Of a stretch of 64,000 bases of DNA, positions 1 to 64,000 are shown in pieces. The stretch lies in the NCBI GenBank assembly GCA_038317055.1, contig JBBQBA010000002.1, positions 266,164 through 330,163 of the forward strand, given 5' to 3'. Source of the stretch: Candidatus Saccharimonadales bacterium. Lineage in GTDB: Bacteria > Patescibacteriota > Saccharimonadia > Saccharimonadales > DATKHC01. The notes below the pieces were generated by a model. The model was not told the origin of the DNA and did no database searches. It was given only the letters and a program-made list of their open reading frames with translations. The position numbers and the translations under genes are program-made. How positions within the stretch are numbered: position 1 is the stretch's first letter; the number at the start of each line of letters is the position of its first letter.

Positions 1-488
1 CTGGGTTCCATAGGAGCTATACCAAAATCATCACCCAGACCATCGTTCCTAATTATTCCGTAGTTAACTACTAAATTACTATTACCATTAATTACTTCTA
101 TGTAGCTCTTATTTCGTTCTATACCGGCATCGCTTAGCATTTTATCGAATACTGACGTTCGCGCAAAGAGACCTTGTTCGGTTTGCTTTATTTCATCATA
201 GCCAACAATCAACACCTTATTGCCGCTCGTATACTTTTTAAGTAACCAGTTATTAGCATACATAACAGGTAATGTTACGAAAGCATCCTCTGGTCTAATA
301 TCACCATCATCAATAATTTCTATCATTGTCATGAATCTATTTTCACTAATTAATAGATTCGCTATCTTATCGGCTGTTTCTTGTAGATGACTACGGGGTT
401 GTTCTGGGTTTATGCGTTTTCTATTAAAAAAAGCCCTTTTACCTTTAGTTGAATAGTCACCTGGAGGTTCTTCGTGACCTGATTTCAT
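1..488 (-). CDS. hypothetical protein, partial (C-terminus lies beyond the left window edge)
   Basis: The minus-strand frame is open from the ATG at 486-488 (MKSGHEEPPGDYSTKGKRAFF...) to the window edge. A TATAAT box at 498-503 sits 9 nt upstream. I recognise no family. Confidence 0.5.
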   Translation of the reverse strand, partial: MKSGHEEPPGDYSTKGKRAFFNRKRINPEQPRSHLQETADKIANLLISENRFMTMIEIIDDGDIRPEDAFVTLPVMYANNWLLKKYTSGNKVLIVGYDEIKQTEQGLFARTSVFDKMLSDAGIERNKSYIEVINGNSNLVVNYGIIRNDGLGDDFGIAPMEP

Positions 489-497
489 AATTTAGAT

Positions 498-503
498 ATT
501 ATA
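498..503 (-). promoter_or_regulatory. -10 box (TATAAT) 9 nt upstream of the ATG at 488
   Basis: The minus strand reads TAGTATAATatctaaattATG. Confidence 0.4.
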
Positions 504-532
504 CTATGTTTGCTTAAACTAACTAAACATAC

Positions 533-575
533 GAGTTCGGAACTCCGACTCTAGCCCAGCCAAACTATATAGGAA
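533..575 (+). repeat. intergenic cassette-boundary repeat, copy 1
   Basis: Sequence GAGTTCGGAACTCCGACTCTAGCCCAGCCAAACTATATAGGAA. It is almost identical to copy 6 at 2682-2724. Confidence 0.8.
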
Positions 576-626
576 TGCCCCCCCTACGCACTTTGACCTA
601 ATATAGGTGTCGATTTCATCAAAAGG

Positions 627-665
627 TGTTGAACTCTGACCATAATGGCCAGCCAAGCTTAAGCG
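627..665 (+). repeat. intergenic cassette-boundary repeat, copy 2 (degenerate)
   Basis: Sequence TGTTGAACTCTGACCATAATGGCCAGCCAAGCTTAAGCG. It shares the GTT..GAACTC head and the CCAGCCAAGC tail. Confidence 0.65.
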
Positions 666-686
666 TTTTAGTTTGATTCCTTACTG

Positions 687-995
687 GTGTATTATTCAAC
701 CTACATGAATAATAACTGTGAGAAGTGTCCCTTAAATAAAATGTTGCATAGAGATTTGGTTCCTCCAACTGAAGCTGATGCCCAAGATATAGACACAATT
801 AGGAATGGTATAACTGAGCATATGGGTGATTGTGAAGGGTACAGTCGGACTATGTATTTATCGGCAAAACTCCTTCGCACGATAATGGGTCCATTAGCAG
901 CCATTCAAGATCCTGAATTTACTATGTGCCAAAGCCCATATAAAGAAACAGAAGAATATCATCAGACTTTAATTGATATTGGTGAAAGAGGCTAG
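687..995 (+). CDS. hypothetical small Cys-containing protein
   Basis: A 102-aa ORF with a GTG start (an alternative ATG lies at 705) lies exactly between repeat copies 2 and 3. I recognise no family. Confidence 0.4.
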   Translation: MYYSTYMNNNCEKCPLNKMLHRDLVPPTEADAQDIDTIRNGITEHMGDCEGYSRTMYLSAKLLRTIMGPLAAIQDPEFTMCQSPYKETEEYHQTLIDIGERG

Positions 996-1017
996 TCTAA
1001 TATAGTTAGTGTCACTA

Positions 1018-1052
1018 GGCTCGGAACTCAACCTCGATAACCAGCCATAAGC
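1018..1052 (+). repeat. intergenic cassette-boundary repeat, copy 3 (degenerate)
   Basis: Sequence GGCTCGGAACTCAACCTCGATAACCAGCCATAAGC. Confidence 0.6.
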
Positions 1053-1067
1053 ACCTAGACTAAACTA

Positions 1068-1607
1068 TTAATCCTTGCCAAGTTTCTCTTCTGCGATTTT
1101 TCGCATTAAATTTGCCCTTAACTCTGCATTTTTTAAATCCATAATAGCTGACACATGTCTCTGTAGGATTGGGTTATCGTCTAGTTGATGATGGTATTTT
1201 CTATTTAGAAGAGGATAACCCTCTAGTCTTCTTTTTACATAGTCACTGAAAAACGTAGGAACGAATTTGTTTTTACTGCTCTCGATTAAGAATGTTGGAG
1301 TAACGCGCTTAGAAGTTATATCTATTATAACTTTAGTAGCTGTAGTTTCATTAGTAATTTGAGTTGCTACTTGACCAAGTTGTTTATATATTTGTGTAAA
1401 GGCGACTGCTGGCCTTTCAGCATCTGTCGTAATCATAACAGTATCACCCCGAACACCCTCGTCTCCGGTGGCACCAACATTCCTTGGAAGTTCGCCATAT
1501 TCTATGTCAAAGTTATTGCCCAGCTCACTATCAACTAGCTTGGCAGCTCTATCTACATCATCCTGATCAAACGGTCTTATCTCCCTTTGAGGTATCTTGT
1601 CTTCCAT
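1068..1607 (-). CDS. hypothetical protein
   Basis: A 179-aa ORF bounded by repeat copies 3 and 4. An extended -10 box lies 6 nt upstream of the ATG. Confidence 0.55.
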   Translation of the reverse strand: MEDKIPQREIRPFDQDDVDRAAKLVDSELGNNFDIEYGELPRNVGATGDEGVRGDTVMITTDAERPAVAFTQIYKQLGQVATQITNETTATKVIIDITSKRVTPTFLIESSKNKFVPTFFSDYVKRRLEGYPLLNRKYHHQLDDNPILQRHVSAIMDLKNAELRANLMRKIAEEKLGKD

Positions 1608-1613
1608 TGAATT

Positions 1614-1622
1614 ATTATATCA
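1614..1622 (-). promoter_or_regulatory. extended -10 promoter (TGaTATAAT) 6 nt upstream of the ATG, implying a leaderless mRNA
   Basis: The minus strand reads TGATATAATaattcaATG. Confidence 0.5.
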
Positions 1623-1630
1623 AACTAGAA

Positions 1631-1670
1631 AGTTCGGAACTCGGACTCTAGCCACAGTCAAGCGTGAGCG
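1631..1670 (+). repeat. intergenic cassette-boundary repeat, copy 4
   Basis: Sequence AGTTCGGAACTCGGACTCTAGCCACAGTCAAGCGTGAGCG. Confidence 0.8.
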
Positions 1671-1672
1671 AT

Positions 1673-2248
1673 TCAAACCTTACTATACTGAAGGTGCACA
1701 AAACCATTTTCAAATTTTCGCAAATCCACCAACTTTAGATTGGTTTTAATATCTTTCGGTAACCAATAATTGCCACTTCCTATCGTGATAGGAGCAATAA
1801 TTTGATGATACTCGTCGACAATATTGGACTTTATTGCTTCCGCCGCTAAATGAGGGCCGCCAATGTCAAAATCTTTATCTGACTCTGCAACTAATTTTTG
1901 TATTATGTATGGATCGAAGGATCGCTCAATCGTAGCATTAGCTATTGTGACCTCAGAAAGCGAAGTGGAATAGATTATCTTCTTTGCATCTCGCCAAATT
2001 TTAGCATATTCATTCATAGCTAAACTTGGGCCGTCCATGGGTCCACCTGTCCCTTCTGTCGGAATGTCGTCCCATACTTTCATCGTCTCGTACAAGTTAT
2101 GACCCATAAGAATTGTCCCAATATTACGTAAAGTGTCATTTACAAAAGTATGTACTTCTTCAGTTGGCTTAGCCCATTCAAAATTACCATTCTTATCAGC
2201 CACAAAGCCGTCTACCGATGTCGTTATAAGGTATATTAGCTTGCCCAT
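1673..2248 (-). CDS. dihydrofolate reductase family protein (RibD C-terminal domain type)
   Basis: The N-terminus MGKLIYLITTSVDGFVADKNGNFEW, then ...ILMGHNLYE..., and the C-terminal DIGGPHLAAEAI...VDEYHQIIAPITIGSG match the RibD_C/DHFR-like pattern. Confidence 0.75.
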   Translation of the reverse strand: MGKLIYLITTSVDGFVADKNGNFEWAKPTEEVHTFVNDTLRNIGTILMGHNLYETMKVWDDIPTEGTGGPMDGPSLAMNEYAKIWRDAKKIIYSTSLSEVTIANATIERSFDPYIIQKLVAESDKDFDIGGPHLAAEAIKSNIVDEYHQIIAPITIGSGNYWLPKDIKTNLKLVDLRKFENGFVHLQYSKV

Positions 2249-2290
2249 AAATTTATTATCTCACAAATCCATCAGCCGTAATAAGCAATT

Positions 2291-2330
2291 GGGTTCTAGA
2301 AGTGTCTGATCCCCAGCCAAGCATAAGAGA
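2291..2330 (+). repeat. intergenic cassette-boundary repeat, copy 5 (degenerate)
   Basis: Sequence GGGTTCTAGAAGTGTCTGATCCCCAGCCAAGCATAAGAGA. Confidence 0.6.
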
Positions 2331-2331
2331 T

Positions 2332-2658
2332 TTAAACTTGAGGCTTAATCCCTTGAACAAAGGTAAGTACTCGCCCTATAAAGGTTGCTGGAGTGTTAGC
2401 TCGCGCCTCAGCGTATTCTGGCGAATCGTACCAAGCTTTAGCATCTTTCATTGAGGGAAATTCAACTACCGACATATGACGGGTTAGCGACTCTCCTTCG
2501 ACAATCACTGGCTCAGCATTAGAGACAATGAAACGGCCACCAAAGTGTTCAATTGCTGGACCTGCTACCTCGGCGTAACGTTTGACTGTTGCTTCATCAA
2601 CAAATCCTTCTATTTCTGAGATTACATATGCTACGGGTGGTTTGGCTTCGTGATTCAT
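2332..2658 (-). CDS. DUF1330 domain protein
   Basis: The segment ...GGRFIV...VVEFPSMKDAKAWYDSPEYAEAR... is the typical DUF1330 signature. Confidence 0.75.
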   Translation of the reverse strand: MNHEAKPPVAYVISEIEGFVDEATVKRYAEVAGPAIEHFGGRFIVSNAEPVIVEGESLTRHMSVVEFPSMKDAKAWYDSPEYAEARANTPATFIGRVLTFVQGIKPQV

Positions 2659-2664
2659 AACTAG

Positions 2665-2673
2665 ATAATATCA
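2665..2673 (-). promoter_or_regulatory. extended -10 promoter (TGaTATTAT) 6 nt upstream of the ATG
   Basis: The minus strand reads TGATATTATctagttATG. Confidence 0.45.
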
Positions 2674-2681
2674 CGTCATAA

Positions 2682-2724
2682 AGTTCGGAACTCGGACCAT
2701 AGCCCCAGCCAAACTATATAGGAA
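2682..2724 (+). repeat. intergenic cassette-boundary repeat, copy 6
   Basis: Sequence AGTTCGGAACTCGGACCATAGCCCCAGCCAAACTATATAGGAA. Confidence 0.8.
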
Positions 2725-2760
2725 ACAACGTTAGGAAAATTGTGGTGAAGTAATCAGTAT

Positions 2761-2810
2761 AGTTCTAACTTCATACAAAGTGACCAGCCAAGGATACTCA
2801 GTCAAGCGTA
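2761..2810 (+). repeat. intergenic cassette-boundary repeat, copy 7 (degenerate)
   Basis: Sequence AGTTCTAACTTCATACAAAGTGACCAGCCAAGGATACTCAGTCAAGCGTA. Its tail CAGTCAAGCGT is shared with copy 4. Confidence 0.6.
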
Positions 2811-2817
2811 ACCCTTA

Positions 2818-2826
2818 TGCTACAAT
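2818..2826 (+). promoter_or_regulatory. extended -10 promoter (TGcTACAAT) 6 nt upstream of the ATG at 2833
   Basis: The plus strand reads TTATGCTACAATtcaataATG. Confidence 0.5.
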
Positions 2827-2832
2827 TCAATA

Positions 2833-3378
2833 ATGAAATCCAATCAAAAAGGATTTACTCTTGTTGAAGCCCTTATCTTGTTTATTGTATTAGTGATTGT
2901 TGTTGGTACTGGCATATATATCTTCCAATACAATAACAATAAAGATAATACTCAACACCTAGAAGTAAATATGCCTGACGATACTCCACCATATATCTTT
3001 TCTATAAGTGAGTGGAAAATTCAGGCACCTTATCATGGCGAACAAGCTCTGAGATATACAATTGATCCAAGTGATCCCAATGAAGCGGGTCTTACGTCTA
3101 CGCAGCTAGTTAATGCTGACAGTAGTTGTCCATCTAATGCAGCTGGTTCTATCGAACGTGCTCAGGCAGGCGAACAATCTGTTTTGGGTGCGATTCCGCA
3201 AACTCCGGAACAATACGTTCAATCGGGCGCCAAATACTACACTAAAATTGGTAGTTATTATTACTTTTTCTCAGGACCACAGATGAATTGCTCAAGTGAG
3301 AGTTCAGTAAATATAATACAAAAAACTACAACCAAAGAGATACAAAATCTGATGTCAAAGTTTGTGACTAGCAAATAA
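2833..3378 (+). CDS. type IV pilin-like protein (prepilin-type N-terminal cleavage/methylation domain)
   Basis: The N-terminus MKSNQKGFTLVEALILFIVLVIVVG carries the class III signal G|FTLVE followed by a hydrophobic helix. Confidence 0.8.
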   Translation: MKSNQKGFTLVEALILFIVLVIVVGTGIYIFQYNNNKDNTQHLEVNMPDDTPPYIFSISEWKIQAPYHGEQALRYTIDPSDPNEAGLTSTQLVNADSSCPSNAAGSIERAQAGEQSVLGAIPQTPEQYVQSGAKYYTKIGSYYYFFSGPQMNCSSESSVNIIQKTTTKEIQNLMSKFVTSK

Positions 3379-3380
3379 AT

Positions 3381-3402
3381 AGTTCGGAACTCTTGACCCA
3401 GC
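3381..3402 (+). repeat. intergenic cassette-boundary repeat, copy 8 (truncated)
   Basis: Sequence AGTTCGGAACTCTTGACCCAGC, starting 2 nt after the pilin stop codon. Confidence 0.6.
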
Positions 3403-3412
3403 TTTATGTAGA

Positions 3413-3994
3413 ATGATCTGTTATCATATCTTAGTGAAAAGTCTAATATTTTCAACTAGTAACGAAGGCAAATATAAAACAGCTCAATCTGTATTTAGCC
3501 AATATGGTATAGCTGTTATTCAAAAAACTGCAGATGTGGATGAAATACAGTCTGAGGATGCCAGAATAGTAGCTATAGACAAATCCACCAAAACATATGA
3601 ATTATTAAAACAACCAGTATTGATAACGGACGACTCTTGGTCATTTCCTGGTCTTAAAGGATTTCCTGGTGTATATATGCATTCTATAAATACATGGTTT
3701 AGCCCAGAAGACTTTTTACATCTTACCCAATCACTTAAAAATCGTAGAGCTATATACACTCAATATCTTGTATACAATAACGGTGAAGAGCACAAAGTAT
3801 TTAAGTCTGAGCATAATGGGACGCTACTAAAAGAAATAAAAGGAAGCTCTCCTCATGCAAGCCATATGATTATAGCAATGGACGGAGAGAACGGTCTTAG
3901 TATTGCAGAGATACATAACAAAAATGTAGATCGCTCTAAACGAGATATGTCAGAAGCTTGGCATGAGTTCGCTAAGTGGTTTAGTAAAGCATAG
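3413..3994 (+). CDS. Ham1/ITPase-like non-canonical NTP pyrophosphatase
   Basis: The segment LIFSTSNEGKYKTAQSVF...ITDDSWSFPGLKGFPGVYM resembles the Ham1 family (TgNkgK...DDSGL..L.G.PGvyS). The true start may instead be the GTG at 3434. Confidence 0.6.
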   Translation: MICYHILVKSLIFSTSNEGKYKTAQSVFSQYGIAVIQKTADVDEIQSEDARIVAIDKSTKTYELLKQPVLITDDSWSFPGLKGFPGVYMHSINTWFSPEDFLHLTQSLKNRRAIYTQYLVYNNGEEHKVFKSEHNGTLLKEIKGSSPHASHMIIAMDGENGLSIAEIHNKNVDRSKRDMSEAWHEFAKWFSKA

Positions 3995-4026
3995 TTCGGC
4001 AATCGGACTCAATTCCCAAACATAAG
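3993..4026 (+). repeat. intergenic cassette-boundary repeat, copy 9 (degenerate)
   Basis: Sequence AGTTCGGCAATCGGACTCAATTCCCAAACATAAG. It overlaps the stop codon of the preceding gene. Confidence 0.6.
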
Positions 4027-4048
4027 TATTCATAGGTATTTTATTACA

Positions 4049-5719
4049 CTACTCAGCAGCACCGATAGATAAACCTTTAGTGGTGGGAACTGTCACCTTA
4101 TAGTAATCAACTCCGCCAATATTGGTGCCGAACACACTTGTTAAGTTAATGCCCGAGTTTTTGATTGGTGAACCACTTGCTGGTTGATAAGCTGTTAATT
4201 GTGTTGGGCTATAACCACCAGCAATCGTACCTCCACCACCAGCATTGTTAAGTTTGGGGTTGGAGGTTAGACCAATAGACACGCCATTTAATTTTTCTTG
4301 ACCTGTAGCTGACCGCCAAGAACTAATCGTATTATAGGTTTTTGTTCCCCAGTAAGCCGTAAATGTGTAGTAGTCATTTGATTGGAAATTAATTGTAGAT
4401 GTAGTTGTAGATCCAGTAACTATTACCGGGTAAGTACCACCAGTTGCTATAAGTATGTTATTACGCACATTAGTTAATCCGCTTCCAGTCAGATAGGCTT
4501 CAAAGCTAGAAGGTTTAGCTCCATTACTCGGAGTTATATATACCGTATTGTTATATATCGAATCTCCAGAAACATTACCATAAAGTTCAATGGCACCGTA
4601 GCTATTCTTTCTAGCATCATTCTGGCTAATATTAAATCGTATGGTGTTACCCTTATGGGCTTCGTTTGAAGACTCACCGAAAACGAGATAGCCTGAACCA
4701 TCATTATCGTGAGAGTAGTTATATTCAATAAATGAATTAGAGGTATTTTGATCTAAGTCAAATCCATCGCCATCTACTTTACCTCCAGTATGATTAGAAT
4801 AAGATTGATTGTATTCTATTGTGTCACCAGTGGAATCGTAAGCCCATATGCCAACAGCACAAGCGTTTGACTTACAATTTGCGCCATTATTGTATGCAAG
4901 CGATTGATATATTTTGGAATTCTTACTATTCCCAAGAACAATGCCACTTCCAGACCAAGTGGTTCCGGTTATACTGGAGTCTCCATAATTGTTATAGGCA
5001 GTAACTTTACTAACATTTACATTTTGATTAACATAAGTTGGACTCGCTGGGTTAAAGGTTGGACCGTAAGTTTGTAAACCAGCAATCTGATTATCATGAA
5101 AAGTTGAGTTGTTTACTGTAACATTACTAAATCCACTGCCTCCATTACCTCCCCCCATCAAGAAACCGTTTTTGAAGCCGTTCGCAGTAACATTATTCAC
5201 GGATACATAATTTAGTATCGTGTTATTGCTATCATCGTTATAGAAATTTAGGCCTGAACCAGTGTCATTACCAGCCCCAGAACCAACTATATTTAGATTA
5301 GATATGCTGATACCGGCAGCATCATAGGCAAGTATTCCGTTATTAGTACCAGTTTCTGAAAGGACAGCTTTTCCTGTTCCATAACTACTAATATTTATTG
5401 GAGATGTAGAAGTACCGCTTTCACCTGGAACAAAGTAAATTTGTCCACTAAATGTATCACCACCATTAAATAGTATGCTATCTCCTGGGTTAAAGTGAAC
5501 GGAATTTACGCGGGCAATTGTTTGCCATGAAGTTGATGGGCTAGTTCCGTTATTTGAATCTTTACCTGTTGAACTAACATAATAAGTCGTCCCGATCTGA
5601 GCTGCGTGGCTGGCAGTCATTACTCTTATTCCAACTAAAGCTATCAGAGCAATAACTATTATTGGAAGAAATATGTGATGGACGAAACCTTTAGAATTAA
5701 GTTTTACTTTTATTAACAT
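4049..5719 (-). CDS. secreted right-handed beta-helix (pectate-lyase fold) protein
   Basis: It has an N-terminal anchor/signal ending in SHAAQ, then TYYVSSTGKDSNNGTSPSTSWQTI...PGDSILFNGGDTF, then many N/G-rich beta-helix coils. Confidence 0.75.
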   Translation of the reverse strand: MLIKVKLNSKGFVHHIFLPIIVIALIALVGIRVMTASHAAQIGTTYYVSSTGKDSNNGTSPSTSWQTIARVNSVHFNPGDSILFNGGDTFSGQIYFVPGESGTSTSPINISSYGTGKAVLSETGTNNGILAYDAAGISISNLNIVGSGAGNDTGSGLNFYNDDSNNTILNYVSVNNVTANGFKNGFLMGGGNGGSGFSNVTVNNSTFHDNQIAGLQTYGPTFNPASPTYVNQNVNVSKVTAYNNYGDSSITGTTWSGSGIVLGNSKNSKIYQSLAYNNGANCKSNACAVGIWAYDSTGDTIEYNQSYSNHTGGKVDGDGFDLDQNTSNSFIEYNYSHDNDGSGYLVFGESSNEAHKGNTIRFNISQNDARKNSYGAIELYGNVSGDSIYNNTVYITPSNGAKPSSFEAYLTGSGLTNVRNNILIATGGTYPVIVTGSTTTSTINFQSNDYYTFTAYWGTKTYNTISSWRSATGQEKLNGVSIGLTSNPKLNNAGGGGTIAGGYSPTQLTAYQPASGSPIKNSGINLTSVFGTNIGGVDYYKVTVPTTKGLSIGAAE

Positions 5720-5783
5720 TTTTATTTTTAACTAATACCCTAGAATAGTACTTTTTTAGCTTAATATTCTCAAGCATACATAA

Positions 5784-5817
5784 TGTTCAGAACTTGGCAT
5801 ATAACTCTAGTTATAAG
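5784..5817 (+). repeat. intergenic cassette-boundary repeat, copy 10 (most degenerate)
   Basis: Sequence TGTTCAGAACTTGGCATATAACTCTAGTTATAAG. Confidence 0.4.
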
Positions 5818-5838
5818 AATTTTAAAATAGCTAGTTAT

Positions 5839-7236
5839 TTAATAAGGACTTACTTGTGCAAGATGAGTTTTGTAGTTTGACCCTTGGGGCGAGACAGTAC
5901 TGGCTGTACCATCATAATTCGACAATAGGCCATAGTTTGACCAATATTTAGCACCGTCACTAATATTTACCGAACACTGTGTAGCACTTGTGCCGGTTGG
6001 ATTCCATGTCCAGGCTAAGTATGATTCATTATTTTGATCAGCCCATGTCATATACATATTCATGAAGTTAACACTACAATCTGATTCGCCGAATTCATCA
6101 GTAACCACCGGTATACCAGCTGATGTAATTGGGTTTTGTTCTGCGTCCCAGTGAGGAATCCAGTAAGATGATGCTGGAATGCTGCCGTCAGAATAATTAT
6201 GGTAGGCGACTATTAGTTTATGGTTAGGATCTGTTGGCATATTTGCTAGCTCTGGGCAGGCTGCCGAACTACCAAATTTATTTATAACTCCACATGGATC
6301 ACTTGATCCTCTAATTCCACTTAATATTATGGGCTGAGAGGCTCCGGTAGCGCGAATTGTATTAACAAGCTGTTGCATTCCAGCGGTGTTATAAGTCACG
6401 GCAGGGTTTACGGGGCTTGTAGTGTTACCCGAAAAAGTTAAACTGCATCCATTTAGCCAGCAAGTCCAAGGTGGTGTAGTGGTTGTTGCATTTGGGTTTC
6501 CGATAAATGGCTCGTTAAAGAGGTCATACATGACAGCCGGATAAGATTTGAAGGTGGTCGCAACAGATGACCAGAAAGTAGGCGAATGATCTTGGTCAGC
6601 CATCCCCCACTGTTGAACAGTTAGTATATTGCCCGGAGCTGACCAATGTAGATCTATTATTGTATATATACCTGCATTATTAAGATCAGTCACCCAACTC
6701 TCAATAGCTGTTTGGTAAGCTTGGGCAGCTGCTGATCCAGTAAGAGTTACTGATTTACCATTTACAGTTGAACTTAATGAAACTCCATTTATTCCTAACC
6801 AACAGTCCTCATTAAGTGGAACTCTAACAGCATTGATTTTCCACGAAGCTATAGCTTCTGCTTCAGTACTATTTAGAGGCCTACCACCATTAATTGAATG
6901 AGTGGTACTACAGTATTCAGAGCCAGATACATTTGCCCCCAATAACCTAATAGTCTGTCCGTTTCCATTCACTAGGTGATTACCGTTTACACTTATAGAT
7001 AGAGGAGCTCCAAACTGTACCCCATGCCCATCTCTAGCGGTAGCATCATTAGTTATTGATGCTCCACCATTAAGCTTGCCTGTGTCAGCATTAACTGAAA
7101 CAAACGGTGATGCTGCATGAGATCCAATTAGAAAATGGACACCAATTATTGCAATAATAATTACTATAGCTATTTGACTGGCTGTTTTTATATTTTTATT
7201 GCTTTTCTTTTTTAGCTTTGTAGCTAGTTTTTTCAT
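5839..7236 (-). CDS. glycoside hydrolase family 5 (cellulase/mannanase-like), secreted
   Basis: Motifs NAVRVPLNEDCW, IIDLHW, MYDLFNEP (acid/base) and VVTDEFGE (nucleophile) are present. The signal ends in SHAAS. The ORF stays open up to a TTG at 7245. Confidence 0.8.
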   Translation of the reverse strand: MKKLATKLKKKSNKNIKTASQIAIVIIIAIIGVHFLIGSHAASPFVSVNADTGKLNGGASITNDATARDGHGVQFGAPLSISVNGNHLVNGNGQTIRLLGANVSGSEYCSTTHSINGGRPLNSTEAEAIASWKINAVRVPLNEDCWLGINGVSLSSTVNGKSVTLTGSAAAQAYQTAIESWVTDLNNAGIYTIIDLHWSAPGNILTVQQWGMADQDHSPTFWSSVATTFKSYPAVMYDLFNEPFIGNPNATTTTPPWTCWLNGCSLTFSGNTTSPVNPAVTYNTAGMQQLVNTIRATGASQPIILSGIRGSSDPCGVINKFGSSAACPELANMPTDPNHKLIVAYHNYSDGSIPASSYWIPHWDAEQNPITSAGIPVVTDEFGESDCSVNFMNMYMTWADQNNESYLAWTWNPTGTSATQCSVNISDGAKYWSNYGLLSNYDGTASTVSPQGSNYKTHLAQVSPY

Positions 7237-7318
7237 AAAAATCAATGACTAGTTAACTTATAGTTACGTTAGTATTAGCATAACATTAATAACTTCTGCT
7301 TGAGTTAGTCATTTTCTT

Positions 7319-7843
7319 TTAGATATCATATATATCTCTTACTGTCTCTGTAAGATCAGTATAATGTGGAAAATCTTTTTCATAATTTGCCTCTGCACGT
7401 AATGCTCTAATTACAATTTCACCATAATCTTTTATATCTTCACATTTAACCGGCAAAGTATAAGGGTCAGGCTCAGTAGTGTCGGATAGTTGTACTGATT
7501 TAAGTGTCATTTCTGATATGCCGCTAGACTCAAATATAAATAGAGCTAGTTCATAACCCTCATAAGCAGCTTTTCTGAATGTATTTCTTAGTATAAGACT
7601 CAGGTAAATTTCATTATCAGTATTACACATTCCATAACCTGCTAATAGACCTAAATCAACACAAGTAGCTATAACTGCATCTTCATCTTCCTCTGGTATT
7701 TCGTCTACATTTGGTATTTGAAAGGTAACTTCTACTGCCCATAACCGGGGTATAACATCATCGACTTGCTCCAAAACACCATAGGATTTTTCACTCATTA
7801 ATATATATTCCATCTTACTCATGTTTTTCGCAAGCACTAGCAA
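7319..7843 (-). CDS. hypothetical acidic protein
   Basis: A 174-aa ORF, probably starting at an internal Met (MSKMEY or MSEKSYG). I recognise no family. Confidence 0.5.
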   Translation of the reverse strand: MLVLAKNMSKMEYILMSEKSYGVLEQVDDVIPRLWAVEVTFQIPNVDEIPEEDEDAVIATCVDLGLLAGYGMCNTDNEIYLSLILRNTFRKAAYEGYELALFIFESSGISEMTLKSVQLSDTTEPDPYTLPVKCEDIKDYGEIVIRALRAEANYEKDFPHYTDLTETVRDIYDI

Positions 7844-7892
7844 TAAGCCTATTAAAGATATATTTTGGTCATATGGCGACTATATTATATAG

Positions 7893-8492
7893 TTGAAGAT
7901 AAATATGGGTAAAGATAGAGAATTAACAAGTAATACTCGCATTCTTTTTTTTGAAGTCGGAACACTGGGTTGTGCACCAAAGGATTTCGAAAAAAATTTA
8001 GCAGAGCGAAACCATGCAGAGTTAGTTAGTGCAAGTGAACCTTATAGCCCAATTCTACGTCCACCCGAAAGTGTACCGGTTCGACATATGTCTAAGGGTT
8101 TAACTAGATTAATTGGTCAAAAATGTATCAATGCAGTTTCGCATCATCTATCAAAAGATAGAGATGTAGTTTTCGATAGATTTGTTAACACACCACCATC
8201 ACGTCGTTTAATTGAAGAATTCGTATCGTTAGGTGACATTGCAACAGTTGCTCTAGATTTCACCTGTACACCTCGTGAAATAGTAAAGAAACGACTTAGT
8301 GCTGAAGCCGCTGAGAGCTCAGTTGCATATTCCACATGGATGATAGCTCAAGCAGTTGGTAACAGGGTAATTCGACCAACATTTGCCGAGCCAGTCGATA
8401 TAATAATCAGGTTAGATGGCAGTAACTCTACGCCGGATTTATTTGATCAAATTGAAGATGTTTTGGATATAAAAGGTCTTATTAACGATTAG
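7893..8492 (+). CDS. hypothetical protein
   Basis: A 199-aa ORF with a TTG start (an ATG lies at 7905), divergent from 7319..7843. I recognise no family. Confidence 0.5.
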   Translation: MKINMGKDRELTSNTRILFFEVGTLGCAPKDFEKNLAERNHAELVSASEPYSPILRPPESVPVRHMSKGLTRLIGQKCINAVSHHLSKDRDVVFDRFVNTPPSRRLIEEFVSLGDIATVALDFTCTPREIVKKRLSAEAAESSVAYSTWMIAQAVGNRVIRPTFAEPVDIIIRLDGSNSTPDLFDQIEDVLDIKGLIND

Positions 8493-9901
8493 CTACCACT
8501 CAGGCAAATTCGATAAACTGCTGAAATAGTCCAAGCTTGTCCTGGTTCGGGAATAGGCAGATTTCCCCCAGGGGAACGCAAACTAAAATAATGCAAAGCC
8601 TCAGCTTTGTCGTACCAAACCTTATTATCGCTATCTACATATGTAAACTCGCTGAATTCACCAGCTTTAACAACGCTATCAATAAGCTTTGATTCGAGAT
8701 TTTCGGCAAGTTCTATTCGGCCGTGATTTCTTAGCCCTTTAGCTATTTCATTAGTCTCTTTGTGCCAAACAGTATAAGTTCCATGATAATCAATAAATCC
8801 AGGTATAGACTCATGTCGAAGGGCTCTCGATCGTATTCCTGCATCGGTCATGAACTCTTTACTGCTAATCATCTCGGTAATTTTATTGACAAACATATCT
8901 CTTTTTTCGGGTGCTAAATTTTTAATTAGCTGGCTATTTAATATAAGTGCACCATTTGAGGTCAGACTATCGATCTGCCGATGTTCATCATTATCGTTAA
9001 AATCTAGGGCTTGGGCAAAATAGCCCACATCCTCCATCCAAAACCAATTGGTTACCCGCTCTGATATACCCGCCGCCATTGCTCGCCAATACTGTGCTTG
9101 TTCGTCATTTTCGGCAATTAATTTTGCACTATCAAGCAGTGCATCGTAGGTATAGCCTTGAATCTCAATTGAAGCTACACCCATATTAAAGTTAGGTAGT
9201 GATCCATCGCGGTGCAAATATCCGGTTCTAGAATCTTTCCATGCTTGATTCTCAATTCCATGAGGATTAATTCGCTTATATTCAATCAGTCCTAAACTTG
9301 ATTCATTTAACTTATAGCTAATCCAACCCATCGCAAAACGTAAGCTGTCTCTAATTTTATGGGTGTCATTATCCCGACCTTTGTAGGTTTCTTCTAAAAT
9401 TGAAACACCATGGATATTTACATATCGGCAAACTAAACGCACATACAGGGGAGTGGCATCGTAGCCACCATAGTAAATCATCATGTCTGAACCTTCGTTG
9501 CCCCATTGTCGCTGTAAGTTACGTAAGATTCCTAATGAGTACTCAGGTATTTGCACTCCGTCGTATTTTAGTGATCTAAACTCATGGTGAATCTTACCGG
9601 GTTCTTCTTCGGAATCATTATTTAAATTGAAGCCCTGCAACTTAGCCAACTCCAAAATGATGTCATGAACTAGCTGCTTATGAGTTGGCAGTAAATCATC
9701 GGCAAGTACAATTGAATCGCGCCCAAAAATAGCGTACTTAAAGTTAGGTCCATTGCTGGCAAAAACGCCCCAACCATCTGGTGCATCAACAATTCTTAGA
9801 TAATCTGGATTAGAAACAGCATTGGGATCACGAATGAACCGCTCTAGTTCAGATATCCTATCTTCGGTTTTTTTATTTGACCACTCATCTGCGAAATCCA
9901 T
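8489..9901 (-). CDS. amylo-alpha-1,6-glucosidase / glycogen-debranching (GDE_C) family protein
   Basis: It carries the FGRDSI motif and has an (alpha/alpha)6-type length and pattern. Confidence 0.7.
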   Translation of the reverse strand: MDFADEWSNKKTEDRISELERFIRDPNAVSNPDYLRIVDAPDGWGVFASNGPNFKYAIFGRDSIVLADDLLPTHKQLVHDIILELAKLQGFNLNNDSEEEPGKIHHEFRSLKYDGVQIPEYSLGILRNLQRQWGNEGSDMMIYYGGYDATPLYVRLVCRYVNIHGVSILEETYKGRDNDTHKIRDSLRFAMGWISYKLNESSLGLIEYKRINPHGIENQAWKDSRTGYLHRDGSLPNFNMGVASIEIQGYTYDALLDSAKLIAENDEQAQYWRAMAAGISERVTNWFWMEDVGYFAQALDFNDNDEHRQIDSLTSNGALILNSQLIKNLAPEKRDMFVNKITEMISSKEFMTDAGIRSRALRHESIPGFIDYHGTYTVWHKETNEIAKGLRNHGRIELAENLESKLIDSVVKAGEFSEFTYVDSDNKVWYDKAEALHYFSLRSPGGNLPIPEPGQAWTISAVYRICLSGS

Positions 9902-9924
9902 TTAAGGCTATGTTAGCATAAGAA

Positions 9925-10989
9925 CTACTTCTTATTAAGCTTTTTAGAACTGTTATCCATATTGATTACTTTCCGATAAGCCTTGAGATAATTCTTTGCC
10001 ATAATTCTTGCCGTAAAGTGCTCTTCAACATGAGCCCGACAGACAGCACGGTTGATCTTATCGATTAGTTTAACTTTTTTAGTTAGTTCAGCTATGTTCT
10101 CACAAGCGTATCCAACCTTAGCATCTTTAAAAATCTCCGGCATTGAACCTCGATTAATAGTAAGTACCGGTACACCGCAGGCCATAGCTTCAATATTAAC
10201 CAGTCCAAATGGTTCGTCCCATTGAATTGGCGAAATTAAAGCTTTAGCTTCACTGAGTATTTCGATTTTCTGTTTTTCAGCAAGTTCACCTAAGTAATTT
10301 ATATTTTTCCCGTTAATTAGAGGTTTAATTACATTACGAAAATATATTCTATCTGGCGGATCTACTTTAGCCACAATAATTAATTTCTGATGAGTAGCTT
10401 TGGCTATCGCAATTGCTTCCTCGATTCCTTTATCCGGATTAATCCTACCTAGGAATATTAAATAGTTTTTGGGTTTAGGGTTAAATTTAAACTTTTCAAT
10501 GTTTATTCCGTTATAAACCGTTGCTGCATAATGAAGGCTAGGTGAGAGTCGACGCTGTGAATTAGAAATACTAATAAAATATTGTTTAGCATAGGCTTTA
10601 TCTAAATACGCCGGAACTGGATTATGCAAGGTAGTAACTACTGGGTCACGTAAGAACTGTTTAACCAAAGTAAAAGGTTCATCCATATTGCTATGAATGA
10701 TGTCGTAGCGCGTATTTTTTAGTTTCTTGTTTACAAAATAGACAGCTTCAATTTGTTTAGCAAACCAATCTCTTGGTTTAAAAGCTATTAGACTTCGAAC
10801 AGGTAGGTCGGTAATAGGAATTAGGTTAGCACTAGTGACGGAATCTCCAGTTGCAAACAGATCGACTTCATGACCCAGCGCCACTAATTCTTCGGCGAGA
10901 TTAAATACAACCCTCTCAGTGCCACCATACTTTTTGGGAGGTACGCTCTCTTCAATAGGTGCAAGTAAAGCAATTTTCACCTTAAACAA
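9925..10989 (-). CDS. glycosyltransferase family 4
   Basis: Motifs GGTERVV and the EX7E region EPFGLVNIEAMACGVPV are present. Confidence 0.85.
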   Translation of the reverse strand: MFKVKIALLAPIEESVPPKKYGGTERVVFNLAEELVALGHEVDLFATGDSVTSANLIPITDLPVRSLIAFKPRDWFAKQIEAVYFVNKKLKNTRYDIIHSNMDEPFTLVKQFLRDPVVTTLHNPVPAYLDKAYAKQYFISISNSQRRLSPSLHYAATVYNGINIEKFKFNPKPKNYLIFLGRINPDKGIEEAIAIAKATHQKLIIVAKVDPPDRIYFRNVIKPLINGKNINYLGELAEKQKIEILSEAKALISPIQWDEPFGLVNIEAMACGVPVLTINRGSMPEIFKDAKVGYACENIAELTKKVKLIDKINRAVCRAHVEEHFTARIMAKNYLKAYRKVINMDNSSKKLNKK

Positions 10990-11069
10990 ATACCCTTATA
11001 AGTAAACCTCTACCAGTTAAGTATAAAAGTTACTTAACCATGGAAGTACTTTTAATATAGTTTATCCGA

Positions 11070-11100
11070 AGTAAAACGACAATCTTATCGTCGTTTTTTT
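11070..11100 (-). terminator. putative rho-independent terminator overlapping the 3' end of 11085..11696
   Basis: The stem AAACGAC/GTCGTTT has a 9-nt loop and T-runs on both strands. Confidence 0.4.
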
Positions 11101-11696
11101 CTATTTCGCCAGGATTTAAAAAGCTGAAATACACCGATTGTTTTTTTTGGATCTTCTGATACTTTGAGTTCTGGTACTTCTTGAGGTACATATTCAGTTT
11201 TATTATCGTCAACCCATATTTCTGGAACGGCTCTAGGTGCACTTTTATGCTTAAAGATTAGATGTGCTTCTTGTTCATAGATGTAGTTTCCATTATCAAG
11301 TCTTATAATTTTAATTCCATGCTTACTAGCACTTTCTTGGTCGGACCTAATAACCGTACCGACATGTAGATAAGTTCCAGTCGAAATCTCTTCAAGATAT
11401 GGGGTCATGTGTACATGAACTCTCATATTTAATTCTTCAGTCTTCTGGGGCGGCTGAGTATAAGCCCTTAGATCTTCGCCGGCGACAATTATCATATCGT
11501 TTTCCAGTTTAGAGATGGCTTTTTTACCATTAACGTCAAAACGTAGTATTGTGCCTTGGAGATTATCAACTCCGTCGGCAGTCACAACATTTACATCAAT
11601 TCGCTCACCTACAAATGTGCTTTGAAGTGGAAATGTGTTATTTGTTGGTCGCAGTATATTATATGTCGTCTCATACATAGAACGAATATTATACAA
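11085..11696 (-). CDS. hypothetical protein
   Basis: A 203-aa ORF with a basic C-terminus. I recognise no family. Confidence 0.55.
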   Translation of the reverse strand: MYNIRSMYETTYNILRPTNNTFPLQSTFVGERIDVNVVTADGVDNLQGTILRFDVNGKKAISKLENDMIIVAGEDLRAYTQPPQKTEELNMRVHVHMTPYLEEISTGTYLHVGTVIRSDQESASKHGIKIIRLDNGNYIYEQEAHLIFKHKSAPRAVPEIWVDDNKTEYVPQEVPELKVSEDPKKTIGVFQLFKSWRNRKKRR

Positions 11697-11726
11697 TATT
11701 ATTGCGCTTTTTCGTAACTTATTTAT

Positions 11727-11900
11727 TTAAAGTTTAGTTTCAATCCGTTTATTGTTTCGAATACCAATTGCAGATACAAGACCACCACCAAGACTATTAC
11801 TAATTGAAGGTAGTGCTACATTTACAACTGAGCTATCTAAAAAGGCAACAAATGATGCTAAAACACTGATAATTATTACTAGACGTTGCTGTCTGGACAT
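11727..11900 (-). pseudogene. remnant of an MFS (DHA2/EmrB-type) transporter, first ~45 residues only
   Basis: My own translation gives MSRQQRLVIIISVLASFVAFLDSSVVNVALPSISNSLGGGLVSAIGIRNNKRIETKL*. The FLDSSVVNVALPSI segment is the TM1 signature of DHA2 MFS pumps, and the ORF stops after 57 aa. Confidence 0.55.
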
Positions 11901-11920
11901 GGATTTAGCATAACATTTAA

Positions 11921-13096
11921 TTAGAAGCTGAATGTTTGGGCTGGCGCACTAGCTTGATACAGAGAACTTGAGTAAACCTGTTGAAAAGCTGCTAGAGAAT
12001 TGGGACTAGAATCAATTGGATAACTATAGCTAGTTGATCCACTAGAATCAAAATAATTTATAGCTTTTATATGAGGAAAAGATGTCGGAATAGCTTTGAG
12101 GTAAGCATCTGTAACCCACTCTGCTTTTGAACTCGGAGCAAAAGCTAAACCGCTATATTCTAATGTACCCGTCTCAGCGATAATTACAGGTCTTTTAGTT
12201 AATGCAACTATATCGTTATAACCTGGTGTAAAGATTTTGGTAAATGAAGATGGATTTGTAGAATTTTTATTATATCCGTCCATAGAGGCCCAACTAATGT
12301 TACTATCCCCTGGATAATATGAATCTACATTAGCTATCGATGTGCCACTTGAAAAACACCAAATAAATTGTACGTTTGTTGCTCCAGCTTGTTTAAATAA
12401 TTGAACGACATGGTTATATGCAGCAACATACATTTGAGGAGTATTAGTATATGGGTAATTTCCAGTCGGTGAGGTAGGGTCAAGTTGATTATTCGAAAGG
12501 GGAGTGGAGTTTGCAGCTACGTTTCCCCAAGGATACCAATTACCGTTAAATTCATGCATAAGTCTCAAATAAATAGGGTGATTTACGGCTTTTGCGCTTT
12601 GAGCCCAAGCTGTAATATAACTATCTTCACTTCCGTTAGACATGCTCGTCAAGACGCTAGTGGTTTTATAAGAACTCAGATTTGCCTGCCAAGTAATCAT
12701 TGGTGTAGAACCCATAGAAATTATGTTATTTACATTAGTTAGCGGAAATTTTTCTGGCACTCCATTAAATTCCCAACCATAAAAAGCATTTATTAATTTA
12801 GGTGTTACACCAATTTGGTTTATGGCATTTTGCAAATTTGAAAGTGGAGTATTTAGGCCAATCGTAATGCCAGCTGGTGGAGATAAATTTCCAAACTGAA
12901 CTGCTCTTCCATTCGAAGCATTACTATCCTGGGTAGCTATGGCTGGTGAGGTGAGAGATCCAGATTCAGCTTGAATGGTGACATAAGAAGAAAGTGCATG
13001 GATGCTTATTAATAAACTAACACCGACCACAGTTATTATCGCGATTATTAATATACCAGCGACTTGTTGTTTGTTAAATTTTTTAATATTAGACAC
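11921..13096 (-). CDS. glycoside hydrolase family 26 (beta-mannanase-like), secreted
   Basis: The YLRLMHEFNGNWYPWG motif is present, and the N-terminal anchor ends in IHALS. Confidence 0.7.
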   Translation of the reverse strand: MSNIKKFNKQQVAGILIIAIITVVGVSLLISIHALSSYVTIQAESGSLTSPAIATQDSNASNGRAVQFGNLSPPAGITIGLNTPLSNLQNAINQIGVTPKLINAFYGWEFNGVPEKFPLTNVNNIISMGSTPMITWQANLSSYKTTSVLTSMSNGSEDSYITAWAQSAKAVNHPIYLRLMHEFNGNWYPWGNVAANSTPLSNNQLDPTSPTGNYPYTNTPQMYVAAYNHVVQLFKQAGATNVQFIWCFSSGTSIANVDSYYPGDSNISWASMDGYNKNSTNPSSFTKIFTPGYNDIVALTKRPVIIAETGTLEYSGLAFAPSSKAEWVTDAYLKAIPTSFPHIKAINYFDSSGSTSYSYPIDSSPNSLAAFQQVYSSSLYQASAPAQTFSF

Positions 13097-13287
13097 TATG
13101 AGTACTCTTAATTATTTACTAATTATAACAAACGTTATTAATTATTATGGAAACCTCAATGAATTTAAATATATAAATAACAGATTACACGTAGGGGTTT
13201 ATACACAGCTAAATACTTTTTCTATTATTTTTTCATAAAAAAGCTTTACAAAGGGAATATAATATTTGTTAGAAAGCAAAAATAAAC

Positions 13288-13566
13288 ATGACGTTAGTAG
13301 AATCAAGAGAAAAAATTGCTGATTTTTCCGAACCTCTTAAGCAAACAGGTCCTGATTTAGAAGTAATTTCCGCAGCAGTTATAAATTTCGGAACCAGAGA
13401 AAACTTAGTAATAACAAGTGATAGTCCAGGTCACATTTTCATAGAGAATGGTGTAAGACCATTTGAAATACCACATATCGAAGGTCAAAGTTCACTTCAG
13501 TTCGAGCAGTGGTTTCTTGATGTACCACCCTGTGCAATTGTCGAACAAATGACATTTGGACTATAA
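13288..13566 (+). CDS. hypothetical protein
   Basis: A 92-aa ORF. I recognise no family. Confidence 0.4.
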   Translation: MTLVESREKIADFSEPLKQTGPDLEVISAAVINFGTRENLVITSDSPGHIFIENGVRPFEIPHIEGQSSLQFEQWFLDVPPCAIVEQMTFGL

Positions 13567-13970
13567 TCTAAATACTTGACTTTATTACTGTTTTATTGTA
13601 GTGTATTCAAGTTTCGTTGAGCTACTTGTAAGAGTAGTTACGATGCACATTGACAGAGTAATAATCCAGCTCGGCAACTAGAAGTTCACCAACTTTTGCT
13701 TGCCTAGCTGGAGAGTCCGGTTATGAGCTATTAGGAGATTTATTGCGGATAAAGAAATTTCGTTTTTAGGTTCTTCCGATTCTACAATGAAGTTGTTGCC
13801 AGAGCGTTCGAATAGGACATTGTCATGACCGAAAACGGTTTATTTTTCGATTTTTCTGTAAACTTGATGCTACTCATGTGTCTGAGCATTCTCGTGCTTT
13901 CTGCACTTGCATATGCACTAATTTAGCTCGTTACAAGAATTCACGACTGCCGACAATCAAGGAGAAACCA

Positions 13971-14060
13971 ATGGGTTGGAAAAACACATTCATGATCGTC
14001 TTACTTTCAACGGTTACTGTTATCATCAACAGCGCAGTCATCTACTGGTACGCTTTCTGA
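13971..14060 (+). CDS. candidate small hydrophobic peptide (type I toxin-like), 29 aa
   Basis: A strong SD (AAGGAG at 13960-13965, 5 nt spacer) precedes the ATG at 13971. The product MGWKNTFMIVLLSTVTVIINSAVIYWYAF has a single TM helix. A long compound hairpin lies downstream at 14115-14177. Confidence 0.35.
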   Translation: MGWKNTFMIVLLSTVTVIINSAVIYWYAF

Positions 14061-14363
14061 TTCGCAGTAAATAACGAGGGGGCTCGTATGTCGGACAAAA
14101 TGTTTTTATTGATTAGGTGGGGCCGTGGTTTATATACCATAGAGATAATGCGACGCATTATATATCTCTCCCCACCTCTACCATAACTACTCCCATTACT
14201 CTGTCACATCACCAATATACTTAATTATTTGAGTGTTTTGGCGACGTAATAAATAAACTTAAGAAGTTAAAACTACAAAAGTGCTTATGTATACAATATT
14301 GTTTTCTTCTTGTCATTTTTATGTATTTGATATACAAATATAGTACTAATTAATGGAGGTAAT

Positions 14364-14897
14364 ATGAAAAAACTAATAAGCATGTTTGCAACAGTGGCTG
14401 TAGGTATGAGCCTTGCTGTAAGTGGAGTCGCCGCAGCTGACTCTATAACTAACACGGGCCCAGGCTCAACTAACACAATCGACACTTCACAAACAAGTGA
14501 TACAAGCATAGATTGTAACAACAACATTAACAGTAGTAACTCTAACCCACAGAGTTCAAGTACTGGTTCTGGAACAACAAACGAAAACACATCAGGTGGA
14601 AGTGCAACTTCTGGTAATTCTAGTAACAACAGTTCAACAGACGTAACTGTAAACACAAATTGTGGTTCAGCTATGACTGCAAGTTCTACCCCAGCTGGAA
14701 AAGGTGCAGGATCAACTACTCCAACACCAACACCAGCACCAGCAGCAACTCCACAAGTTGTCGCGCCAACTGGTAGCGTTCATGCAGGTGGCGGCGCCGG
14801 AGTAAAAACTTCAAATCTTGCTGCTCTAGGTCTAGTAGGATCAGTTAGTGCACTTGGTCTTGGATTAGTAGCACGTAAAACTGCACTATTTCGATAA
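14364..14897 (+). CDS. secreted S/T/N-rich surface protein with an LPXTG-like (VAPTG) C-terminal sorting signal
   Basis: It has the signal peptide MKKLISMFATVAVGMSLAVSGVAAADS, and a C-terminus with VAPTG, then a hydrophobic stretch, then ARKTALFR. Confidence 0.7.
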   Translation: MKKLISMFATVAVGMSLAVSGVAAADSITNTGPGSTNTIDTSQTSDTSIDCNNNINSSNSNPQSSSTGSGTTNENTSGGSATSGNSSNNSSTDVTVNTNCGSAMTASSTPAGKGAGSTTPTPTPAPAATPQVVAPTGSVHAGGGAGVKTSNLAALGLVGSVSALGLGLVARKTALFR

Positions 14898-14961
14898 GAT
14901 ATACTTCGAAATTCTAACTGTATAGTGCGGATATTTTATCCGGAGTATTAAGGATAGGTTC

Positions 14962-15777
14962 ATGAATATTTGGCGAGCCAAATACTATAAATTCAATATT
15001 AGCCAAAATCGAAAAGTATTAATTACTATTCGCCGGTTCAAGACTGCCAAAATAAATCGTTCAAAGAAGTTTAGTCAGATAGTAATACCGTTTGAAATCG
15101 GTAAGATCAAAGAGTTCTCGTTCAGACTTCATCAGACTAAAAGACGTAGTCGAAAACAAAAAGAACTAACAACCTTGCAACGATTTACTCCAACTCCTGC
15201 GAGCGTACTTATTACACTGGGTTTAATTGGAACAATAGTATTTGGCATACAAATAAGCTCAAGTCATGCTCTTGAACCGACCAAAACTTTCTCAACCACT
15301 AAACAGGTGGCGCCGGTCAAATCATTGCCGGCGTCCGTTCCAACAAATATATCTATACCATCTGTTAATATAGATTATCCAATCATTACAGTTGGACTAG
15401 ATACTGCTGGTGCTATCCAGTTGCCACCAGTACTGTCCTGGAATACAGGTTGGTATAATGGAAGCCCTACTCCTGGACAAATTGGACCCTCAATAATAGT
15501 TGGACATGTCGATAGTTATCAAAATATCTCAGTATTTTGGCGTCTACGTTATGTTCAGCCAGGTGCGTTAATTTATATCAAACGAACAGATGGAACTACT
15601 GTCACGTTTAAAGTAACCGATTTAAAGCAATTCGACCAAAGTGCGTTTCCAACGGCAGAAGTATATGGCAATATAAAATATCCGGGACTTCGCCTAATTA
15701 CCTGTGGTGGAACATTTGATTCTCAATCTGCAAGCTATTCGCAAAATACAGTAGTATTCGCAACTATAGTAGATTAA
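14962..15777 (+). CDS. sortase family protein (class E/F-like), no Arg downstream of the catalytic Cys
   Basis: It carries the His motif SIIVGHVDS and the Cys motif LRLITCGG. The tail TFDSQSASYSQNTVVFATIVD contains no Arg. Confidence 0.75.
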   Translation: MNIWRAKYYKFNISQNRKVLITIRRFKTAKINRSKKFSQIVIPFEIGKIKEFSFRLHQTKRRSRKQKELTTLQRFTPTPASVLITLGLIGTIVFGIQISSSHALEPTKTFSTTKQVAPVKSLPASVPTNISIPSVNIDYPIITVGLDTAGAIQLPPVLSWNTGWYNGSPTPGQIGPSIIVGHVDSYQNISVFWRLRYVQPGALIYIKRTDGTTVTFKVTDLKQFDQSAFPTAEVYGNIKYPGLRLITCGGTFDSQSASYSQNTVVFATIVD

Positions 15778-15982
15778 TGCCTGTGCTTTTGCACCCCAAG
15801 AGAGAAAGCATAAGTGATACTATAAAATGTATTTTACATTTACTCATTTCTAGTGTATAGTAATATTCATAACGAGCGGAGATGGAGGGCTTTCTCACTT
15901 GATTTGGCAGATTTATCTGACTTATCAGTAGTAAGTTCTGTGTTGAAACTCGTCTTTTTATAAACCTATACAAGGAGACGCT

Positions 15983-16195
15983 ATGTACGGAATGGGCGGA
16001 GGCGGAATATCATCAGTTGGTACCGCAGTTACCACTACAGCTACAGGCGCATTTGGCGTTGCATTTCTTCCTAATACTGGAAGTCTTTCAGTAATGTTTT
16101 ACATCGCAGCAACTTATATTGCTATCGGAATTGTAAGCTTACTCGTAAACGGTGCAATTAAGTTCAAAAAGAACTTAAGCAACAAAGCTCAATAA
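15983..16195 (+). CDS. 70-aa LPNTG mini-protein (sortase substrate without a signal peptide)
   Basis: An SD (AAGGAG at 15972-15977) precedes the start. LPNTG occupies aa 29-33, followed by a TM helix and a KFKK tail. The N-terminal 28 aa are G/T/A-rich and uncharged. Confidence 0.6.
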   Translation: MYGMGGGGISSVGTAVTTTATGAFGVAFLPNTGSLSVMFYIAATYIAIGIVSLLVNGAIKFKKNLSNKAQ

Positions 16196-16245
16196 ACTAA
16201 ATAGACTTATAAGTAACCCTTATAAACTAAATAGTTAGGTTTAAT

Positions 16246-16899
16246 ATGAAGAAAATTCTTTCTCAGATTAAAAACAGAAAAATAAGTAATGCTCAACTAG
16301 TTAGTCTAGTTAGTATCACTTTACTTGCAATTGGACTCGTAATTGTATTACCTTCGCTTTATTTTAGGTGGAATAACACTGGTACGGCATCAGCTAATCC
16401 GATAACTGCGAGTCAGGTATGGTCAAAAGTTAACTCAGAAGCTAAACCAACCACAAATCAAGTAAAGGTAACTGGATTTCCTATATCTATATCGATTCCA
16501 GGGTCTCGACCAGCCCTAAATATTTACGATCAAGTTATTCCTGGTTATTATAATAAAAACAGTGGTCAGTGGACTCTAAGCGGCAAGGCAGCTCAATTTG
16601 CTGTGATATCTAGTCAACCTAATAACATTTCTGGAAATACTTTTATTTATGGTCATTATAATCCATATGTGTTTGCATACTTACATTTAATTACCCCAGG
16701 TACAGTTGCTACTATTACAACTGACAATGGCTATGAATTTAGCTATAAGTTTGTAAATACATATACAGTCCAGCCAACTGATACTAATGTTCTAAACTAC
16801 AGTGGATCACCAATCTTAACAGTTCAAACATGTTCAGGTGCTTTTTTCCAAAACCGACAAATGTTTGTATTTAGCTTCGAAAGCTATAAGAAAATATAG
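16246..16899 (+). CDS. sortase family protein
   Basis: It has an N-terminal TM anchor, the His motif FIYGHYN, the Cys motif LTVQTCSG, and Arg in FQNRQMFVF. Confidence 0.8.
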   Translation: MKKILSQIKNRKISNAQLVSLVSITLLAIGLVIVLPSLYFRWNNTGTASANPITASQVWSKVNSEAKPTTNQVKVTGFPISISIPGSRPALNIYDQVIPGYYNKNSGQWTLSGKAAQFAVISSQPNNISGNTFIYGHYNPYVFAYLHLITPGTVATITTDNGYEFSYKFVNTYTVQPTDTNVLNYSGSPILTVQTCSGAFFQNRQMFVFSFESYKKI

Positions 16900-16904
16900 A
16901 TCAA

Positions 16905-17054
16905 CTAAACAGTTTTTACGAAGATTATAGTCTCGTAGAGTTGGTAAGTTAGATATCCTAAAGATCCTAGGGTAGCGATGATTGCTAGATAATGGGCTAG
17001 TTTGATAGTAAGCTTCTTGAATTTTGTATTCTTCTTAGACTTAGTTTTACTCAT
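16905..17054 (-). CDS. small membrane protein (49 aa) coupled to the upstream GT2 gene
   Basis: My own translation gives MSKTKSKKNTKFKKLTIKLAHYLAIIATLGSLGYLTYQLYETIIFVKTV. An AAGGAG SD lies 8 nt upstream and overlaps the GT2 3' end. Confidence 0.45.
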   Translation of the reverse strand: MSKTKSKKNTKFKKLTIKLAHYLAIIATLGSLGYLTYQLYETIIFVKTV

Positions 17055-17066
17055 AACTCTAACTCC

Positions 17067-18422
17067 TTATATCTTTGCTGTATCTTTAAGTGCACTTGTA
17101 CTAATTGCATAACGACGACCTTCGGTTGCCCAACCTTCAGTTTGAGCAAGGAATTTACGAAATACTACTACTTCAACGAAAGCAGCTATAAATAGGCACA
17201 ATTCAAACCAACGAAGAAAATAGAAGTAGGGTAGTGACGCGATGATGGTCCAGCGCTTAATAACTATGGTAGAGAAGATAGCCAATACAATTACAGCCAT
17301 AAAATCACCAAGAATAAGCGTAGGAAGAACTACCCAACGTCCAGTCGTGTAGATAATAAATGGTATGAAGATTAGGATCTCAAACAGATACAGAAATACC
17401 TGTATCATTGAGTAGGCAATACCAATGTCCAAAGGGTGAAGTTTGAGACCGACTTTATATTTCATTGCACACTGGAAAAATCCTCGTTGCCACCTCATTG
17501 TTTGTTTAGAGAAGTCTCTCAGTGTTTGAGGGTCTTGGGTATAATTAACGGCTCGGGTTATAAAGTGAACTTTACCTAGTTTTTTACGGTGCACTTGATA
17601 GGTGAGATCAAGGTCTTCAGCTAGAACTTTAGAGTTAAAGTCTAGATCTTTAATGATGTCTGTTCTAAACGAGGTAAGCGGTCCAGGGAATACAGATATC
17701 ATTCCAAACCAAGATTGCCATCGACGAGTTAGATGTTGAGCATATGTGTAACAAAAAGCCCGATAATGAGCTATCCAGTTACCGCGCATACTTTGAATAA
17801 AACCGATTGCGACTGCATATTCTTTAGAGTTAGAAAGTTCTTTTCGATAAATTCTAAAATAATCTTCACCGAAAATACTATCTGCGTCAGAAACATGAAC
17901 CCAAAGATACCTTTTCTCGATCTCAAAATGTCCTATAGCGCTAAATATAGCTTTTGCTTTTCCACTTCTTTCAACACTTAAGATATTTTTCTTACCTAGT
18001 GCAGCAATAACCAATTTTCGGGTGTTATCATCTGAATTATCATCGACTACAAATATATCTTCTTTTTTCATACCGGCTCGAATTGCTGAAGCGATAGTAG
18101 CGCTAATAATTAATTCTTCGTTGTGCGCAGGTAGAAGTAGGGCTAATTTCTTTCGACGTGTAACTTTCTGAGTTTTAGTAGTCTTAGTAACCTTTTTAAC
18201 AGCTTTTTCAACAATTATATTGCGATTAGTAGTAAGATTAATGGTTTTTCTAGAGTTGAATTGAGTACGAGATGGGGTAATAGTAGTCCTAGGAACCGTT
18301 ATAGAAGCCCTAGGAGCAGTAATTACAGCTCTGGACGTTACGATATCAGATCGTGGCGTTTTAATACTAGAACGTTCTAATATGATTGGGGCATGTCGTT
18401 TAAATCGTCTAAATATTCTCAT
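17067..18422 (-). CDS. processive family 2 glycosyltransferase (cellulose/chitin-synthase-like)
   Basis: Motifs LLLPAHNEE, SDADS and the Q-x-x-RW motif (QTMRWQRG) are present, followed by C-terminal TM helices. The N-terminus has short tandem ITxPR-type repeats. Confidence 0.85.
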   Translation of the reverse strand: MRIFRRFKRHAPIILERSSIKTPRSDIVTSRAVITAPRASITVPRTTITPSRTQFNSRKTINLTTNRNIIVEKAVKKVTKTTKTQKVTRRKKLALLLPAHNEELIISATIASAIRAGMKKEDIFVVDDNSDDNTRKLVIAALGKKNILSVERSGKAKAIFSAIGHFEIEKRYLWVHVSDADSIFGEDYFRIYRKELSNSKEYAVAIGFIQSMRGNWIAHYRAFCYTYAQHLTRRWQSWFGMISVFPGPLTSFRTDIIKDLDFNSKVLAEDLDLTYQVHRKKLGKVHFITRAVNYTQDPQTLRDFSKQTMRWQRGFFQCAMKYKVGLKLHPLDIGIAYSMIQVFLYLFEILIFIPFIIYTTGRWVVLPTLILGDFMAVIVLAIFSTIVIKRWTIIASLPYFYFLRWFELCLFIAAFVEVVVFRKFLAQTEGWATEGRRYAISTSALKDTAKI

Positions 18423-18572
18423 TCTTGTCTCGGTTGAGGAAATATATTTTTCCGCAATTAATAAACAATACTATAACTGATTTTGTACTTTTTTGCAAGT
18501 TCTTTATGTAATATAGTATTTGTTTGCTAATATCTCAAAGTTCTTATCCTGTAATACTGCAATGAAATAGGA

Positions 18573-18599
18573 TTGACAGCATATCAATTTTAGTATAAT
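18573..18599 (+). promoter_or_regulatory. sigma70-type promoter (TTGACA-15-TATAAT)
   Basis: TTGACA lies at 18573-18578 and TATAAT at 18594-18599, 11 nt upstream of the ATG at 18611. Confidence 0.45.
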
Positions 18600-18610
18600 G
18601 TATTTTCATT

Positions 18611-20032
18611 ATGGTTATTACTGAGGCCCAGCCTAAGCCTTTAGATTTAATTTGCCCCGATGAACTAACTACACGTGATGGCATTGTAAATGCTATGCAA
18701 AATTTAGTTAGTAGCGACATGTCCGGTGAAGAGCAAATTGATCATCTAAAAAACTTAACCGAAAGACTTATTGCTGTTACGGGAGATGTTGCAGTAGATG
18801 AATATGACCGATATAGTAAAACTAGCGAGCGTGGTCTACAGCTTCCTCATCAAAAACTTTTCGAACAACTTGAAGATAAATCAGTAATTGTCACTGGTGG
18901 AACTGGTTTAATAGGCTCAAAATTAATACCACTTATAAAAGGTTACAATCCTAGAAGAATAGTTAGCCTAAGCCGTGGAATTACAACTCCCATGGAACAA
19001 ATAGAAGGCGTTGAATATCATAATGTAGATATTAGAAACGCCGATAAATTAAAAGTTAGTATCGATACAATCTCACCGGATGTTGTGTATCATTTAGCTG
19101 CTCAACGACTACCTGATTTAGCCGAAACTGAAGTAAATCGAACTGTTACCACGAATGTTGACGGAACAAAGAACATTATTGATGCCTTAACAAATGCTGG
19201 TGTAGATCAATTGATTTACGCTTCTACCGGTAAAACACTACGACCATTTTCGCCCGATGTTTATGCAGCATCTAAACAATTTACTGAGGCAATACTTGCT
19301 CAAGCGTCTTCTGAATCGCCAATTCAAATTTCTGCTGGTAGATTTACACACGTAGTGGATGGTTCAAATATTATTCGAAAATTAGCTTCATGGATTGAAA
19401 ATGGTGAAGTAATCGACATTCATGACCCTAACAGCGTGATGTACGTTCAATCTGCCCGAGAAGCAGCCATGTTACTTCTAATTGCTGGAGTAGATAAGAA
19501 ACCGGACGTATTGAACATTCATGCTATTAGAGATTTAGGCTACCATATTAATACCGCCAATGTTGCTATTGGAGCATTAATTAAGATGGGTGGAAAATCT
19601 CCAATACGATTTACTGGATATAGTTCAGGTTACGAAGAAGAGGCATATCACGGACTGTTTCACCCTCGTACCTCACTCGATATAAGTCCGCTAATAAATC
19701 AGCATGAAGCAGAAGCCGCAAAACCGTCTGTATTATGTGAAGAAGTTGATGTATTTCCATTTCAAGTTGGTGATCTTAGTGTTTTTAATGAATACGTTGA
19801 ACTGCTTAAAGAAGCTTGTAATAATGATATGGACTCAGGCTTTATTAAAGAATTAATGGCCGAAGTATCATGGGCTTTATGGGATGCAAAAATTGATGCA
19901 ATGCCGCCGCTTGCTGTACTTAAGGCAGCTAAAAAAGCAGCAAATATTCGAAGTCATCCAATAGCTAGCACTAACAAACATCATTTTCGAACAGACCAAG
20001 CATTTATAGATAAAGCTATATTATTAAGCTAA
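18611..20032 (+). CDS. NAD-dependent epimerase/dehydratase (polysaccharide biosynthesis, CapD-like)
   Basis: It has the Rossmann motif VIVTGGTGLIGS and the YxxxK motif (YAASK). Confidence 0.8.
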   Translation: MVITEAQPKPLDLICPDELTTRDGIVNAMQNLVSSDMSGEEQIDHLKNLTERLIAVTGDVAVDEYDRYSKTSERGLQLPHQKLFEQLEDKSVIVTGGTGLIGSKLIPLIKGYNPRRIVSLSRGITTPMEQIEGVEYHNVDIRNADKLKVSIDTISPDVVYHLAAQRLPDLAETEVNRTVTTNVDGTKNIIDALTNAGVDQLIYASTGKTLRPFSPDVYAASKQFTEAILAQASSESPIQISAGRFTHVVDGSNIIRKLASWIENGEVIDIHDPNSVMYVQSAREAAMLLLIAGVDKKPDVLNIHAIRDLGYHINTANVAIGALIKMGGKSPIRFTGYSSGYEEEAYHGLFHPRTSLDISPLINQHEAEAAKPSVLCEEVDVFPFQVGDLSVFNEYVELLKEACNNDMDSGFIKELMAEVSWALWDAKIDAMPPLAVLKAAKKAANIRSHPIASTNKHHFRTDQAFIDKAILLS

Positions 20033-20035
20033 TTT

Positions 20036-20482
20036 TTATCTAACCAAAAAATGATGTGATAAAAGGAATTCGTCCTGATCAGCATGCATATCATCAGGCA
20101 ATTTTGAAAACCAACCACCATCAGAAGCTTCACTATTTATTTTGGGTTCACCGGAGTATTTAGTAATCTCAAAAACAAGCCCAACTAAGGTACCTAATCC
20201 TTTAGCTTTATGGCTAGGGTATTCCACATATCCAATAAATTTTGATTCAGATACAGAAATACTAAGTTCTCTTTGGGCAACCCTGATTAGAGCATCATTG
20301 AGTGTTTCACCGTTGTAGAGCGTTCCACCAGGAACTGTCCATTCAGTGCATGGTTCTATAGCACGTCGTGTTAAATATACTTCTTGTTTTTCATTCCTAA
20401 CAAGTGTTTCAACTGATAATCTTGGGACTTTAGAATAGATATTATTAAATTCTTCTTTTGTAAGTGGGAAGTCATTGCTCAT
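20036..20482 (-). CDS. NUDIX hydrolase
   Basis: It has the Nudix box GGTLYNGETLNDALIRVAQRELSI. Confidence 0.8.
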   Translation of the reverse strand: MSNDFPLTKEEFNNIYSKVPRLSVETLVRNEKQEVYLTRRAIEPCTEWTVPGGTLYNGETLNDALIRVAQRELSISVSESKFIGYVEYPSHKAKGLGTLVGLVFEITKYSGEPKINSEASDGGWFSKLPDDMHADQDEFLLSHHFLVR

Positions 20483-20513
20483 AAGTTCATTATACCTATA
20501 TTTAAATACATAT

Positions 20514-20547
20514 AAAAAGGAGCCTAATCAGAGGCTCCTTTTATTTT
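20514..20547 (-). terminator. rho-independent terminator
   Basis: The stem GGAGCC/GGCTCC has an 8-nt loop and is flanked by A- and T-runs. It lies downstream of 20565..21101. Confidence 0.7.
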
Positions 20548-20564
20548 AGTTTTAAATGTTTTTA

Positions 20565-21101
20565 TTAATCTTCGATTGAGCGTGCAGCCATTAATTCTAC
20601 GATACCAACTACGATAGCGTAAATTCCAATAAGCCATACAAATGCAATACCTGCAGTTGCTTTTTGGTCAAGAATTATAATTCCAACCACAGCAGCAAAT
20701 AAACCTGAAAATACAGACATTCCACGACTACCACCGTCAGCCTTAGTATCAAGTAATGCACCTACCAGTTCCATAACACCACGTATGATTAGTATAAAAC
20801 CAAGCAAACCTATGAATAGACTAAAAGTTTCAGCTGGATGTCTCAAGATGTAAACACCGAAACCAAGCTCGACAAGCCCTAGAACTGCAGTTAAGAACCA
20901 ATAACCACCATGTGTCATGCTTGCAAGACCATGGAAGATATGTGCGATTCCACTAACTAACAGGTATGCACCTACTAGATAGATTAATATTACTAGCGTT
21001 AAACTGGGCCAAAAAATGACAGCTACTCCGAAAAGTAGAGTCAAAATACCCTGAAAAACCAAAACGCCATGAACGTCTTTGGCCGTTACTGCTTTTGCCA
21101 T
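20565..21101 (-). CDS. HdeD/DUF308 family membrane protein
   Basis: It has six hydrophobic helices and the repeated pattern G.l.l..G...i..P typical of DUF308. Confidence 0.7.
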   Translation of the reverse strand: MAKAVTAKDVHGVLVFQGILTLLFGVAVIFWPSLTLVILIYLVGAYLLVSGIAHIFHGLASMTHGGYWFLTAVLGLVELGFGVYILRHPAETFSLFIGLLGFILIIRGVMELVGALLDTKADGGSRGMSVFSGLFAAVVGIIILDQKATAGIAFVWLIGIYAIVVGIVELMAARSIED

Positions 21102-21210
21102 TAATTTTCTCCTTAAAACTTACTATTGTTGACATATTACTACTAAATTGTCTGATTTAAAAACAAAAATACTGAAAATGTGTTGTGGTTTTACTGCGGA
21201 TAATTTTACT

Positions 21211-22947
21211 TTAAGGGGTGAAACTGCTGATGTTTTGAACACGTTTCTGATTATCTGTGCCGCTCGCAGGGATTATAGATAATTTAAGTCCATTTGAATT
21301 CAAGAGGATATAATCATCGGTCCACCAGCCATATGGCGTGTACTGATAATTATCAAAATTAGCAATTGCCTTAGCACTTCCACCATTTTTATCTCCTACA
21401 TAAATTGTAGTTTTACCATCAACTAATCTTGACCACATTTGATATGCACCGGAAGGTGATAAATAGTATGGTGAACTTGTTGGAGGATTTGCAATCGTAG
21501 TTGCAAGAGCCTGAGCAGTAGAAGCGGTTATCTTCCCCTTAGCAAAAGTGAAGTAGCTAACTTTATTTGTTGCCGCATTAGTATAAGCGATGGCGACAGT
21601 ATTTGGAGATGTATAAATAAATTTAGGCGGAGAACTGTAGTTAGTGGTTGGTGTCAGCGATTGTTGAGATTCAGGTATTTGGAATACTTTGTTTGATGAA
21701 CCCAGAATCGCCGTAATTGTAGTTGAACTAGATGCGATCGTTGCTGGAACTCCTGTCCAATACTTTGAAAAAAGTACATTATCGTCATTTAGAACAATTA
21801 CTGAATTATAATTTTGTTGAGATGAAGAGAAGGAATTAAAACCACCAATATTTGCAGTATCTAAGCGATAAGGTTTAGGTGATTTAGAAGATGCATTATA
21901 AGCAATCAGTTTTGAACCGCTTCCTCCATCATCAGGAATACCGTTTGCGACAGCAGTGTAGATTAAAATATCATCGGGTGTCCATCCATATATATTCATT
22001 CCGAGTGGTGACTGACCAATACTTACGAAGTTCTTTTTAGCTACGTTATATACATAAAGCGTTGGTGTATTTGCAGCATCGGGCATTGTAACTGCAATAT
22101 ACTTTGAATCAGGCGAAGCTAGCATGTGAGTATTGGCTGGCGTAGCTGAAGCTGATGCTGGTACGACCGGCACAGAATTTGTTCCATCTAGATCTGATTG
22201 AACCAATGACACATTTGGACTGCCAGAATTTAAGTAATAAGTTTTTCCAGTAGGCACCATCGTATAACTATTAATAGTATTGTTATTTATTGAGACTTTA
22301 TTAACATTGTACGTATCAGCAGTAACACTTGCTTCTACTAGTGCCTGATCACTTGGTAAATTTATAACAGCATGGCCTATTGAATTCGTAGTAACAGAAC
22401 TTTGCAGTGCATTTACTACTGCTCCACTAATTGGTTTTTGTGTAAACCTATTACTTACAAAGATGCTTATTTCAGTACCAACACCTTTAATAGCAAAGAC
22501 ATGGTAATTATGATTAGTGAAAGTAACGAGTGTTGTAGTCTGGTAATTTTGATAATAGATATGTTTTATCGAAAGTACGGCATCACCAACCTTAATTCTC
22601 GGGAAGGTTGCTTGACCTGCACTATTAGTAGTCACAGTTTGCCCCCGTAAATTGACTGTTGCATTTGAAAGTGGTTGTGAAGTTTGGGAATCAATCACCA
22701 TAATTGAATAATGCTGCTTCTTAACTACACCAAAAATGTCGTATTTATAAACTAGTATTACAAAAATAGTCGGTATCAGGATTAGAAGAGTAACCAATAA
22801 GAAGATTCGGCGTTCTTGAAGATATCTAATTATTCTACTACGTTTTGGTTTATTCGGTGGTAGAACGTTTGAAGCGCCACTATACTGATTATATGAATTT
22901 GGCGGGAAATAACTACTTGGTACTTGAGGTAATTTTTTTGGTTGCAT
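21211..22947 (-). CDS. membrane-anchored protein with carboxypeptidase-regulatory-like and beta-propeller-like regions
   Basis: It has an N-terminal TM segment, then two SQPLSNATVNL/GQTVTTNSAGQA-type Ig-like segments, then TolB-like repeats. Confidence 0.55.
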   Translation of the reverse strand: MQPKKLPQVPSSYFPPNSYNQYSGASNVLPPNKPKRSRIIRYLQERRIFLLVTLLILIPTIFVILVYKYDIFGVVKKQHYSIMVIDSQTSQPLSNATVNLRGQTVTTNSAGQATFPRIKVGDAVLSIKHIYYQNYQTTTLVTFTNHNYHVFAIKGVGTEISIFVSNRFTQKPISGAVVNALQSSVTTNSIGHAVINLPSDQALVEASVTADTYNVNKVSINNNTINSYTMVPTGKTYYLNSGSPNVSLVQSDLDGTNSVPVVPASASATPANTHMLASPDSKYIAVTMPDAANTPTLYVYNVAKKNFVSIGQSPLGMNIYGWTPDDILIYTAVANGIPDDGGSGSKLIAYNASSKSPKPYRLDTANIGGFNSFSSSQQNYNSVIVLNDDNVLFSKYWTGVPATIASSSTTITAILGSSNKVFQIPESQQSLTPTTNYSSPPKFIYTSPNTVAIAYTNAATNKVSYFTFAKGKITASTAQALATTIANPPTSSPYYLSPSGAYQMWSRLVDGKTTIYVGDKNGGSAKAIANFDNYQYTPYGWWTDDYILLNSNGLKLSIIPASGTDNQKRVQNISSFTP

Positions 22948-23004
22948 AGAGTTTACTTAAGTATAAGCACTTATTTAAATAAACTCTAGTCGAGAAGTGT
23001 TAAA

Positions 23005-23943
23005 TTAGTCTTTAATTTTTATGACTACTTTACCTTTTGGATGATCATGTTCGAGTACATCAAAAGCTGAAGCCGTTTGCTCAATAGGGTAGTCTTTTTC
23101 AATTTGTGGTTTTATAACAACCTGTTCAACAAGTTCTCTAACATTATTAAGCGATTGTGAATCGACTTTTGTTGACTGATGTCGAGCTCGAACATTATAT
23201 TTTTCAGAGAGTTCTGAATCTGGTTCTTGCATCATTGAGACAAGTATTCCATTTGGTTTTAATACTTCGAATGATTTCTTATATACTTCTCCACCAATCA
23301 AATCAAAGACTGCATCATAGTCTTTAATTATTTTTGCAAAATCCTCAGTTTCATAATTAATGACTACTTCTGCGCCCAAGCCTTTAACATAATCAATATC
23401 TTTTCCTGCACAGGTTGTAGCGATTGATGCTCCCAGATGTTTAGCTAGCTGTATTGCTATACTACCAATTCCTCCAGCGCCTCCATGAATTAATAACTTT
23501 TGACCACTAGATAAACTCATATTATCTACCAATGCTTGGTATGCACTTACGGCTGTTAGTGGGAGTCCGGCTGCTTCGACAAAGCTAATATTATTAGGTT
23601 TAAGAGCAAGTGAGCTCGGTTTAGCTAGAGTAAACTCAGCTATTGCTCCGCCTCCGCTAAAGAATGCCGCTTGACCATAAACTTCGTCGCCAACTTTAAG
23701 GTTTTCATTTGCAGATCCTACTTCGTTTATAACTCCTGCCATGTCCATTCCTAAAGTTTTAGGAAATTGTAGGGGAATTGAATCTTTCATAGCACCAGAA
23801 TTAACTTTGTAATCAAACGGATTAATACTTGCTGCATGTACCTCAACGACGACTAAACCATCACGAGCGGATGGCTTAAGGGCATCCTCGACTATCTTAA
23901 TAACTTCACTAGAACCATATTCATTTATAACTGCTGCTTTCAT
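23005..23943 (-). CDS. NADPH:quinone oxidoreductase / zinc-type alcohol dehydrogenase superfamily
   Basis: The protein begins MKAAVINEYG, carries the GGAGGIGS Rossmann motif, and ends in the KGKVVIK tail. The ATG at 23941-23943 is preceded by a GGGGG SD. Confidence 0.85.
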   Translation of the reverse strand: MKAAVINEYGSSEVIKIVEDALKPSARDGLVVVEVHAASINPFDYKVNSGAMKDSIPLQFPKTLGMDMAGVINEVGSANENLKVGDEVYGQAAFFSGGGAIAEFTLAKPSSLALKPNNISFVEAAGLPLTAVSAYQALVDNMSLSSGQKLLIHGGAGGIGSIAIQLAKHLGASIATTCAGKDIDYVKGLGAEVVINYETEDFAKIIKDYDAVFDLIGGEVYKKSFEVLKPNGILVSMMQEPDSELSEKYNVRARHQSTKVDSQSLNNVRELVEQVVIKPQIEKDYPIEQTASAFDVLEHDHPKGKVVIKIKD

Positions 23944-24014
23944 ATATACCCCCAATAATCATTTACTATACTAAGTATAGCTTGATTATCACGACGTTCC
24001 AAAACATATACTAA

Positions 24015-24629
24015 TTAACTGGCCTGAACGCTGAGACGTACACGTTCTACTTTTATTTCTGTCCGTTCTTCGTCAGTAGTACCACCCCAAATTCCACGTT
24101 CGTTGCTAAAAAGTGCTACTTCAAGACATTCCAAACGAACCGGACATTTATCACAGGTTTGTTTGGCTACTTCTTCCTCGGCTTGGCCTCCACCGAAAAA
24201 CAACTCTTGAGGAAGACCCTTACAGGCACCAGCTGCTTTTACAGTATCAGATAAAGGATGTCTGGGAAGATAGTTTGATTCATTCCTTTTATGGACAACT
24301 TTTGGCAGTATATCTGGAGGTGCGGTTTTTTTTGAGCTACGATTTAATTTGTGCATGACGGTGGACAAACGTTCACTACATCCAGGAGTAGAATATTTAA
24401 ATGAATCGATAGCTACTTGGCAACTAGCAAATATTAGACTTTTATCGGCGAGTTCAGCAGGTGAAACATCGATTTGAGCATCTTCATCTAACTCAGTATC
24501 AAGAATAAAATCGACCAATCTATAAAAGAGTTCAACTTGTTCTTCTTTAAAGACATTAGGCGTTCTGTCTAAATTTCCTACTACGTCAGGAAAATTATTA
24601 TTTACACCTCCAGGTGGTCTTTTATTCAT
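24015..24629 (-). CDS. WhiB-like (Wbl) Fe-S transcription factor with a long N-terminal extension
   Basis: It has the pattern C-x22-C-x2-C-x5-C (ACKGLP...TCDKCPVRLEC) followed by the GIWGG turn. Confidence 0.75.
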   Translation of the reverse strand: MNKRPPGGVNNNFPDVVGNLDRTPNVFKEEQVELFYRLVDFILDTELDEDAQIDVSPAELADKSLIFASCQVAIDSFKYSTPGCSERLSTVMHKLNRSSKKTAPPDILPKVVHKRNESNYLPRHPLSDTVKAAGACKGLPQELFFGGGQAEEEVAKQTCDKCPVRLECLEVALFSNERGIWGGTTDEERTEIKVERVRLSVQAS

Positions 24630-24636
24630 TTTAGTT

Positions 24637-24999
24637 CTATATAGATCTTGCTTCGCGGTTTCTCTTCAATTCACGATTAAAAAGTTTACGATTAATTTTT
24701 ACCTGAGTACTTTCACTTAGTCCCATATACTTGCCACCAGCGATAAATATAGGACCCAAATACTCTCGAGTAGTATCTAAAGTTTTAGAAGTAGGTGAAT
24801 TTATAGTTGCTGTAGCCAAACATTCATCGCGTATTACACACGTTCCACAATATTGTCGGGCTCGCTCTACGTTATCTGCAAGTTCAGCTATAACCCTTGT
24901 TGGCTCTGGGATAAATATATTGGTGTCAACACCGCGACAATTTCTGTCGTAATAATCATCTTCACCTACTACGTTTTCTAAGAACACAAAAGTTTCCAT
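24637..24999 (-). CDS. WhiB-like (Wbl) Fe-S transcription factor
   Basis: It has NCRGVD...YCGTCVIRDEC (C-x29-C-x2-C-x5-C) and a basic C-terminus. Confidence 0.7.
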   Translation of the reverse strand: METFVFLENVVGEDDYYDRNCRGVDTNIFIPEPTRVIAELADNVERARQYCGTCVIRDECLATATINSPTSKTLDTTREYLGPIFIAGGKYMGLSESTQVKINRKLFNRELKRNREARSI

Positions 25000-25024
25000 A
25001 ATACATACGATACAACTTTTTTAA

Positions 25025-26737
25025 TTAAGAGCCAAATGTAAATGTATACAGCGAAATGCCAGCCGGTACTGTCAAAGTTATTATGCCTTGACCAAAGTTA
25101 TTTAGTGAAGTTATGTGATAGAGGCGAGAACCACTTACGACCAAATTACCATTCTGATCATCACTACCAAATTGACCTTCAGCTCCGCCAGACAGTCCAA
25201 CCTTTATGTTCATTGGGGTGTTATTAGAGCTTCCGGCAACGACATAAACATCCTTAGCCGCAAAACTGAATGTCAAAGTTGAGCTGCTACTTCTGCTTGT
25301 TATATTTTCGGAATTTATTTGCCATTTACCATTAAGCGTCCAATTATTTTGATTTAGGGAGTCAGATGGAATTTGTGTAAAGTTTGCTGAACCGTTTGTT
25401 AGATCAGGTTTACCAGAGTAGTTTGACTGACGATTTGTTCCAAAATAAGTTTCTGGGGTTTGCGCTGAAGTTATAGGAACTGTAGATACAGGACTAACTA
25501 TTGAGTGTTTAATACTCAATAGTTGTTGAATTGCTCGTTCAGTTACGTCATAAGATCCTTCACCTAAACTGATATAGCGAATATTACCGTCCTTATCTAT
25601 CAAATAATCTGCTGGCCATGAGTTATTTTGAAAGGCATTCCACGTATCATAGTTATTATCGAGAGCAACCGGATAAGTTATTCCTGTTGACTTAACAAAG
25701 TTAGAAACATTGATTGGGTTATGCTCAAAAGCGAACTCAGGTGTATGAACACCGATAACAACTAAACCTTTATCTTGATAGGTTTTATACCATTTTTCGA
25801 CGTAGGGTAGAGCTCTATTACAATTCACACATGAATAGGTCCAGAAATCAACCAACACAACTTTTCCATGAAGTTGAGACAATTGCAGTGGTCCACTATT
25901 TATCCAATTTGTTAAACCAGCTAGTTGCGGTGCGGGTGTTGATTTGACATTCAAGACACTTTTAGTTCCGTTACCAGAGTTGGACAGGGTAGTGGCAATC
26001 GATTTATGTTGTTTCGCAAGTAGTACAGATTCAATATGAGTCTCGTCAAATGGCAGATGATTAGCTAGTGATGTTTCAAGACGTACTTCCTGACCACTAA
26101 TAATCGCTATTCCTATTAAAATGAAAATAACACCTATGATCCTTCTAAAAAGACCATGGGTGTCAACAGCCCAATTCAATTTGGAAATAAACTTTTTACC
26201 TAGAAGTGAAACTAGCAGTAAGGCAATAACAAGTGCAAAAACATAGGTTAGTAAATATATAAATCCACCCAAGAAATTACTAGGTAGTACTGAAGCTAGG
26301 ATGAATGCATATGTAGGACTACAGCTAGAAAATACAGGACCTAGCGCTAGACCAATTAATATCGGTCCAATATATTTGCCTGAGTTACGCTCACTTTGAC
26401 CTAAGAATCTTTGTGATGCAGCTTGCCAGTTAAGTCTAATTATTAATTTTTCCCAAAGTTCCGGGAAAACACTAACTAGACCTAGCGCAATAACTAGTCC
26501 ACCCGAAGCATACAAAAGGAAGTTAGGTGACAAGTTAACTAAGCTTGTGCTAACTTTTAATACTAAAGTGAAAATTATAATTGAAGCCGCTAGTGATCCT
26601 GCAATAATGTAGGGTCGGCTTTTTTGTTTAGAATTGCCACTAATTGATCCGCCTATTATCAAAGGGATTAAAGGCAGGACGCAGGGCGCCAATATAGTTA
26701 GAAAGCCAGCGATGAAGCTGATTAAAAGCAGCAGCAT
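25025..26737 (-). CDS. dipZ: DipZ-like protein (CcdA/DsbD membrane domain + thioredoxin-like domain + C-terminal beta domain)
   Basis: The CcdA motif LAPCVLPLIP is followed by DFWTYSCVNCNRALP (CxxC). Confidence 0.8.
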   Translation of the reverse strand: MLLLLISFIAGFLTILAPCVLPLIPLIIGGSISGNSKQKSRPYIIAGSLAASIIIFTLVLKVSTSLVNLSPNFLLYASGGLVIALGLVSVFPELWEKLIIRLNWQAASQRFLGQSERNSGKYIGPILIGLALGPVFSSCSPTYAFILASVLPSNFLGGFIYLLTYVFALVIALLLVSLLGKKFISKLNWAVDTHGLFRRIIGVIFILIGIAIISGQEVRLETSLANHLPFDETHIESVLLAKQHKSIATTLSNSGNGTKSVLNVKSTPAPQLAGLTNWINSGPLQLSQLHGKVVLVDFWTYSCVNCNRALPYVEKWYKTYQDKGLVVIGVHTPEFAFEHNPINVSNFVKSTGITYPVALDNNYDTWNAFQNNSWPADYLIDKDGNIRYISLGEGSYDVTERAIQQLLSIKHSIVSPVSTVPITSAQTPETYFGTNRQSNYSGKPDLTNGSANFTQIPSDSLNQNNWTLNGKWQINSENITSRSSSSTLTFSFAAKDVYVVAGSSNNTPMNIKVGLSGGAEGQFGSDDQNGNLVVSGSRLYHITSLNNFGQGIITLTVPAGISLYTFTFGS

Positions 26738-26798
26738 TAGCTATATTATATAGCTTTTGAAACTATCTTTTAGCTGCAGATAAACTTAAGACTAACTA

Positions 26799-27995
26799 TT
26801 ACGCTTCAATAAAAGTAATGGCGTATCCGGTTTTACCGGCACGACCAGCTCGACCGATTCGGTGAACATAGTCAGTATAAGTTTGAGGAGTTGAGTAGTT
26901 AATTACATGCGTAATGTCACTAACATCAATTCCACGAGCGGCAACATCAGTTGCAACTAAGATATTAATCTGACTAGACTTAAATCGGTTAAGAGCACGT
27001 TGTCTTTGACCCTGGCTTTTTCCACCATGTATAGCATCAGCTGAAAAGCCGCGGGCTATAAGATCATTACTAAGTCGCTCAACACTTCGTTGAGTTTCAT
27101 CAAAGACTAGAACTTTAGAAACTTTTTCATCAATAAGTAAGTCATGAAGCTTGTCAGCTTTTTGAGACTTAGATGAATAAGTAACGACGTTTTGGTCAAC
27201 AGAATCTGTTGTATCACCACTCTTTACAGATATGGTTACTGGTTCTTTAGAAAAAGCACTGATTAGCGCATTCACTTTGTGATCAAGTGTTGCTGAGAAA
27301 AAGAAAGACTGACGTTCTGGGGCTAGCAATCCTAAGATTGTTCGCATATCGTCAACAAAACCCATGTCTAGCATTCGGTCAACTTCATCTAGCACAACTA
27401 GATTGAAATCATTGACTTTTAAGCTGCCTCGTTCTAAATGATCTTTAATTCGGCCAGGTGTACCAATTACGATACGTGGACGAAAACTTAGATCTCTAAG
27501 TTGAGGACCCATTGGTGTTCCACCAATAAGTACAGCACCAAAAAGTCCACTGTTTTTAGCAAGACTTCTGATTTCATCTTCTATTTGTTGAGCTAACTCA
27601 CGAGTTGGAGCCATGATCAAAACTTTAGAAGTTTTATCAGTTAGAAGTTTTTGAAGAACAGGTATTGCAAGGGCAATTGTTTTACCAGTACCAGTATTAG
27701 CAATACCAATTACATCTTGACCACCAAGTCCTACTGGAATTGACTGATCTTGAATTGGTGAAGGTATAGTATAGCCTTTAGCATCAATGTTAGTCTGCAG
27801 AATTCGCTCTAGTTCAAAGTCATGAAATGTATGCTTTGAAACATATGGCGTTGCTTCTGTTACTTGCTTAGCTGCTTTAATAAAGCGCGAAGGGTTAATA
27901 TTTTCTTTACTTCCACGTCGGTTATTATTCCTTTGTGAATGATAAGATTGGTAGCGACCTCTTTGAGATCGACTATTATAAGAGTTATATGGCAT
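26799..27995 (-). CDS. DEAD-box ATP-dependent RNA helicase
   Basis: Motifs ANTGTGKT, PTRELA, VLDEVD, SAT and HRIGRAGRAG are present. The ORF stays open to 28052, but the ATG at 27993-27995 (MPYNSY) is more plausible. Confidence 0.9.
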   Translation of the reverse strand: MPYNSYNSRSQRGRYQSYHSQRNNNRRGSKENINPSRFIKAAKQVTEATPYVSKHTFHDFELERILQTNIDAKGYTIPSPIQDQSIPVGLGGQDVIGIANTGTGKTIALAIPVLQKLLTDKTSKVLIMAPTRELAQQIEDEIRSLAKNSGLFGAVLIGGTPMGPQLRDLSFRPRIVIGTPGRIKDHLERGSLKVNDFNLVVLDEVDRMLDMGFVDDMRTILGLLAPERQSFFFSATLDHKVNALISAFSKEPVTISVKSGDTTDSVDQNVVTYSSKSQKADKLHDLLIDEKVSKVLVFDETQRSVERLSNDLIARGFSADAIHGGKSQGQRQRALNRFKSSQINILVATDVAARGIDVSDITHVINYSTPQTYTDYVHRIGRAGRAGKTGYAITFIEA

Positions 27996-28171
27996 AAAAA
28001 AAGAATCCTTTATGTGTTTAAAATTATTACATCGACTGTCGGCAATGAACATCGAGTAACATCTCTAAAACACCCGGATTCACTGAAACAATAGCTCTAT
28101 ATTAGCATAAATATTATTAAAATACAAGGGTAATCTTTATAAACGTATCAATAACAACTTCTGTGAAAAAT

Positions 28172-29050
28172 CTATATTGTTTTCAAAAATTCCAAAGCTA
28201 GAGCAGGATTACCGGTTCCACATTTAGGGCAATATGTAGATTGTTTAGGTATATTTAACCAATAGCCGTTAACGTACTTCTGGGTTTGTCTAAAGTCATT
28301 TCTTAATTGGGCTAGAGTTACTGCTCCGGCGCTGGGTTCACTGCTAAGTCCTGCGAATATTGCGCCGTGTTTACCGGCATTAATCTGTGCAGCTGCTTGT
28401 TGAACAAAAGTCTTAAATTGTGGTGTTCCTTCTAAGTCTTGAGATTGAAACTCAATAGCGTCTACATATGGTGCTGTCTGACCTAGAATATTAAGTGCTA
28501 GAAAGGCATCAAATCTATTTTTATTTCCCGGAGATAAAACATTAGCTAAGTTAGCAGCTGGAGTAAACACTATCTTATAACCGTTTGCTCGTGCCAATGT
28601 TGCAGCTTTTTTAGCATATAATACGGGATTTTGCTGTTCGATTACCGGAGTAAATGTCCAGTTCTCGTTATCATACAATATTGCGCCTACACTGGGGTTT
28701 ATCTGCTTGTTAGCAATTGCTGTCTGAAGTGTTGCATAACTAGTAAAGGTTTGAGTATTTACTGCATTAGGAAATCCTGAGTTATCTCCATTTGAAACAT
28801 AGTAAGTTCTACTGTTATTAAATATTGAACCTAGCAACTGAGGTGAAGCATTGACTGACCGTAGCTGATTATAGGCTCCACGACCTATGATCCACTGTGT
28901 AGAATAGCTTTTTATAGGGGCAGCGTGACTTTCAAATATAACTCTTGCGCCGACTAAACTAATCACAGCAATTATTGCCAGAAGTCCGAAAATTTCAATA
29001 TGACCAAAGCCGAAACTGTTTTTGAATATTTTTATTTTATGTATTTTCAT
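28172..29050 (-). CDS. secreted hypothetical protein
   Basis: The N-terminal anchor ends in SHAAP. I recognise no catalytic motif. Confidence 0.55.
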   Translation of the reverse strand: MKIHKIKIFKNSFGFGHIEIFGLLAIIAVISLVGARVIFESHAAPIKSYSTQWIIGRGAYNQLRSVNASPQLLGSIFNNSRTYYVSNGDNSGFPNAVNTQTFTSYATLQTAIANKQINPSVGAILYDNENWTFTPVIEQQNPVLYAKKAATLARANGYKIVFTPAANLANVLSPGNKNRFDAFLALNILGQTAPYVDAIEFQSQDLEGTPQFKTFVQQAAAQINAGKHGAIFAGLSSEPSAGAVTLAQLRNDFRQTQKYVNGYWLNIPKQSTYCPKCGTGNPALALEFLKTI

Positions 29051-29225
29051 ACTGTTCTTCTAGATAAAACTTTATCATAAATTTTGATAATTTAATAATA
29101 GGTATGTAATTTATACAAAGATATCGATTTTTTATATATTATTCTGGATTAAATATAGTTGAAAACGAATAACTTTATTTAATTTTTATTGAACATATGC
29201 CCCATGATTGCAATAATAAGTTCAT

Positions 29226-31292
29226 ATGTTAAGGAATAAATACGCGCGAATAACATTATCATTATTAGTGATTATTATTTGGTTTGTGATTGCTAGTATT
29301 GGTGGGCCGACTTTTGGCAAGTTAGCAGGGGTCTCAGATAATAGTAATGTAGCTTTTCTACCAGCAACCGCAGATTCAACTAAAGTTCAAAATCTTCAAG
29401 AAAAATTTTTAGGATCAAGCAATATACCAGCAATAGTAGTTATAAAATCCTCTTCAGAAATTTCCTTGAGTAGTTTAGCTAATTTCACGAAACTAAATCA
29501 GAAGTTCAGCTCAATCAAAGGAGTATCTACACAACCTAGTGCAGTGATTGGTCCAATACCCTCAAAGGATGGTAAGGCTGTTGAATTTATAGTAGAAGTA
29601 TCAAATACCGGAGATATAAATAACATCGTTAAGGAAATTAGATCTAGCGTAAACAGTAACTTAAATCCAAGTTATAGTGCTTATGTAACAGGTCCGGCAG
29701 GTTTAACGGCCGATCTAGTTAACGCATTTAGTGGCATTGATGGAATACTGTTGTTAGTTGCCGTACTTGCCGTGTTTATCATTTTACTACTTGTCTATCG
29801 GTCTTTAATATTACCGTTCTTGGTTCTACTAACGGCAATGTTTGCACTGTGCGCAGCTATTCTATTTGTATATATTTTAGCTAAACACGGAATAATTAAA
29901 CTAAATGGGCAAAGCCAGGGAATCTTATCTATTCTTGTGATCGGAGCAGCGACAGATTATTCGCTTCTTTTGATTTCTCGATTTAAAGAAGCCCTTCACC
30001 ACGTAGATTCGAAATGGTTAGCTATGAAAAAAGCCTATAAGGCTGTAATTGAACCAATTGCAGCATCAGCAGCCACCGTAATTCTAGCTCTACTTTGTCT
30101 ATTGTTTTCTCAGTTAAACTCAAACAGAAGTCTTGGTCCGATCACAGCTCTTGGTATAGCTTTTTCATTCCTAGCAGCTATAACTTTTCTACCAGCACTT
30201 CTAGTCTTATTTGGTAGGACTGCATTTTGGCCATATAAACCAAAACTAGAAACTAAGGCTACTAAAGCAGGGTTTTGGGTTAAAGTATCTAGATTTGTAT
30301 CTAAGCATCCAAGAAGTATTTGGATTACTTGCACAGCGGTACTTCTACTATTTTCATTAGGATTATTACAAATTAAAGCTAATGGCGTTTCAGTTTCATC
30401 GACAATATTAGGAAAATCTAATGCAGTCGCCGGCCAACAAGTTGTTGTTGATCATTTTACTGCCGGCAGTGGAAGTCCAGTCATAGTAATCGCTCCTCAA
30501 TCTAAAATGGATCTGGTTATATCTAAGATTAATGAAACAACCGGAATAATTAATCCAATTCCTCAGACAATCCCAACTAGCACTAATCCGGTAGTTGTTA
30601 AAGGAAATATATTAATTAACGCTACCCTAAAATACCAGGCTGATTCACAAAAAGCTCAACAAACAGTTGCCAACCTTAGATCGAGTCTAAGTTCAGTCAA
30701 TTCGGGTGCGATTGTGGGTGGTGAAACGGCTATAAATCTTGATACAAATAACACCGCAAAAGCTGATCTGAGAAAGATTATTCCAATAGTATTAGTGGTT
30801 ATTCTTATAGTATTGATGCTCTTATTAAGAGCAATACTTGCACCAGTTCTACTTATACTAAGTGTAATATTAAGTTTTGCAGCATCTTTAGGAATTGCTG
30901 CGTTAATGTTTAATCACGTATTTCACTTCCCGGGTGCTGACCCAACAGTACCGCTTTTTAGTTTCATATTTTTAGTAGCCCTGGGAGTTGATTATAATAT
31001 TTTCCTAATGACAAGAGTAAGAGAAGAGTCAAAAGAAATCGGCACAAAGAAGGGAATATTAGATGGATTAAGCGTAACTGGTAGCGTTATTACTTCTGCC
31101 GGTGTAGTACTTGCTGCAACTTTTTCAGCACTTGCAGTAATACCAATATTATTTTTGGCTCAAATAGCTTTTATAGTAGCTTTTGGTGTTCTACTAGATA
31201 CAATTGTCGTTCGTTCTTTGCTTATACCATCCATTAGTTTCGATATAGGAAAAGCAATATGGTGGCCGTCTAAGTTATGGAAAAATGGATAA
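29226..31292 (+). CDS. MMPL family (RND superfamily) transporter
   Basis: It has two 6-TM bundles, each followed by a large loop, and the GxDYxLFL-like motifs GAATDYSLLL and GVDYNIFLMTR. Confidence 0.85.
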   Translation: MLRNKYARITLSLLVIIIWFVIASIGGPTFGKLAGVSDNSNVAFLPATADSTKVQNLQEKFLGSSNIPAIVVIKSSSEISLSSLANFTKLNQKFSSIKGVSTQPSAVIGPIPSKDGKAVEFIVEVSNTGDINNIVKEIRSSVNSNLNPSYSAYVTGPAGLTADLVNAFSGIDGILLLVAVLAVFIILLLVYRSLILPFLVLLTAMFALCAAILFVYILAKHGIIKLNGQSQGILSILVIGAATDYSLLLISRFKEALHHVDSKWLAMKKAYKAVIEPIAASAATVILALLCLLFSQLNSNRSLGPITALGIAFSFLAAITFLPALLVLFGRTAFWPYKPKLETKATKAGFWVKVSRFVSKHPRSIWITCTAVLLLFSLGLLQIKANGVSVSSTILGKSNAVAGQQVVVDHFTAGSGSPVIVIAPQSKMDLVISKINETTGIINPIPQTIPTSTNPVVVKGNILINATLKYQADSQKAQQTVANLRSSLSSVNSGAIVGGETAINLDTNNTAKADLRKIIPIVLVVILIVLMLLLRAILAPVLLILSVILSFAASLGIAALMFNHVFHFPGADPTVPLFSFIFLVALGVDYNIFLMTRVREESKEIGTKKGILDGLSVTGSVITSAGVVLAATFSALAVIPILFLAQIAFIVAFGVLLDTIVVRSLLIPSISFDIGKAIWWPSKLWKNG

Positions 31293-31387
31293 GATTGAAT
31301 TCAGCTCAAGTGAGAATTAATTAGAATAAGAGCAGTCTATGCATAGATTGTATAATGGTATTAGTACATTATTGAGTAGGGAGAATT

Positions 31388-31807
31388 ATGACAAAGCAAA
31401 TATATATTAATCTACCAGTTAAAGATTTAGCTAAATCGACAGCTTTTTATGAAGCGCTTGGCTTTACTAAGAATCCCATGTTTTCTGATCAAAATGCCTG
31501 CGGACTAGCCTGGTCCGACAATATTATCGTAATGTTATTAACACACGATTTTTATAATAAATTCCTAAAAGGTAAAGCTATTATCGATGCCCAAACTACA
31601 AGCGGTGTCTTGCTTGCACTATCAATGGAAACCAAAGAAGCAGTTCAAAAATTCGCTGAAACTGCCAAAGCAAATGGTGGAGATTACTACAAAGCTGGCC
31701 CTGAAGCTCCTGAAGATGTTATGTTTGGATACGAAGTATTAGATCTGGATGGAAATGTTTGGGAACCAGTATGGATGAAACCAAACTTCAACCCTAAAGA
31801 AAATTGA
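31388..31807 (+). CDS. VOC (glyoxalase/bleomycin-resistance) family protein
   Basis: The N-terminus IYINLPVKDLAKSTAFYEALGF and the ...DLDGNVWE tail fit the family. Confidence 0.7.
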   Translation: MTKQIYINLPVKDLAKSTAFYEALGFTKNPMFSDQNACGLAWSDNIIVMLLTHDFYNKFLKGKAIIDAQTTSGVLLALSMETKEAVQKFAETAKANGGDYYKAGPEAPEDVMFGYEVLDLDGNVWEPVWMKPNFNPKEN

Positions 31808-31854
31808 GTATTATAGTTTCCGGTAATTAGTAACTAGGGTTAGAATAGTCTTCT

Positions 31855-32160
31855 ATGGAAAATTCAGAAGGATTATATGAACATCTACCAGATTCTATTA
31901 AAAATGATCTTTACGAAAATAGATTAAATGTAGTATTAGCTATTGAGCTTGCAGGTCAAGATGGAGCTGAAATAGCTAGTATTGTGGATCAAAATACGGA
32001 TGTGTCCAGGATTACTGGAATTGTTGCCGCAATAGTGTCTTTGGCAAATGATGGGTATATCCGAGGCCGTTGGAATGATCCTAGATATCTAAAGCTGACT
32101 AGGATGGGTGAAAAATTAGCATTGACAGGGGTTATTTCCGAGATTCATAAAATAGATTAA
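31855..32160 (+). CDS. hypothetical protein (possible winged-helix)
   Basis: A 101-aa ORF. The DGYIRGRW...LKLTRMGEKL segment is wHTH-like. This is weak evidence. Confidence 0.4.
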   Translation: MENSEGLYEHLPDSIKNDLYENRLNVVLAIELAGQDGAEIASIVDQNTDVSRITGIVAAIVSLANDGYIRGRWNDPRYLKLTRMGEKLALTGVISEIHKID

Positions 32161-32307
32161 GCCAGAAAAGTATTAGTGTCCTGATTAGTTCAAGGAATCT
32201 CTTTTATTATTAAATTGACAGGAAGACTTTTATTAAGCATAACTATGTACATTTGTTGTAATTTAATTTATTATTATATGTAGGTAACTTAAACAAAGAA
32301 TAAAAGT

Positions 32308-33756
32308 GTGAGATATATAAAATACTTAGTTGCAGCATTTTCCGTTTTTGCAGTAGTTTTCGTGTTTATGTCACTATCACCTGCTCATAGTTCAGCATTT
32401 TCTAGTCAAACTGGTGGTGATGGATATATACCGTTTGTATACCAAGGTAAAATTTATAATGTATCGCACCATCAAACACCTTCAGGTGATCCGGCTAATC
32501 CTAAGTATGATCTACATTGTACTTTGCCTAGTGGTCAAGTTTGCACAGGCTATCCTGTATACTTCAGTTCCGACAACGGTTCAACCGGCAATTTAACTAG
32601 TGGTACAGCTGGTACAGCCGATATTTATACGTCAACTATAGCTAACGCAACTATAATTGGTAGTAAGTTGTATTATGCTGGTCAACGTGTTTCGGATAAT
32701 GGAATAGGTTGTTTTGATTTAAGTACTAATTTAAACTGTGGTTATTTTCAACTTGGATCTTTGGCAGTAAGAACAGGATATATAGGTTCTGTATATCCTT
32801 CAATGGTTGATGGTATAGAAGCAATTGGCAATAGACTTTATTCTTTAGGCGACGATTTAAATATGTATTGTTTAGATATAACTGTACAAAACTCACCAGT
32901 TGCTTGTGCTGGTCAGCCATTTTCTGTGAATAGTGGGATTACAGGGACGATGCCCGCTGCAACTCTCGGCCTAACTTCAAGAATAATCCATAACGGATTA
33001 ATTTACATGGTGGTTAATTATAATTCAAATACCACACCAGCAGATGCTAGAGTTACTTGTTACGATCCGTCAACAGATAGCCGATGTTCAGGATGGTCTA
33101 GTTTAGATGTAACCAGTAGTGCAGGTAGTCAAAATACTTTATCGCTATTTGAATATCCGGATACTTCGGGAGTTGTATCATCATTTTGTGTAGATCAGGT
33201 AGCTTCAATTACTCCACAATGTTGGAATTTTAATACTCAAGCTAGTGTTCCAGCTCCGCCTGGACTATTTGATAATATAACCACTTCCGTACCAGTTAAT
33301 GTTAGAAATGTGTTAAGAATTGGAAACGTGTCCTATATTGCCCTAGAAGGAGCTACTTTCGTGAATCAAGATGCAATGGCAGTTTGTTATAACTTTACAA
33401 CCCAAGCACGTTGTAGTGGTTTTGGATCTGGAGGAGTTAAAAGGTGGGATGGTAGTGATGGTGATCCACAAGTAGCGGCTGGCGGAACTAGAGATTATGG
33501 TTATGCTCAATTTAATAACAACTGTTTAGTAGGACTTGGAGATGGCGGAGTACTTTGGAGTTTCGTTTCACAAACTGGACACACATCTGAAATACTAGAC
33601 TGTAGTGACGTACTAAACCCTAGTGCTAAAATTGCAGCCCCTGATACTGGAAGTCAATATAATCCACCTAAGATATTGTTATATGGAAGCATGGTTGTAA
33701 TTACTGGGGCAGCAATTGGCATAAGACACACTTATTTATCTTATAGGCGAAAATAG
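32308..33756 (+). CDS. secreted surface protein with seven Cys-pair repeats and an APDTG C-terminal sorting signal
   Basis: It has a signal peptide and seven C-x8-12-C units (for example RVTCYDPSTDSRCSGW and MAVCYNFTTQARCSGFG). The C-terminus has APDTGS, then a TM segment, then YRRK. Confidence 0.7.
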   Translation: MRYIKYLVAAFSVFAVVFVFMSLSPAHSSAFSSQTGGDGYIPFVYQGKIYNVSHHQTPSGDPANPKYDLHCTLPSGQVCTGYPVYFSSDNGSTGNLTSGTAGTADIYTSTIANATIIGSKLYYAGQRVSDNGIGCFDLSTNLNCGYFQLGSLAVRTGYIGSVYPSMVDGIEAIGNRLYSLGDDLNMYCLDITVQNSPVACAGQPFSVNSGITGTMPAATLGLTSRIIHNGLIYMVVNYNSNTTPADARVTCYDPSTDSRCSGWSSLDVTSSAGSQNTLSLFEYPDTSGVVSSFCVDQVASITPQCWNFNTQASVPAPPGLFDNITTSVPVNVRNVLRIGNVSYIALEGATFVNQDAMAVCYNFTTQARCSGFGSGGVKRWDGSDGDPQVAAGGTRDYGYAQFNNNCLVGLGDGGVLWSFVSQTGHTSEILDCSDVLNPSAKIAAPDTGSQYNPPKILLYGSMVVITGAAIGIRHTYLSYRRK

Positions 33757-34419
33757 ATGTATGTTTTATCTGGTACTTCTAGGTACAAGGTATTGCGCAG
33801 AAAACAATTTAAAAAGTCTATAATAATTTCTTCAGTACTTTTAATTGTTATGGTCTTTGGTGCACTAATTGCTGTCAATCTTATTCGAGGTCAAGTAATT
33901 CTTGCATCTCCCACCCAAACTATCCATCCTGTTTTAAACGCTCTTCATATATCTTCGTCAGTGACTTCTCCTCCGGTTAGTTCACAATATAAACTTATAG
34001 TTCCGAAAATTAACTTAAACATCCCAGTTATACCTGTTGGTCTCACAAAATCGGGAGCAATGGACGTACCTTATCAAACAAATGCCGCAGGACTTTATAA
34101 ATACGGACCTTTGCCGGGTCAAAAAGGTAGTGCGGTAATAGATGGCCATAATGAAATAAAACAAGTTGGGGAAGGTGTATTTGGGAGTCTAAACAAAATA
34201 AGTGTTGGTGATAAAATAATTTTCCAAAATAAAGGTGTATCCTTACAATTTAGTGTAAAAAGTATGGTGCAATATCCGGTTTCTCAACTCCCGTCGAATA
34301 AAGTATTCAACATCAAAGATGGATATCATTTAAATCTAATTACATGCGCCGGAAAATGGAATAGGTCTACCCAATCTTATCCTGATCGTTTAGTTATATA
34401 CAATGATCTAGATAAATAA
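33757..34419 (+). CDS. sortase family protein
   Basis: It has a TM anchor, the His motif AVIDGHNE, the Cys motif LNLITCAG, and Arg in PDRLVIY. The start codon directly abuts the substrate gene's stop codon. Confidence 0.8.
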   Translation: MYVLSGTSRYKVLRRKQFKKSIIISSVLLIVMVFGALIAVNLIRGQVILASPTQTIHPVLNALHISSSVTSPPVSSQYKLIVPKINLNIPVIPVGLTKSGAMDVPYQTNAAGLYKYGPLPGQKGSAVIDGHNEIKQVGEGVFGSLNKISVGDKIIFQNKGVSLQFSVKSMVQYPVSQLPSNKVFNIKDGYHLNLITCAGKWNRSTQSYPDRLVIYNDLDK

Positions 34420-34451
34420 CTTTTGGTAGTTACTAACAGATTAAAGAAGTA

Positions 34452-35387
34452 TTGATAATTATGAATGAAAAGCAAACAAAAATAATTACTCCCACTGCAG
34501 AGCAAAATTTAGATGGTGAACAGAATAAAATAGCACCTGCACCACATATAAGTAACTCTTCTATTATTGAACAATCAGCTAACAAACCGAAAAAACACCG
34601 TACATTGAAAACGATTTTGTTGATTTTTCTATTAATTGCATCTGCAATCACATTATTTTATACAATTATCAGAAAACCCCTAACATCTCAAAAGGTTTAT
34701 TTGAGTCAATCTAGCCAAAGAGTTGAAGCGACAAACTACTTAAAGAAATTGTCAGCGAACTTGCAACCTTCGAATTTACAAACTACTAATAATTATTTGG
34801 TAGATTTCGGATGTGAGGGACAGGCCGGATATAGTGGTGGTTTAGGTGAGCCAGGAGGTAGTGGTCCAATAATGTCTTGCAATCTTGGACTGTTAAGTTT
34901 TTTTCAAACTAACAATAATGTTAATAAAAATATTAGTGATCTTGCCAATAAACTAAGTAAATCAGATTTGAATATAGGCACAGTTAACATGGCTCCACTA
35001 TTTGGGTCAAATTCTTCTGATGGAATAAATGAAAATGGCTACAATGGTAATTTTGCTAGCGTAAGTCCTTATAACAGACCATCAGTACGTTCTGGTAAGG
35101 TATTTGATAATATTAAAAGAAGTTACAATATGGCTGATTTTACTAATTTCTTTACAGGTAGCTATAGTCTTGAGCAGAAAAATTTTGGTTTCACTTCTAA
35201 TAATCCAGACTCAAATTCAAAACTATATTATTTTATCAATAATGCTATTTCAAAAAATACAAATAATGACTATGGATATTATCTTATTTATCAATATTAC
35301 ATGGCAGATAAAATTTGTAATCAAATTAACGTAGCTTGTAAATCTGATACATTTCCGCTACCTCTACCTTTGCCACAAAAATTCTAG
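34452..35387 (+). CDS. membrane-anchored hypothetical protein
   Basis: A 311-aa ORF with one TM segment (ILLIFLLIASAITLFYTII) and an N-rich ectodomain. Confidence 0.55.
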   Translation: MIIMNEKQTKIITPTAEQNLDGEQNKIAPAPHISNSSIIEQSANKPKKHRTLKTILLIFLLIASAITLFYTIIRKPLTSQKVYLSQSSQRVEATNYLKKLSANLQPSNLQTTNNYLVDFGCEGQAGYSGGLGEPGGSGPIMSCNLGLLSFFQTNNNVNKNISDLANKLSKSDLNIGTVNMAPLFGSNSSDGINENGYNGNFASVSPYNRPSVRSGKVFDNIKRSYNMADFTNFFTGSYSLEQKNFGFTSNNPDSNSKLYYFINNAISKNTNNDYGYYLIYQYYMADKICNQINVACKSDTFPLPLPLPQKF

Positions 35388-35455
35388 TTAAATTAATAGA
35401 GTATAAATTAATACACATCGTAAAGTTATTATAATATGTTATTTTTATTGACTAT

Positions 35456-36250
35456 ATGAGTACTTTATGGTATTATATATGTAATATGTCTTTGTATGAA
35501 CAGATTCATGCGACCGAGACTCAAACTCCTGAGGCAGTATTAATAATTCCTGCTTTGAACGAAGCATCACGTTTAAATGGTGATCCATTTAAACGGGCAC
35601 TATACGCAAATATGACTGAATTTTCTCGATTATTTACGCAAGAGAATCAACTACGAATGGTCGTTGTTGATGATGGCTCAACTGATGAAACCGGCAATTT
35701 AGCAAGCGAATTTGGATATGATGTTGTTTATCATCCAGTTAATCTTGGTAAAGGTGCGGCAATAAGATCGGGTGTCAGAGCGGTTTTAGATTCACTTATT
35801 GAACCTGTTGTATCAAACGTTAGTATGGCATTTACGGATGCTGATGGATCATATTCTGCAGAAACACTTATTAGACTTATTGCAGCTACAAAAGAAAGTG
35901 CAGATATTGGAATAGTAAATAGATTTGAAGGAGATAAGTCCAATAAAAACTGGCGTGATTTAGCTCATCCAGCCGTTCAACAATTTCTACGTTTTGTCAC
36001 TCCTACAGGTGTTTCAGATCCTCAAGCGGGAGCAATGGCATTTAGTGGTGCAGCAATAGATCTTTGGAAAGATTCTAAAATTGATCGTTATGCTACTCCT
36101 ACAGAAGTATTATATAAAGCAAAGAAGCTCGGATTAGCAACAGTTGAAATTAGCGCATTAATGACAAACGTAGGTGAGTCTCACGTTAAACCAATAGATG
36201 GACTAAAAATAATGTCCGATGCATTGCGAATCAGATTAAATCGAGACTAA
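35456..36250 (+). CDS. family 2 glycosyltransferase (polyprenol-phosphate glycosyltransferase-like)
   Basis: Motifs LIIPALNEA, VVVDDGSTDET and FTDADGS are present. The true start may be at MSLYEQ. Confidence 0.8.
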   Translation: MSTLWYYICNMSLYEQIHATETQTPEAVLIIPALNEASRLNGDPFKRALYANMTEFSRLFTQENQLRMVVVDDGSTDETGNLASEFGYDVVYHPVNLGKGAAIRSGVRAVLDSLIEPVVSNVSMAFTDADGSYSAETLIRLIAATKESADIGIVNRFEGDKSNKNWRDLAHPAVQQFLRFVTPTGVSDPQAGAMAFSGAAIDLWKDSKIDRYATPTEVLYKAKKLGLATVEISALMTNVGESHVKPIDGLKIMSDALRIRLNRD

Positions 36251-36256
36251 TTATTT

Positions 36257-36997
36257 TTAATCAATTGTTACTTTGAAATAATCGCATATTAATTTAAAGT
36301 AGTCGTCGTCACTAACTATGTCATTATATTTTAGAATAGCTCCCCTAAATCCTTTAGTTTGCCAATATGAAGGTTTAGGCAGAGTAATCCCAGTAAAATT
36401 GTTGTCCTCAGGATATTTAGTAACATAAAAATAAGGTTCTGCTATATTTTCGTCTCCAATAGAAAATCCATAAGTGTAGGAAATTGCATCATCTTTATTA
36501 ACAGGTCTTGTTATTGATAGATCAAAATGATGTGGATATAACAAAATAGGGCTAAATTTTTCAGACTTGGTTGATTTTTCTAATTCAACTAGACTTTTTT
36601 CAGCTAAATAAAGAAGTTTTTTAATAATTTGTGCTTGTTTTATATCAATAGACTTGCTTTCAGAAGTAAATTCAATTTCAGGAATTTTCTCAGTCTTATC
36701 TGTAGAATTAAGCCAGTCTTGTACATGTTTTAACACTTCCTTTACAGAAAGCCCGTCGAGTTTTTGGCAATGCTTGCCGATTATTAATTGTAGTTCACTC
36801 AGGTCTAATATAATTCTAAGTCCATCATCTAGGTCTTGAGATGATATTCCATTCTCATTTACTTCGAGACCTCTTTGCCAATCATTTGGACTAAAAGGTA
36901 AAAATAGTTGTTGAACTTTACCAATAATTTTTGATATGTCCTGAAGATAATCTCTGGTTGTTTTTAAATCTTCGTAATCAACTTTATCCATATACAT
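36257..36997 (-). CDS. hypothetical protein
   Basis: A 246-aa ORF. I recognise no motif with confidence. Confidence 0.55.
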   Translation of the reverse strand: MYMDKVDYEDLKTTRDYLQDISKIIGKVQQLFLPFSPNDWQRGLEVNENGISSQDLDDGLRIILDLSELQLIIGKHCQKLDGLSVKEVLKHVQDWLNSTDKTEKIPEIEFTSESKSIDIKQAQIIKKLLYLAEKSLVELEKSTKSEKFSPILLYPHHFDLSITRPVNKDDAISYTYGFSIGDENIAEPYFYVTKYPEDNNFTGITLPKPSYWQTKGFRGAILKYNDIVSDDDYFKLICDYFKVTID

Positions 36998-37014
36998 AGA
37001 TTATCAGGTCAATG

Positions 37015-37815
37015 CTATTTAGAACTCAAAAATTCTATGATTAGATCAGAAGTTATTTTTGGACTAATCACTACGGTATTGTGACTAACTCCATCGAGTT
37101 CTTGGAGCTTTATATTACTGTAATTCTTTATACCCTCCCTGATATTAACTACAAGGGACCAACTATCTTGAACGCCGTGGATAAATAGTATTTTTTTACT
37201 TACGAGTTTTTTTATCAAATCTGGCATAAAGTCATGTAGGATACAGCCATATATTGTTGATCGAAATACCGCGAAGGGGTTCATGAGTGATTCTTTTGCC
37301 ATTTTATCGGTGTAAAGTTGAGTTGCAAATAAACCCCTTATAAACTTAGAATGTAGGCCTAAAAACCAACTAGTTTTCGTAATAATATCACCCTTAATTC
37401 GATTTCCAAGTGCATAGCGTACCCATATATTTGTTGACATCAATGATCTAGCTTGAGACTCATTGTTATAAAAAAGTGCACCAATTCCAATAATTTTGTT
37501 TACTTCCTTTGGGTATTTAATTGCATAGTTCATCGCTAGAAGACTACCCATTGAGAGTCCAACAATATCAAATGGTCCAGTAATGCTTTGGTTATCTAGA
37601 GTAGCCTTAATTGCTTCAATATGATTATTGTAGGTGTAGTTAATCTTAGGTTTAGGTGAATGACCATATCCAAGTAAGTCCATTCTAATTACTTCAAAAT
37701 GTTGTTCTAGAGCTGGCATTATAGGGTCCCAAATAGATATACCTCCAGCTACTCCATGAATTAGTACTAATAAAGGACCTTTTCCACTCCTACTAATATT
37801 TAAGATATTCTGCAT
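37015..37815 (-). CDS. alpha/beta hydrolase
   Basis: It has the HGVAGG oxyanion region, the nucleophile elbow GLSMGS, and a C-terminal His (VSHN). Confidence 0.8.
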   Translation of the reverse strand: MQNILNISRSGKGPLLVLIHGVAGGISIWDPIMPALEQHFEVIRMDLLGYGHSPKPKINYTYNNHIEAIKATLDNQSITGPFDIVGLSMGSLLAMNYAIKYPKEVNKIIGIGALFYNNESQARSLMSTNIWVRYALGNRIKGDIITKTSWFLGLHSKFIRGLFATQLYTDKMAKESLMNPFAVFRSTIYGCILHDFMPDLIKKLVSKKILFIHGVQDSWSLVVNIREGIKNYSNIKLQELDGVSHNTVVISPKITSDLIIEFLSSK

Positions 37816-37818
37816 AAA

Positions 37819-38448
37819 TTAAGTTTTAACTATATATGGAGCTTGTTTAGAATATTTAGTTTCTGTAATGAGATCTAGCATTGCTAAGACCACCGATTCT
37901 CGGTTAATCATATCCCAGGGTAGGGGGGTTTTATTGACTAGCTTAAACTTATTTTTGTCGCCAGATTCATTCATTACTGGAGACCTTAGAATTGTCCAAT
38001 CAAGATCACTCTGGGCCAGTAACATATTGTGAATCTCGCCATCAATTAGAATTTTATGACCAATAATATTAAGACTAAGACGCGATAGTTTATCGGCAAG
38101 TCCTGACTTATCACCTTTCATTTTTGCAGCAGCACCAGTTAGCGATATTATTCGATTTATCTTATTGGCATGCATGCCTGGAATTATATTCTTCATACCT
38201 TCACTGAGAATATCTTTTTTTGGTGTACCCCAACTACCAAGCGAACTGATTACTAAATTTGATCCTTTCAATGCATTTTTAACTGATTCTGCATCATAAA
38301 TATCACCCTTAATTATTGTAAGTTTTGGTTTATTTCCTAGACTATTTTTATTATGCGTAAAAGCAACAACTTCATGACCGCGAGAAAGCGCACCATCAAC
38401 TAATAATCTACCGACTCGTCCATTTGCACCAAAAATTGTTATCTTCAT
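37819..38448 (-). CDS. NAD(P)H-binding (atypical SDR / NmrA-like) oxidoreductase
   Basis: The N-terminus is MKITIFGANGRVGRLLV. Confidence 0.8.
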   Translation of the reverse strand: MKITIFGANGRVGRLLVDGALSRGHEVVAFTHNKNSLGNKPKLTIIKGDIYDAESVKNALKGSNLVISSLGSWGTPKKDILSEGMKNIIPGMHANKINRIISLTGAAAKMKGDKSGLADKLSRLSLNIIGHKILIDGEIHNMLLAQSDLDWTILRSPVMNESGDKNKFKLVNKTPLPWDMINRESVVLAMLDLITETKYSKQAPYIVKT

Positions 38449-38480
38449 GAACTTATTATACTTTTTTTAGCCGAGAATAG

Positions 38481-39500
38481 TTATAATACTGTGCTTATTA
38501 TAGACACGGTTCTTTTATGCTGTTGGATATTAACGAAAGTATGTTTATCTATTTTCCTAACTTCTGCATCTGCGTGCATAAGCACATCCGATTCAAGCAA
38601 GAAATCGTAGGCATCACCTTCGTATAAATATTCACCAGGAAGACGACCTAATGCCAAACGTCCCATCCAACTTGCGGATTTAACAAAATTTCCCTTTTCG
38701 TAAGTGAGCTTAAGAAGAGTAGGGTCAGTTAATTTCAAACCCGGATCTGGCTTTCCGAGTTTAGCCATTCGAGGTCCACTAACTACAGTAATCTCGTGAA
38801 CTTCTTTGGTGCTACCATCACTCTCTCTGATACTAAATTCTTCTAGCTTTGATTTAGGCATCTGGCGAATTAGAATTTTACCTTGTTCGAAAAGTCTTTT
38901 GTACTCTCCAGCTCCGTGTATTTTCGCTCGGTAATCAGCACCATTAAATTTATGGGAAAGCATCGCAGTATTTCCAAATCCGACATATGAAAATGCTGGA
39001 ATCGTATACTCATCTCCATCGGGTGCTATAAAACTTGCGTCTATTGGATTAATCCGTCTAATTTTACCGTTTTCAATAATCTCAATAAGTGAAGTCTGGT
39101 TAGGGTCACCGTTAACCATGAAAGCTAAATCATTAGCGTCACCGCAAGCAATTGGGAGAGTAACTATATCGAGATGATTAAGCTCATCACTAAGAAGGGG
39201 CCTAAGTACCCTGGTAGCTGTACCGTCTCCACCTAAAGTTATTAATAGTATTGTTTGACCTTCATATTCCCATAGTTTGTTGATTAGTTCTTGTTCTTCA
39301 GTTTCTCTATCAAGTCTAGTTTTTATAGGTTCAAGCATAATACCACCGAATTTTGAGTGCTTAAGTAAAGTTAAATGTTCTTCGGCAAGCTCTGCCTGAG
39401 AAGAACTAGGATTATGTAGGACTACAATAAGGTCAAATTGATTACCAACTTGTTCAATACCTCCCTGGTCTCTGTAAGGACCAATTTCTCCCGCATTCAT
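38481..39500 (-). CDS. diacylglycerol/lipid kinase family (DAGK catalytic domain) protein
   Basis: The LITLGGDGTATRVL motif is present. Confidence 0.65.
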   Translation of the reverse strand: MNAGEIGPYRDQGGIEQVGNQFDLIVVLHNPSSSQAELAEEHLTLLKHSKFGGIMLEPIKTRLDRETEEQELINKLWEYEGQTILLITLGGDGTATRVLRPLLSDELNHLDIVTLPIACGDANDLAFMVNGDPNQTSLIEIIENGKIRRINPIDASFIAPDGDEYTIPAFSYVGFGNTAMLSHKFNGADYRAKIHGAGEYKRLFEQGKILIRQMPKSKLEEFSIRESDGSTKEVHEITVVSGPRMAKLGKPDPGLKLTDPTLLKLTYEKGNFVKSASWMGRLALGRLPGEYLYEGDAYDFLLESDVLMHADAEVRKIDKHTFVNIQQHKRTVSIISTVL

Positions 39501-39520
39501 TTAATTTAAGTATAGTAAAA

Positions 39521-39550
39521 GAGCGGAGACCATACAATCTCCGCTCAATT
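39521..39550 (-). terminator. rho-independent terminator
   Basis: The stem GAGCGGAGA/TCTCCGCTC has an 8-nt loop, followed on the minus strand by TTTTAC. It lies downstream of 39572..39973. Confidence 0.65.
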
Positions 39551-39571
39551 AATTAAATAGTTTTTTATATA

Positions 39572-39973
39572 TTAACGTTTTACTTCGTTACCATGAACCA
39601 CTATTGCATACATTATTAATGAATCAACGATCAATATAAGAATTGACCAAATAGGATAAACTGGAATTGAGGAAGCTGCAGCTAACATACTAAGTACCAC
39701 TACTAAACTTCCAAAAACTCGACCAAATATGCCGCCTTTTAGTAAAGATAGTGCTGCAATAATCAGAAGTACTCCGATTATAATATTAATCCAACCCCAT
39801 TTATTATAATTTAATACCCATACGTCTCCCGAGCTATGGATAAAAACTGCTTGTCGTGCTCGATCTGCTACTCCTTCAATAATATTGAAGAAACCAGCGA
39901 ATAAAAGCATAAAGCTAGCAAAACCTAGCCAACCTACCCATCCTGTAATTTCGTTATTGTTTGTTGTTGCCAT
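39572..39973 (-). CDS. small integral membrane protein (4 TM)
   Basis: A hydrophobic 133-aa ORF. The WGW...YPIWS pattern resembles actinobacterial membrane DUFs. Confidence 0.6.
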   Translation of the reverse strand: MATTNNNEITGWVGWLGFASFMLLFAGFFNIIEGVADRARQAVFIHSSGDVWVLNYNKWGWINIIIGVLLIIAALSLLKGGIFGRVFGSLVVVLSMLAAASSIPVYPIWSILILIVDSLIMYAIVVHGNEVKR

Positions 39974-40050
39974 TATAGAACCCTCCTAAAGTTTTTATAC
40001 TTTAAAATATAGTCCTGATTTTCTATAAATACAATAACTGAAGTAGATAA

Positions 40051-41358
40051 TTAGGGATCTAACCTATTTATACCCCTATAAATGTAGGTAACTTCTCGAA
40101 TATTACTTATGTCTAGCATTTTCATTATTAATCGGGCAGGTCCATTACCAAAACCACCATGTGGAGGACATCCATACTTAAAGAAATCTACATAAGTTTG
40201 CATGTGTTCTAACTTGATGCCTTTAAGCTTAATATTTTCTAATACTTTATCGTGACGATGTTCACGTTGAGCTCCGGAACTTACCTCAAGTCCATTCCAT
40301 AGAAGGTCAAATGATTTACACAAATCTCCCTCGTCATATCGCATACTATAGAAAGCTCGACCGGCAAAAGGATAATCTTTAACAAATAAGAATTCATTGC
40401 CGGTTTTATCAAAGAAATGCTTGGAAATAGCTTTTTCTTCTTCGGGACTCAAATCTGCTGGTTTTAAGTTAGGTATATTCATACCTTTTAATATTTCTTT
40501 TGCCTCGTTAAAGGAAACAACTGGGAAGGGTAGTTTAGGAACTTTCAAATCTCTGTTATATTCTTTCTTTATTTGTTCACCGTGTTTATCTATAACTTTT
40601 TCGATCATATGCGCTACGACTTTGGCATGTTCATCCATAACATCATCAACAGATGTAATATAAGATATCTCAGCGTCATAACCAGTGAATTCAGTAGAGT
40701 GTCTCGAGGTAAAAGATGGGTCGGCACGGAAAACTGGACCAACTTCGAATACTTTTTCTAGACCTGCTGACATTGCCATTTGTTTATAGAATTGTGGTGA
40801 TTGTGCCAAGTAGGCCGTGGTATCAAAATAGGGAACTGCAAATAATTCAGCCCCTGATTCACTTGGAGTACTCATAAACTTTGGTGAAAATATTTGTATA
40901 TAGTTTTCTTTTATCCAATACTCTCTCATGGCTTCTTCCATAGATGTCCAGACTTTGAATATAAGACTATTTTCGGGCTTTCTTATATCTAGCCATCGCC
41001 AATCTAGTCTCTTTTGTAGATCTGTATCTGAATTGGTTTTAACGTTAACTGGAATTGGTAACATTGGGTCGGAAAGTGATAATATCTCCAACTTTTCAGC
41101 TTTAATCTCAAGATCAGAGTCAGAACCAGGCTTCTTAACAACCATTCCAGAAATAGATAAAACTGATTCCAATGTGGTAGATGAAGCAACTTTAAAGATT
41201 TCTTCATTTTCTTTAGATACTACAACCTGTATTGTTCCTGTAATATCACGCAGTTCAATAAAGATAATTTTGCTTTGTTTTCTTAAATTTTGAGCAAAAC
41301 CAAATACTTCTGCAGTCTCATCTATTTTAGTTTTTAGCTCATCTATTCTTGTTCTCAT
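40051..41358 (-). CDS. aspS: aspartate--tRNA ligase, archaeal/short type (possibly non-discriminating)
   Basis: It has an N-terminal OB fold, the class II motifs FRADPSFTSRHSTEF and GGFGNGPARL, and a T-box leader upstream with an apparent GAU specifier. Confidence 0.8.
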   Translation of the reverse strand: MRTRIDELKTKIDETAEVFGFAQNLRKQSKIIFIELRDITGTIQVVVSKENEEIFKVASSTTLESVLSISGMVVKKPGSDSDLEIKAEKLEILSLSDPMLPIPVNVKTNSDTDLQKRLDWRWLDIRKPENSLIFKVWTSMEEAMREYWIKENYIQIFSPKFMSTPSESGAELFAVPYFDTTAYLAQSPQFYKQMAMSAGLEKVFEVGPVFRADPSFTSRHSTEFTGYDAEISYITSVDDVMDEHAKVVAHMIEKVIDKHGEQIKKEYNRDLKVPKLPFPVVSFNEAKEILKGMNIPNLKPADLSPEEEKAISKHFFDKTGNEFLFVKDYPFAGRAFYSMRYDEGDLCKSFDLLWNGLEVSSGAQREHRHDKVLENIKLKGIKLEHMQTYVDFFKYGCPPHGGFGNGPARLIMKMLDISNIREVTYIYRGINRLDP

Positions 41359-41361
41359 ATA

Positions 41362-41549
41362 ATTCCTTCTTAAAATAAAAAACCTTACGACATATATTAT
41401 GACGTAAGGGCGATGTTGCTCGCGGTGCCAACCTTACTTTACCCTGGTATGGGTCTATTTTTAAGCTGTATCGGGCTAACCCGGAGAGTTCTAGTTACCA
41501 TTATGGCTTTCTTCTCTCGCCTCAGCTGTGTCAGCAGCATCAGTGGCTT
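41362..41549 (-). promoter_or_regulatory. T-box riboswitch leader (tRNA-Asp-responsive) with a terminator/antiterminator switch
   Basis: On the minus strand, the T-box sequence AAGGTTGGCACCGCG maps to plus 41421-41435. The antiterminator pairs GTAAGG with CCTTAC around a UGGC bulge. The terminator CCTTACGTC...GTCGTAAGG plus T7 maps to plus 41374-41409. Stem I ends ...CCCGAUACAGC, with GAU followed by the conserved purine. Confidence 0.8.
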
Positions 41550-41555
41550 ATTTAT

Positions 41556-41583
41556 ATTCTACAGATGTTTAACAGATTATCAA
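41556..41583 (-). promoter_or_regulatory. promoter of the T-box leader (TTGATA-16-TAGAAT)
   Basis: The minus strand reads TTGATAatctgttaaacatctgTAGAAT. Confidence 0.5.
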
Positions 41584-41588
41584 ACAGG

Positions 41589-41813
41589 TTAACGTGGTTG
41601 TCTTGAACTTAACTCTCTATTAAGTTCAATTATTTCTTCTGGTGTTTGAGGGGTTCTTCTCGATAATTCAAGTATTTCTCTCCTTGTTGTGCCCTCATAG
41701 TCATCACAACCAGATGGAACTGCAATTCGACCCACTTCATTTGTTAAATCAGTATTCAATCCTAGGCTTTCAACCACGTCTCTAAGATCATTGTCTTCCG
41801 GTCCTCCTATCAT
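41589..41813 (-). CDS. hypothetical small protein
   Basis: A 74-aa ORF. I recognise no family. Confidence 0.4.
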   Translation of the reverse strand: MIGGPEDNDLRDVVESLGLNTDLTNEVGRIAVPSGCDDYEGTTRREILELSRRTPQTPEEIIELNRELSSRQPR

Positions 41814-41859
41814 AAAAAACTCCTCGATTATGTTATAGAAACGATTATAGATTATAAGT

Positions 41860-42240
41860 TTATTTTATTCCAAGCGTACTATAAATAACATCTATTACTT
41901 GTGCAGGAGTATGTTGAACTTTTACGATGTATCTATCAACGTTTAATAATCTTAGTGACTGTGAAGCTTCATCCTTACTTACGTTTGTAAGCACTATAAC
42001 TCTTATTCCAGCGCCAAAAATAGTTTGTCTTAATATCCTTAACATTTCATCTCCACTCATCCTTGGCATCTTAAGATCCAAAAGAATTAGGTGAGGTTTA
42101 TTTTTATGAATAACCTTAAGTCCTTCAATTCCATCTGATGCTTCAAACACTTGAAACCCAGACTTATGAAGTTTATATTTGTACATCATTCTAATTGCGT
42201 CATCGTCTTCAATTAAAACTATTTTGATCTGTTCTTGCAA
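41860..42240 (-). CDS. response regulator, receiver domain only
   Basis: It has IEDDD, the phospho-acceptor D in LILLDLKMP, T in VLTN, and the K region. It has a TTG start and no output domain. Confidence 0.85.
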   Translation of the reverse strand: MQEQIKIVLIEDDDAIRMMYKYKLHKSGFQVFEASDGIEGLKVIHKNKPHLILLDLKMPRMSGDEMLRILRQTIFGAGIRVIVLTNVSKDEASQSLRLLNVDRYIVKVQHTPAQVIDVIYSTLGIK

Positions 42241-42387
42241 TTCTTAAACCTTGATTTTCACCTTATATAGCGTTATAATAGTATCATGTAATCCCCTTAG
42301 CGGGCTTGTATATTAGCAGACTAAACAAAACTTAAACATTCTATTTTTTAGATGATTGAGTTTTGTTTTTTTATTTATAAACTAACC

Positions 42388-42416
42388 TTGACAAATGTTG
42401 CTAAATAATGTAGAAT
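42388..42416 (+). promoter_or_regulatory. near-consensus sigma70 promoter (TTGACA-17-TAGAAT)
   Basis: TTGACA lies at 42388-42393 and TAGAAT at 42411-42416. The ATG lies 10 nt downstream, so the leader is very short or absent. Confidence 0.6.
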
Positions 42417-42426
42417 ATGTTTTATT

Positions 42427-43038
42427 ATGACAGAGGCGCTTACACAAGGGTTTACCCCTGATTTAATTGGAGAATTCCAACAAACAGTGCTAGATACTGC
42501 CCATAACGGTGCAAATATCGACTTATTTTTGGAACAAACTGATTTACAAACAGACATCATAACTAGGGAAAACTGGCTAAAGAGACACTCGAAAGCTCTA
42601 GTTGTGGGGTCTGTTGTTGTGGCCGGTGCTTTATCGTTCTCACATTTAAATAAAACATTAGACGCTGTAGGCCACGATGCAAAATGGGCGGGCCCAGCAA
42701 TTGTTGGAACTGAAATTCTGGCGTGGGGTGGCGCTGGGGTAATGCTTGCTTCTGCAGGTTCAAAATTAGGCAATCCTCTTACTGTTAAAAAGCGATTGAG
42801 TCAGATAATTACAGACATGGAGCATAACAAAGTTTTTAATACTGGGGTGTCATTAAATGTGTTAGGTGCTATAGGTACATCAGCGGTAATAATGAGTGGT
42901 GCAATAACTTCAATGCCCTTAAGTAGCTGGCCATTAGCGGTAGAAGCTGCAGGTGCAAGTTTAGCATTATCTTATTTACCAGTTGTTATTTCACAAAATA
43001 GTGGTAATAAGAACGAAAGTACCCAAGGGATAAAATAG
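42427..43038 (+). CDS. polytopic membrane protein (about 4 TM), unknown family
   Basis: A 203-aa ORF with G/A-rich helices. Its stop lies 2 nt before the next start. The antisense ORF 42375..42773 was judged spurious. Confidence 0.6.
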   Translation: MTEALTQGFTPDLIGEFQQTVLDTAHNGANIDLFLEQTDLQTDIITRENWLKRHSKALVVGSVVVAGALSFSHLNKTLDAVGHDAKWAGPAIVGTEILAWGGAGVMLASAGSKLGNPLTVKKRLSQIITDMEHNKVFNTGVSLNVLGAIGTSAVIMSGAITSMPLSSWPLAVEAAGASLALSYLPVVISQNSGNKNESTQGIK

Positions 43039-43040
43039 TT

Positions 43041-43832
43041 ATGTCAATTACTTCACCGATACAAGAATTTGGTCTTGATAATAGTGTTTCTGCAGAAGTA
43101 TTTTCTGGTCACGAAGATGCAGTCTTCTGGCTAGGTCATGTTGCTACCGGAGACAATATTATAGACCAAAATTATTATAATGGTCTGATGCGTTTTCGTG
43201 GGAATGTATACGTAAGAGAATTACACTTTTTAACAGAATCTCAATTGGATAGCAAGGGTAGAGAAATAGATGAAGATGATATAAGATCTGTTGAATTTGT
43301 CGTTTTAGAAAAAGATAAAAGCGAAGATGGCGTTCTAGCTGAAGTCGTAGGTAGTACTAGACTAATAATGAAATCCGACGATAAGAAAAAATTACCAATA
43401 GAACACTATTTTCCTGAAGTATTTACTGACGAGCCGGCCAGTAAAGGTACTGGTGAAGTATCCAGGTTTATTGCTCGTCATCATGATAAAGCAACTCAAA
43501 GCGCTTTATCTCTATCGTTAATAAGGACCGCTGTTTTGTATTCTATGAAAAATGGAATAGACACTCAATACTTCATGATCGAAGAGCCATTAGTTCGTTT
43601 ATTTAATGCAATGCGTATACCACTTGATTTAATGGGAGAATCAAAATACGTACCAGAATATGAAGGAATTCTTTATCCCGCCAGAGTACACCCAAAGGAG
43701 ATATTTGACAAAATTACTTCAATTGAAACTGGAAGTATTGCCCTAAAACTAAAAGCTCATTTCGAAACAGCTGCAAGTGAAACTGGAGAAGGATATTATG
43801 ACGCTTCTTTACAAGGAGTAAGTAATGACTGA
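43041..43832 (+). CDS. LuxI/FeeM-like N-acyl synthase (GNAT-fold acyltransferase)
   Basis: Four motifs appear in the order seen in autoinducer and N-acyl-amino-acid synthases: MRFRGNVYVRE (R..VF), REIDEDD (E-x-D-x-x-D), VGSTRLI and GEVSRFIA (E-x-SRF). Confidence 0.55.
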   Translation: MSITSPIQEFGLDNSVSAEVFSGHEDAVFWLGHVATGDNIIDQNYYNGLMRFRGNVYVRELHFLTESQLDSKGREIDEDDIRSVEFVVLEKDKSEDGVLAEVVGSTRLIMKSDDKKKLPIEHYFPEVFTDEPASKGTGEVSRFIARHHDKATQSALSLSLIRTAVLYSMKNGIDTQYFMIEEPLVRLFNAMRIPLDLMGESKYVPEYEGILYPARVHPKEIFDKITSIETGSIALKLKAHFETAASETGEGYYDASLQGVSND

Positions 43833-44709
43833 TTCAGCTAGATTTGAAAGAAATCTCGGATTTTTATCAGTCGAAGAACAAGCGATTATCCAAGGTTCAA
43901 GTGTGGCAATAGCCGGAGCAGGTGGAGATGGTGGGATGCTTGCAATTCAACTTGCAAGAATGGGCGTGGGTGAACTTAGATTAGCTGATCCAGACCCTTT
44001 TGAAATTGAAAACATTAATAGACAAGCAGTTTGTACTGATCTAACTGTAGGAAAGAATAAGGCTACTGCTGTAGCGGAATTTGTTAAATTAATAAATCCA
44101 GATATATCTACAATAGTTTATGAAGATGGTATAAACATACTTAATGTTGAATCTTTCTTAACAGGTGCTGATTTGCTAATAGATGAAACTGAATTTACAC
44201 TCCATGCATTAGCGGTTTTATTAGCACGAGAAGCAAGAAACCAAAATATACCAAACTTGACAGCAATGAATGTAGGTTTTGGTACTGTAGTAACAACATA
44301 TAAACCTGATGGTCCAAAGCTAGAAAAAAGATTGGGCTTCAAGGAAGATCAAGGAATAATAGAAATAGACGAAGCAGTCGTACCTCTCAGCCGGTGGTTA
44401 CCATATATACCTCCATATGCAGATTTAAAAGTATTTGAAAAAGTGGCAAAAGGCGAAAAATCCGCACCATCAGTTGCTCCGGGGGTTGCGATGGCTGCAG
44501 GAGTAGGGGCTAGTCAAGCAATGTTAAACTTATTGCGAGAAAGCGATAACAAACGAGTGAAACCCACTTATGCACCTCGCGCTATTGTAATAGACGCTAT
44601 GACTATAAAAGCAAGAAAAGTTCGATATAACAGAACATCGCATTACAAATCATTGTCTAGAATGGTTGCACGAAATACTCTTCACTTAAATCCATCAGCA
44701 AGTTATTAG
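43825..44709 (+). CDS. ThiF/MoeB/HesA-family E1-like adenylyltransferase (no CxxC zinc motifs, single Cys)
   Basis: Motifs VAIAGAGGDGGMLA, LADPDPFEIENINRQ, GKNKA and LLIDETE are present. It overlaps the upstream gene by 8 nt. Confidence 0.8.
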   Translation: MTDSARFERNLGFLSVEEQAIIQGSSVAIAGAGGDGGMLAIQLARMGVGELRLADPDPFEIENINRQAVCTDLTVGKNKATAVAEFVKLINPDISTIVYEDGINILNVESFLTGADLLIDETEFTLHALAVLLAREARNQNIPNLTAMNVGFGTVVTTYKPDGPKLEKRLGFKEDQGIIEIDEAVVPLSRWLPYIPPYADLKVFEKVAKGEKSAPSVAPGVAMAAGVGASQAMLNLLRESDNKRVKPTYAPRAIVIDAMTIKARKVRYNRTSHYKSLSRMVARNTLHLNPSASY

Positions 44710-44777
44710 TATAATTACCTTCATAAATTAATCCATTTTATGGTAATTTAACTACTGTTTATGACATAATTAAACTA

Positions 44778-46955
44778 ATGTTTAATGTTTATGCTTTTAT
44801 TACAGTATTCAGTATTACAGTTACTTTAATTTTAAGTTTATTTATTTTCTTAAGAAACCCAAAAGCAAAGTTAAATAGACTGTTCTTTTTGAGTAGTATT
44901 TTGATAGCTGGTTGGTTAGCAACAAATTATCTAGGGAGTACCTTAAGTGTTTCTTATGACATTGCAATTGTTGCAAATAAACTGACTTTCTTTTTAGGAG
45001 CAGCTGGTTCTTTAGCTATATTTTATTTTTCTGCAAATCTAGCGCACAGAAAATCAAATTTTATCAGTAAAGCGCTTACGATTTTCAACGCATATGCACT
45101 ACTATTTTCACTAACACCAGTTGTAGTAAGTTATATTACACCATCTCAAAATACATGGACTATAGGATTCGGAAGTCTTGCTAATTTTTACTTTTTTGTA
45201 CTTTTTGCAAACGTAGTTATGACTTTATTTACTTTACTTTCTGCACACAGAAAATTAACTGGATTTGCAAGATCACAAATTAATTCAGTATTAATAGGAC
45301 TTGCTGGTTTTTTACTTGGTGTGATTATAACTAATGCAGTTCTTCCAATTGCACTTAATTATTACGGCCTAACAAATGCTGGGGCATTATTCTCCTTACT
45401 ACTAACAGGCGGCATGGCGTACGCAATAACTAAACACAAATTATTTGATATCCGCTTAATTATTGCGAGATCGTTAGCCTATGCGACAGCATTAATTACG
45501 ATCGCGCTTTTATATGGTCTGGTTATATTTGCAGCATCAAAATATATTTTTAATTTAGAGATTCCTATATCTGCTCAAATCTTCTTAGCATTGGCTACGG
45601 CTATTGCTGCACTATCTTTCACGAGAATCCAAACATTATTTGATAGACTGACAAATAAGATTTTTTACAGAGATGCTTATAATTCATCGTTATTTTTAGA
45701 TCAATTAAACAAAGTGTTAGTTTCAAATATCGAGATAGAACCTCTTCTTTCGTTAAGTGCTGGTGTAATAAGCTCAAACCTAAAATCTGAATATTGCGCA
45801 TACTATATAGAGGAGTCATCAAATCAAAAAAAATATAAGATAGTTGGAAATAGTGGATTTGATAATACAAGTGGAATATTGAGTTTAATAAATCAACTTG
45901 AAGAATATAAGGATAGAATTGTAGTTTTGGATGAGATAGAATCGGGTAAAGTTAATCTCAGAAATGAGATGTCTAAGAATAATGCTTCAGTTTCGGTTCG
46001 ACTAGATATTAATGAAAGTGGTAAAACAGATAAAATAGGATATTTGATTCTGGGTTCAAGAAAAAGTGGTAATGCATATGTAAACCAAGACATTATTATT
46101 CTAGATATAATCGCAAAAGAACTAGTAATAGCAGTTCAAAATGCACTTAGATTTGAAGAAATTGAGCAATTTAATATTACATTGCAAGAAAAAATTGATG
46201 TTGCAACCTCACAACTAACTAAAGCAAATAAAAGATTAAAGGCACTTGATGAAACAAAAGATGATTTCATAAGCATGGCTTCCCATCAACTTAGAACTCC
46301 TCTATCAGTTATAAAAGGATATGTAAACATGGTAAGCATGGGAGATGCTGGTAAAGTCAACAAACAGCAAAAAGAGTTCTTAGACCAAGCACTAGACGGC
46401 TCAGAAAGTATGGTCAGATTAGTCTCAGAACTTCTTAATGTTTCGAGAATTACATCTGGCAAGTTTAGTATTGAAGCTAGCCCAGTAAACTTGGCAGATC
46501 TCGTAGACGCCCAAGTTAAACAACTAACTAATATGGCAGCTTCAAAAGAAATTACTTTGAACTATCAGAAACCTGAAAACTTCCCATCAATAATGTTAGA
46601 CGAAGATAAGACAAAGCAAGTAATTATAAACTTTATTGATAACGCTATTCATTATTCTAAACCTAAAGGTGCAAAAATTGATATTCAGTTAACAGCCAGT
46701 GACGAAATAATATTCAAAGTTGTCGATAACGGAATTGGAGTACCAAATAGCGAGAAAGATCATTTATTCACTAAGTTCTATCGAGCAAAAAACGCCAAAT
46801 TAGTCAGGCCTGATGGTACAGGTGTAGGTATATATCTAGCCAAAGTAGTAATAAATGAACAGGGTGGTGATCTAATATTTGAAAGTAAAGAGGGTGAGGG
46901 AAGTACTTTTGGATTCAAATTCAAACAGGAAAAAATCACAAAAGAAAAAGCCTAA
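44778..46955 (+). CDS. sensor histidine kinase, N-terminal multi-TM (7TM-type) + GAF-like + HisKA/HATPase
   Basis: It has the H-box FISMASHQLRTPLS, the N-box IDNAIHYS and the G-boxes DNGIGV and GTGVGIYL. Confidence 0.85.
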   Translation: MFNVYAFITVFSITVTLILSLFIFLRNPKAKLNRLFFLSSILIAGWLATNYLGSTLSVSYDIAIVANKLTFFLGAAGSLAIFYFSANLAHRKSNFISKALTIFNAYALLFSLTPVVVSYITPSQNTWTIGFGSLANFYFFVLFANVVMTLFTLLSAHRKLTGFARSQINSVLIGLAGFLLGVIITNAVLPIALNYYGLTNAGALFSLLLTGGMAYAITKHKLFDIRLIIARSLAYATALITIALLYGLVIFAASKYIFNLEIPISAQIFLALATAIAALSFTRIQTLFDRLTNKIFYRDAYNSSLFLDQLNKVLVSNIEIEPLLSLSAGVISSNLKSEYCAYYIEESSNQKKYKIVGNSGFDNTSGILSLINQLEEYKDRIVVLDEIESGKVNLRNEMSKNNASVSVRLDINESGKTDKIGYLILGSRKSGNAYVNQDIIILDIIAKELVIAVQNALRFEEIEQFNITLQEKIDVATSQLTKANKRLKALDETKDDFISMASHQLRTPLSVIKGYVNMVSMGDAGKVNKQQKEFLDQALDGSESMVRLVSELLNVSRITSGKFSIEASPVNLADLVDAQVKQLTNMAASKEITLNYQKPENFPSIMLDEDKTKQVIINFIDNAIHYSKPKGAKIDIQLTASDEIIFKVVDNGIGVPNSEKDHLFTKFYRAKNAKLVRPDGTGVGIYLAKVVINEQGGDLIFESKEGEGSTFGFKFKQEKITKEKA

Positions 46956-47022
46956 TAGAATTATTATTGCCTTAATATTTAAAGTGTTAGAATATAACCA
47001 TATATTTGTAAACAGTTAATGA

Positions 47023-47412
47023 TTGGATTTTCACCGAATGGATAAAACAAAGCGAATACTTGTAGTAGATGATGATGATCAGATAGCTAAAATGTATATT
47101 ACACATTTAGAAATAAAAGGATTCACTACCCACAGAGTAAGTAATGGTGAGGATGCTCTTGCTGCTAGTTTAGATTTTAAACCAGATCTTATTCTTCTTG
47201 ACGTGATGATGCCTAAAATAAGTGGATTTGATGTGCTTGATATTCTTAAAAACACTGATCAAACTAAAAAAATACCCGTAATAATGTTGACTGCATTAAG
47301 TGGAAAAGAAGACATGGATAGAGCGAAAAAACTTGGTGCTGACGAGTACTTAGAAAAATCCACAACTGATCTTCCAATGATTCTTGAAAAAATCAAAGCT
47401 CATATTAGTTAA
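47023..47412 (+). CDS. response regulator, receiver domain only
   Basis: Motifs VVDDDD, LILLDVMMP, MLTA and the K region are present, with no output domain. The TTG start could instead be the ATG at 47038. Confidence 0.85.
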   Translation: MDFHRMDKTKRILVVDDDDQIAKMYITHLEIKGFTTHRVSNGEDALAASLDFKPDLILLDVMMPKISGFDVLDILKNTDQTKKIPVIMLTALSGKEDMDRAKKLGADEYLEKSTTDLPMILEKIKAHIS

Positions 47413-47415
47413 TAA

Positions 47416-47964
47416 TTAAACAAAAACAGGGAAGAGTGAGTAAGTAGTAATTAAACTTGGTTCATCTCTAGTAAAAGTTCTAACCTCACCAGTCGATCTA
47501 GAAAATATAAAACCAAATGGCTTATCACCAGATTCTACATTAATTATTCTTAAGTTAAGTCTACCGTAAGCCCCTGAAACACTTTGACTTTCTATTTGTC
47601 TTTGCCTTGTCGAACTATTACCATAAATCAAAGTTACTTCTTTGTGAGATTTCCGATTCACATCAACCATAATTTGATTTGATTCAAATTCATCATTTGA
47701 TAAATTTGCAATTGTAACTCTATTTGTAGATGTATCTTTTATTATTAATCCACAGAATCTAATAAGTCCATCACAAGCAAATGAATCAATTTCGTAATCA
47801 TTTATATCTGTTTGTTCACCTTCATACAAGATGCCACCAAACCTCGAAGTATCGATTCCAAGTTCTAACGGACTAGGTACAAAAAGATCCGTTGAATCTA
47901 TCGGATCCCAATATTGAACGGACATAACTGGTACTTCTTGGGTTGCTGCGAGACGCTCCGACAT
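47416..47964 (-). CDS. hypothetical protein
   Basis: A 182-aa ORF between the two paralogous kinases. I recognise no family. Confidence 0.5.
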   Translation of the reverse strand: MSERLAATQEVPVMSVQYWDPIDSTDLFVPSPLELGIDTSRFGGILYEGEQTDINDYEIDSFACDGLIRFCGLIIKDTSTNRVTIANLSNDEFESNQIMVDVNRKSHKEVTLIYGNSSTRQRQIESQSVSGAYGRLNLRIINVESGDKPFGFIFSRSTGEVRTFTRDEPSLITTYSLFPVFV

Positions 47965-48128
47965 ATTGCTAATACTATAACATTGAAAGTGCTTATTTAA
48001 ATCTACAAAAAGCTAATATAAAATGATTGTTAATTACATGACTTAAGCGGTATAATTTAAGGAGTTAACATCAATAACAAAAACAATGAAAGTTAACCCT
48101 AATCAAAAAAATATAAAGTAGGTAATTT

Positions 48129-50279
48129 GTGATTTCCGTTTACAATAACGTATCAAGTATAGCCACCATTGTTGGCCTTATTGTTATTCTTACTTTAGTT
48201 GCTGCGAAAAACTATCGTAGCAAAATTAATCAGGTCTTTTTGGTTTTTGGTTTTGTTGTGTTGGCTTACGTTACTGTAGGTTACATTTCTAATTTCCCAA
48301 GCTCATACTCCGGCGCATTACTGTTTTCTCGAATATCACTTTTGGCAGCAAATTATATTCCAGTAGCATTTTTAGCTTTTACTTATGCTTTTATAGGTAG
48401 AAAAAAAATCCTTAATGTATCAATGGCAATGCTTATAGTTTCTGCGATGATTCTTGGTGTGTTGGCGTTTTCTCCGCTTGCAATCGGCGGAATTACTCGT
48501 GGGACTAACGGTGTTACAACTACTAATACCGGCCCTCTTCTTTGGTTAACGTTAATCAATTTTATATTTGTAACTTCATATAGTTTTACACTTTTAATAA
48601 GATACGCAAAAAGAAGCGATCAGTTAGTTCGTTCTCAAGTAAATATAATAGTCTATAGCTCTTCTTTGGTCATTATTCTAAACATGATTACACAAATAAT
48701 ACTTCCTGAATTTCACTATACTACTCTGGGAAATATTGTCGGTACTCCATCTATTCTCTTATTTGTTGGTGGTATGGGATATGTAATCCTTAAACACAAA
48801 CTATTCGATATAAAATCAGTAGCTCTGCGAAGCATGGGCTTTGTTGCGACACTTTTGATCGTTATGATCACTTTCAGTATTATCATGCTTGTTCCTACTA
48901 AAATACTTTTCTCACATTTGTCTTTAAATACCCTAGAAAATCTTTACTTTATTACGGCTGCAATTATTTTAGCTTTATTATTTAATCCTCTTAAAGCTTT
49001 ACTTAAAAAGCTAACTGATAAATTATACTTTCAAGTAAGTTATAACTCCGAACAACTAGTTAATGAGATAAGTAAGATTTTAGCTTCAGAAATCCGACTT
49101 GAAGAAATGAGTAGGCAAGTTATAGCTGTCTTAACTAAGAAAATGAATATAAAAGAAATTGACATTGTGGTTCTGGATAAAGGAAAGATTTATTTTGAAT
49201 CAGGTGAATACTTTAGTTCTGTAATTGATAAGTTTCAAAATGACCTTGAATCCATCAGTGATAATATTGTAGTCACTGAAGATTTGGATCCTGGCCAAGA
49301 AAAAACTATTCTGGAGACCTATAAAATACAAGTTGCCGCACAAATGAAAGTAAATAATGAAAAAGTAGGCTATATTTTATTTAGTAATCGAAACCGTGGA
49401 CTACCGTATGTAAAGAAAGATGTTCTGTTAACTAATATAATTGCAGATGAGCTTGCGATTGCCATCCAAAATAGTCGTGCCTATGATCAAATTCGACAGT
49501 TTAATGCCAGTCTACAAAGAAAGGTAGAAGAATCAACTACACAGCTCCTTATAGCAAATGATGACCTAAAAAAAGCTAGTGCAACTAAAGATGACTTTAT
49601 CTCAATGGTATCTCATCAACTTGGTACACCGCTAACAGTTATGGAAGGCTTCTTATCATTAATAACTCAGGGCTTTTATGCTAAAGATAGTGATAAAGCT
49701 AATGAAGCACTTAAAAAAGCATTATCTAGAACCCGAGTAATGAAAAACCTCGTATTTGATTTACTAAATTTAAGTAGGATGTCAGCAGGAAAGTTTTTCC
49801 TTGAAATTTCATCAGTTGATTTAAACGAAACTGTTAAGGACGAAGTAAGTCAACTGGAGATGGAAGCAAAAGACAAAAATGTAACGCTAACTTATCATCA
49901 GCCACAAACGCCAGTACCTGCTATTCAATTAGATGAAGCTAAGACTAGACAGGCGATTATGAATTTAGTTAATAATGCGATTTTTTATTCTTCAGGTGGT
50001 AAAGTCGATGTCTATCTGAGTTCTGATCAAAATAATGTGATATTCAAAGTTGTGGATAATGGAATCGGCGTACCAGAAAATCAAAAAGAACACTTGTTTA
50101 CTAAATTCTTTAGAGCAGATAATGCAATTAGAGAAAGCCCAAACGGAACTGGAATTGGACTTTATCTAGTTAAGAGAGTTGTTGAAGACCAACACGGTCA
50201 AATTATATTCTCTAGTAAACTAAAAGAAGGTTCAACTTTCGGTTTTAATCTACCGATTATGACTCAACTACAAACCTAA
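48129..50279 (+). CDS. sensor histidine kinase, paralogue of 44778..46955
   Basis: It has the same architecture. Shared strings include KHKLFDI, FKVVDNGIGVP and LFTKF.R. It has a GTG start. Confidence 0.85.
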   Translation: MISVYNNVSSIATIVGLIVILTLVAAKNYRSKINQVFLVFGFVVLAYVTVGYISNFPSSYSGALLFSRISLLAANYIPVAFLAFTYAFIGRKKILNVSMAMLIVSAMILGVLAFSPLAIGGITRGTNGVTTTNTGPLLWLTLINFIFVTSYSFTLLIRYAKRSDQLVRSQVNIIVYSSSLVIILNMITQIILPEFHYTTLGNIVGTPSILLFVGGMGYVILKHKLFDIKSVALRSMGFVATLLIVMITFSIIMLVPTKILFSHLSLNTLENLYFITAAIILALLFNPLKALLKKLTDKLYFQVSYNSEQLVNEISKILASEIRLEEMSRQVIAVLTKKMNIKEIDIVVLDKGKIYFESGEYFSSVIDKFQNDLESISDNIVVTEDLDPGQEKTILETYKIQVAAQMKVNNEKVGYILFSNRNRGLPYVKKDVLLTNIIADELAIAIQNSRAYDQIRQFNASLQRKVEESTTQLLIANDDLKKASATKDDFISMVSHQLGTPLTVMEGFLSLITQGFYAKDSDKANEALKKALSRTRVMKNLVFDLLNLSRMSAGKFFLEISSVDLNETVKDEVSQLEMEAKDKNVTLTYHQPQTPVPAIQLDEAKTRQAIMNLVNNAIFYSSGGKVDVYLSSDQNNVIFKVVDNGIGVPENQKEHLFTKFFRADNAIRESPNGTGIGLYLVKRVVEDQHGQIIFSSKLKEGSTFGFNLPIMTQLQT

Positions 50280-51415
50280 CTACCTATATTATAATTTCCG
50301 GTTTTAGCAATCGAACCATGAATAGGTAATGATAAATAGAATGTGCTACCTTTATTTTCAATACTCTCAAACCAAAGATCACCATTTAGATTATCGGTAA
50401 TTACTTTAGTTAAATATAAGCCAAGTCCTGTGCCGCTAACGTCATGAACCAGAATATTGTCAGCCCTAAAGAACTTAGTGAAAATATGCTCTTGTAGGTG
50501 ATCTGGAATGCCATAGCCAGTGTCTTTTATACTAAATATTACATTATTCGAATCACTTTTTAGGGAAATAGTAATTGATCCCTTTTCGGGTGTATATTTA
50601 ATAGCATTTGTAAGAAGATTCAGTATTACTTCCTTTACTAGTAATCCGTCCGTTTTAATATCTTTTAAATCATTATCAACATCCATAGTTAATTTTAGTT
50701 TTTTATTGTCAGTACTTGGAATAATTTCAGAAATAATTTCTTGCAATAAGTTATTTAGATTAGTTTTCTCAGGGCTCACCTTTATCCCACCTGCTTCAAT
50801 TTTAGTAATATTTAGAAGCGTATCTATAAGTTCGTTCATTCGACGAACAGAAGTTAATATTGTTCCAATAAATATTCTTTGCTGATCATTTATCTCTCCC
50901 GCTAGTCCCTCCTTTAACATACCAGCATATATATTTACCGAAGAAAGGGGAGTGCGAAGTTGGTGAGAAGCAACTGATATAAAATCTGATTTCATTTTGT
51001 CCATCTGAATTTCACTACTTATATCTCGAAATAGTTGAACAGACCCTATTGGTTTTCCTCGCAGCATCAATGGCGAAATAGTTGTTTGGACGGGTATTTT
51101 AGTGCCGTCTTTCTTTTTATATATAGTTTTTTGATTTATCACTTTGCCAGTTAAAAAAGCTTTTACAATTGGCGTATCTATAACACTTACCGGTAGTCCA
51201 TTTTCATAATAGGCAATAATACTATCAGTAAATCTCTTATTAATAATTTCAGATTTTTTAATTCCAAAAATATCTAGAGCGATTTTATTTACCCGAGTAA
51301 CTTTACCAATATCATTCGTGACAATTAAACCCTCACCAATACTTGCAAAAATTGCATCAATTTCAGCAAGTCGATGAAGCTGATTGTCTTGTTTTGGTTT
51401 ATCTAGTTTTATCAT
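50276..51415 (-). CDS. soluble PAS-domain histidine kinase
   Basis: It has a PAS-like N-terminus, the H-box FISVASHQLRTPLS and an HATPase domain (DTGYGIP, GTGLGLYL). Confidence 0.85.
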   Translation of the reverse strand: MIKLDKPKQDNQLHRLAEIDAIFASIGEGLIVTNDIGKVTRVNKIALDIFGIKKSEIINKRFTDSIIAYYENGLPVSVIDTPIVKAFLTGKVINQKTIYKKKDGTKIPVQTTISPLMLRGKPIGSVQLFRDISSEIQMDKMKSDFISVASHQLRTPLSSVNIYAGMLKEGLAGEINDQQRIFIGTILTSVRRMNELIDTLLNITKIEAGGIKVSPEKTNLNNLLQEIISEIIPSTDNKKLKLTMDVDNDLKDIKTDGLLVKEVILNLLTNAIKYTPEKGSITISLKSDSNNVIFSIKDTGYGIPDHLQEHIFTKFFRADNILVHDVSGTGLGLYLTKVITDNLNGDLWFESIENKGSTFYLSLPIHGSIAKTGNYNIGS

Positions 51416-51433
51416 AATAAATATATTTTCTTA

Positions 51434-51682
51434 TTAAACCGTGAGTCGTTTTAAATCCGATACATACTTATTAATTAGTGGCTCATCGTCTGTTAGTAGT
51501 GACATGGCAATCTTAATCCAGATTATTAAATCTTTAAGATCTTTTTTAGTCAATCGTTCGGGTGCCTTACCGATGTGACTTTTAATTTGTCGGGTTACAA
51601 AACGATCGGCTGCTGGACCAAGATATTCATAGGTAATATCAACTACCTCCAAATACAGTGATACAGTCCGCTTAGTCATCAT
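51434..51682 (-). CDS. hypothetical small protein
   Basis: An 82-aa ORF that overlaps the upstream membrane gene by 4 nt (ATGA). Confidence 0.5.
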   Translation of the reverse strand: MMTKRTVSLYLEVVDITYEYLGPAADRFVTRQIKSHIGKAPERLTKKDLKDLIIWIKIAMSLLTDDEPLINKYVSDLKRLTV

Positions 51683-52581
51683 ACTTCTTCAATCTTCTTT
51701 AGATTTTTAACTCCAAGGACAATTAATATATAACAAGCGGCAATCATTATTAATAATAAGTATACGACCACAAGAATCCAATCAAGGGACAGTTTTGAAA
51801 GCCGCTCAGACACTGTAGTTAAATACTGAAGAATGATTGAATACACAATCAATGAGCCAAGACCATAGGCAAGTAAAGTCCAATATTTTCGATAAATAAT
51901 TCCTTTAACTTTTTGTCGATAAATATAAATTTCATAAAAAGAAAGAATGCCGCTAAACCACATAAAAATATAAGGTGCAACTAGAGTTAACATAATTAAA
52001 ATTATAGGCATATGGTAAGGTCCCGTGAGCCTATTTGGAGTAGTAGAAACTAAATATCCATAAAATACACCAATAAATATAATCAGGGCAGCCAACATAT
52101 TTGTGCTACGAAGTGTAGGTCTTTGTTTTGTAATTTCACTTAGTTGTCTCGCGCCTATTCCAATAAAAACAAAACCGATGAACGGTAGAAATAAACTCAG
52201 ATAGTTTTGAGTAATAAGTACCGAAGTTGAAAGGTGACTGTAGTGTTCGACAAGTAAGTTTGTGTAGATATTGAAGTTCGCAGTTATTGGAAACCATACA
52301 GCTAAAAATCCAATTCCAATTGCAATTTTAGAAAGAGGCTTGCCGTCCTTATTTTCTTTAATAAGTCTTGAATAATGACTTATATGATAAAAGCCATAAA
52401 AAGCACATGCCCATATAATGGCAAATAAAATAATTATAGTCAGATCTACCAATCTAAGGTGCGCTAAAGTAATATGGTATTTTTGAAGAGTTCCTTTAGG
52501 TGGTGGAATTAGTAGTGTGCCAAGGGCGTATAAAATAACGAATAAAAAATAACCATACAAGACCTTTAGCTTATTGCTCAT
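51679..52581 (-). CDS. polytopic membrane protein (about 8 TM), possible detached sensor module
   Basis: A hydrophobic 300-aa ORF, first in an operon with the 82-aa ORF and the soluble PAS kinase. Confidence 0.6.
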   Translation of the reverse strand: MSNKLKVLYGYFLFVILYALGTLLIPPPKGTLQKYHITLAHLRLVDLTIIILFAIIWACAFYGFYHISHYSRLIKENKDGKPLSKIAIGIGFLAVWFPITANFNIYTNLLVEHYSHLSTSVLITQNYLSLFLPFIGFVFIGIGARQLSEITKQRPTLRSTNMLAALIIFIGVFYGYLVSTTPNRLTGPYHMPIILIMLTLVAPYIFMWFSGILSFYEIYIYRQKVKGIIYRKYWTLLAYGLGSLIVYSIILQYLTTVSERLSKLSLDWILVVVYLLLIMIAACYILIVLGVKNLKKIEEV

Positions 52582-52636
52582 AAATCAAACTCCATATTTT
52601 TACATATTAGGATTATACATAATATGAGTTTATATT

Positions 52637-52658
52637 TTAGAAATTAAATAATTTCTAA
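52637..52658. promoter_or_regulatory. perfect 22-bp palindrome TTAGAAATT-AAAT-AATTTCTAA (candidate operator)
   Basis: The arms are 9 bp, perfect, with a 4-bp spacer. It lies 56-77 nt upstream of the 51679..52581 start. Confidence 0.3.
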
Positions 52659-52913
52659 TTTATTGTAGATTTTTCCCGAAAAATAAGTTCAGGATATCTT
52701 AATGATTTTCTATTCAAAAAAGAATCTATTTTTGATAATAGTTCTTTTTCGCTAAGTATTGTTTTTCCCATAGTACCCCCGTCAGCTATGATAGTACCTT
52801 GAATTTGAAATAAGATTTATTGAATAAATCACAAATAAAAAGTTATAATTCTAACATTATAATTTACTAAATAGGGTTTATAATTTTCCTAAGACGGAGT
52901 AAATATATAATTT

Positions 52914-53294
52914 ATGGACAAAGCACTGAAGGATATAAATGTACTGGTTGTAGAGGATGAAAAAGACTTAAATGAAGCCTATGTTGCTATACTTAAATCT
53001 CAAAAAATAAAAGTAGAATCTAGTTTTAACGGTAAGGAAGCACTTGAATGTCTAAAGAAATTTAAGCCTGATATTATTTTACTCGACTTAAGAATGCCAA
53101 CCATGGGTGGAATAGAGTTTTTGACCAAAATAAATAAATTAAAACCAAAGTTAAAATCAAAAATAATAATTTTTAGTAATTACGACAAACAAGATGAGAT
53201 AAAAGATGCCTTCGATCTTGGGGCTTCTAAGTACATGCTAAAAGCTTGGGCGTCCCCAAATGAACTTATCAAAGTAATTAAAGAAACTGTTTAA
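52914..53294 (+). CDS. response regulator, receiver domain only
   Basis: Motifs VVEDEKD, IILLDLRMP, FSN and K are present, with no output domain. Confidence 0.85.
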   Translation: MDKALKDINVLVVEDEKDLNEAYVAILKSQKIKVESSFNGKEALECLKKFKPDIILLDLRMPTMGGIEFLTKINKLKPKLKSKIIIFSNYDKQDEIKDAFDLGASKYMLKAWASPNELIKVIKETV

Positions 53295-53299
53295 TTTTT

Positions 53300-53989
53300 T
53301 TACCGAATTTTTAATGAATCAAACTCTTCACTACCAAGTGAACTTATCAGAACCGGTAAATTAACGGTATATATTCCACCTTTATACTGAAGAGCCCCGC
53401 GCTTTTTTAACTTAATCGCTTCAATAGTTACTGACTCTCTAGTAATTCCAACTAAACTGGCGATTTGAGAATGAGTTAACTTAAATGGCATTTTATATAC
53501 GTCGCTCTTATTTCGATCAACTATTCCGAATCTCAAAACTAAGTAGTGCATTATCTTAATTATTTTATCTTGTGAGTGGGAATGTTCTAGTGCGTGAATA
53601 TGTACTGTCGAGCCAATGAAGCTATTTGCAAATTGATTAAGTAACTTGTTTGAAAGTAGATGGTCTTTATCTATACTTTCTCTAAACTCTTCACGGTTAA
53701 TTGCAGTAACAATGCAATCTGTAAAAGCACGATAATAGTAAAGTGATACAGGTGATCTGCTAAAAACCCATTCTACCGGTATTACGTCACCGACCGTGTA
53801 AAAAGCAATAATTTGTTCGTCTCCGCTATTACTTATAGTATATGAAATTACAAATCCAGATTTTATGACAAGCGCTAAGGGAGGAACTTCACCTTGAAAT
53901 AATATAATGTTTTTATTCTTATATTTTCTTAAAATAGTAGACCTAAAGTTACTAGTAAAATCATTATGATTACCCCGTGATTCCAACAT
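53300..53989 (-). CDS. Crp/Fnr family transcriptional regulator
   Basis: It has a cNMP-binding-like beta-roll and the C-terminal HTH LTHSQIASLVGITRESVT. Confidence 0.8.
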   Translation of the reverse strand: MLESRGNHNDFTSNFRSTILRKYKNKNIILFQGEVPPLALVIKSGFVISYTISNSGDEQIIAFYTVGDVIPVEWVFSRSPVSLYYYRAFTDCIVTAINREEFRESIDKDHLLSNKLLNQFANSFIGSTVHIHALEHSHSQDKIIKIMHYLVLRFGIVDRNKSDVYKMPFKLTHSQIASLVGITRESVTIEAIKLKKRGALQYKGGIYTVNLPVLISSLGSEEFDSLKIR

Positions 53990-54037
53990 GATCCTATTAT
54001 GACATAACTCTTTTATGATCGTGAAACCATACGCGTG

Positions 54038-54361
54038 TTAATTTGCTGCAAGTGCAAACTTTTCAACTACTATGTAATCATTAAATATATTTACGATTTT
54101 CTCAATTCTATCTTTCTCGTGACCCTTATATATACAAAATCTATCTCTTCTTTTATGGATTTTTTCGTATTCATCCATAGTAAGAGAAATATTTTTATCA
54201 CAGTTCAGATCTGAGCACTCACAATGAAAGGCAAGAGGTGTATTTATTAGATCGTTATGTGTAGGAAAATATTTTTTTAAGGCATTTTTTCCATGGACGT
54301 TGTGTTTTCGCATAATCTTTTCGTTTTCGATCATAAAACGATCGGATGAATTTTGGCTCAT
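54038..54361 (-). CDS. hypothetical protein with a Cys cluster
   Basis: A 107-aa ORF containing CECSDLNCDKN. I recognise no family. Confidence 0.45.
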   Translation of the reverse strand: MSQNSSDRFMIENEKIMRKHNVHGKNALKKYFPTHNDLINTPLAFHCECSDLNCDKNISLTMDEYEKIHKRRDRFCIYKGHEKDRIEKIVNIFNDYIVVEKFALAAN

Positions 54362-54402
54362 ATATCAATTATATATACTTAATCGTTATATGTCTTCAAT
54401 AA

Positions 54403-54870
54403 TTAATTACTCAGATTATTAGACATTGCTTCTAGATCCTCTTCTGAAGCTTTAGGTCCATCAATTGAGGTTACGTAACCTTGGTATTTTTCATGAAATT
54501 CTGGTTTACCAGATAAAATTGGTTTCCAAGTATTTAAATCAGCTGTTCCATGTAGCGGATATAATTTGGCATGAACATGGTCAATCTCAAAACCTTCAAA
54601 AATTAGTGCCGTTCTATTTGAATCATCAATTTTTGCATCTAGCTGTAGACCAACTTTACGAACTATATCTAAAAAATCATGATAAACAGCGTCAGGTAAC
54701 TCAAAAACGTAACTTGAGTAATGCTTTTTAGGTATTACGACCGTAGCTCCTGGAGTGTTTGGAAATAAAGTCAAAAAAGCCAAATATGAATCGTCTTCGT
54801 AAATCTTATGACTAGGCATCTCACCGGCAACTATTTTACAAAATAAACAGTCCATATTAATCACTTCCAT
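54403..54870 (-). CDS. HIT family protein
   Basis: It has the CLFCKI start and the histidine-triad region IDHVHAKLYP. Confidence 0.8.
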   Translation of the reverse strand: MEVINMDCLFCKIVAGEMPSHKIYEDDSYLAFLTLFPNTPGATVVIPKKHYSSYVFELPDAVYHDFLDIVRKVGLQLDAKIDDSNRTALIFEGFEIDHVHAKLYPLHGTADLNTWKPILSGKPEFHEKYQGYVTSIDGPKASEEDLEAMSNNLSN

Positions 54871-55528
54871 CTATTTTAGCTACATATAAATCGATTGATG
54901 TACCGTCAGGACGTTCAACAAAGCCTGGTAGTCGAACAGGCAGGGTAGTCGAATTAACTCGAAATCCCGAATCTCTAAATAACTTATCAAGTTTGTCTGC
55001 TTCTAAGTATTGAATGTGAGCATCATTTGTTGGAACCTTTAAATACTCAGACAGAAAAATAACACCACCTTTTGCGAGGGCTGATTTACATTTTGCAATG
55101 ACTAAATCAAGATCTGCAAAATGCTGTAATGCGTTATAAAATATTAATATATCAAACTTTGTTAGTACGGATAATTCTTCAAATGGTTCAAGTTGTACAT
55201 TGAATTTTTTGGCTTCGTAATCTTCATAAACCCAATGAGGATATTTTAGGGGGTCTACACCTACTCGGGTTTTACCAAGAGAGTTTCGAGCAACTAAACT
55301 TAGCGGTCCACATCCAACGTCTAAAATTTTAAGATTTGCCCAATCTTTTTTGGGATTAATGTGAAAGTAGTCTGCCATCTCTTGAAATATAAATTCACCC
55401 TTAATAACCTCGTTATTTATAAGGGCTATTCTTTCCTGAGAACTGCTGTCTTGCCATAAATACGCCCAGTGTCCTTTTTCTGCTTCTTGTGCCCTTAACC
55501 ATACCGACTTTTTGCTTGTGTCTAACAT
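54857..55528 (-). CDS. class I SAM-dependent methyltransferase
   Basis: It has motif I, ILDVGCGPLS. Confidence 0.8.
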   Translation of the reverse strand: MLDTSKKSVWLRAQEAEKGHWAYLWQDSSSQERIALINNEVIKGEFIFQEMADYFHINPKKDWANLKILDVGCGPLSLVARNSLGKTRVGVDPLKYPHWVYEDYEAKKFNVQLEPFEELSVLTKFDILIFYNALQHFADLDLVIAKCKSALAKGGVIFLSEYLKVPTNDAHIQYLEADKLDKLFRDSGFRVNSTTLPVRLPGFVERPDGTSIDLYVAKIDGSD

Positions 55529-55602
55529 TATCCTTACATCATAGCAAATACAGATTTATATCAATAATTGACAAATGTTCATATATATAGTTATATATTG
55601 AG

Positions 55603-56148
55603 ATGACACAGCAAGATAACCCTGAAAAATCAATTGGTTTATTACCACACGAAGCAGCATTTGTACTGGCTAATTATGATAAATCGGAATTCGAAAGAAT
55701 TGCCGCACGTGAGCTTTATGTAGAAGGAATCACTGCTCACGAAAGTAAAGAAATGAAGTATACAACAACTGGTGTTACGGCTTTCGAATCCAGAAGAATG
55801 GATCGAAAACAGCAAATACTTGGTGGACTGAGTTTAGTTATTCGATACCACGATCAGACTCCATATCCCGATGAAAAGTTAAGCATCGCAACCTATGGTA
55901 GTCGTGTAACAGTTAATGGTGGAGACTGGGTGCAAATTTTTGATATTGCAACTCATGACATACCCGGTATGCCTGAACCTGAAGATGTAACTATAGTTTC
56001 TGCAACTTCAGCTGTCGGCTCAGCTCTAATTAATAGCAAAGCCGGACATTCTGTAACTTGGGAACTTGATGATGGGACAAGTACTACCGTAGAAATAGTA
56101 CAAATTGATCAACAAGCTCAAGCAGCTAATTATTTGCAGGTGTTATAG
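55603..56148 (+). CDS. protein with a GreA/GreB C-terminal-like domain
   Basis: The C-terminus SATSAVGSALINSKAGHSVTWELDDGTSTTVEIVQI resembles the Gre C-terminal domain. The N-terminal 120 aa are unassigned. Confidence 0.5.
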   Translation: MTQQDNPEKSIGLLPHEAAFVLANYDKSEFERIAARELYVEGITAHESKEMKYTTTGVTAFESRRMDRKQQILGGLSLVIRYHDQTPYPDEKLSIATYGSRVTVNGGDWVQIFDIATHDIPGMPEPEDVTIVSATSAVGSALINSKAGHSVTWELDDGTSTTVEIVQIDQQAQAANYLQVL

Positions 56149-57406
56149 GTAGTTGTTGATTACAGCTTGATATATTTGGCTGACCTGCAAACCTATCACC
56201 AATCCAGGTTATAACTTGTGGTGCAATAGTTGAGGATAATTGAATATGACCTACGTCGGCTAACCATAGTGAACTAAGATTTGATCCTGCTCGACAGGCA
56301 GTCTGAATATATAATGCAGTAGTATTAGGGAGTACTACTTTATCGTTTAGACTTTCCGCAACAAGTAGTGGCTGGTCTTTAGTTAAAATTGGAGCAGTTT
56401 CAGATTTAGCAGCCCCTAACCAACTAGTAGAGCTAGATATATTTTCTTTGAAAAAGTCCTGTTTAAGACTTATTCGAACTAGTCCTCCGAGGGCGGCAGT
56501 ACTAATACATTGATTAGCTATTTTTTTATAATTATTAAAACCGGCTGAAGTAGTAATTGAACTTGGGTCTAAATTATTGTACTGAGTTGGCCATGATACA
56601 AGAACTTCTGGACCGATTACCCAGTCAAGGGTTGTTCCATATGTTTCATTAAGTAGTGGTACTAACTCAGCAGCAGGAGCAGATGCCACTGTACCCACTA
56701 AATGTAATTCGGGTGCATATATACTTGTTTGACTAGCACTAAACAGGGCAGAATGTCCACCTTGTGAATGGCCCCATATGGCAAAAGTATTACCAGCTTG
56801 AGCGGAGGTTATGAACTTTAGCGCTCTAACACTGTTTAAGACGTCTCTCGATTCATCCCCACCTATTAAATAACCTTCAGTTCCGGGTGTACCTAGACCT
56901 GCATAATCGGTAGCTGTTACTACCCAGCCCCGTGCTAACATTTCACTCACCCAGGCAATACTTGAAGTTGGATTAGTAGTTCGGGAAGGCGCACAAGCGT
57001 CTCCCATACCGACAGTCCCATGCGCCCATGCAACAACTGGTCTTGGAAAACCAGAAGCAGAATTATTAGGTACAAAAACCATTCCGGATGCAAAAGTAAT
57101 GCTTCCATTAGACCGTTGTGTCCTATAAATTATTCGCTCGGCCGTACCATTATCTACCTTTATACCTAACGGTTCTGATCTTAATACTTCTCCAAGTGGG
57201 CCAGCCGTACTGAGGTCCGAAGTATTATAAAAGGGCTGGAGTGCATTTTGTTTATGTGCAGTTTTAATTTTTGATATTGCACCAATGAGAATAAAGAACA
57301 GTATGACTGCAATAATAATAATGAATAACGTTACAAGTAGATGTTTTAGATGATGATGACGTTTTAGGAAATGTCTTTTTTTAAGTTTAGTTTTATTTTT
57401 CTTCAT
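56126..57406 (-). CDS. secreted lipase (LIP/secretory-lipase-like alpha/beta hydrolase)
   Basis: It has an N-terminal TM anchor and the nucleophile elbow WGHSQGGH. Confidence 0.7.
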   Translation of the reverse strand: MKKNKTKLKKRHFLKRHHHLKHLLVTLFIIIIAVILFFILIGAISKIKTAHKQNALQPFYNTSDLSTAGPLGEVLRSEPLGIKVDNGTAERIIYRTQRSNGSITFASGMVFVPNNSASGFPRPVVAWAHGTVGMGDACAPSRTTNPTSSIAWVSEMLARGWVVTATDYAGLGTPGTEGYLIGGDESRDVLNSVRALKFITSAQAGNTFAIWGHSQGGHSALFSASQTSIYAPELHLVGTVASAPAAELVPLLNETYGTTLDWVIGPEVLVSWPTQYNNLDPSSITTSAGFNNYKKIANQCISTAALGGLVRISLKQDFFKENISSSTSWLGAAKSETAPILTKDQPLLVAESLNDKVVLPNTTALYIQTACRAGSNLSSLWLADVGHIQLSSTIAPQVITWIGDRFAGQPNISSCNQQLPITPANN

Positions 57407-57410
57407 AATA

Positions 57411-57791
57411 TTAATCTTCTAAAGAGGCAATTATAACCGGCAGATTTTCTGGTAGTATATCAGCTTTAATTACATATCCGTCGGCGCCACTTGCAATTGC
57501 AGTTTCAGTAATAGTCTGCAAGGCTAAATTTGTTAAAACAATTATTTTAGTATCGATACAACCTAGCGCAGTATTAGTTCGTAGTTCTTTTAGTATGTCT
57601 AGGCCAGATGAACCAGGTAGCATTACATCTAAAAGAACACAGTCCGGATGATAAGACTCCAGTTTCTTATACAGTTCTATCGAGCTACCCGCAACCTCAA
57701 CCCTAAAATCTTTATTAACAAGGACGCTGCGATATAAATCACGAATCATTACATCATCTTCAACTAGGAGTACGTTTTTTAAACCAGCCAT
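57411..57791 (-). CDS. response regulator, receiver domain only
   Basis: Motifs VEDD, VLLDVMLP, VLTN and K are present. It overlaps the upstream kinase by 32 nt. Confidence 0.85.
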   Translation of the reverse strand: MAGLKNVLLVEDDVMIRDLYRSVLVNKDFRVEVAGSSIELYKKLESYHPDCVLLDVMLPGSSGLDILKELRTNTALGCIDTKIIVLTNLALQTITETAIASGADGYVIKADILPENLPVIIASLED

Positions 57792-60051
57792 GGATACCTC
57801 CCGATTCTTTTTCTTTAGACACTAATTTATCGTGTAATTCTGGTACATAAATAGGTAGATCAAAATAGAAGACTGAGCCTTTACCGGTATAAGGTTCTAG
57901 TCCAATCTTTCCGTGATGTAGGTCAATAATAGTTTTAGATATATATAGACCTAGTCCTGTTCCACGGTTACCAGCAACAAGACTTCTCTCAACTCGATAA
58001 AACTTGGTAAATAATTTGTTACGAGCATCTGTGGCTATTCCTGGTCCTTCGTCACTTACCTCAACTCGAGCTTGAGTTTTACTAGCAATAACTTTTACAC
58101 GAATGTTTCCACCCTCAGGTGTGTATTTCATTGCATTACCAATTAGGTTATTGAGTACTTCAGTGAGGGACGATATATCGCCAGGAACATATACATAATC
58201 TTCTACATTACAGGTATATATAATGTGTTGTCCCCTAATTAATGCAGTTGGTTCGTGATGACTCGATACTTCTTTAACTAGTTGAGCTAGATCTAATTTT
58301 TCGATATGAATATCCATCTCACCACGTTCAATTCTAGATATATTAAGTAGTTTGTTGATCAAATCGCGAAGTTGATCAGTACCAACAATCGCTTTTTGAA
58401 GATTTTCAATATTGTGGATAGTTAACTGATTTAGGGCTTCGTATTTAAGTAGGCTTAAGTAGCCCTGTACGACAGTTACTGGTGTTCTTAACTCATGGGC
58501 AGCTATAGCAACAAAGTCTAGTTTCATAACATCTAATTCACGACTCTGTGTTTGATCGTGAATAGTTAGAATTGCTGCTATATCACTATCTTTTCGGTCA
58601 ATTACTGTAACCATCACATCTAAGTATGAAATCTCATTACCTCGATATAATGTCAGGTCATTATATTGATATTGACCTGGCTTTATCAGTTCTATTATTA
58701 GTTGTTTTCCTTCATGAAGGAAAGGGTAGTAGTCAGTAATAGTTTTACCCTTAAGGTCAATTGGTATATTGTTAATTAATCTTGCAGCTGGTGGATTAAT
58801 AGAAATAATTTCACCCATGTCATTCAAAGCCACAATTCCATCTGACACACTACTAATTATGCTATTTAACTTAGTCTGTTCTACAACGAGGTTTTGGTTC
58901 TTGTTCTTTAAGTCTCCAACTAGATTCTTTATATTCAGACCCATACTATTAAATGTGTTGGCAAGCTCCTGAAGCTCATCGTTACTCTTAACTACAATTG
59001 TTTGATCATAATCCCCATGTTCTATACTTTTAACCCCAAACATCAATTTGTTAATTGGGTTTATAAGTTGTTTCCTAAATATAAGACTCATGAGTATAGA
59101 GAATATGACTGCACCAATGAAGATAATTTCAGATAATTTAAGGAATGAATTTATTCCCGCGAAAATACTAGATACCGGCTCTTCTACAATAACTGCCCAG
59201 TTAGTCCGAGTCAGTTTACGTGGTGTACTTATAACATTCTTACCAATTTCAGAAACGGTCTGTCGAGTTCCAGTTTGACCAGTTATAAATTCGTTAACAG
59301 CTTGGACAGTAGATATTTTTTGGTGAGATATTAAGTACTTATTATTCGGATGTGCAACTAAGTTACCTAGACCATCTACAACATAAGCATATCCTCCGTT
59401 ACCTATTTTAGTTGATAGTACTGATTGCCAAAGTCCACTAATGTCATAGTTAGCAACTATCACGCCCTGAATATCGCTAGGATCAGTATATTTACCGAAG
59501 TTAGCTGATTGTAGGTTATTATAATTTTGACTTAGGTTAGTTTTTAGTACTGGTACAGCTATAGTAATTTGCGGATTTCCTTCGCTATCATAACTTACTG
59601 AACTTATGTAATTTTTTCCACCAAGAAAACCAATAGCCTTGAATGCATCACTGCTTGCTTGATTAGTAAGATTTTGAACTTGGCCCTGTTGAGTAAATGC
59701 GTTTTCTTCAATTCCTGAAGCATTTAAATATGCGACTTTTTGAACGGTAGGATCTTCTTTTACAAGTACTGCAAGATTAGGAGAAGTACCAGAAGTGTTA
59801 AGATTTCTAACGGCGAATACACCAGCCTGAAAGGATAATGCACTGGTTTTATTAGCCAGATAGTTATCCACATTTGATGCAGTATCATCGGCTACTATTT
59901 GTTGTCTTGTTTCGGCTGCATTCAATAGTAGAGATTTTGCTGAACTTACAAGTACAATATTAACTAAGAATAGAGGTATTAAAGAAACAATCAAAAAGAA
60001 GATCAGCAACTTCGTTGATATGGTTAGTCTAAATTTTTTTATTTTCTCCAT
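57760..60051 (-). CDS. sensor histidine kinase with an extracellular Cache-like domain, HAMP and PAS
   Basis: It has two TM segments flanking a ~270-aa ectodomain, a HAMP domain (NDELQELANTFN), the H-box AIAAHELRTPVT and an HATPase domain (DEGPGI, GTGLGLYI). Confidence 0.85.
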   Translation of the reverse strand: MEKIKKFRLTISTKLLIFFLIVSLIPLFLVNIVLVSSAKSLLLNAAETRQQIVADDTASNVDNYLANKTSALSFQAGVFAVRNLNTSGTSPNLAVLVKEDPTVQKVAYLNASGIEENAFTQQGQVQNLTNQASSDAFKAIGFLGGKNYISSVSYDSEGNPQITIAVPVLKTNLSQNYNNLQSANFGKYTDPSDIQGVIVANYDISGLWQSVLSTKIGNGGYAYVVDGLGNLVAHPNNKYLISHQKISTVQAVNEFITGQTGTRQTVSEIGKNVISTPRKLTRTNWAVIVEEPVSSIFAGINSFLKLSEIIFIGAVIFSILMSLIFRKQLINPINKLMFGVKSIEHGDYDQTIVVKSNDELQELANTFNSMGLNIKNLVGDLKNKNQNLVVEQTKLNSIISSVSDGIVALNDMGEIISINPPAARLINNIPIDLKGKTITDYYPFLHEGKQLIIELIKPGQYQYNDLTLYRGNEISYLDVMVTVIDRKDSDIAAILTIHDQTQSRELDVMKLDFVAIAAHELRTPVTVVQGYLSLLKYEALNQLTIHNIENLQKAIVGTDQLRDLINKLLNISRIERGEMDIHIEKLDLAQLVKEVSSHHEPTALIRGQHIIYTCNVEDYVYVPGDISSLTEVLNNLIGNAMKYTPEGGNIRVKVIASKTQARVEVSDEGPGIATDARNKLFTKFYRVERSLVAGNRGTGLGLYISKTIIDLHHGKIGLEPYTGKGSVFYFDLPIYVPELHDKLVSKEKESGGIHGWFKKRTPS

Positions 60052-60082
60052 ATAAAAAACAAGCTAATAGGTTAAAACAACC

Positions 60083-60111
60083 TTGACATTGGAATACATA
60101 CTACTTATGCT
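60083..60111 (+). promoter_or_regulatory. sigma70-type promoter (TTGACA-17-TATGCT)
   Basis: TTGACA lies at 60083-60088 and TATGCT at 60106-60111. In-frame ATGs follow at 60113 and 60119. Confidence 0.5.
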
Positions 60112-60118
60112 AATGCTA

Positions 60119-60982
60119 ATGGCTCCAGAAAACAACACCGATAGTGGCCAAACTAACATACCGATAAATGGCGGACCTATTAAGTCGACTTCTGATATAA
60201 CTCCACCAACTACTCCAAGTGTTGATAATAGTGGCATTTCTCCAAGTAGTGACTCAGCTCCAGTTGAGACAACTACTACCGCACCAATAAGTAGTAATCC
60301 AGACTCTGGTAGTTCTGCACCTATATCTACGCCAACAAGTGCACCAACAGAAGTACCAAGCTCAACGACTCCGGACGTTCCAACCAAAGCTAAAAAACCA
60401 CACGGTAAAATGATGGTTACTTTTGTAGTAATACTTCTATTATTCGTTGGTGGTGTAGCTGGGGCATATCTTTATGGTAAACATGGTCAAAAAGTAGTAA
60501 CAGTAGCACCAGCTGTTCAACCAATTAGTCTTCCACCACAAGCAATTGTGACTTCAGCTTGTACTGTTGGACGTGGAAAGCAATATATAATTCCTAAAGA
60601 TATTCCACAAGGTCCAATTTACGATGTTAAAAATAGTAAAGTAATAGCAATTGAATATGTTCTTGGAGTAAAAGCATTACTTTCTAACCCAGATACATTC
60701 TCAAGTACATTGCTTCTACTAGCTAAAGGCTACAATGTTGATCACTTTACTGTAGTACCAGTAGCGCCACAACCTGGTGACACTGATCAGTTCATCCACC
60801 TAATTATGTTTGTTGTAACTAAAGCTGAAGCTAACAGCATAACCTGCGGTCAAACTACACCTACTACTCCTAGTACTACACCAATCACAATCCCAACTAC
60901 GCCAACTACCACAACTACGACTACTACGCCAACTACCACAAAGACGACTACTACGACTCCAGTTACTACTACTAAACCATAG
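60119..60982 (+). CDS. single-pass membrane protein with S/T/P-rich N-terminal and poly-Thr C-terminal tracts
   Basis: The ORF frame is open from 60083, but that TTG lies inside the -35 box, so the ATG at 60113 or 60119 is more likely. It has the TM segment MMVTFVVILLLFVGGVAGAYLY and the tail TTPTTTTTTTTPTTTKTTTTTP. Confidence 0.6.
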   Translation: MAPENNTDSGQTNIPINGGPIKSTSDITPPTTPSVDNSGISPSSDSAPVETTTTAPISSNPDSGSSAPISTPTSAPTEVPSSTTPDVPTKAKKPHGKMMVTFVVILLLFVGGVAGAYLYGKHGQKVVTVAPAVQPISLPPQAIVTSACTVGRGKQYIIPKDIPQGPIYDVKNSKVIAIEYVLGVKALLSNPDTFSSTLLLLAKGYNVDHFTVVPVAPQPGDTDQFIHLIMFVVTKAEANSITCGQTTPTTPSTTPITIPTTPTTTTTTTTPTTTKTTTTTPVTTTKP

Positions 60983-61061
60983 AATAATTTCTTTATTAGT
61001 GACAAATAATATAAATATAAATTACAGCTAGATTAGTACTATCTAAATTCATTATAAATCT

Positions 61062-61090
61062 TTGACATTTATTCATATTTATGGTAAGAT
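61062..61090 (+). promoter_or_regulatory. sigma70-type promoter (TTGACA-17-TAAGAT)
   Basis: TTGACA lies at 61062-61067 and TAAGAT at 61085-61090, about 165 nt upstream of the lipoprotein start. Confidence 0.45.
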
Positions 61091-61256
61091 ATATAGGACA
61101 TATTAGAGGCCAGAGCTTTTTATATAAGTCGCAATTTAACAGTTAGATAGAATTTTTTACGAAAACGCGAAGGGAGTTTTTGGTTTAATCGTTTCAGTTA
61201 CTGATTTACCTGAAATCAATGAGTATGAAAATGCTCATCTAGAGAAAGGCAATTGA

Positions 61257-61907
61257 TTGGAAAATCGATCAGTTTCGCAGATAGGTATCATTTTTGCAGC
61301 AATTGCAATCATGATTACCTTCATGGCAGGTTGCATGACAACGACACCAAGTAACACTCCATCGGTTACCAAGCAGGCCACAATGGTCGATGTTCGGGCA
61401 ACGGAATGCTTCACTCAGTTCAACTCTTTCGAGAGATCACAATTGATGGCATTCACCGCAACACACGACGTTGACCCTGGCAACACCCATACAAACGGTG
61501 CGGCTGGTGTCTGCGTGCTAACCCAAGGTCCGAAAGGACAGACGGAGCAATTTTACAACTCACCGAACACCTTCAGTGACTACTACATGTACAGCCTGAT
61601 GCTCGGAAACACACATGGTCTCGCTAATTACAGCTTGATCACCGGACATCTCAACTACAGCCAGAATTTGACGCTGAAGTTACTCACGGATGTGAACAGT
61701 ACGGGGCTGGAATATCATCCCTATAGATTCACGACTCGTGGCTGGGCATGGAAGCCAATTGCAGTTCCTAATGAACACGTTTCGTACGTGCGATACGGGA
61801 ATTCTGCGGCGGTTTCACTCCAGGAAAGCCAGGAAGCTTTTCCACCCTCGGGCTATCCACTTGCACCAGTGCTTCCACAGACCATATTCGGTCCAAACAG
61901 TCACTGA
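61257..61907 (+). CDS. lipoprotein of unknown function in a GC-rich island
   Basis: It has a TTG start and the signal IGIIFAAIAIMITFMAGC (lipobox MAGC). Local GC is near 48% in a sample I counted (29 of 60 at 61381-61440), against about one-third elsewhere. Confidence 0.6.
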   Translation: MENRSVSQIGIIFAAIAIMITFMAGCMTTTPSNTPSVTKQATMVDVRATECFTQFNSFERSQLMAFTATHDVDPGNTHTNGAAGVCVLTQGPKGQTEQFYNSPNTFSDYYMYSLMLGNTHGLANYSLITGHLNYSQNLTLKLLTDVNSTGLEYHPYRFTTRGWAWKPIAVPNEHVSYVRYGNSAAVSLQESQEAFPPSGYPLAPVLPQTIFGPNSH

Positions 61908-61913
61908 TTGACT

Positions 61914-61962
61914 CGCGTTCCCCCTGGGTTGGAATATTTAACCGACCCAGGGGGGTCAACGC
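61914..61962 (+). terminator. GC-rich long hairpin (terminator-like)
   Basis: CGCGTTCCCCCTGGGT pairs with ACCCAGGGGGTCAACGCG (16 bp with a 2-nt bulge), followed by TTTT. Confidence 0.55.
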
Positions 61963-62094
61963 GTTTTCAGATGGTCTTAGACTATCAAAAACTCCAACTA
62001 TCTAGCTGTTAATATTCAAAATTAGGTAGATTACAAATGAAAGATATATAGGATTTACTTGCTAGATATTTTTCACAGTGAATCTACAGTTTAC

Positions 62095-62505
62095 CTAAAC
62101 AGCAAATTCTTGGTATATAAATAATACCAATATGTAGTTACTAAAAAGTTTGAATTCATCGTTACTTCGTTTAAAACTTGCCCATTGCTCAAATAAAAGT
62201 GAACCATAGGGCGGTATACTTGCAAGCAAAGCTACTAAAGAGCGCTTACGAGACCATCTTAACGTTGGATATAGACATATTGCTGCAAGCGCATAAAGGA
62301 TGAATAGTAGCCCATGCGTACGCCCGGCAAGTAGTACCGGAATATTATTACCAGGTATTATATATTTCTCAATTGCTATTCCAATTATTAATAACGTCCA
62401 ACCACAAGCTTCAGCAATTGCGGCAATCTTAAATAACATCCAGCTTTCGGATTCTGTGAATACATGATTATTTTCAAACTTTATAAATATAGAATATACG
62501 CTCAT
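62095..62505 (-). CDS. DUF3817-like integral membrane protein
   Basis: The pattern AAIAEACGWTLL...GRTHGLLFILY...PPYGSLLFE fits the family. Confidence 0.6.
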   Translation of the reverse strand: MSVYSIFIKFENNHVFTESESWMLFKIAAIAEACGWTLLIIGIAIEKYIIPGNNIPVLLAGRTHGLLFILYALAAICLYPTLRWSRKRSLVALLASIPPYGSLLFEQWASFKRSNDEFKLFSNYILVLFIYQEFAV

Positions 62506-62546
62506 GCCTTAACCGTAACGTAAACTTCAAAATAAAGAAAACTGTA

Positions 62547-62813
62547 TTACTTTTTATTCTTTTGACGATGTATACAGCCAATCCAACAACAAGGTCTCCT
62601 AACACCCTGAAGTAATTCAGTAATTGTTCGATCTATATGATTATTTCTAGTCTCTAATTTCTTTGTAGTAATAACCCAGCAAATCCATTCATTGCGTGAA
62701 AGTGGCGTTAGATCCTCCCATCTTTCTAGGGCCGAAGCATCTGACAACAAGGCTTTATTCAAATCTGCAGGCACTTCGTGCACTACACCAGTTTTAATTT
62801 CTTGTGTAATCAT
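62547..62813 (-). CDS. YdeI/OmpD-associated family protein
   Basis: The pattern VPADLNKAL...LTPLSRNEWICWV...KKLETRNNHIDRTI..L fits the family. Confidence 0.6.
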   Translation of the reverse strand: MITQEIKTGVVHEVPADLNKALLSDASALERWEDLTPLSRNEWICWVITTKKLETRNNHIDRTITELLQGVRRPCCWIGCIHRQKNKK

Positions 62814-62853
62814 AGTTTAACTATATCAAAAATTTAAAGGTTATATTCTGGAT

Positions 62854-63486
62854 TTATGATCCCGTATTAGAAGGCCAAGCTTTTATTATTTTGCCAGTTC
62901 TTTCATCTGTGATTACTCGTAATTTGACTCCTCTGACTTCTCCATCATGACTATAAACATCGCGATAATAATCATACATTTTATTACTTTTACTTATTTC
63001 AATTATAGATTCAAGAACTTCCTGAGTAGTCCATTCATTAGGAAACATAGTAGATCCTCGGTGTTTAGTCTTTAAGTCACCTACGTTACTAATCATACTA
63101 AATTGCAAAGCCCTGTATACTCCATTGCTATTGACCTTTTGTTTTGTTCTTAATTTAGGTAATGAATTGTTTTTATTATTAGAATAAATTTTAGAACCGA
63201 TAAATCTACCTTCCATGTCAAGATTAACTATAGTTGGTAAATGATGGCCGCCGCTATATTTATTACCAACAAGAATATGTATTAAGGCATCACCACCTCT
63301 AACTTTATCAATATCAAAAACATCTAAAGCACCCGATGTATAAAATGGTTCTGAAATTAATTCATTCTCTACTAGAGCTAAAGCAAATAACTCTCGTTCA
63401 AGTTCAAGTATACTTAACCCTTTATCTTCTTGACTAAGTCCATTATGTAGCTCAAGAAAGTAATAATTATCAATTTTTTCTGGCAT
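62854..63486 (-). CDS. stand-alone bacterial EndoU-like nuclease domain protein
   Basis: The pattern HILVGNKYSGGHH...NGVYRA...KTKHRGSTMFPNEWTTQEVLESI resembles the EndoU_bacteria toxin domain (H..G...GGH...K..StfFP..W). Confidence 0.5.
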   Translation of the reverse strand: MPEKIDNYYFLELHNGLSQEDKGLSILELERELFALALVENELISEPFYTSGALDVFDIDKVRGGDALIHILVGNKYSGGHHLPTIVNLDMEGRFIGSKIYSNNKNNSLPKLRTKQKVNSNGVYRALQFSMISNVGDLKTKHRGSTMFPNEWTTQEVLESIIEISKSNKMYDYYRDVYSHDGEVRGVKLRVITDERTGKIIKAWPSNTGS

Positions 63487-63600
63487 CTCAATATAATAAC
63501 ATATTTTGCATTATTTTGCAATATATTGAAAGTATTTTATGGGTAGCTAATAACAGCTAAAATGTGTATCTTATATTATCTAGTTATAAAATTTTACAAA

Positions 63601-63774
63601 CTAGAATGATATGTGTAGATTGGCACCAAATAATACAAGTGGCCATAATATAATTGCTAGAAGTCCTGAGAGTAAATGAGATAACGAAGTAAGATCACCC
63701 AAGTAACCACGATTGCTAGCAATAATTATTCCTATTATAAGATATATTATTCCACCTATTGAGTAACGCTGCAT
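63601..63774 (-). CDS. small membrane protein (57 aa)
   Basis: My own translation gives MQRYSIGGIIYLIIGIIIASNRGYLGDLTSLSHLLSGLLAIILWPLVLFGANLHISF. An AAAGGAGAG SD lies 6 nt upstream. Confidence 0.45.
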   Translation of the reverse strand: MQRYSIGGIIYLIIGIIIASNRGYLGDLTSLSHLLSGLLAIILWPLVLFGANLHISF

Positions 63775-64000
63775 TGTGTTCTCTCCTTTTCTAATATATT
63801 ACGCTCATGCTAAACGTTCTCCAATCAAAATAAATAATGCGTCTGTTCCAAGTTGTAGGATTTATTAAATATTTAATTTCGTTTTTTATTCACTTTCGTC
63901 CTTTAGGACTCATCAGAATAACTACACAGTTATTGAGTGGAAATGACAAGAAGACAAGGGAATATGAGGAAAGAAAATGTAGGGAAAAGCCCATCATTCC

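Follow-up and report, generated by a model that had tools for sequence, protein, structure and literature searches.

A 29-bp repeat derived from the tRNA-Gln 3' end lies between single-gene cassettes in a Saccharimonadales genome

Background

The genomes of Saccharibacteria and other CPR bacteria are very small, and to our knowledge descriptions of mobile elements in them are few. The locus studied here, at the left end of a stretch of 64,000 nucleotides from a Candidatus Saccharimonadales bacterium (hereafter the window), raises the question of how small unrelated genes, lying on both strands, came to be separated from one another by copies of a single repeat that all point the same way. The original prediction proposed a cassette array built on unrecognised recombination sites, with integrons and Xer/dif modules as its analogues, and a shared regulatory element as the alternative.

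Repeat copies and genes of the window

The array had been placed in the window's first 5.8 kb, which turn out to be its terminal part; the whole comprises about 14 one-gene cassettes. In a public contig that matches the window exactly, four more sites lie 80 to 1955 bp left of position 1, and the leftmost of all copies is a 24-nt piece of the tRNA-Gln 3' end, without mismatch. This fragment is all of tRNA-Gln that was recovered from the window's own genome, and ARAGORN called no tRNA in the window or in sequence L001.

Nine of the ten copies originally reported could be recognised, all on the plus strand and all in intergenic gaps; as predicted, one or two of them are present in each gap between genes over the region 488-5839. 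The head, AGTTCGGAACTC, had been described as a perfect palindrome. It is so in four copies (exact at 534, 1631, 2682 and 3381, plus strand) and not in the others; at 1018 and 3993 it has two mismatches. Elsewhere in the 64 kb, with up to two mismatches allowed, it was found just at 7005 and 57212, on the minus strand and with two mismatches each time. The 12 head matches observed compare with 3.15 expected, and 12 was reached in none of 100 shuffles (in this count the palindrome scores on both strands). The tail, CCAGCCAAGC, is present with at most one mismatch at 556, 649, 2313, 2705 and 2784 (plus strand). When the window was scanned with a profile made from 16 copies, full scores were obtained at 534 (28.8 bits), 1017 (24.9), 1629 (33.7) and 2680 (35.0), and partial matches at 631 (9.3), 2308 (11.4), 3379 (10.5) and 3992 (10.9). 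The other 58 kb gave no score above 7.2 bits, which bears out the claim that no copy lies past 5.8 kb.

From left to right, the window opens on a cassette gene with no assigned function (1..488, minus strand; 169 aa in full) whose stop and last seven codons lie left of position 1; it has no PHROGs match and its Pfam record is '-'. It is followed by an A-type site with a 28-nt core, GTTC...CCAGCCA (535..562, plus; head exact, tail present, 28.8 bits), and by a variant site, GTTGAACTCTGACCATAATGGCCAGCCA (628..655, plus; tail exact), which closes an empty 51-nt interval (576-626). This variant, starting at 627, is kept at 86% over 49 nt in the unrelated contig L064. Next come a 102-aa gene with no assigned function after Pfam and PHROGs searches (687..995, plus), an A-type site of subtype AACTCAACCTCGAT (1019..1047, plus; 24.9 bits), which also occurs at position 7275 of L023, and a 179-aa gene with no assigned function (1068..1607, minus). 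An A-type site with the tail CAGTCA (1632..1660, plus; head exact, 33.7 bits) precedes a RibD_C/DHFR-family gene (1673..2248, minus; 191 aa, Pfam). In the following site the head is degenerate and the tail intact, with a AAGCATAAG extension (2293..2319, plus; tail exact, 11.4 bits); this site leads to a DUF1330 gene (2332..2658, minus; Pfam), the GC content of which is 0.45, compared to 0.36 for the window.

The A-type site at 2683..2711 (plus; head exact, 35.0 bits) has 21 nt of tail and flank in common with the copy at 534 (family D5). A degenerate site, GTTC...CCAGCCA, whose length is the expected 29 nt (2762..2790, plus; tail with one mismatch), was recognised from its sequence, is missed by the profile, and closes a short non-coding interval. 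A type IV pilin-like gene (2833..3378, plus; N_methyl motif just under the Pfam cut-off) is followed by a shortened site (3382..3402, plus; head exact, about 7 nt gone mid-site, tail CCCAGC, 10.5 bits), then by a Ham1-like gene (3413..3994, plus; Pfam) with a stop codon that overlaps the start of a diverged site (3994..4021, plus; head with two mismatches, 10.9 bits). The last cassette gene encodes a secreted beta-helix protein of 556 aa (4049..5719, minus; weak Pfam match). Beyond it, the tenth copy predicted, at 5784 (5785..5817, plus), is head-like only; with a score of just 5.5 bits (E = 9) and the tail lacking, it is doubtful. Cassette units measure 0.1 to 1.8 kb, most of them with one gene, and the genes are split about half per strand. 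The gene calls of the original prediction stood: RibD_C, DUF1330, Ham1, the two unknowns and, as weak matches, the N_methyl pilin and the beta-helix protein. Exact-protein look-ups of the Ham1 protein and of a 174-aa flank protein returned no record.

Origin and anatomy of the site

An alignment of 24 copies from nine sequence sources delimited a 29-nt core with sharp edges, GTTCGGAACTCgGaCTggAtnCCCAGCCA, made of an 11-nt head, about 10 variable nt and an 8-nt tail, with no dyad; the flanks are unconserved. This core spans tRNA-Gln from the G53-equivalent T-loop base to A76 of the CCA. The repeat between cassettes stems from the tRNA-Gln 3' end: the common form has GTTCG and CCCAGCCA plus flank in common with the tRNA, and is longer by 5 nt. 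In L020, the 17 nt CCCAGCCAAGCATAAGC stand after both the tRNA and a repeat, and 3' fragments of tRNA-Gln were found in exact form in L001 and as close variants in L012, L026 and L042. This derivation, missed earlier, places the repeat with the att repeats anchored at tRNA and tmRNA genes. The head reads TTCGGAA where the real T-loop has TTCGAAT, which makes direct recombination with the tRNA at the head position questionable.

Sites inside the array differ from one another, and head-plus-spacer variants assort independently of tail-flank variants; comparing these combinations gave no crossover position. No shared structure emerged from ssDNA folding (z-scores from -2.2 to +0.8), Alifold returned a consensus structure on neither strand, and Rfam gave no match at E up to 1. 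Visual inspection gave no convincing dyad symmetry around CCAGCCAA.

Could the repeat be a tRNA-derived miniature element of the MITE or REP kind, multiplying itself into intergenic DNA? Such elements would be short, intergenic and tRNA-related, as the copies are; yet these are restricted to one locus per tRNA-Gln, every one of them points one way, and they show neither terminal inverted repeats nor a conserved fold, so that we consider this origin extremely improbable.

The regulatory alternative, by which the palindromic head would serve adjacent genes as an operator or as part of a promoter, draws on the position of the head in four minus-strand genes, 23 to 45 nt 5' of the ATG and beside a -10 box (from the sequence and the ORF list). 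In co-oriented genes, however, the site lies 0 to 22 nt past the stop codon. The repeat does not track gene orientation, its polarity being that of the tRNA, and its tail equals the tRNA-Gln 3' end, two features against a role set by the neighbouring genes. A promoter and terminator scan revealed no enrichment. The genome-wide distribution that the original prediction had named as pointing to a generic element was not seen either, as the motif is confined to one locus, has no other copy in the 58 kb, and was not found in the other Saccharimonadales loci examined. A regulatory role for the repeat is thus very improbable.

Arrays in related genomes

In related Saccharibacteria, the same repeat separates unrelated genes beside tRNA-Gln, which indicates a gene-capture hotspot. 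An intact tRNA-Gln lies directly upstream of the array, and co-oriented with it, in L012, L020, L083 and L061. Between genomes, DNA likeness is limited to the sites and the tRNA, and array proteins are almost all unrelated. L012 and L083 have the tRNA-Gln(ttg) (93% identical) and an upstream gene in common, but their first cassettes differ. The cargo of other arrays (toxin-antitoxin pairs, Fic, GNAT, DUF4396 and unknowns) is typical of mobile cassettes. In L020, a site-plus-gene unit is duplicated in tandem, with 88% identity between the two, and site subtypes recur across different genomes.

Two cargo genes of the window could be followed further. A homologue of the 179-aa gene, 50% identical, stands first after tRNA-Gln in L083; the gene is co-oriented with the tRNA there and antisense to the sites in the window, an opposition not expected of a single directional cassette lineage. 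The RibD_C cassette shows horizontal spread of a cargo gene: it is 78 to 86% identical at the nucleotide level to copies in genomes of 48 to 52% GC, and this DNA homology with higher-GC genomes is confined to the -10 box and the ORF. The contexts of its homologues contain no A-type sites, these genes being found in a repeat-free variable region between tRNA-Gly and tRNA-Cys/Leu.

The GH5 flank gene was tried as a synteny anchor; the context of its homologue lacks both the repeats and tRNA-Gln, and it was therefore used as a negative control only. Matches in GC-rich contigs (L047, L049, L056, L065 and L068) were taken as chance; at least those of L049 and L065 fall within a LysM gene. Viral contigs gave one chance-like match to the A-type pattern. 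Two tRNA-Gln fragments were also seen in viral contigs, of 47% GC. A BLAST search with the consensus against phage and plasmid sequences found no match.

Recombination at the site

No tyrosine or serine recombinase, and no Phage_integrase match, was detected with Pfam and PHROGs among the 40 ORFs of the window or in the array loci, nor did a crude motif regex scan reveal such a recombinase; none of the approximately 25 array units examined carries an integrase. The original prediction would have lost ground to a conserved cassette order with no associated recombinase; order differs between relatives, yet no recombinase was found. Gain or loss at the strain level was not seen, the only same-strain contigs being identical to the window.

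These results, together with the degenerate or truncated state of several window copies, might suggest fossil scars, that is, att copies left by ancient tandem integrations at tRNA-Gln, now fixed, inactive and kept by descent only. Some Dehalococcoides ssrA islands also appear to be fixed (PMC3146451). But the 29-nt block is strongly conserved over nine sequence sources in which flanks and cargo are unrelated, its subtypes recur in different genomes, and neutral scars beside unrelated DNA ought not to retain sharp edges. We regard fossil scars as unlikely, while giving them some weight.

The missing recombinase would also be accounted for if units entered by natural transformation followed by homologous recombination, the repeats serving only as short portable homology and no dedicated recombinase taking part. 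Saccharibacteria are reported to be naturally transformable, and the window encodes type IV pilin-like genes. However, about 29 nt of core is little homology for RecA-dependent exchange, and such a process leaves unexplained the strict polarity, the exact tRNA boundaries, and the repeat-free accessory-gene regions of related genomes. It is improbable for these reasons.

We conclude that the repeats are probably directional att-type recombination sites bounding integrated, mostly one-gene, cassettes. The part of the original prediction that called for a cassette array on an unrecognised site agrees with the same repeat standing beside unrelated cargo, at a single locus anchored on a tRNA. The data establish the site, its descent from tRNA-Gln, its anchoring at that gene, the unrelated cargo and the horizontal spread of one cargo gene. 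With neither a recombinase nor strain-level polymorphism seen, we infer that recombination takes place, that an enzyme carries it out, and whether the array is active today.

In the scheme that we propose, the sites, which stem from the final 24 nt of tRNA-Gln, T-loop to CCA, and are some 5 bases longer, mark the limits of small units that would have been inserted one after another 3' of the tRNA-Gln gene. A site-specific recombinase encoded elsewhere would join a circular cassette, composed of one site and one gene, to the 3' end of tRNA-Gln or, alternatively, to a resident site, and integration would duplicate the site; recombination between neighbouring sites could then excise or duplicate a cassette. 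Cassettes may stand in either orientation because each seems to carry its own -10 box directly 5' of the start codon. More tentatively, Saccharimonadales and at least one other lineage might possess an integron-like gene-capture platform based on a different site, in which a recombinase acting in trans would move promoter-bearing single-gene cassettes in and out at 29-bp sites that mimic the 3' end of tRNA-Gln, the gene of which would be the docking site. If so, tiny reduced genomes would gain a dedicated store of accessory genes.

Comparison with known systems

The array resembles the tandem islands anchored at tRNA or tmRNA genes, at the scale of an integron. It has the intact co-oriented target gene (in the four loci named above) and the direct repeats of its 3' end; the integrase expected on some units was absent from the approximately 25 examined. 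A search of the literature on related terms found no paper describing a cassette array anchored at tRNA-Gln.

The tandem ssrA islands of Dehalococcoides likewise have an intact small-RNA gene with numerous direct repeats of its 3' end behind it, in a hypervariable region (PMC3146451). Two other traits, an element-specific motif just upstream of the repeat and insertion in the T-loop (PMC3146451), were counted as likenesses to the array, and so was the existence of units without integration genes, regarded there as cis-mobilizable elements (PMC3146451). In contrast, the Dehalococcoides units are multi-gene islands, 16 of them with a serine recombinase module (DsiB) (PMC3146451), whereas those of the array are mostly one-gene units of less than 2 kb with no recombinase seen, target tRNA-Gln, and are bounded by a diverged, 5-nt-longer copy.

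The tycheposon islands of Prochlorococcus also lie beside tRNA genes, with successive integrations at one site, newcomers pushing older elements inward, and partial tRNAs scattered throughout (bioRxiv 10.1101/2020.12.28.424599), features that were taken as shared with the array. Tycheposons, unlike the array, are multi-gene and carry tyrosine recombinases and replication modules, none of which was found here. CIMEs keep att sites, have no integration genes, form tandem accretions at the 3' end of a target gene, and rely on an integrase supplied in trans (PMC5704250). The array is alike in all but the last, on which the likeness would be conjectural; CIMEs, however, represent decayed ICEs or IMEs and are several kb long, and the array units are gene-sized and numerous.

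The small modules, short recombination sites and presumed host recombinase in trans recall Xer/dif modules (IMEX, pdif). This analogy, drawn in the original prediction, fails on the site, which has no 11-6-11 XerC/XerD architecture, that is, no 28 nt with 11-nt arms around a 6-nt centre. Array sites are moreover direct repeats anchored at a tRNA, while Xer/dif sites alternate and are anchored at dif.

With integrons and CALINs, the array has in common compact one-gene units, a directional repeat between them that alone is conserved across arrays, and a mixed cargo rich in toxin-antitoxin, GNAT and unknown genes. Complete integrons have intI, attI and Pc, and CALINs lack all three. The integron analogy cannot be kept for the site itself: the original prediction was right that canonical attC cores are absent (GTTCGGA and TCGGAAC, the readings of the head on either strand, breach the RYYYAAC/GTTRRRY consensus), there is no hairpin, and the length is 29 nt, compared to at least about 55 nt for attC. 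Nor are the cassettes co-oriented and mostly promoterless: their genes are of mixed orientation and appear to have their own promoters. No intI or attI was seen, the integrase search covering the 40 window ORFs and the array loci. If the reading proposed here is true, a tRNA-Gln-anchored array of gene-sized cassettes offers a simple, searchable answer to how CPR bacteria gain accessory genes, and its 29-nt site is an easy marker to find arrays in metagenomes, to catalogue the cassette pool, and to hunt for the recombinase by co-occurrence. It would also mean that gene capture on the scale of the integron had its origin in ordinary tRNA-targeting integration, with no need of attC hairpins.

Repeat copies and extent of the array

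The original prediction divided the start of the window into one-gene cassettes by about ten copies of a repeat between 533 and 5817. A pattern scan of the window found its 12-nt 5' part, or head, AGTTCGGAACTC, in four perfect copies (534, 1631, 2682 and 3381) and two copies with two mismatches each (1018 and 3993), the six being on the plus strand. Only two other matches with at most two mismatches were present, on the minus strand at 7005 and 57212 (two mismatches each), and no shuffle of the window sequence reached the observed count. The 3' part, or tail, CCAGCCAAGC, is present at 556, 649, 2313, 2705 and 2784. With a profile made from 16 repeat copies, four strong matches (25 to 35 bits) and four partial ones (9 to 11 bits) were obtained between 534 and 4019; the other 58 kb of the window gave no score above 7.2 bits. 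The repeat array is real and non-random.

Among the individual copies predicted, that at 2761 has the correct 29-nt GTTC...CCAGCCA length, though the profile does not pick it up, and that at 627 is a variant kept in an unrelated contig; the copy at 5784 (5.5 bits) is unsupported. ORF and domain calls bear out the predicted gene content. The rule of one gene per interval holds in general, but not for two short intervals, 576-626 and approximately 2725-2760, which are gene-free. Beyond the array, the window also codes for three sortases, a WhiB-domain protein and an EndoU-family nuclease (14962-15777, 16246-16899, 33757-34419, 24015-24629 and 62854-63486), as well as several glycoside hydrolases (GH5, GH26).

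L001, a Logan contig of the same strain, matches window 1-3765 without mismatch and extends 6.4 kb further on the left side. This extra part holds three further good copies, between which lie genes for a 119-aa unknown protein, an alpha/beta-hydrolase and a cupin. Its far-left element is the 24-mer GTTCGAATCCCTCATCCCCAGCCA, identical to the tRNA-Gln gene's 3' end in a related genome; no full tRNA was found in L001 or the window by ARAGORN. The array thereby totals about 14 sites across 7.7 kb, with spacings of 79 to 1791 bp. The Logan assembly of SRR19962015 is broken at window 3765, inside the Ham1 gene, and again at 5754, 30 nt ahead of the last, doubtful copy; among the contigs retrieved from it, none spans 3766-5753. 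Coverage or population variation could explain these breaks.

Sequence of the sites and their anchoring at tRNA-Gln

In an alignment of 24 copies, drawn from nine sequence sources (eight other contigs besides the window/L001 strain), the conserved block, GTTCGGAACTCgGaCTggAtnCCCAGCCA, is bordered by non-conserved flanks on both sides; it starts at the base equivalent to T-loop G53, and its last base is the final A of the encoded CCA. Each of the four tRNA-Gln genes detected has CCCCAGCCA as acceptor end, which encodes the A72/G73 end typical of bacterial tRNA-Gln. At 29 versus 24 nt, the repeat exceeds the genuine tRNA segment by about 5 nt, and its T-loop-like portion reads TTCGGAA, versus TTCGAAT in the tRNA. 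In contig L020, the same 17 nt, CCCAGCCAAGCATAAGC, stand after the tRNA gene and again after a repeat, so that the likeness extends beyond the tRNA end.

Two types of site exist: the A-type is the common diverged form, and the B-type, known from L001, L012, L026 and L042, comprises genuine tRNA-Gln 3' fragments and near variants of them. The B-type fragments of L012 (3642-3707) and L026 (4487-4552), with some 40 nt downstream, share 85% identity over 66 nt, and this homology begins at GTTC. Both are placed after a Fic gene, and the sequence downstream may form a hairpin, the stems of which differ between the two genomes.

A set with one genome for each species, scanned for the repeat pattern, gave hits in three Saccharimonadales/Saccharibacteria MAGs and in a 780-kb MAG chromosome deposited as 'uncultured bacterium'. 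The order downstream of tRNA-Gln(ttg) in L012 is PIN/RHH toxin-antitoxin pair, A site, beta-helix gene, A site, the Fic gene and B site; L020 has four units, with A sites between them, behind tRNA-Gln(ctg); in L083, tRNA-Gln(ttg) precedes one gene and degenerate sites. Estuarine metagenome contigs of an unrelated group (L061, L050, L054, L057, L067 and L076) share this arrangement, their repeat being longer (about 200 bp). In all these cases the repeats lie downstream of tRNA-Gln and are co-directional with it.

In estuarine contigs L050 and L061, a GTTCGGAACTC...CCAGCCA core sits within the long repeat, with a spacing of about 4 kb (L050, 176, 4668 and 8411; L061, 1112, with tRNA-Gln at 2908-2981; all on the minus strand), and a YhcG nuclease and a glyoxalase are among the cargo. 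In L020, a long-read MAG, the rarA-like gene upstream of tRNA-Gln (6400-7600) is split into several frames, probably by sequencing frameshifts.

Other identities for the repeat

An attC identity was rejected: the canonical cores are missing, as originally predicted, and the ssDNA folds proved weak and inconsistent. The sites have no consensus structure on either strand, and the repeat gave no Rfam family match and no tRNA call. Going by the 24-copy alignment, the site is not dif-like, and a general promoter or terminator role was not supported by a promoter and terminator scan. The genome-wide spread that the original prediction had set against a cassette system was not seen: no site exceeded 10 bits in the other Saccharimonadales loci examined (L084-L091, L093-L094, L096-L100) or in L095. 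Accessory-gene regions running from tRNA-Gly to tRNA-Cys/Leu in related genomes contain zero repeats, and intergenic repeats are therefore not general to such regions. Three of these, in Saccharimonadales of about 50% GC, run from tRNA-Gly(gcc) to tRNA-Cys/tRNA-Leu (L093, 7832-17264; L097, 3850-19750; L098, 3219-14783) and hold 10 to 20 small accessory genes, the set varying by genome. In L084, also from Saccharimonadales, a TraG/VirD4-like coupling protein beside a reverse transcriptase gene (18534-21347) suggests a conjugative or integrative element.

Evidence for acquisition of the cassettes

All-versus-all BLASTN of the array loci matched the sites, the tRNA, one common gene upstream of the tRNA, a few homologous genes and little else. 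Proteins of different arrays are nearly all unrelated; cargo elsewhere comprises GNAT, RelE/CopG, PIN/Phd, ParE, Fic, HSDR_N, DUF4396 and unknowns. L012 and L083 have tRNAs 93% identical and the upstream gene in common, and differ in the first cassette. Two neighbouring site-plus-gene units of L020, 88% identical, are a tandem duplication of one unit. The 179-aa unknown of the window has two homologues in total among 5.8 billion proteins searched, one being the first gene downstream of tRNA-Gln in L083.

The RibD_C cassette has more than 1000 homologues, the top 120 being 79 to 85% identical and bearing names from three phyla. Its DNA (window 1673-2248) is 78 to 86% identical to copies in genomes of 48 to 52% GC, a range of identity that recurs across genomes of 36 to 52% GC. 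Homology spans from the -10 box to about 8 nt past the stop codon, and therefore a gene-sized unit moved. In L095 (9925-10830), two 60-nt direct repeats enclose RibD_C along with two tRNA-3'-like fragments, of which one has A-type length (GGTTCCGCC...CCCAGCCA).

Proposed mechanism and related systems

Site-specific recombination at att-type sites is the best fit for the array, with units that would act like cis-mobilizable cassettes. Head-plus-spacer variants and tail-flank variants assort independently, which suggests an exchange point near CCAGCCA, judging from sequence; the B-type fragments point to crossovers in the T-loop instead. The recombination reading has weak points. A recombinase was found neither on any cassette unit nor in the 40 window ORFs, the array loci or a motif scan; the strain's own tRNA-Gln was not seen; and the orientation of the 179-aa gene with respect to the sites is reversed between the window and L083. 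Strain-level polymorphism is also lacking, both same-strain contigs being identical to the window; that the array is an inactive fossil seems to us rather unlikely.

The nearest parallels in print are tandem ssrA islands in Dehalococcoides (PMC3146451), tycheposon islands (bioRxiv 10.1101/2020.12.28.424599) and the accretion of cis-mobilizable elements (PMC5704250). The ssrA islands carry a 20-bp repeat corresponding to the 3' end of ssrA with an element-specific motif just upstream, and involve T-loop insertion and a serine recombinase (PMC3146451). The units described here differ from all three in scale and autonomy, and share with integrons their gene-sized units. A literature search returned no description of such arrays in this phylum, and the array is best classed as a variant of tRNA-anchored tandem integration, of integron-like granularity.

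What the first reader, a model, noticed from the sequence alone, without database searches (positions are those of the whole stretch)
4049..29050. Four secreted enzymes share a conserved N-terminal leader with fixed spacing G-x7-H-A-(A/L)
The N-termini of four proteins (beta-helix, start at 5719; GH5, start at 7236; GH26, start at 13096; unknown secreted protein, start at 29050) end their hydrophobic segment with the same pattern. The segments are ALVGIRVMTASHAAQ, AIIGVHFLIGSHAAS, TVVGVSLLISIHALS and SLVGARVIFESHAAP. Gly and His are exactly 8 positions apart in all four, and each is preceded by a Lys-rich n-region. The lipase (start at 57406) has a looser version, LIGAISKIKTAHKQ. This is more conserved than a generic signal peptide needs to be, which suggests a dedicated sorting or cleavage signal for exo-enzymes. 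GH5 and GH26 also share a ~35-aa module just after it: (F/Y)V(S/T)(V/I)(N/Q)A(D/E)(T/S)G.L....A....D..A..G..VQFG.
Basis: seen in the sequence. Interest (0 to 1): 0.55.

Follow-up and report, generated by a model that had tools for sequence, protein, structure and literature searches.

The report
Conserved secretion leader on Saccharimonadales exo-enzymes
Four secreted enzymes in this Saccharimonadales (candidate phyla radiation) genome carry the same 35-45-residue N-terminal export leader, which belongs to a small uncatalogued family related to type IV pilin leaders; it most likely acts as a signal peptide cut after Ser-His-Ala, but cleavage is untested.

Summary
G-x7-H-A occurs four times in all long ORFs of the window, each time at the end of an N-terminal hydrophobic segment. 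0.13 such hits are expected there by chance. A leader profile built without the window sequences scores these four genes at 15-46 bits and everything else at 5.6 bits or less. The lipase is not a member.

The leader is a discrete family. It has 57 significant N-terminal hits among 1.84 billion protein representatives, sits on about 28 unrelated cargo types (mostly glycoside hydrolases, lyases and peptidases), and was absent from 1.4 Mb of control DNA. No Pfam or NCBIfam model covers it.

Ala(-1), Ser(-3) and Gly(-10) are near-invariant, and His(-2) is sometimes Arg, Asn, Tyr or Phe. That fits a type I signal-peptidase site, S-H-A|x. Leaders within one genome are saturated at synonymous sites, so the motif is kept by selection, not recent duplication.

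A subclass that includes two window genes keeps a prepilin-like "LNxKGFxH" start and aligns with the lineage's pilin N-termini (hhalign 96.5%). The same genome uses short ordinary signal peptides on its likely sortase substrates.

No dedicated peptidase or sorting machine was found, and none could be excluded. The shared 35-residue module is real and usually accompanies one leader subclass.

The parts
5603..5719 (-). Leader of the beta-helix protein (gene 4049-5719), residues 1-39: MLIKVKLNSKGFVHHIFLPIIVIALIALVGIRVMTASHA | AQ. Subclass 2: prepilin-like 'KGFVHH' start, no module.
   Evidence: Translation; G30 at nt 5632; 26.3 bits with an HMM trained without window sequences; Pfam Beta_helix on the cargo; the cargo is homologous to L101/L104 proteins that carry the subclass 1 leader.
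7114..7236 (-). Leader of GH5 (gene 5839-7236), residues 1-41: MKKLATKLKKKSNKNIKTASQIAIVIIIAIIGVHFLIGSHA | AS. Subclass 1.
   Evidence: 45.6 bits; about 25 GH5 orthologs keep the leader; AlphaFold2 puts a helix at residues 2-40, ending at His40, and residues 41-50 have pLDDT below 50.
7009..7113 (-). Post-leader module of GH5, residues 42-76: ASPFVSVNADTGKLNGGASITNDATARDGHGVQFG.
   Evidence: Aligned with 26 other modules in A8, with invariant G12, A18 and F34. Strands 59-63 and 71-75 lie in residue blocks with mean pLDDT of 61-83. Best PDB match is the N-terminus of CBM35 (2wz8) at E 0.15, not significant.
12995..13096 (-). Leader of GH26 (gene 11921-13096), residues 1-34: VSNIKKFNKQQVAGILIIAIITVVGVSLLISIHA | LS. 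Subclass 1, with Ile instead of Ser at -3.
   Evidence: 33.9 bits; Pfam GH26.
12890..12994 (-). Post-leader module of GH26, residues 35-69: LSSYVTIQAESGSLTSPAIATQDSNASNGRAVQFG.
28922..29050 (-). Leader of the unknown secreted protein (gene 28172-29050), residues 1-43: MKIHKIKIFKNSFGFGHIEIFGLLAIIAVISLVGARVIFESHA | AP. Subclass 2, with 'FG|FGHIE', a complete G/F+1/E+5 prepilin-like motif.
   Evidence: 14.9 bits without window training and 29.3 bits with it; no Pfam, NCBIfam or PDB relative for the cargo.

Best explanation
The four N-termini belong to a discrete, homologous family of secretion leaders found in a clade of Saccharimonadales (Patescibacteria/CPR).

Anatomy:
- a Lys/Arg-rich n-region;
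- about 14 hydrophobic residues;
- an invariant Gly at -10;
- an interface residue (Tyr, His or Arg) at -8;
- a short c-region, h-L-h-x-S-H-A.

Inferred mechanism. The leader inserts through SecYEG with its N-terminus in the cytoplasm. A type I signal peptidase then cuts after Ala(-1), that is S-H-A | (A/Q/D)-(S/T)-P. This releases degradative exo-enzymes that have no cell-wall anchor.

Origin. The leader appears to descend from the lineage's type IV pilin-like (class III) N-terminus. Subclass 2 still starts 'MKKLNQKGFxH', whereas subclass 1 has lost the Gly-Phe site and is usually followed by a roughly 35-residue module.

What is shown: that the family exists, that it is discrete, the pattern of conserved positions, the diversity of cargo, the selection acting on it, and its similarity to pilin leaders.

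What is inferred: Sec dependence, cleavage after SHA, and which peptidase does it.
For: 1. Real and discrete. There are four hits in the window and none elsewhere, and an independent HMM gives 15-46 bits against 5.6 or less. In 0.41 Mb of Saccharimonadales DNA, 47 ORFs score 23-66 bits, followed by a gap down to 8.3 bits. In 1.4 Mb and 4413 ORFs of control loci the best score is 8.6 bits.

2. Present in public data. 57 proteins reach E<=1e-3 among 1.84e9 representatives, and about 53 of them match within the first ~46 residues.

3. A site that fits signal peptidase I. Among 96 non-redundant leaders, Ala(-1) is 96/96, Ser(-3) is 92/96, and His(-2) is 82/96 with Arg, Asn, Tyr, Gln or Phe as substitutes. 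Pro is never the commonest residue at +1, and Pro at +3 is 74/96. In subclass 2, conservation stops at the SHA|x junction. Tyr, His or Arg at -8 in 72/96 leaders limits the buried core to about 15 residues, which is signal-peptide length.

4. Structure prediction. AlphaFold2 places a helix at residues 2-40 ending at His40, followed by a low-confidence linker at 41-50.

5. Cargo. 81 proteins fall into 29 BLAST-distinct mature regions, one of which is a false hit. Pfam families include GH5, GH26, GH16, GH39, GH114, Vgb lyase, Peptidase_A4 and Peptidase_M15_4. The window cargos have no C-terminal anchor, whereas the two genes next to sortases have short ordinary signals plus a C-terminal TM and basic tail.

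6. Selection. Leaders within one genome are 43-61% identical in DNA in the window (up to 71% in related loci), and most conserved residues use different codons.

7. Pilin origin. Subclass 2 leaders against the lineage's pilin-like N-termini give hhalign probability 96.5%, E 1e-9, over 29 columns. Some GH5 orthologs carry a true GFTLLE prepilin leader instead.
Against: - No cleavage data exist, and SignalP could not be run.
- Counting Gly and Tyr, the hydrophobic stretch reaches 20-21 residues, long enough for an uncleaved membrane anchor.
- Conservation of Gly(-10), Leu(-6), Ala(-13) and His(-2), with a roughly 90-100 degree periodicity, goes beyond what Sec or signal peptidase I are known to need. 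It hints at a specific helix-helix partner.
- His at -2 has no known role in SPase I recognition.
- The invariant Gly and His of 'GFxH' in subclass 2 suggest that end is also under selection. That could mean prepilin-peptidase processing.
- The same genomes have ordinary signal peptides, so this leader is not simply the lineage's default.
Confidence: 0.55

Rival explanations
1. Uncleaved signal-anchor. The leader is a permanent N-terminal transmembrane helix that keeps the enzymes on the cell surface of a tiny episymbiont. The conserved helix face mediates association with other membrane proteins.
For: A 20-21-residue hydrophobic run. AlphaFold2 models one continuous helix over residues 2-40. 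Conservation has helical periodicity. The lineage's pilin-type GH5 fusions show that enzymes here can be membrane- or pilus-tethered.
Against: Invariant Ala(-1) and near-invariant Ser(-3), with conservation ending at that junction, is the signature of a cleavage site, and an anchor has no need for it. A charged or aromatic residue at -8 shortens the buried core to about 15 residues. The sortases in the window are expected to be membrane-anchored, and they do not match the leader profile.
Confidence: 0.2
2. A dedicated sorting route. The leader would be recognised by a specialised peptidase or by the type IV pilus / type II-like machinery. Subclass 2 would be cut by prepilin peptidase at KG|F. 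This would route exo-enzymes across the Gram-positive-like wall separately from wall-anchored proteins.
For: The class is discrete and coexists with ordinary signals in the same genomes. It is homologous to pilin leaders. Gly and His are invariant in 'GFxH' in subclass 2, and the unknown protein has a full G/F+1/E+5 motif. Conservation exceeds generic needs. Known precedents for conserved signal peptides tied to special routes include YSIRK, KxYKxGKxW and SipW-cognate signals (established knowledge).
Against: No peptidase or other conserved neighbour was found near leader genes (a limited test). Subclass 1, which includes GH5 and GH26, lacks the Gly-Phe site, so prepilin peptidase cannot be the shared factor. 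Pfam N_methyl does not recognise the leaders. Glu+5 is missing in all but one.
Confidence: 0.2
3. No special function. The similarity is left over from recent duplication or gene conversion of an N-terminal cassette within a paralogous family.
For: Leader genes occur in tandem in L113 and L096. The L096 pair shares 20/24 leader residues and 71% DNA identity. Leader plus module behaves like a cassette placed in front of different cargos.
Against: In the window, copies are only 43-61% identical in DNA, and 0-5 of 6-16 conserved residues use the same codon. Gly, Ser, His and Ala are nevertheless kept. Orthologs only 42-57% identical in the enzyme part keep the motif.
Confidence: 0.05

Closest known systems
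Ordinary Sec (class I) signal peptides of Gram-positive bacteria, cut by type I signal peptidase
   Same: Basic n-region, hydrophobic core, a helix-breaking Gly, small residues at -3 and -1, a tolerant -2, a length of 34-43 residues, and cargo made of secreted hydrolases.
   Different: Ordinary signal peptides share no detectable sequence homology. This leader aligns without gaps over about 37 residues and can be found by HMM in 1.84 billion proteins. It has fixed Gly(-10)/His(-2) spacing.
Type IV prepilin (class III) leaders, including archaeal 'bindosome' sugar-binding proteins that use them
   Same: Subclass 2 starts 'MKKLNQKGF...', like the lineage's pilins. hhalign gives 96.5%. A Gly lies 17-19 residues after Phe+1. 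GH5 orthologs exist with either leader type.
   Different: Glu+5 is absent in all but one. Gly-1/Phe+1 is absent in subclass 1. Pfam N_methyl does not match. A new S-H-A site sits at the outer end of the helix.
YSIRK-G/S signal peptides of staphylococcal and streptococcal surface proteins
   Same: A conserved motif with fixed spacing inside a Sec signal peptide, marking a subset of exported proteins in a monoderm.
   Different: The motif and its position differ (n/h boundary there, c-region here). YSIRK marks LPXTG wall-anchored proteins, whereas this leader marks proteins without such an anchor.
SipW-cognate signal peptides (TasA/TapA class, TIGR04088)
   Same: A recognisable signal-peptide class linked to particular secreted cargo.
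   Different: No NCBIfam hit, and no dedicated peptidase gene found nearby.
Conserved leaders of variable lipoprotein families (for example Mycoplasma Vlp)
   Same: One conserved leader placed in front of divergent mature regions.
   Different: Those are lipoprotein signals kept similar by recent paralogy. Here there is no lipobox, and same-genome copies are old and saturated at synonymous sites.

Membership tests
Sec / type I signal-peptidase signal peptide | Positively charged n-region followed by a hydrophobic h-region | tested here: met
   Three to nine Lys residues precede the hydrophobic run in all four. Hydropathy is 2.8-3.1 over 15 residues.
Sec / type I signal-peptidase signal peptide | Small uncharged residues at -3 and -1, and no Pro at +1 | tested here: met
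   Ala(-1) 96/96 and Ser(-3) 92/96. Position +1 is Ala, Gln, Asp, Ser or Glu.
Sec / type I signal-peptidase signal peptide | Actual cleavage and Sec dependence | not testable with these tools
   This needs N-terminal proteomics or reporter fusions. SignalP was not available.
Type IV prepilin (class III) signal | Gly at -1 and Phe/Met at +1 at the n/h boundary | tested here: inconclusive
   Present in the beta-helix protein (KG|FVHH), the unknown protein (FG|FGHIE) and the GH16 just upstream. Absent in GH5 and GH26.
Type IV prepilin (class III) signal | Glu at +5 | tested here: not met
   Found only in 28172-29050, out of 11 subclass 2 leaders.
Type IV prepilin (class III) signal | Match to Pfam N_methyl (PF07963) | tested here: not met
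   No hit at E<=10 for the leaders. The true pilin-type GH5 leader scores 19.8 bits and the window pilin scores 20.6 bits.
Type IV prepilin (class III) signal | Homology of the N-terminal segment (bears on descent, not on membership) | tested here: met
   hhalign probability 96.5%, E 1e-9, 29 columns. Hydrophobic composition may inflate this.
Lipoprotein (class II) signal | Lipobox with an invariant Cys at +1 | tested here: not met
   There is no Cys near the site. Gene 61257-61907, by contrast, has 'FMAGC'.
Tat signal | Twin-arginine S/T-R-R-x-F-L-K motif | tested here: not met
   The n-regions are Lys-rich with no RR.
SipW-cognate, YSIRK and KxYKxGKxW signal classes | Match to the NCBIfam/TIGRFAM models, or to the motif | tested here: not met
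   No NCBIfam hit on the N-termini at E<=1, and the motifs are absent on inspection.
Sortase substrate | C-terminal sorting motif, then a TM segment and a basic tail | tested here: not met
   None of the four has a C-terminal TM segment. Genes 14364-14897 and 32308-33756 do.
Rhomboid substrate | Recognition motif with hydrophobic P4 and P2' around a small P1 (recalled from the literature) | tested here: not met
   P4 is Gly, Ser or Ala and P2' is Ser or Thr. No rhomboid gene was sought beyond the Pfam scans.

The most novel reading that the evidence does not exclude
The leader could be a true sorting signal. It would be a pilin-derived export tag that a specific membrane partner recognises through its conserved helix face (Ala -13, Gly -10, Leu -6, Ser -3, His -2). 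That partner could be a specialised peptidase or the type IV pilus / type II-like apparatus. The tag would give monoderm CPR bacteria a dedicated route for releasing host-degrading or polymer-degrading exo-enzymes, separate from the route used by sortase-anchored surface proteins.
Probability: 0.2. Interest if true: 0.75.

Novelty: new variant of a known kind. Interest (0 to 1): 0.5.

Why it matters
Saccharimonadales and other CPR bacteria live attached to hosts and depend on what they export, yet their secretion biology is almost unstudied.

- **Annotation.** A sequence tag that can be searched with an HMM would let the exo-enzyme set of these uncultured organisms be listed directly from metagenomes, including the many cargos with no known domain. 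It is absent from Pfam and NCBIfam as tested here.
- **Evolution.** The pilin connection suggests how a class III leader can turn into a class I leader.
- **Secretion biology.** If a specific partner exists, it would be a new protein-sorting step in a monoderm.
- **If it is only a stereotyped signal peptide**, it is still useful for annotation and for designing secretion tags, but it is not a new mechanism.

Tried and rejected
- **Leader-only searches in the 5.8-billion-protein word-indexed database.** The word prefilter does not suit short hydrophobic queries. The index-free search worked.
- **Genome-collection scan with the window's class II aminoacyl-tRNA synthetase** (40051-41358, not scanned against Pfam). 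One search returned loci from many phyla at 55% identity or less, not close relatives. I used them as a 1.4 Mb negative control.
- **Phage search.** Irrelevant.
- **Metagenome scan.** The narrower A7 gave 25 loci, all of subclass 1.
- **Lipase and sortase as 'loose' members.** Rejected by score.
- **Taxon names from cluster look-ups.** Almost none were returned. One member is labelled Dormibacteraeota and one pilin-type GH5 is labelled Actinomycetota, both in MAG bins, so I did not rely on them. The Saccharimonadales assignment rests on the names of P0025 and P0086 and on Patescibacteria being the best matches of the tRNA synthetase.
- **Module against the PDB.** Only a non-significant match to the N-terminus of CBM35.
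- **Unknown cargo 28172-29050.** No Pfam, NCBIfam or PDB relative.
- **Regex search for SPase I boxes B, D and E and for the prepilin-peptidase motif in 0.41 Mb.** Nothing found. This is a weak test.
- **Literature.** No description of this leader. A 2026 preprint on Ca. Mycosynbacter pili (10.64898/2026.03.03.709456) reports only generic SignalP-predicted Sec signals in a related CPR bacterium.


Full report
**1. The observation**

Pfam confirms a right-handed beta-helix protein (4049-5719), a GH5 cellulase-family enzyme (5839-7236), a GH26 (11921-13096) and a protein with no known domain (28172-29050).

Each begins with a Lys-rich stretch followed by a hydrophobic run. That run ends in G-x7-H-A, at G30/H38, G32/H40, G25/H33 and G34/H42 respectively.

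In all six-frame ORFs of 80 aa or more, G-x7-H-A occurs only at these four places, always 29-36 residues after the preceding stop. Composition predicts 1.7 occurrences anywhere and 0.13 within residues 21-50. None of 500 shuffles gave four.

A profile built from leaders found elsewhere, without the window sequences, ranks the four genes first at 45.6, 33.9, 26.3 and 14.9 bits. The next ORF, the lipase, scores 5.6 bits. The lipase is therefore not a looser version, and the sortase with 'SSSHALE' is not a member either.

A fifth member lies just upstream of the window, on a Logan contig from the same sequencing run that overlaps the window start. It is a GH16 with 'NNFGFTHHILLPVIVITLIAFVGVRVILASNA|AS'.

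**2. The organism**

The GH5 is identical to a protein on a 333-kb NCBI contig. Its full-length relatives are named Candidatus Saccharimonadales. The window's class II aminoacyl-tRNA synthetase matches Patescibacteria best.

The window also encodes a type IV pilin-like protein and three sortases, which fits a Gram-positive-like CPR cell.

**3. The leader is a discrete, homologous family**

About 25 GH5 orthologs (42-57% identical in the enzyme part) keep 'h-region-G-[VT]-x-h-L-h-x-S-H-A-x-[ST]-P-Y'. Actinobacterial GH5 homologs do not.

A 32-column leader-only profile was searched against 1.84 billion representatives with no word index. It found 57 proteins at E<=1e-3, and about 53 of them match within the first ~46 residues. 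These, together with leaders in fetched loci, align without gaps over about 37 residues.

In 0.41 Mb of window plus related loci, 47 ORFs score 23-66 bits and the next scores 8.3. In 1.4 Mb and 4413 ORFs of control loci from other phyla, including other Patescibacteria, the maximum is 8.6 bits. No Pfam or NCBIfam model covers the leader.

**4. Cargo**

81 leader proteins fall into 29 BLAST-distinct mature regions, one of which is a false positive.

Pfam finds GH5, GH26, GH16, GH39, GH114, GH_cc, GHL15, Vgb lyase, Peptidase_A4, Peptidase_M15_4, a PQQ propeller, cohesin and inhibitor I36. Most cargos have no family.

The beta-helix cargo of the window occurs elsewhere behind the other leader subclass, so leaders and cargos have been recombined.

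**5. Position-specific pattern**

Among 96 non-redundant leaders:
- Ala(-1) 96/96
- Ser(-3) 92/96
- Gly(-10) 88/96
- Leu(-6) 82/96
- His(-2) 82/96, replaced by Arg, Asn, Tyr, Gln or Phe
- Tyr, His or Arg at -8 in 72/96
- Pro(+3) 74/96

This is the -3/-1 rule of type I signal peptidase with a tolerant -2 (established knowledge). The polar or aromatic residue at -8 limits the buried core to about 15 residues.

In subclass 2, conservation stops at SHA|x. AlphaFold2 of the GH5 (58-sequence alignment, mean pLDDT 87.5) gives a helix over residues 2-40 that ends at His40, followed by a low-confidence linker at 41-50.

Against a purely generic reading, the leader carries roughly 48 bits of information. 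Its conservation also shows a periodicity of about 90-100 degrees, meaning one helix face is conserved.

**6. Selection, not recent copying**

Leaders within the window genome are 43-61% identical in DNA. Only 0-5 of the 6-16 identical residues use the same codon. One tandem pair in a related locus (L096) is closer, at 71%. The conserved positions have therefore been held by selection over long divergence.

**7. Two subclasses and a pilin link**

Subclass 1 includes GH5 and GH26. Elsewhere it typically reads '...NQTKRTxQITxxLVVLIVAGIGTYLLxGSHAATPY', and it is usually followed by the module.

Subclass 2 includes the beta-helix protein, the unknown protein and the GH16. It starts 'LNxKGFxH', with invariant Gly and His, and it lacks the module.

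The lineage's pilin-like N-termini start 'MKKLNQ(K/L)GFTxxE' and have a Gly 17-19 residues after Phe+1. Some of them are fused to GH5 orthologs. Profile-profile comparison of subclass 2 with these N-termini gives 96.5% probability and E 1e-9 over 29 columns. Hydrophobic bias may inflate this, but the shared n-region is explicit.

Glu+5 is absent except in the unknown protein ('FG|FGHIE'), and Pfam N_methyl does not match. I infer that the leader descends from a class III leader that gained an outer S-H-A site and, in subclass 1, lost the Gly-Phe site.

**8. Context within the genome**

The same genome uses other signal types:
- Short ordinary signals on two genes directly upstream of sortases (14364-14897 and 32308-33756). 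Both also have a C-terminal TM segment and a basic tail.
- An ordinary signal on a polysaccharide deacetylase.
- A lipobox-like 'FMAGC' on 61257-61907, and a prepilin leader on 2833-3378.

The leader therefore marks a subset of exported proteins: degradative enzymes with no wall anchor.

No signal peptidase, prepilin peptidase or other recurrent neighbour was seen in the annotated loci or by motif search. This test is limited, because whole genomes could not be fetched.

**9. The module**

The 35 residues after the leader in GH5 and GH26, '(S/T)P(Y/F)xSxxA(D/E)xGxLxxxA...VxFG', recur in 66 of the proteins gathered. They come in a two-Cys variant and an 'ASxG' variant.

AlphaFold2 predicts two strands (59-63 and 71-75), in residue blocks with mean pLDDT of 61-83. 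The best PDB match is the first strands of a CBM35 (2wz8) at E 0.15, which is not significant. Its role is unknown. It is too short to be a complete CBM.

**10. Verdict**

The most likely reading is a stereotyped, pilin-derived, cleavable Sec leader cut after S-H-A (confidence 0.55).

Two rivals remain open at about 0.2 each: an uncleaved anchor, and a dedicated recognition route. Recent paralogy is largely excluded.

It is a new variant of a known kind, conserved-motif signal peptides, and I found no description of it in the literature searched.

Noticed in passing
P0027, P0036, P0039, P0041, P0052 (GH5 homologs): GH5 catalytic domains fused directly to a true prepilin-type leader (KGFTLLE...G[WY]Fx[WY]) through a Ser/Thr/Pro/Asn-rich linker. 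These are enzyme-pilin fusions, reminiscent of archaeal bindosome proteins.
   Followed up: partly
window 14364-14897, 14962-15777, 16246-16899, 32308-33756, 33757-34419: Three sortase genes. The genes directly upstream of two of them have short ordinary signal peptides and a C-terminal TM segment with a basic tail, for example '...IAAPDTGSQYNPPKILLYGSMVVITGAAIGIRHTYLSYRRK'. They are likely sortase substrates with non-canonical sorting motifs.
   Followed up: partly
window 44778-46955 and 48129-50279: Two paralogous multi-TM proteins of about 720 aa that share 'GGMxYxIxKHKLFDI'. Small ORFs with response-regulator-like N-termini lie nearby (47023-47412 and 52914-53294, not scanned). They may be membrane sensors.
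   Followed up: no
L113 7220-8464 and 9962-11170; L096 9217-10677 and 10735-12201: Tandem pairs of leader-plus-module genes in related metagenomic contigs. The L096 pair is the only case with high leader DNA identity, at 71%.
   Followed up: partly
window 4049-5719 compared with L101 1078-2544 and L104 99-1568: The same beta-helix cargo carries a subclass 2 leader without the module in the window, and a subclass 1 leader with the module in other genomes. Leaders have been exchanged between orthologous cargos.
   Followed up: partly
window 60083-60982 (+), overlapped by ORF 60064-60387 (-): A Thr/Pro-rich low-complexity ORF ending in long poly-Thr runs, with no Pfam family. The antisense ORF is probably spurious.
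   Followed up: no
window 62854-63486 (-): A protein with an EndoU_bacteria nuclease (toxin-type) domain, according to the precomputed Pfam hits on the source contig.
   Followed up: no
window 8489-11696 and 17067-20032: Glycan-related genes interleaved with the leader-bearing hydrolases: an MGH1-like GH, a GT4, a GT2 and a Polysacc_synt_2 epimerase/dehydratase.
   Followed up: no

Follow-up and report, generated by a model that had tools for sequence, protein, structure and literature searches.

What can a protein contribute to a cell envelope when it consists of a sortase motif, a single membrane helix and hardly anything else? The question is raised by a 64,000-nucleotide stretch of a Candidatus Saccharimonadales contig (hereafter the window), for which a preliminary description had pointed to a 70-residue LPNTG protein without a signal peptide, encoded between two sortase genes. 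The reading that we favour, with a probability of roughly 0.55, is that this mini-gene encodes a stand-alone sorting signal, a leaderless and cargo-less substrate dedicated to the sortase encoded downstream.

A minimal sorting signal between two sortase genes

The mini-gene occupies positions 15983..16195 of the forward strand, starting with ATG (15983) and ending in a stop codon (16193-16195) as read from the window sequence; its assignment draws on the open reading frame, an alignment of homologues, dN/dS values and an AF2 model. A Shine-Dalgarno sequence AAGGAG (15972..15977, forward strand) precedes it with 5 nucleotides between the two elements, in agreement with the strong ribosome binding site that had been described. 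The 70-residue product (MYGMGGGGISSVGTAVTTTATGAFGVAFLPNTGSLSVMFYIAATYIAIGIVSLLVNGAIKFKKNLSNKAQ) begins with an N-tail of 28 residues (15983-16066) that contains zero charged residues and has a mean Kyte-Doolittle hydropathy (KD) of 0.86. It is followed by the sorting motif LPNTG (residues 29-33, 16067-16081), a hydrophobic membrane helix (approximately residues 35-59, 16085-16159, KD 2.0) and a basic tail, KFKKNLSNKAQ (residues 60-70, 16160-16192), which opens with the KFKK noted previously. Protein length, motif, helix and tail were thus all found as the preliminary description gave them.

The absence of a signal peptide was also confirmed, since the N-tail is uncharged and the frame cannot be extended upstream. 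An in-frame stop codon lies upstream and 15983 is the first start codon after it, which excludes a longer, leader-bearing N-terminus. The AF2 model of the protein predicts a disordered N-tail and one helix at residues 36-69. Zero Pfam or NCBIfam models matched the window protein, and the LPXTG anchor model TIGR01167 did not match it at E ≤ 1.

Upstream of the mini-gene there is a weakly supported promoter-like sequence (TTTACA-17-TATAGT, 15833..15861, forward strand, 10 of 12 matches). A promoter and terminator scan returned 9 sites against 15.6 expected from shuffled sequences, without enrichment, and it is the position alone of the promoter-like site that is suggestive of a mini-gene promoter. 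The window has a GC content of 36%, and tRNA and Rfam features were not found in it.

The mini-gene is conserved across Saccharibacteria

Homologues of the downstream sortase were aligned (27 sequences) and one genome per species was then scanned, giving 80 loci, almost all of them labelled Saccharibacteria or Saccharimonadales. The region upstream of the sortase could be assessed in 76 of these, the other four ending at the sortase itself. A homologous open reading frame of 52-66 residues was found in the same slot in 67 of the 76 loci, its end lying 6-118 nt from the sortase gene. Because loci were retrieved via the sortase, only four informative look-ups support the converse, namely that the sortase accompanies every mini-gene. 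Independent gene callers also predict the mini-gene in JGI and Logan assemblies.

Including the window, the family comprises 68 members, all of which are ATG-initiated and carry a Shine-Dalgarno core of at least 4 nt (68/68), extended to a 6-mer in 38. Residue 2 is tyrosine in 54 of the 68, so that these proteins share an 'MY' start. The N-tail spans 13-28 residues (median 18, most 17-21) and is composed of 21% Gly, 17% Ala, 14% Val and 11% Thr. The motif reads LPxTG in 64 of 68 members (LPNTG in 36) and MP[KR]TG or LPNTA in the remainder; within the alignment its Pro and Thr are invariant, while the motif Leu, the motif Gly and a glycine in the middle of the helix are at least 90% conserved. 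The cytoplasmic tail, AKKAYKA-like, is conserved along with this mid-helix glycine. Outside the motif, identity averages approximately 40%, and a near-invariant LPxTG within so variable a protein is the pattern expected if the active site of a sortase reads the motif.

Selection on the coding sequence was evident from dN/dS values of 0.01-0.20 in 18 of 20 equal-length pairs, with one further pair saturated and one nearly identical pair at 0.69, indicating that the mini-gene is under purifying selection. A word-indexed protein search with the window protein alone found only itself. An exhaustive HMMER search returned 15 matches at E ≤ 0.001, most of them 57-84 residues long and two of them long proteins; one match was a 66-residue protein with 60% identity to the window protein. 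The closest homologue, P0084, lies on contigs shorter than 1 kb, which show little of its gene neighbourhood. A profile of the family retrieved 175 protein clusters, of which the best 120 all measure 53-94 residues. Database labels on some of the mini-proteins are generic. TIGR01167 matched 37 of 53 family members at E ≤ 1, and its cutoff of 15.9 bits was reached by 6 of 20 members scanned singly, the members scoring 11-20 bits.

These data bear on whether the open reading frame is a gene at all. It is short and of low complexity, and both its lack of a Pfam or NCBIfam match and the word-indexed search that recovered nothing else could point to a chance frame, a regulatory upstream open reading frame or the decayed C-terminal remnant of a surface protein. 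However, 67 orthologues share start, length and motif under the selection described above, the profile clusters share its size, and a single nested sortase clade is the only one without the mini form; this explanation can for practical purposes be dismissed. The mini-gene is a real conserved gene of Saccharibacteria, encoding 52-70 residues. Homologous small frames beside sortases in related genomes, for which the preliminary description had proposed a search, are therefore present, and its concern that the frame might not be conserved is answered.

The one genetically tractable species that was checked, Southlakia epibionticum, appears to lack the module beside its 199-residue sortase, and the supplement to its Tn-seq study lists two sortases, neither with a mini-gene module. 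A separate observation concerns a 193-kb contig with the full module (L015, JAYVTZ010000002.1), which was deposited as part of a Burkholderiaceae metagenome-assembled genome; an error in binning or labelling probably accounts for this.

The downstream sortase and a separate class F pair

The sortase gene downstream (16246..16899, forward strand) starts approximately 50 nt past the end of the mini-gene and encodes 217 residues that match Pfam PF04203 with 50 bits against a cutoff of 26.6. None of the NCBIfam class models passes its cutoff on this protein, the best being SrtD with 26.8 bits against 140, and Foldseek and profile searches gave matches to classes A, C, D and E with no clear preference (14-21% identity). 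His137, Cys196 and Arg204 are invariant in the alignment of 27 homologues, and the AF2 model (pLDDT 86) predicts an N-terminal membrane helix followed by a sortase barrel. Judged by this alignment and model, the protein looks like a functional sortase that fits no defined class.

Across the loci the start of the sortase gene, crudely assigned as sortase starts are, mostly lacks a Shine-Dalgarno sequence, and that of the mini-gene is much stronger; such a difference fits a substrate that is consumed. The downstream sortase is the likely processing enzyme of the mini-protein. The 50-nt spacer between the two genes in the window holds a 13-nt direct repeat (ATAAACTAAATAG, 16192..16204 and 16221..16233) on either side of a short palindrome (ACTTATAAGT).

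The second flanking sortase lies upstream (14962..15777, forward strand) and is a class F enzyme (NF033748, 176.2 bits against a cutoff of 166). It is preceded by a gene (14364..14897, forward strand) for a 177-residue secreted Ser/Thr/Asn-rich protein that ends in VAPTGSVHAGGGAG, a transmembrane helix and an RK tail. No class F sortase was found within ±4 kb of the module in any of the 80 loci. Class F orthologues elsewhere show the same arrangement, a substrate-like gene preceding the sortase (L084, 2352..3846; L087, 2329..3603; L090, 10153..11725, reverse strand), and the same motif in the upstream partner: these partners are secreted proteins of 177-200 residues in which AP.G.V.AG.G, not LPXTG, is followed by a helix and a basic tail. 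From these features the 14364..14897 product is a probable substrate of the class F sortase. Since the class F enzyme is absent from the 80 loci and has a partner of its own, the apparent sandwich consists of two adjacent substrate-enzyme pairs; a similar juxtaposition, in other arrangements, occurs in L090 and L091. The preliminary description had treated either neighbour as a possible processing enzyme; both genes do encode sortases, but conservation as a partner is confined to the downstream one. As an observation in its own right, AP.G.V.AG.G (e.g. VAPTGSVHAGGGAG) is a candidate non-canonical sorting signal for class F sortases.

A polysaccharide synthase accompanies the mini-gene and its sortase

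Convergent with the downstream sortase gene is a gene for a membrane-embedded glycosyltransferase of the GT2 type (17067..18422, reverse strand), identified by Pfam GT2 families and carrying the motif QxxRW (QTMRW), a signature of processive membrane synthases. The protein weakly matches PgaC_IcaA and the models for XrtG- and XrtP-associated glycosyltransferases; its sole sequence match in the PDB is hyaluronan synthase (E = 6e-4), and some members of the family show a weak or faint match to a chitin-synthase model. The family was found in 77 of the 80 loci, usually as the next gene to the sortase, with QxxRW in 71 of 79 members. In sortase clade A, which includes the window, the GT2 gene is convergent; in clade B it is co-directional and at most loci starts -7 to +6 nt from the sortase stop codon. 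The conserved module is therefore the mini-gene, the downstream sortase and GT2, the mini-gene being tied to GT2 by a genomic link only.

Immediately downstream of the window GT2 gene, a small gene (16905..17054, reverse strand) encodes a 49-residue protein with a basic N-terminus and one transmembrane helix. Equivalent open reading frames of 43-53 residues (approximately 108 in four loci) lie between GT2 and the sortase in 14 clade-A loci, for example L002 (4681..4830) and L005 (4615..4773), where they encode one transmembrane segment and a Y..Y/H motif. The 16905..17054 product is likely a small synthase subunit and, by analogy, may act in the manner of IcaD or PgaD.

Additional neighbours belong to envelope synthesis. 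On the upstream side, 54 of 80 loci have a CE4 polysaccharide deacetylase gene, which the window lacks at that position, and MurA-like, MurB and MraY-family genes often occur nearby as well. In the window, an envelope-glycan stretch (9925..13096) in the neighbourhood of the module includes a GT4-like gene and a gene for a GH26-family hydrolase (11921..13096, Pfam PF02156), and a 473-residue open reading frame (18611..20032) is divergent from GT2. Mini-gene, sortase and polysaccharide synthase together suggest that sortase chemistry is put to a use not described before.

Full-length substrates occupy the same slot in one nested clade

The nine assessable loci that lack the mini-gene correspond to one sortase clade, which a neighbour-joining tree places among the mini-bearing clades as a nested group. 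Here the slot holds a protein of 175-207 residues with a signal peptide and NTGPxSxN repeats, which ends in LP[EAV]TG, a helix and an AYRR-type tail. Positions 8-54 of the 57-position mini-protein HMM align onto the C-terminus of these proteins, and since the profile covers the C-terminus of ordinary substrates, the mini-protein amounts to an isolated sorting signal. On sequence grounds, the slot upstream of the sortase is a substrate slot, and the finding that it can be filled by a conventional cleavable substrate supports the interpretation of the mini-protein as a substrate. The mini form, present in all other sortase clades, is widespread and probably the older state.

The nine-locus proteins belong with a family of Ser/Thr/Asn-rich LPxTG proteins of Saccharibacteria (STr), which has an identical slot and whose C-terminal ~47 residues align with the mini profile. 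STr proteins have a signal peptide and an NTGPxSxN passenger of approximately 120 residues, whereas the mini-protein corresponds to the STr C-terminus only; the window homologue of the STr family is the 14364..14897 product described above. Two side observations concern the full-length proteins. The NTGPxSxN-repeat family lacks a Pfam hit and occurs in L051, L053, L060, L064, L066, L078 and L079 as several paralogues per locus (e.g. L060, 161..739 and 3226..3798), some with and others without an LPxTG anchor. Also, the sequence GGKGA lies 25-35 residues before LPxTG in full-length substrates and recurs at many mini-protein N-termini (MYEGGKGAG).

The exchange of mini-gene for conventional substrate is relevant to a different model, by analogy with SafA, in which the mini-protein would be an accessory or regulatory subunit, its LPxTG serving as a pseudo-substrate or its helix packing on the sortase or GT2, and would stabilise, localise or gate the sortase or the membrane segments of GT2. 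SafA of Actinobacteria is a transmembrane protein of 52 residues, genetically linked to a sortase, that acts as a sortase factor by protecting SrtA from signal peptidase (PMC9282373); it is encoded downstream of srtA, acts via an FPW motif and has no LPXTG (PMC9282373). An accessory role would also account for the near-invariant mid-helix glycine and the conserved cytoplasmic tail, and for the gene order in clade B, where the mini-gene is in an operon with the sortase gene, whose stop codon overlaps or abuts the GT2 start. However, the most conserved element of the mini-protein is the cleavage motif LPxTG and not an FPW-like interaction motif, one clade swaps the mini-gene for a conventional cleavable substrate, and a Shine-Dalgarno sequence far stronger than that of the enzyme suits a protein that is consumed. 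We therefore regard the accessory model as unlikely. Nevertheless, the tail and the mid-helix glycine are more conserved than a throw-away anchor would require, a hint that the membrane part may have a role of its own.

A proposed route through the membrane and the sortase

If the mini-protein is a leaderless sortase substrate, it has to present its motif outside the membrane. The N-tail carries a net charge of 0 or +1 and the C-tail one of +2 to +5 in 67 of 68 members, a distribution that favours an N-out/C-in orientation; the insertion through the C-terminal helix proposed in the preliminary description is in this respect supported by the charge pattern of the whole family. The N-tail (median 18 residues) is both too short and, with a mean KD of 0.84 across the family against 2.3 in the helix, too weakly hydrophobic to form a second membrane span. 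A hairpin topology with the N-tail as a signal-like helix was considered and rejected, most N-tails being 17-21 residues long and of low hydropathy. N-out proteins with short uncharged N-tails are known to insert via YidC and the proton motive force (PMC8548208, PMC9421054).

On this basis we infer the following pathway. The mini-protein would insert as a single span, N-out/C-in, with its basic tail remaining inside, and its short, nearly uncharged N-tail would cross the membrane without a signal peptide in the manner of the YidC-type Pf3 coat protein. LPNTG would thereby be placed three residues outside the membrane, the normal geometry for a sortase, and Cys196 would cleave the bond between Thr32 and Gly33; the candidate sortase target peptide is GVAFLPNTGSLS. 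A 32-residue peptide of Gly, Thr, Ala and Val (17-25 residues in most relatives) would then be passed to an amine acceptor in the envelope, most likely lipid II or peptidoglycan, with the module acting together with the adjacent processive GT2 and, in most relatives, the CE4 deacetylase. We know of no earlier case of a sortase substrate that lacks a signal peptide. Were the mini-protein processed as proposed, sortase substrates could reach their enzyme without Sec leaders, a 'cargo' of a short peptide would imply modification of the wall or of a glycan and not the display of a protein, and a new testable component would be added to the poorly understood envelope of these ultrasmall epibiotic bacteria.

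The nature of the acceptor could be more unusual than peptidoglycan. Mini-protein, sortase, GT2 and CE4 could work as a single machine whose sortase chemistry is directed at a glycan and not at a protein, a proposal that is speculative and, as we see it, improbable. The peptide of 17-32 residues may in that event be attached to the polysaccharide, for example at glucosamine amines exposed by the deacetylase, or alternatively to peptidoglycan, where it may act as a handle for the polysaccharide. The outcome would be a peptide-glycan conjugate or tether, a sortase function without known precedent, made from the first sortase substrate to be exported without a signal peptide.

The acceptor amine could instead belong to the mini-protein itself, as the preliminary description had suggested for its glycines: the N-terminal oligo-Gly of one copy, or else a lysine, would attack the Thr-acyl-enzyme formed with another, yielding head-to-tail polymers, a cyclic peptide or an adaptor resembling a wall cross-bridge. 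The glycine content of the N-tails is compatible with this (21% of residues), as are the MYGMGGGG start kept in the closest relatives, a GKG-type lysine near the N-terminus in about half of the members and the GGKGA sequence shared with full-length substrates. However, in 54 of 68 members a tyrosine follows Met1 and keeps it in place under the methionine-aminopeptidase rule, so that no free N-terminal glycine is generated. Outside the closest relatives, P0084 and P0096, the glycine run is not conserved, and tails read MYGKGAG, MYGQVLGAST or MYEGGKGAG. Lysine is present in 35 of the 68 N-tails and missing from 33, the window protein included, and the sortase is no nearer to the pilin-polymerising class C than to classes A, D or E. 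An N-terminal oligo-Gly nucleophile is thus not supported across the family, and polymerisation or cyclisation is very unlikely.

A further question is which product of the cleavage would be the useful one. Sortases hydrolyse the acyl-enzyme when a nucleophile is unavailable, and sortase hydrolysis could in principle constitute a leaderless route of export and maturation for a released N-peptide of 17-32 residues with a signalling or surface activity. Equally, the retained C-peptide could function in signalling or as a synthase partner. In matched pairs, the C-terminal helix and tail (55-63% identity) and the N-tail (57%) are equally conserved, and C-peptides left by sortases are discussed as signals in streptococci. 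However, no conserved sensor kinase or receptor was found in the neighbourhoods of the loci, where the conserved neighbours are enzymes of envelope polymers, and we consider it quite unlikely that either peptide is the purpose of the system.

Relation to known systems

Transfer of a minimal sorting signal to the envelope, the process that we favour, can be set against several characterized systems. Canonical LPXTG substrates, as modelled by TIGR01167, have in common with the mini-protein the LPxTG motif, a hydrophobic segment of approximately 25 residues, a basic tail and an adjacent sortase. In contrast, the mini-protein has neither signal peptide nor passenger, measures 52-70 residues with a 'cargo' of 13-28, and in the case of the window member falls below detection by TIGR01167. 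Like it, SafA is small, spans the membrane once and has a genetic link to a sortase; the mini-gene differs in lying upstream of the sortase and in having LPxTG as its most conserved element, and the FPW motif was not found in alignments of the mini family.

The closest likeness for membrane insertion is the Pf3 coat protein, which has approximately 50 residues, no signal peptide, one helix and a basic C-tail (PMC9421054, PMC8548208). The mini-protein likewise combines a short N-tail without net positive charge, one transmembrane helix and a basic C-tail. Pf3-type proteins lack a sortase motif, and the likeness concerns only the putative route of insertion. The mini-protein does not resemble sortase-assembled pilins: it has no Ig-like domain, AF2 predicts no folded domain, the window protein is among those devoid of an N-tail lysine, and the sortase is not specifically of class C. 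Loci for exosortase and PEP-CTERM exopolysaccharide systems, including those with XrtG- or XrtP-associated GT2 enzymes, similarly combine a transpeptidase, small proteins with sorting signals and a GT2, but here the enzyme is a sortase and not an exosortase, and the motif is another.

Full-text literature searches returned no description of the mini family or of a sortase substrate lacking a signal peptide; a review of type IV secretion systems (T4SS) and the 2013 TM7 genome paper mention sortases generically only. A family found across environmental Saccharibacteria has kept just the sorting signal, its own sortase and a linkage to a polysaccharide synthase, and the module offers a compact natural enzyme-substrate pair for sortase engineering.

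The preliminary description had called the protein far smaller than known sortase substrates. This is plausible, but NCBIfam already names families of small sortase targets, among them NF058583 ('LAXTG motif-containing small protein') and NF053819 (EF2685/EF0750, a 105-position model). The mini family lies outside both, with a few weak, sub-threshold matches confined to the anchor region; NF058583 matched 6 members in the family scan and was not recovered among the 20 members scanned singly. Three mini-proteins carry two motifs, LPATG and either MPKTG or MPRTG, 9 residues apart (L011, 3728..3898; L014, 3765..3935; L035, 3725..3901), and recall the NCBIfam 'doubled motif LPXTG anchor' family.
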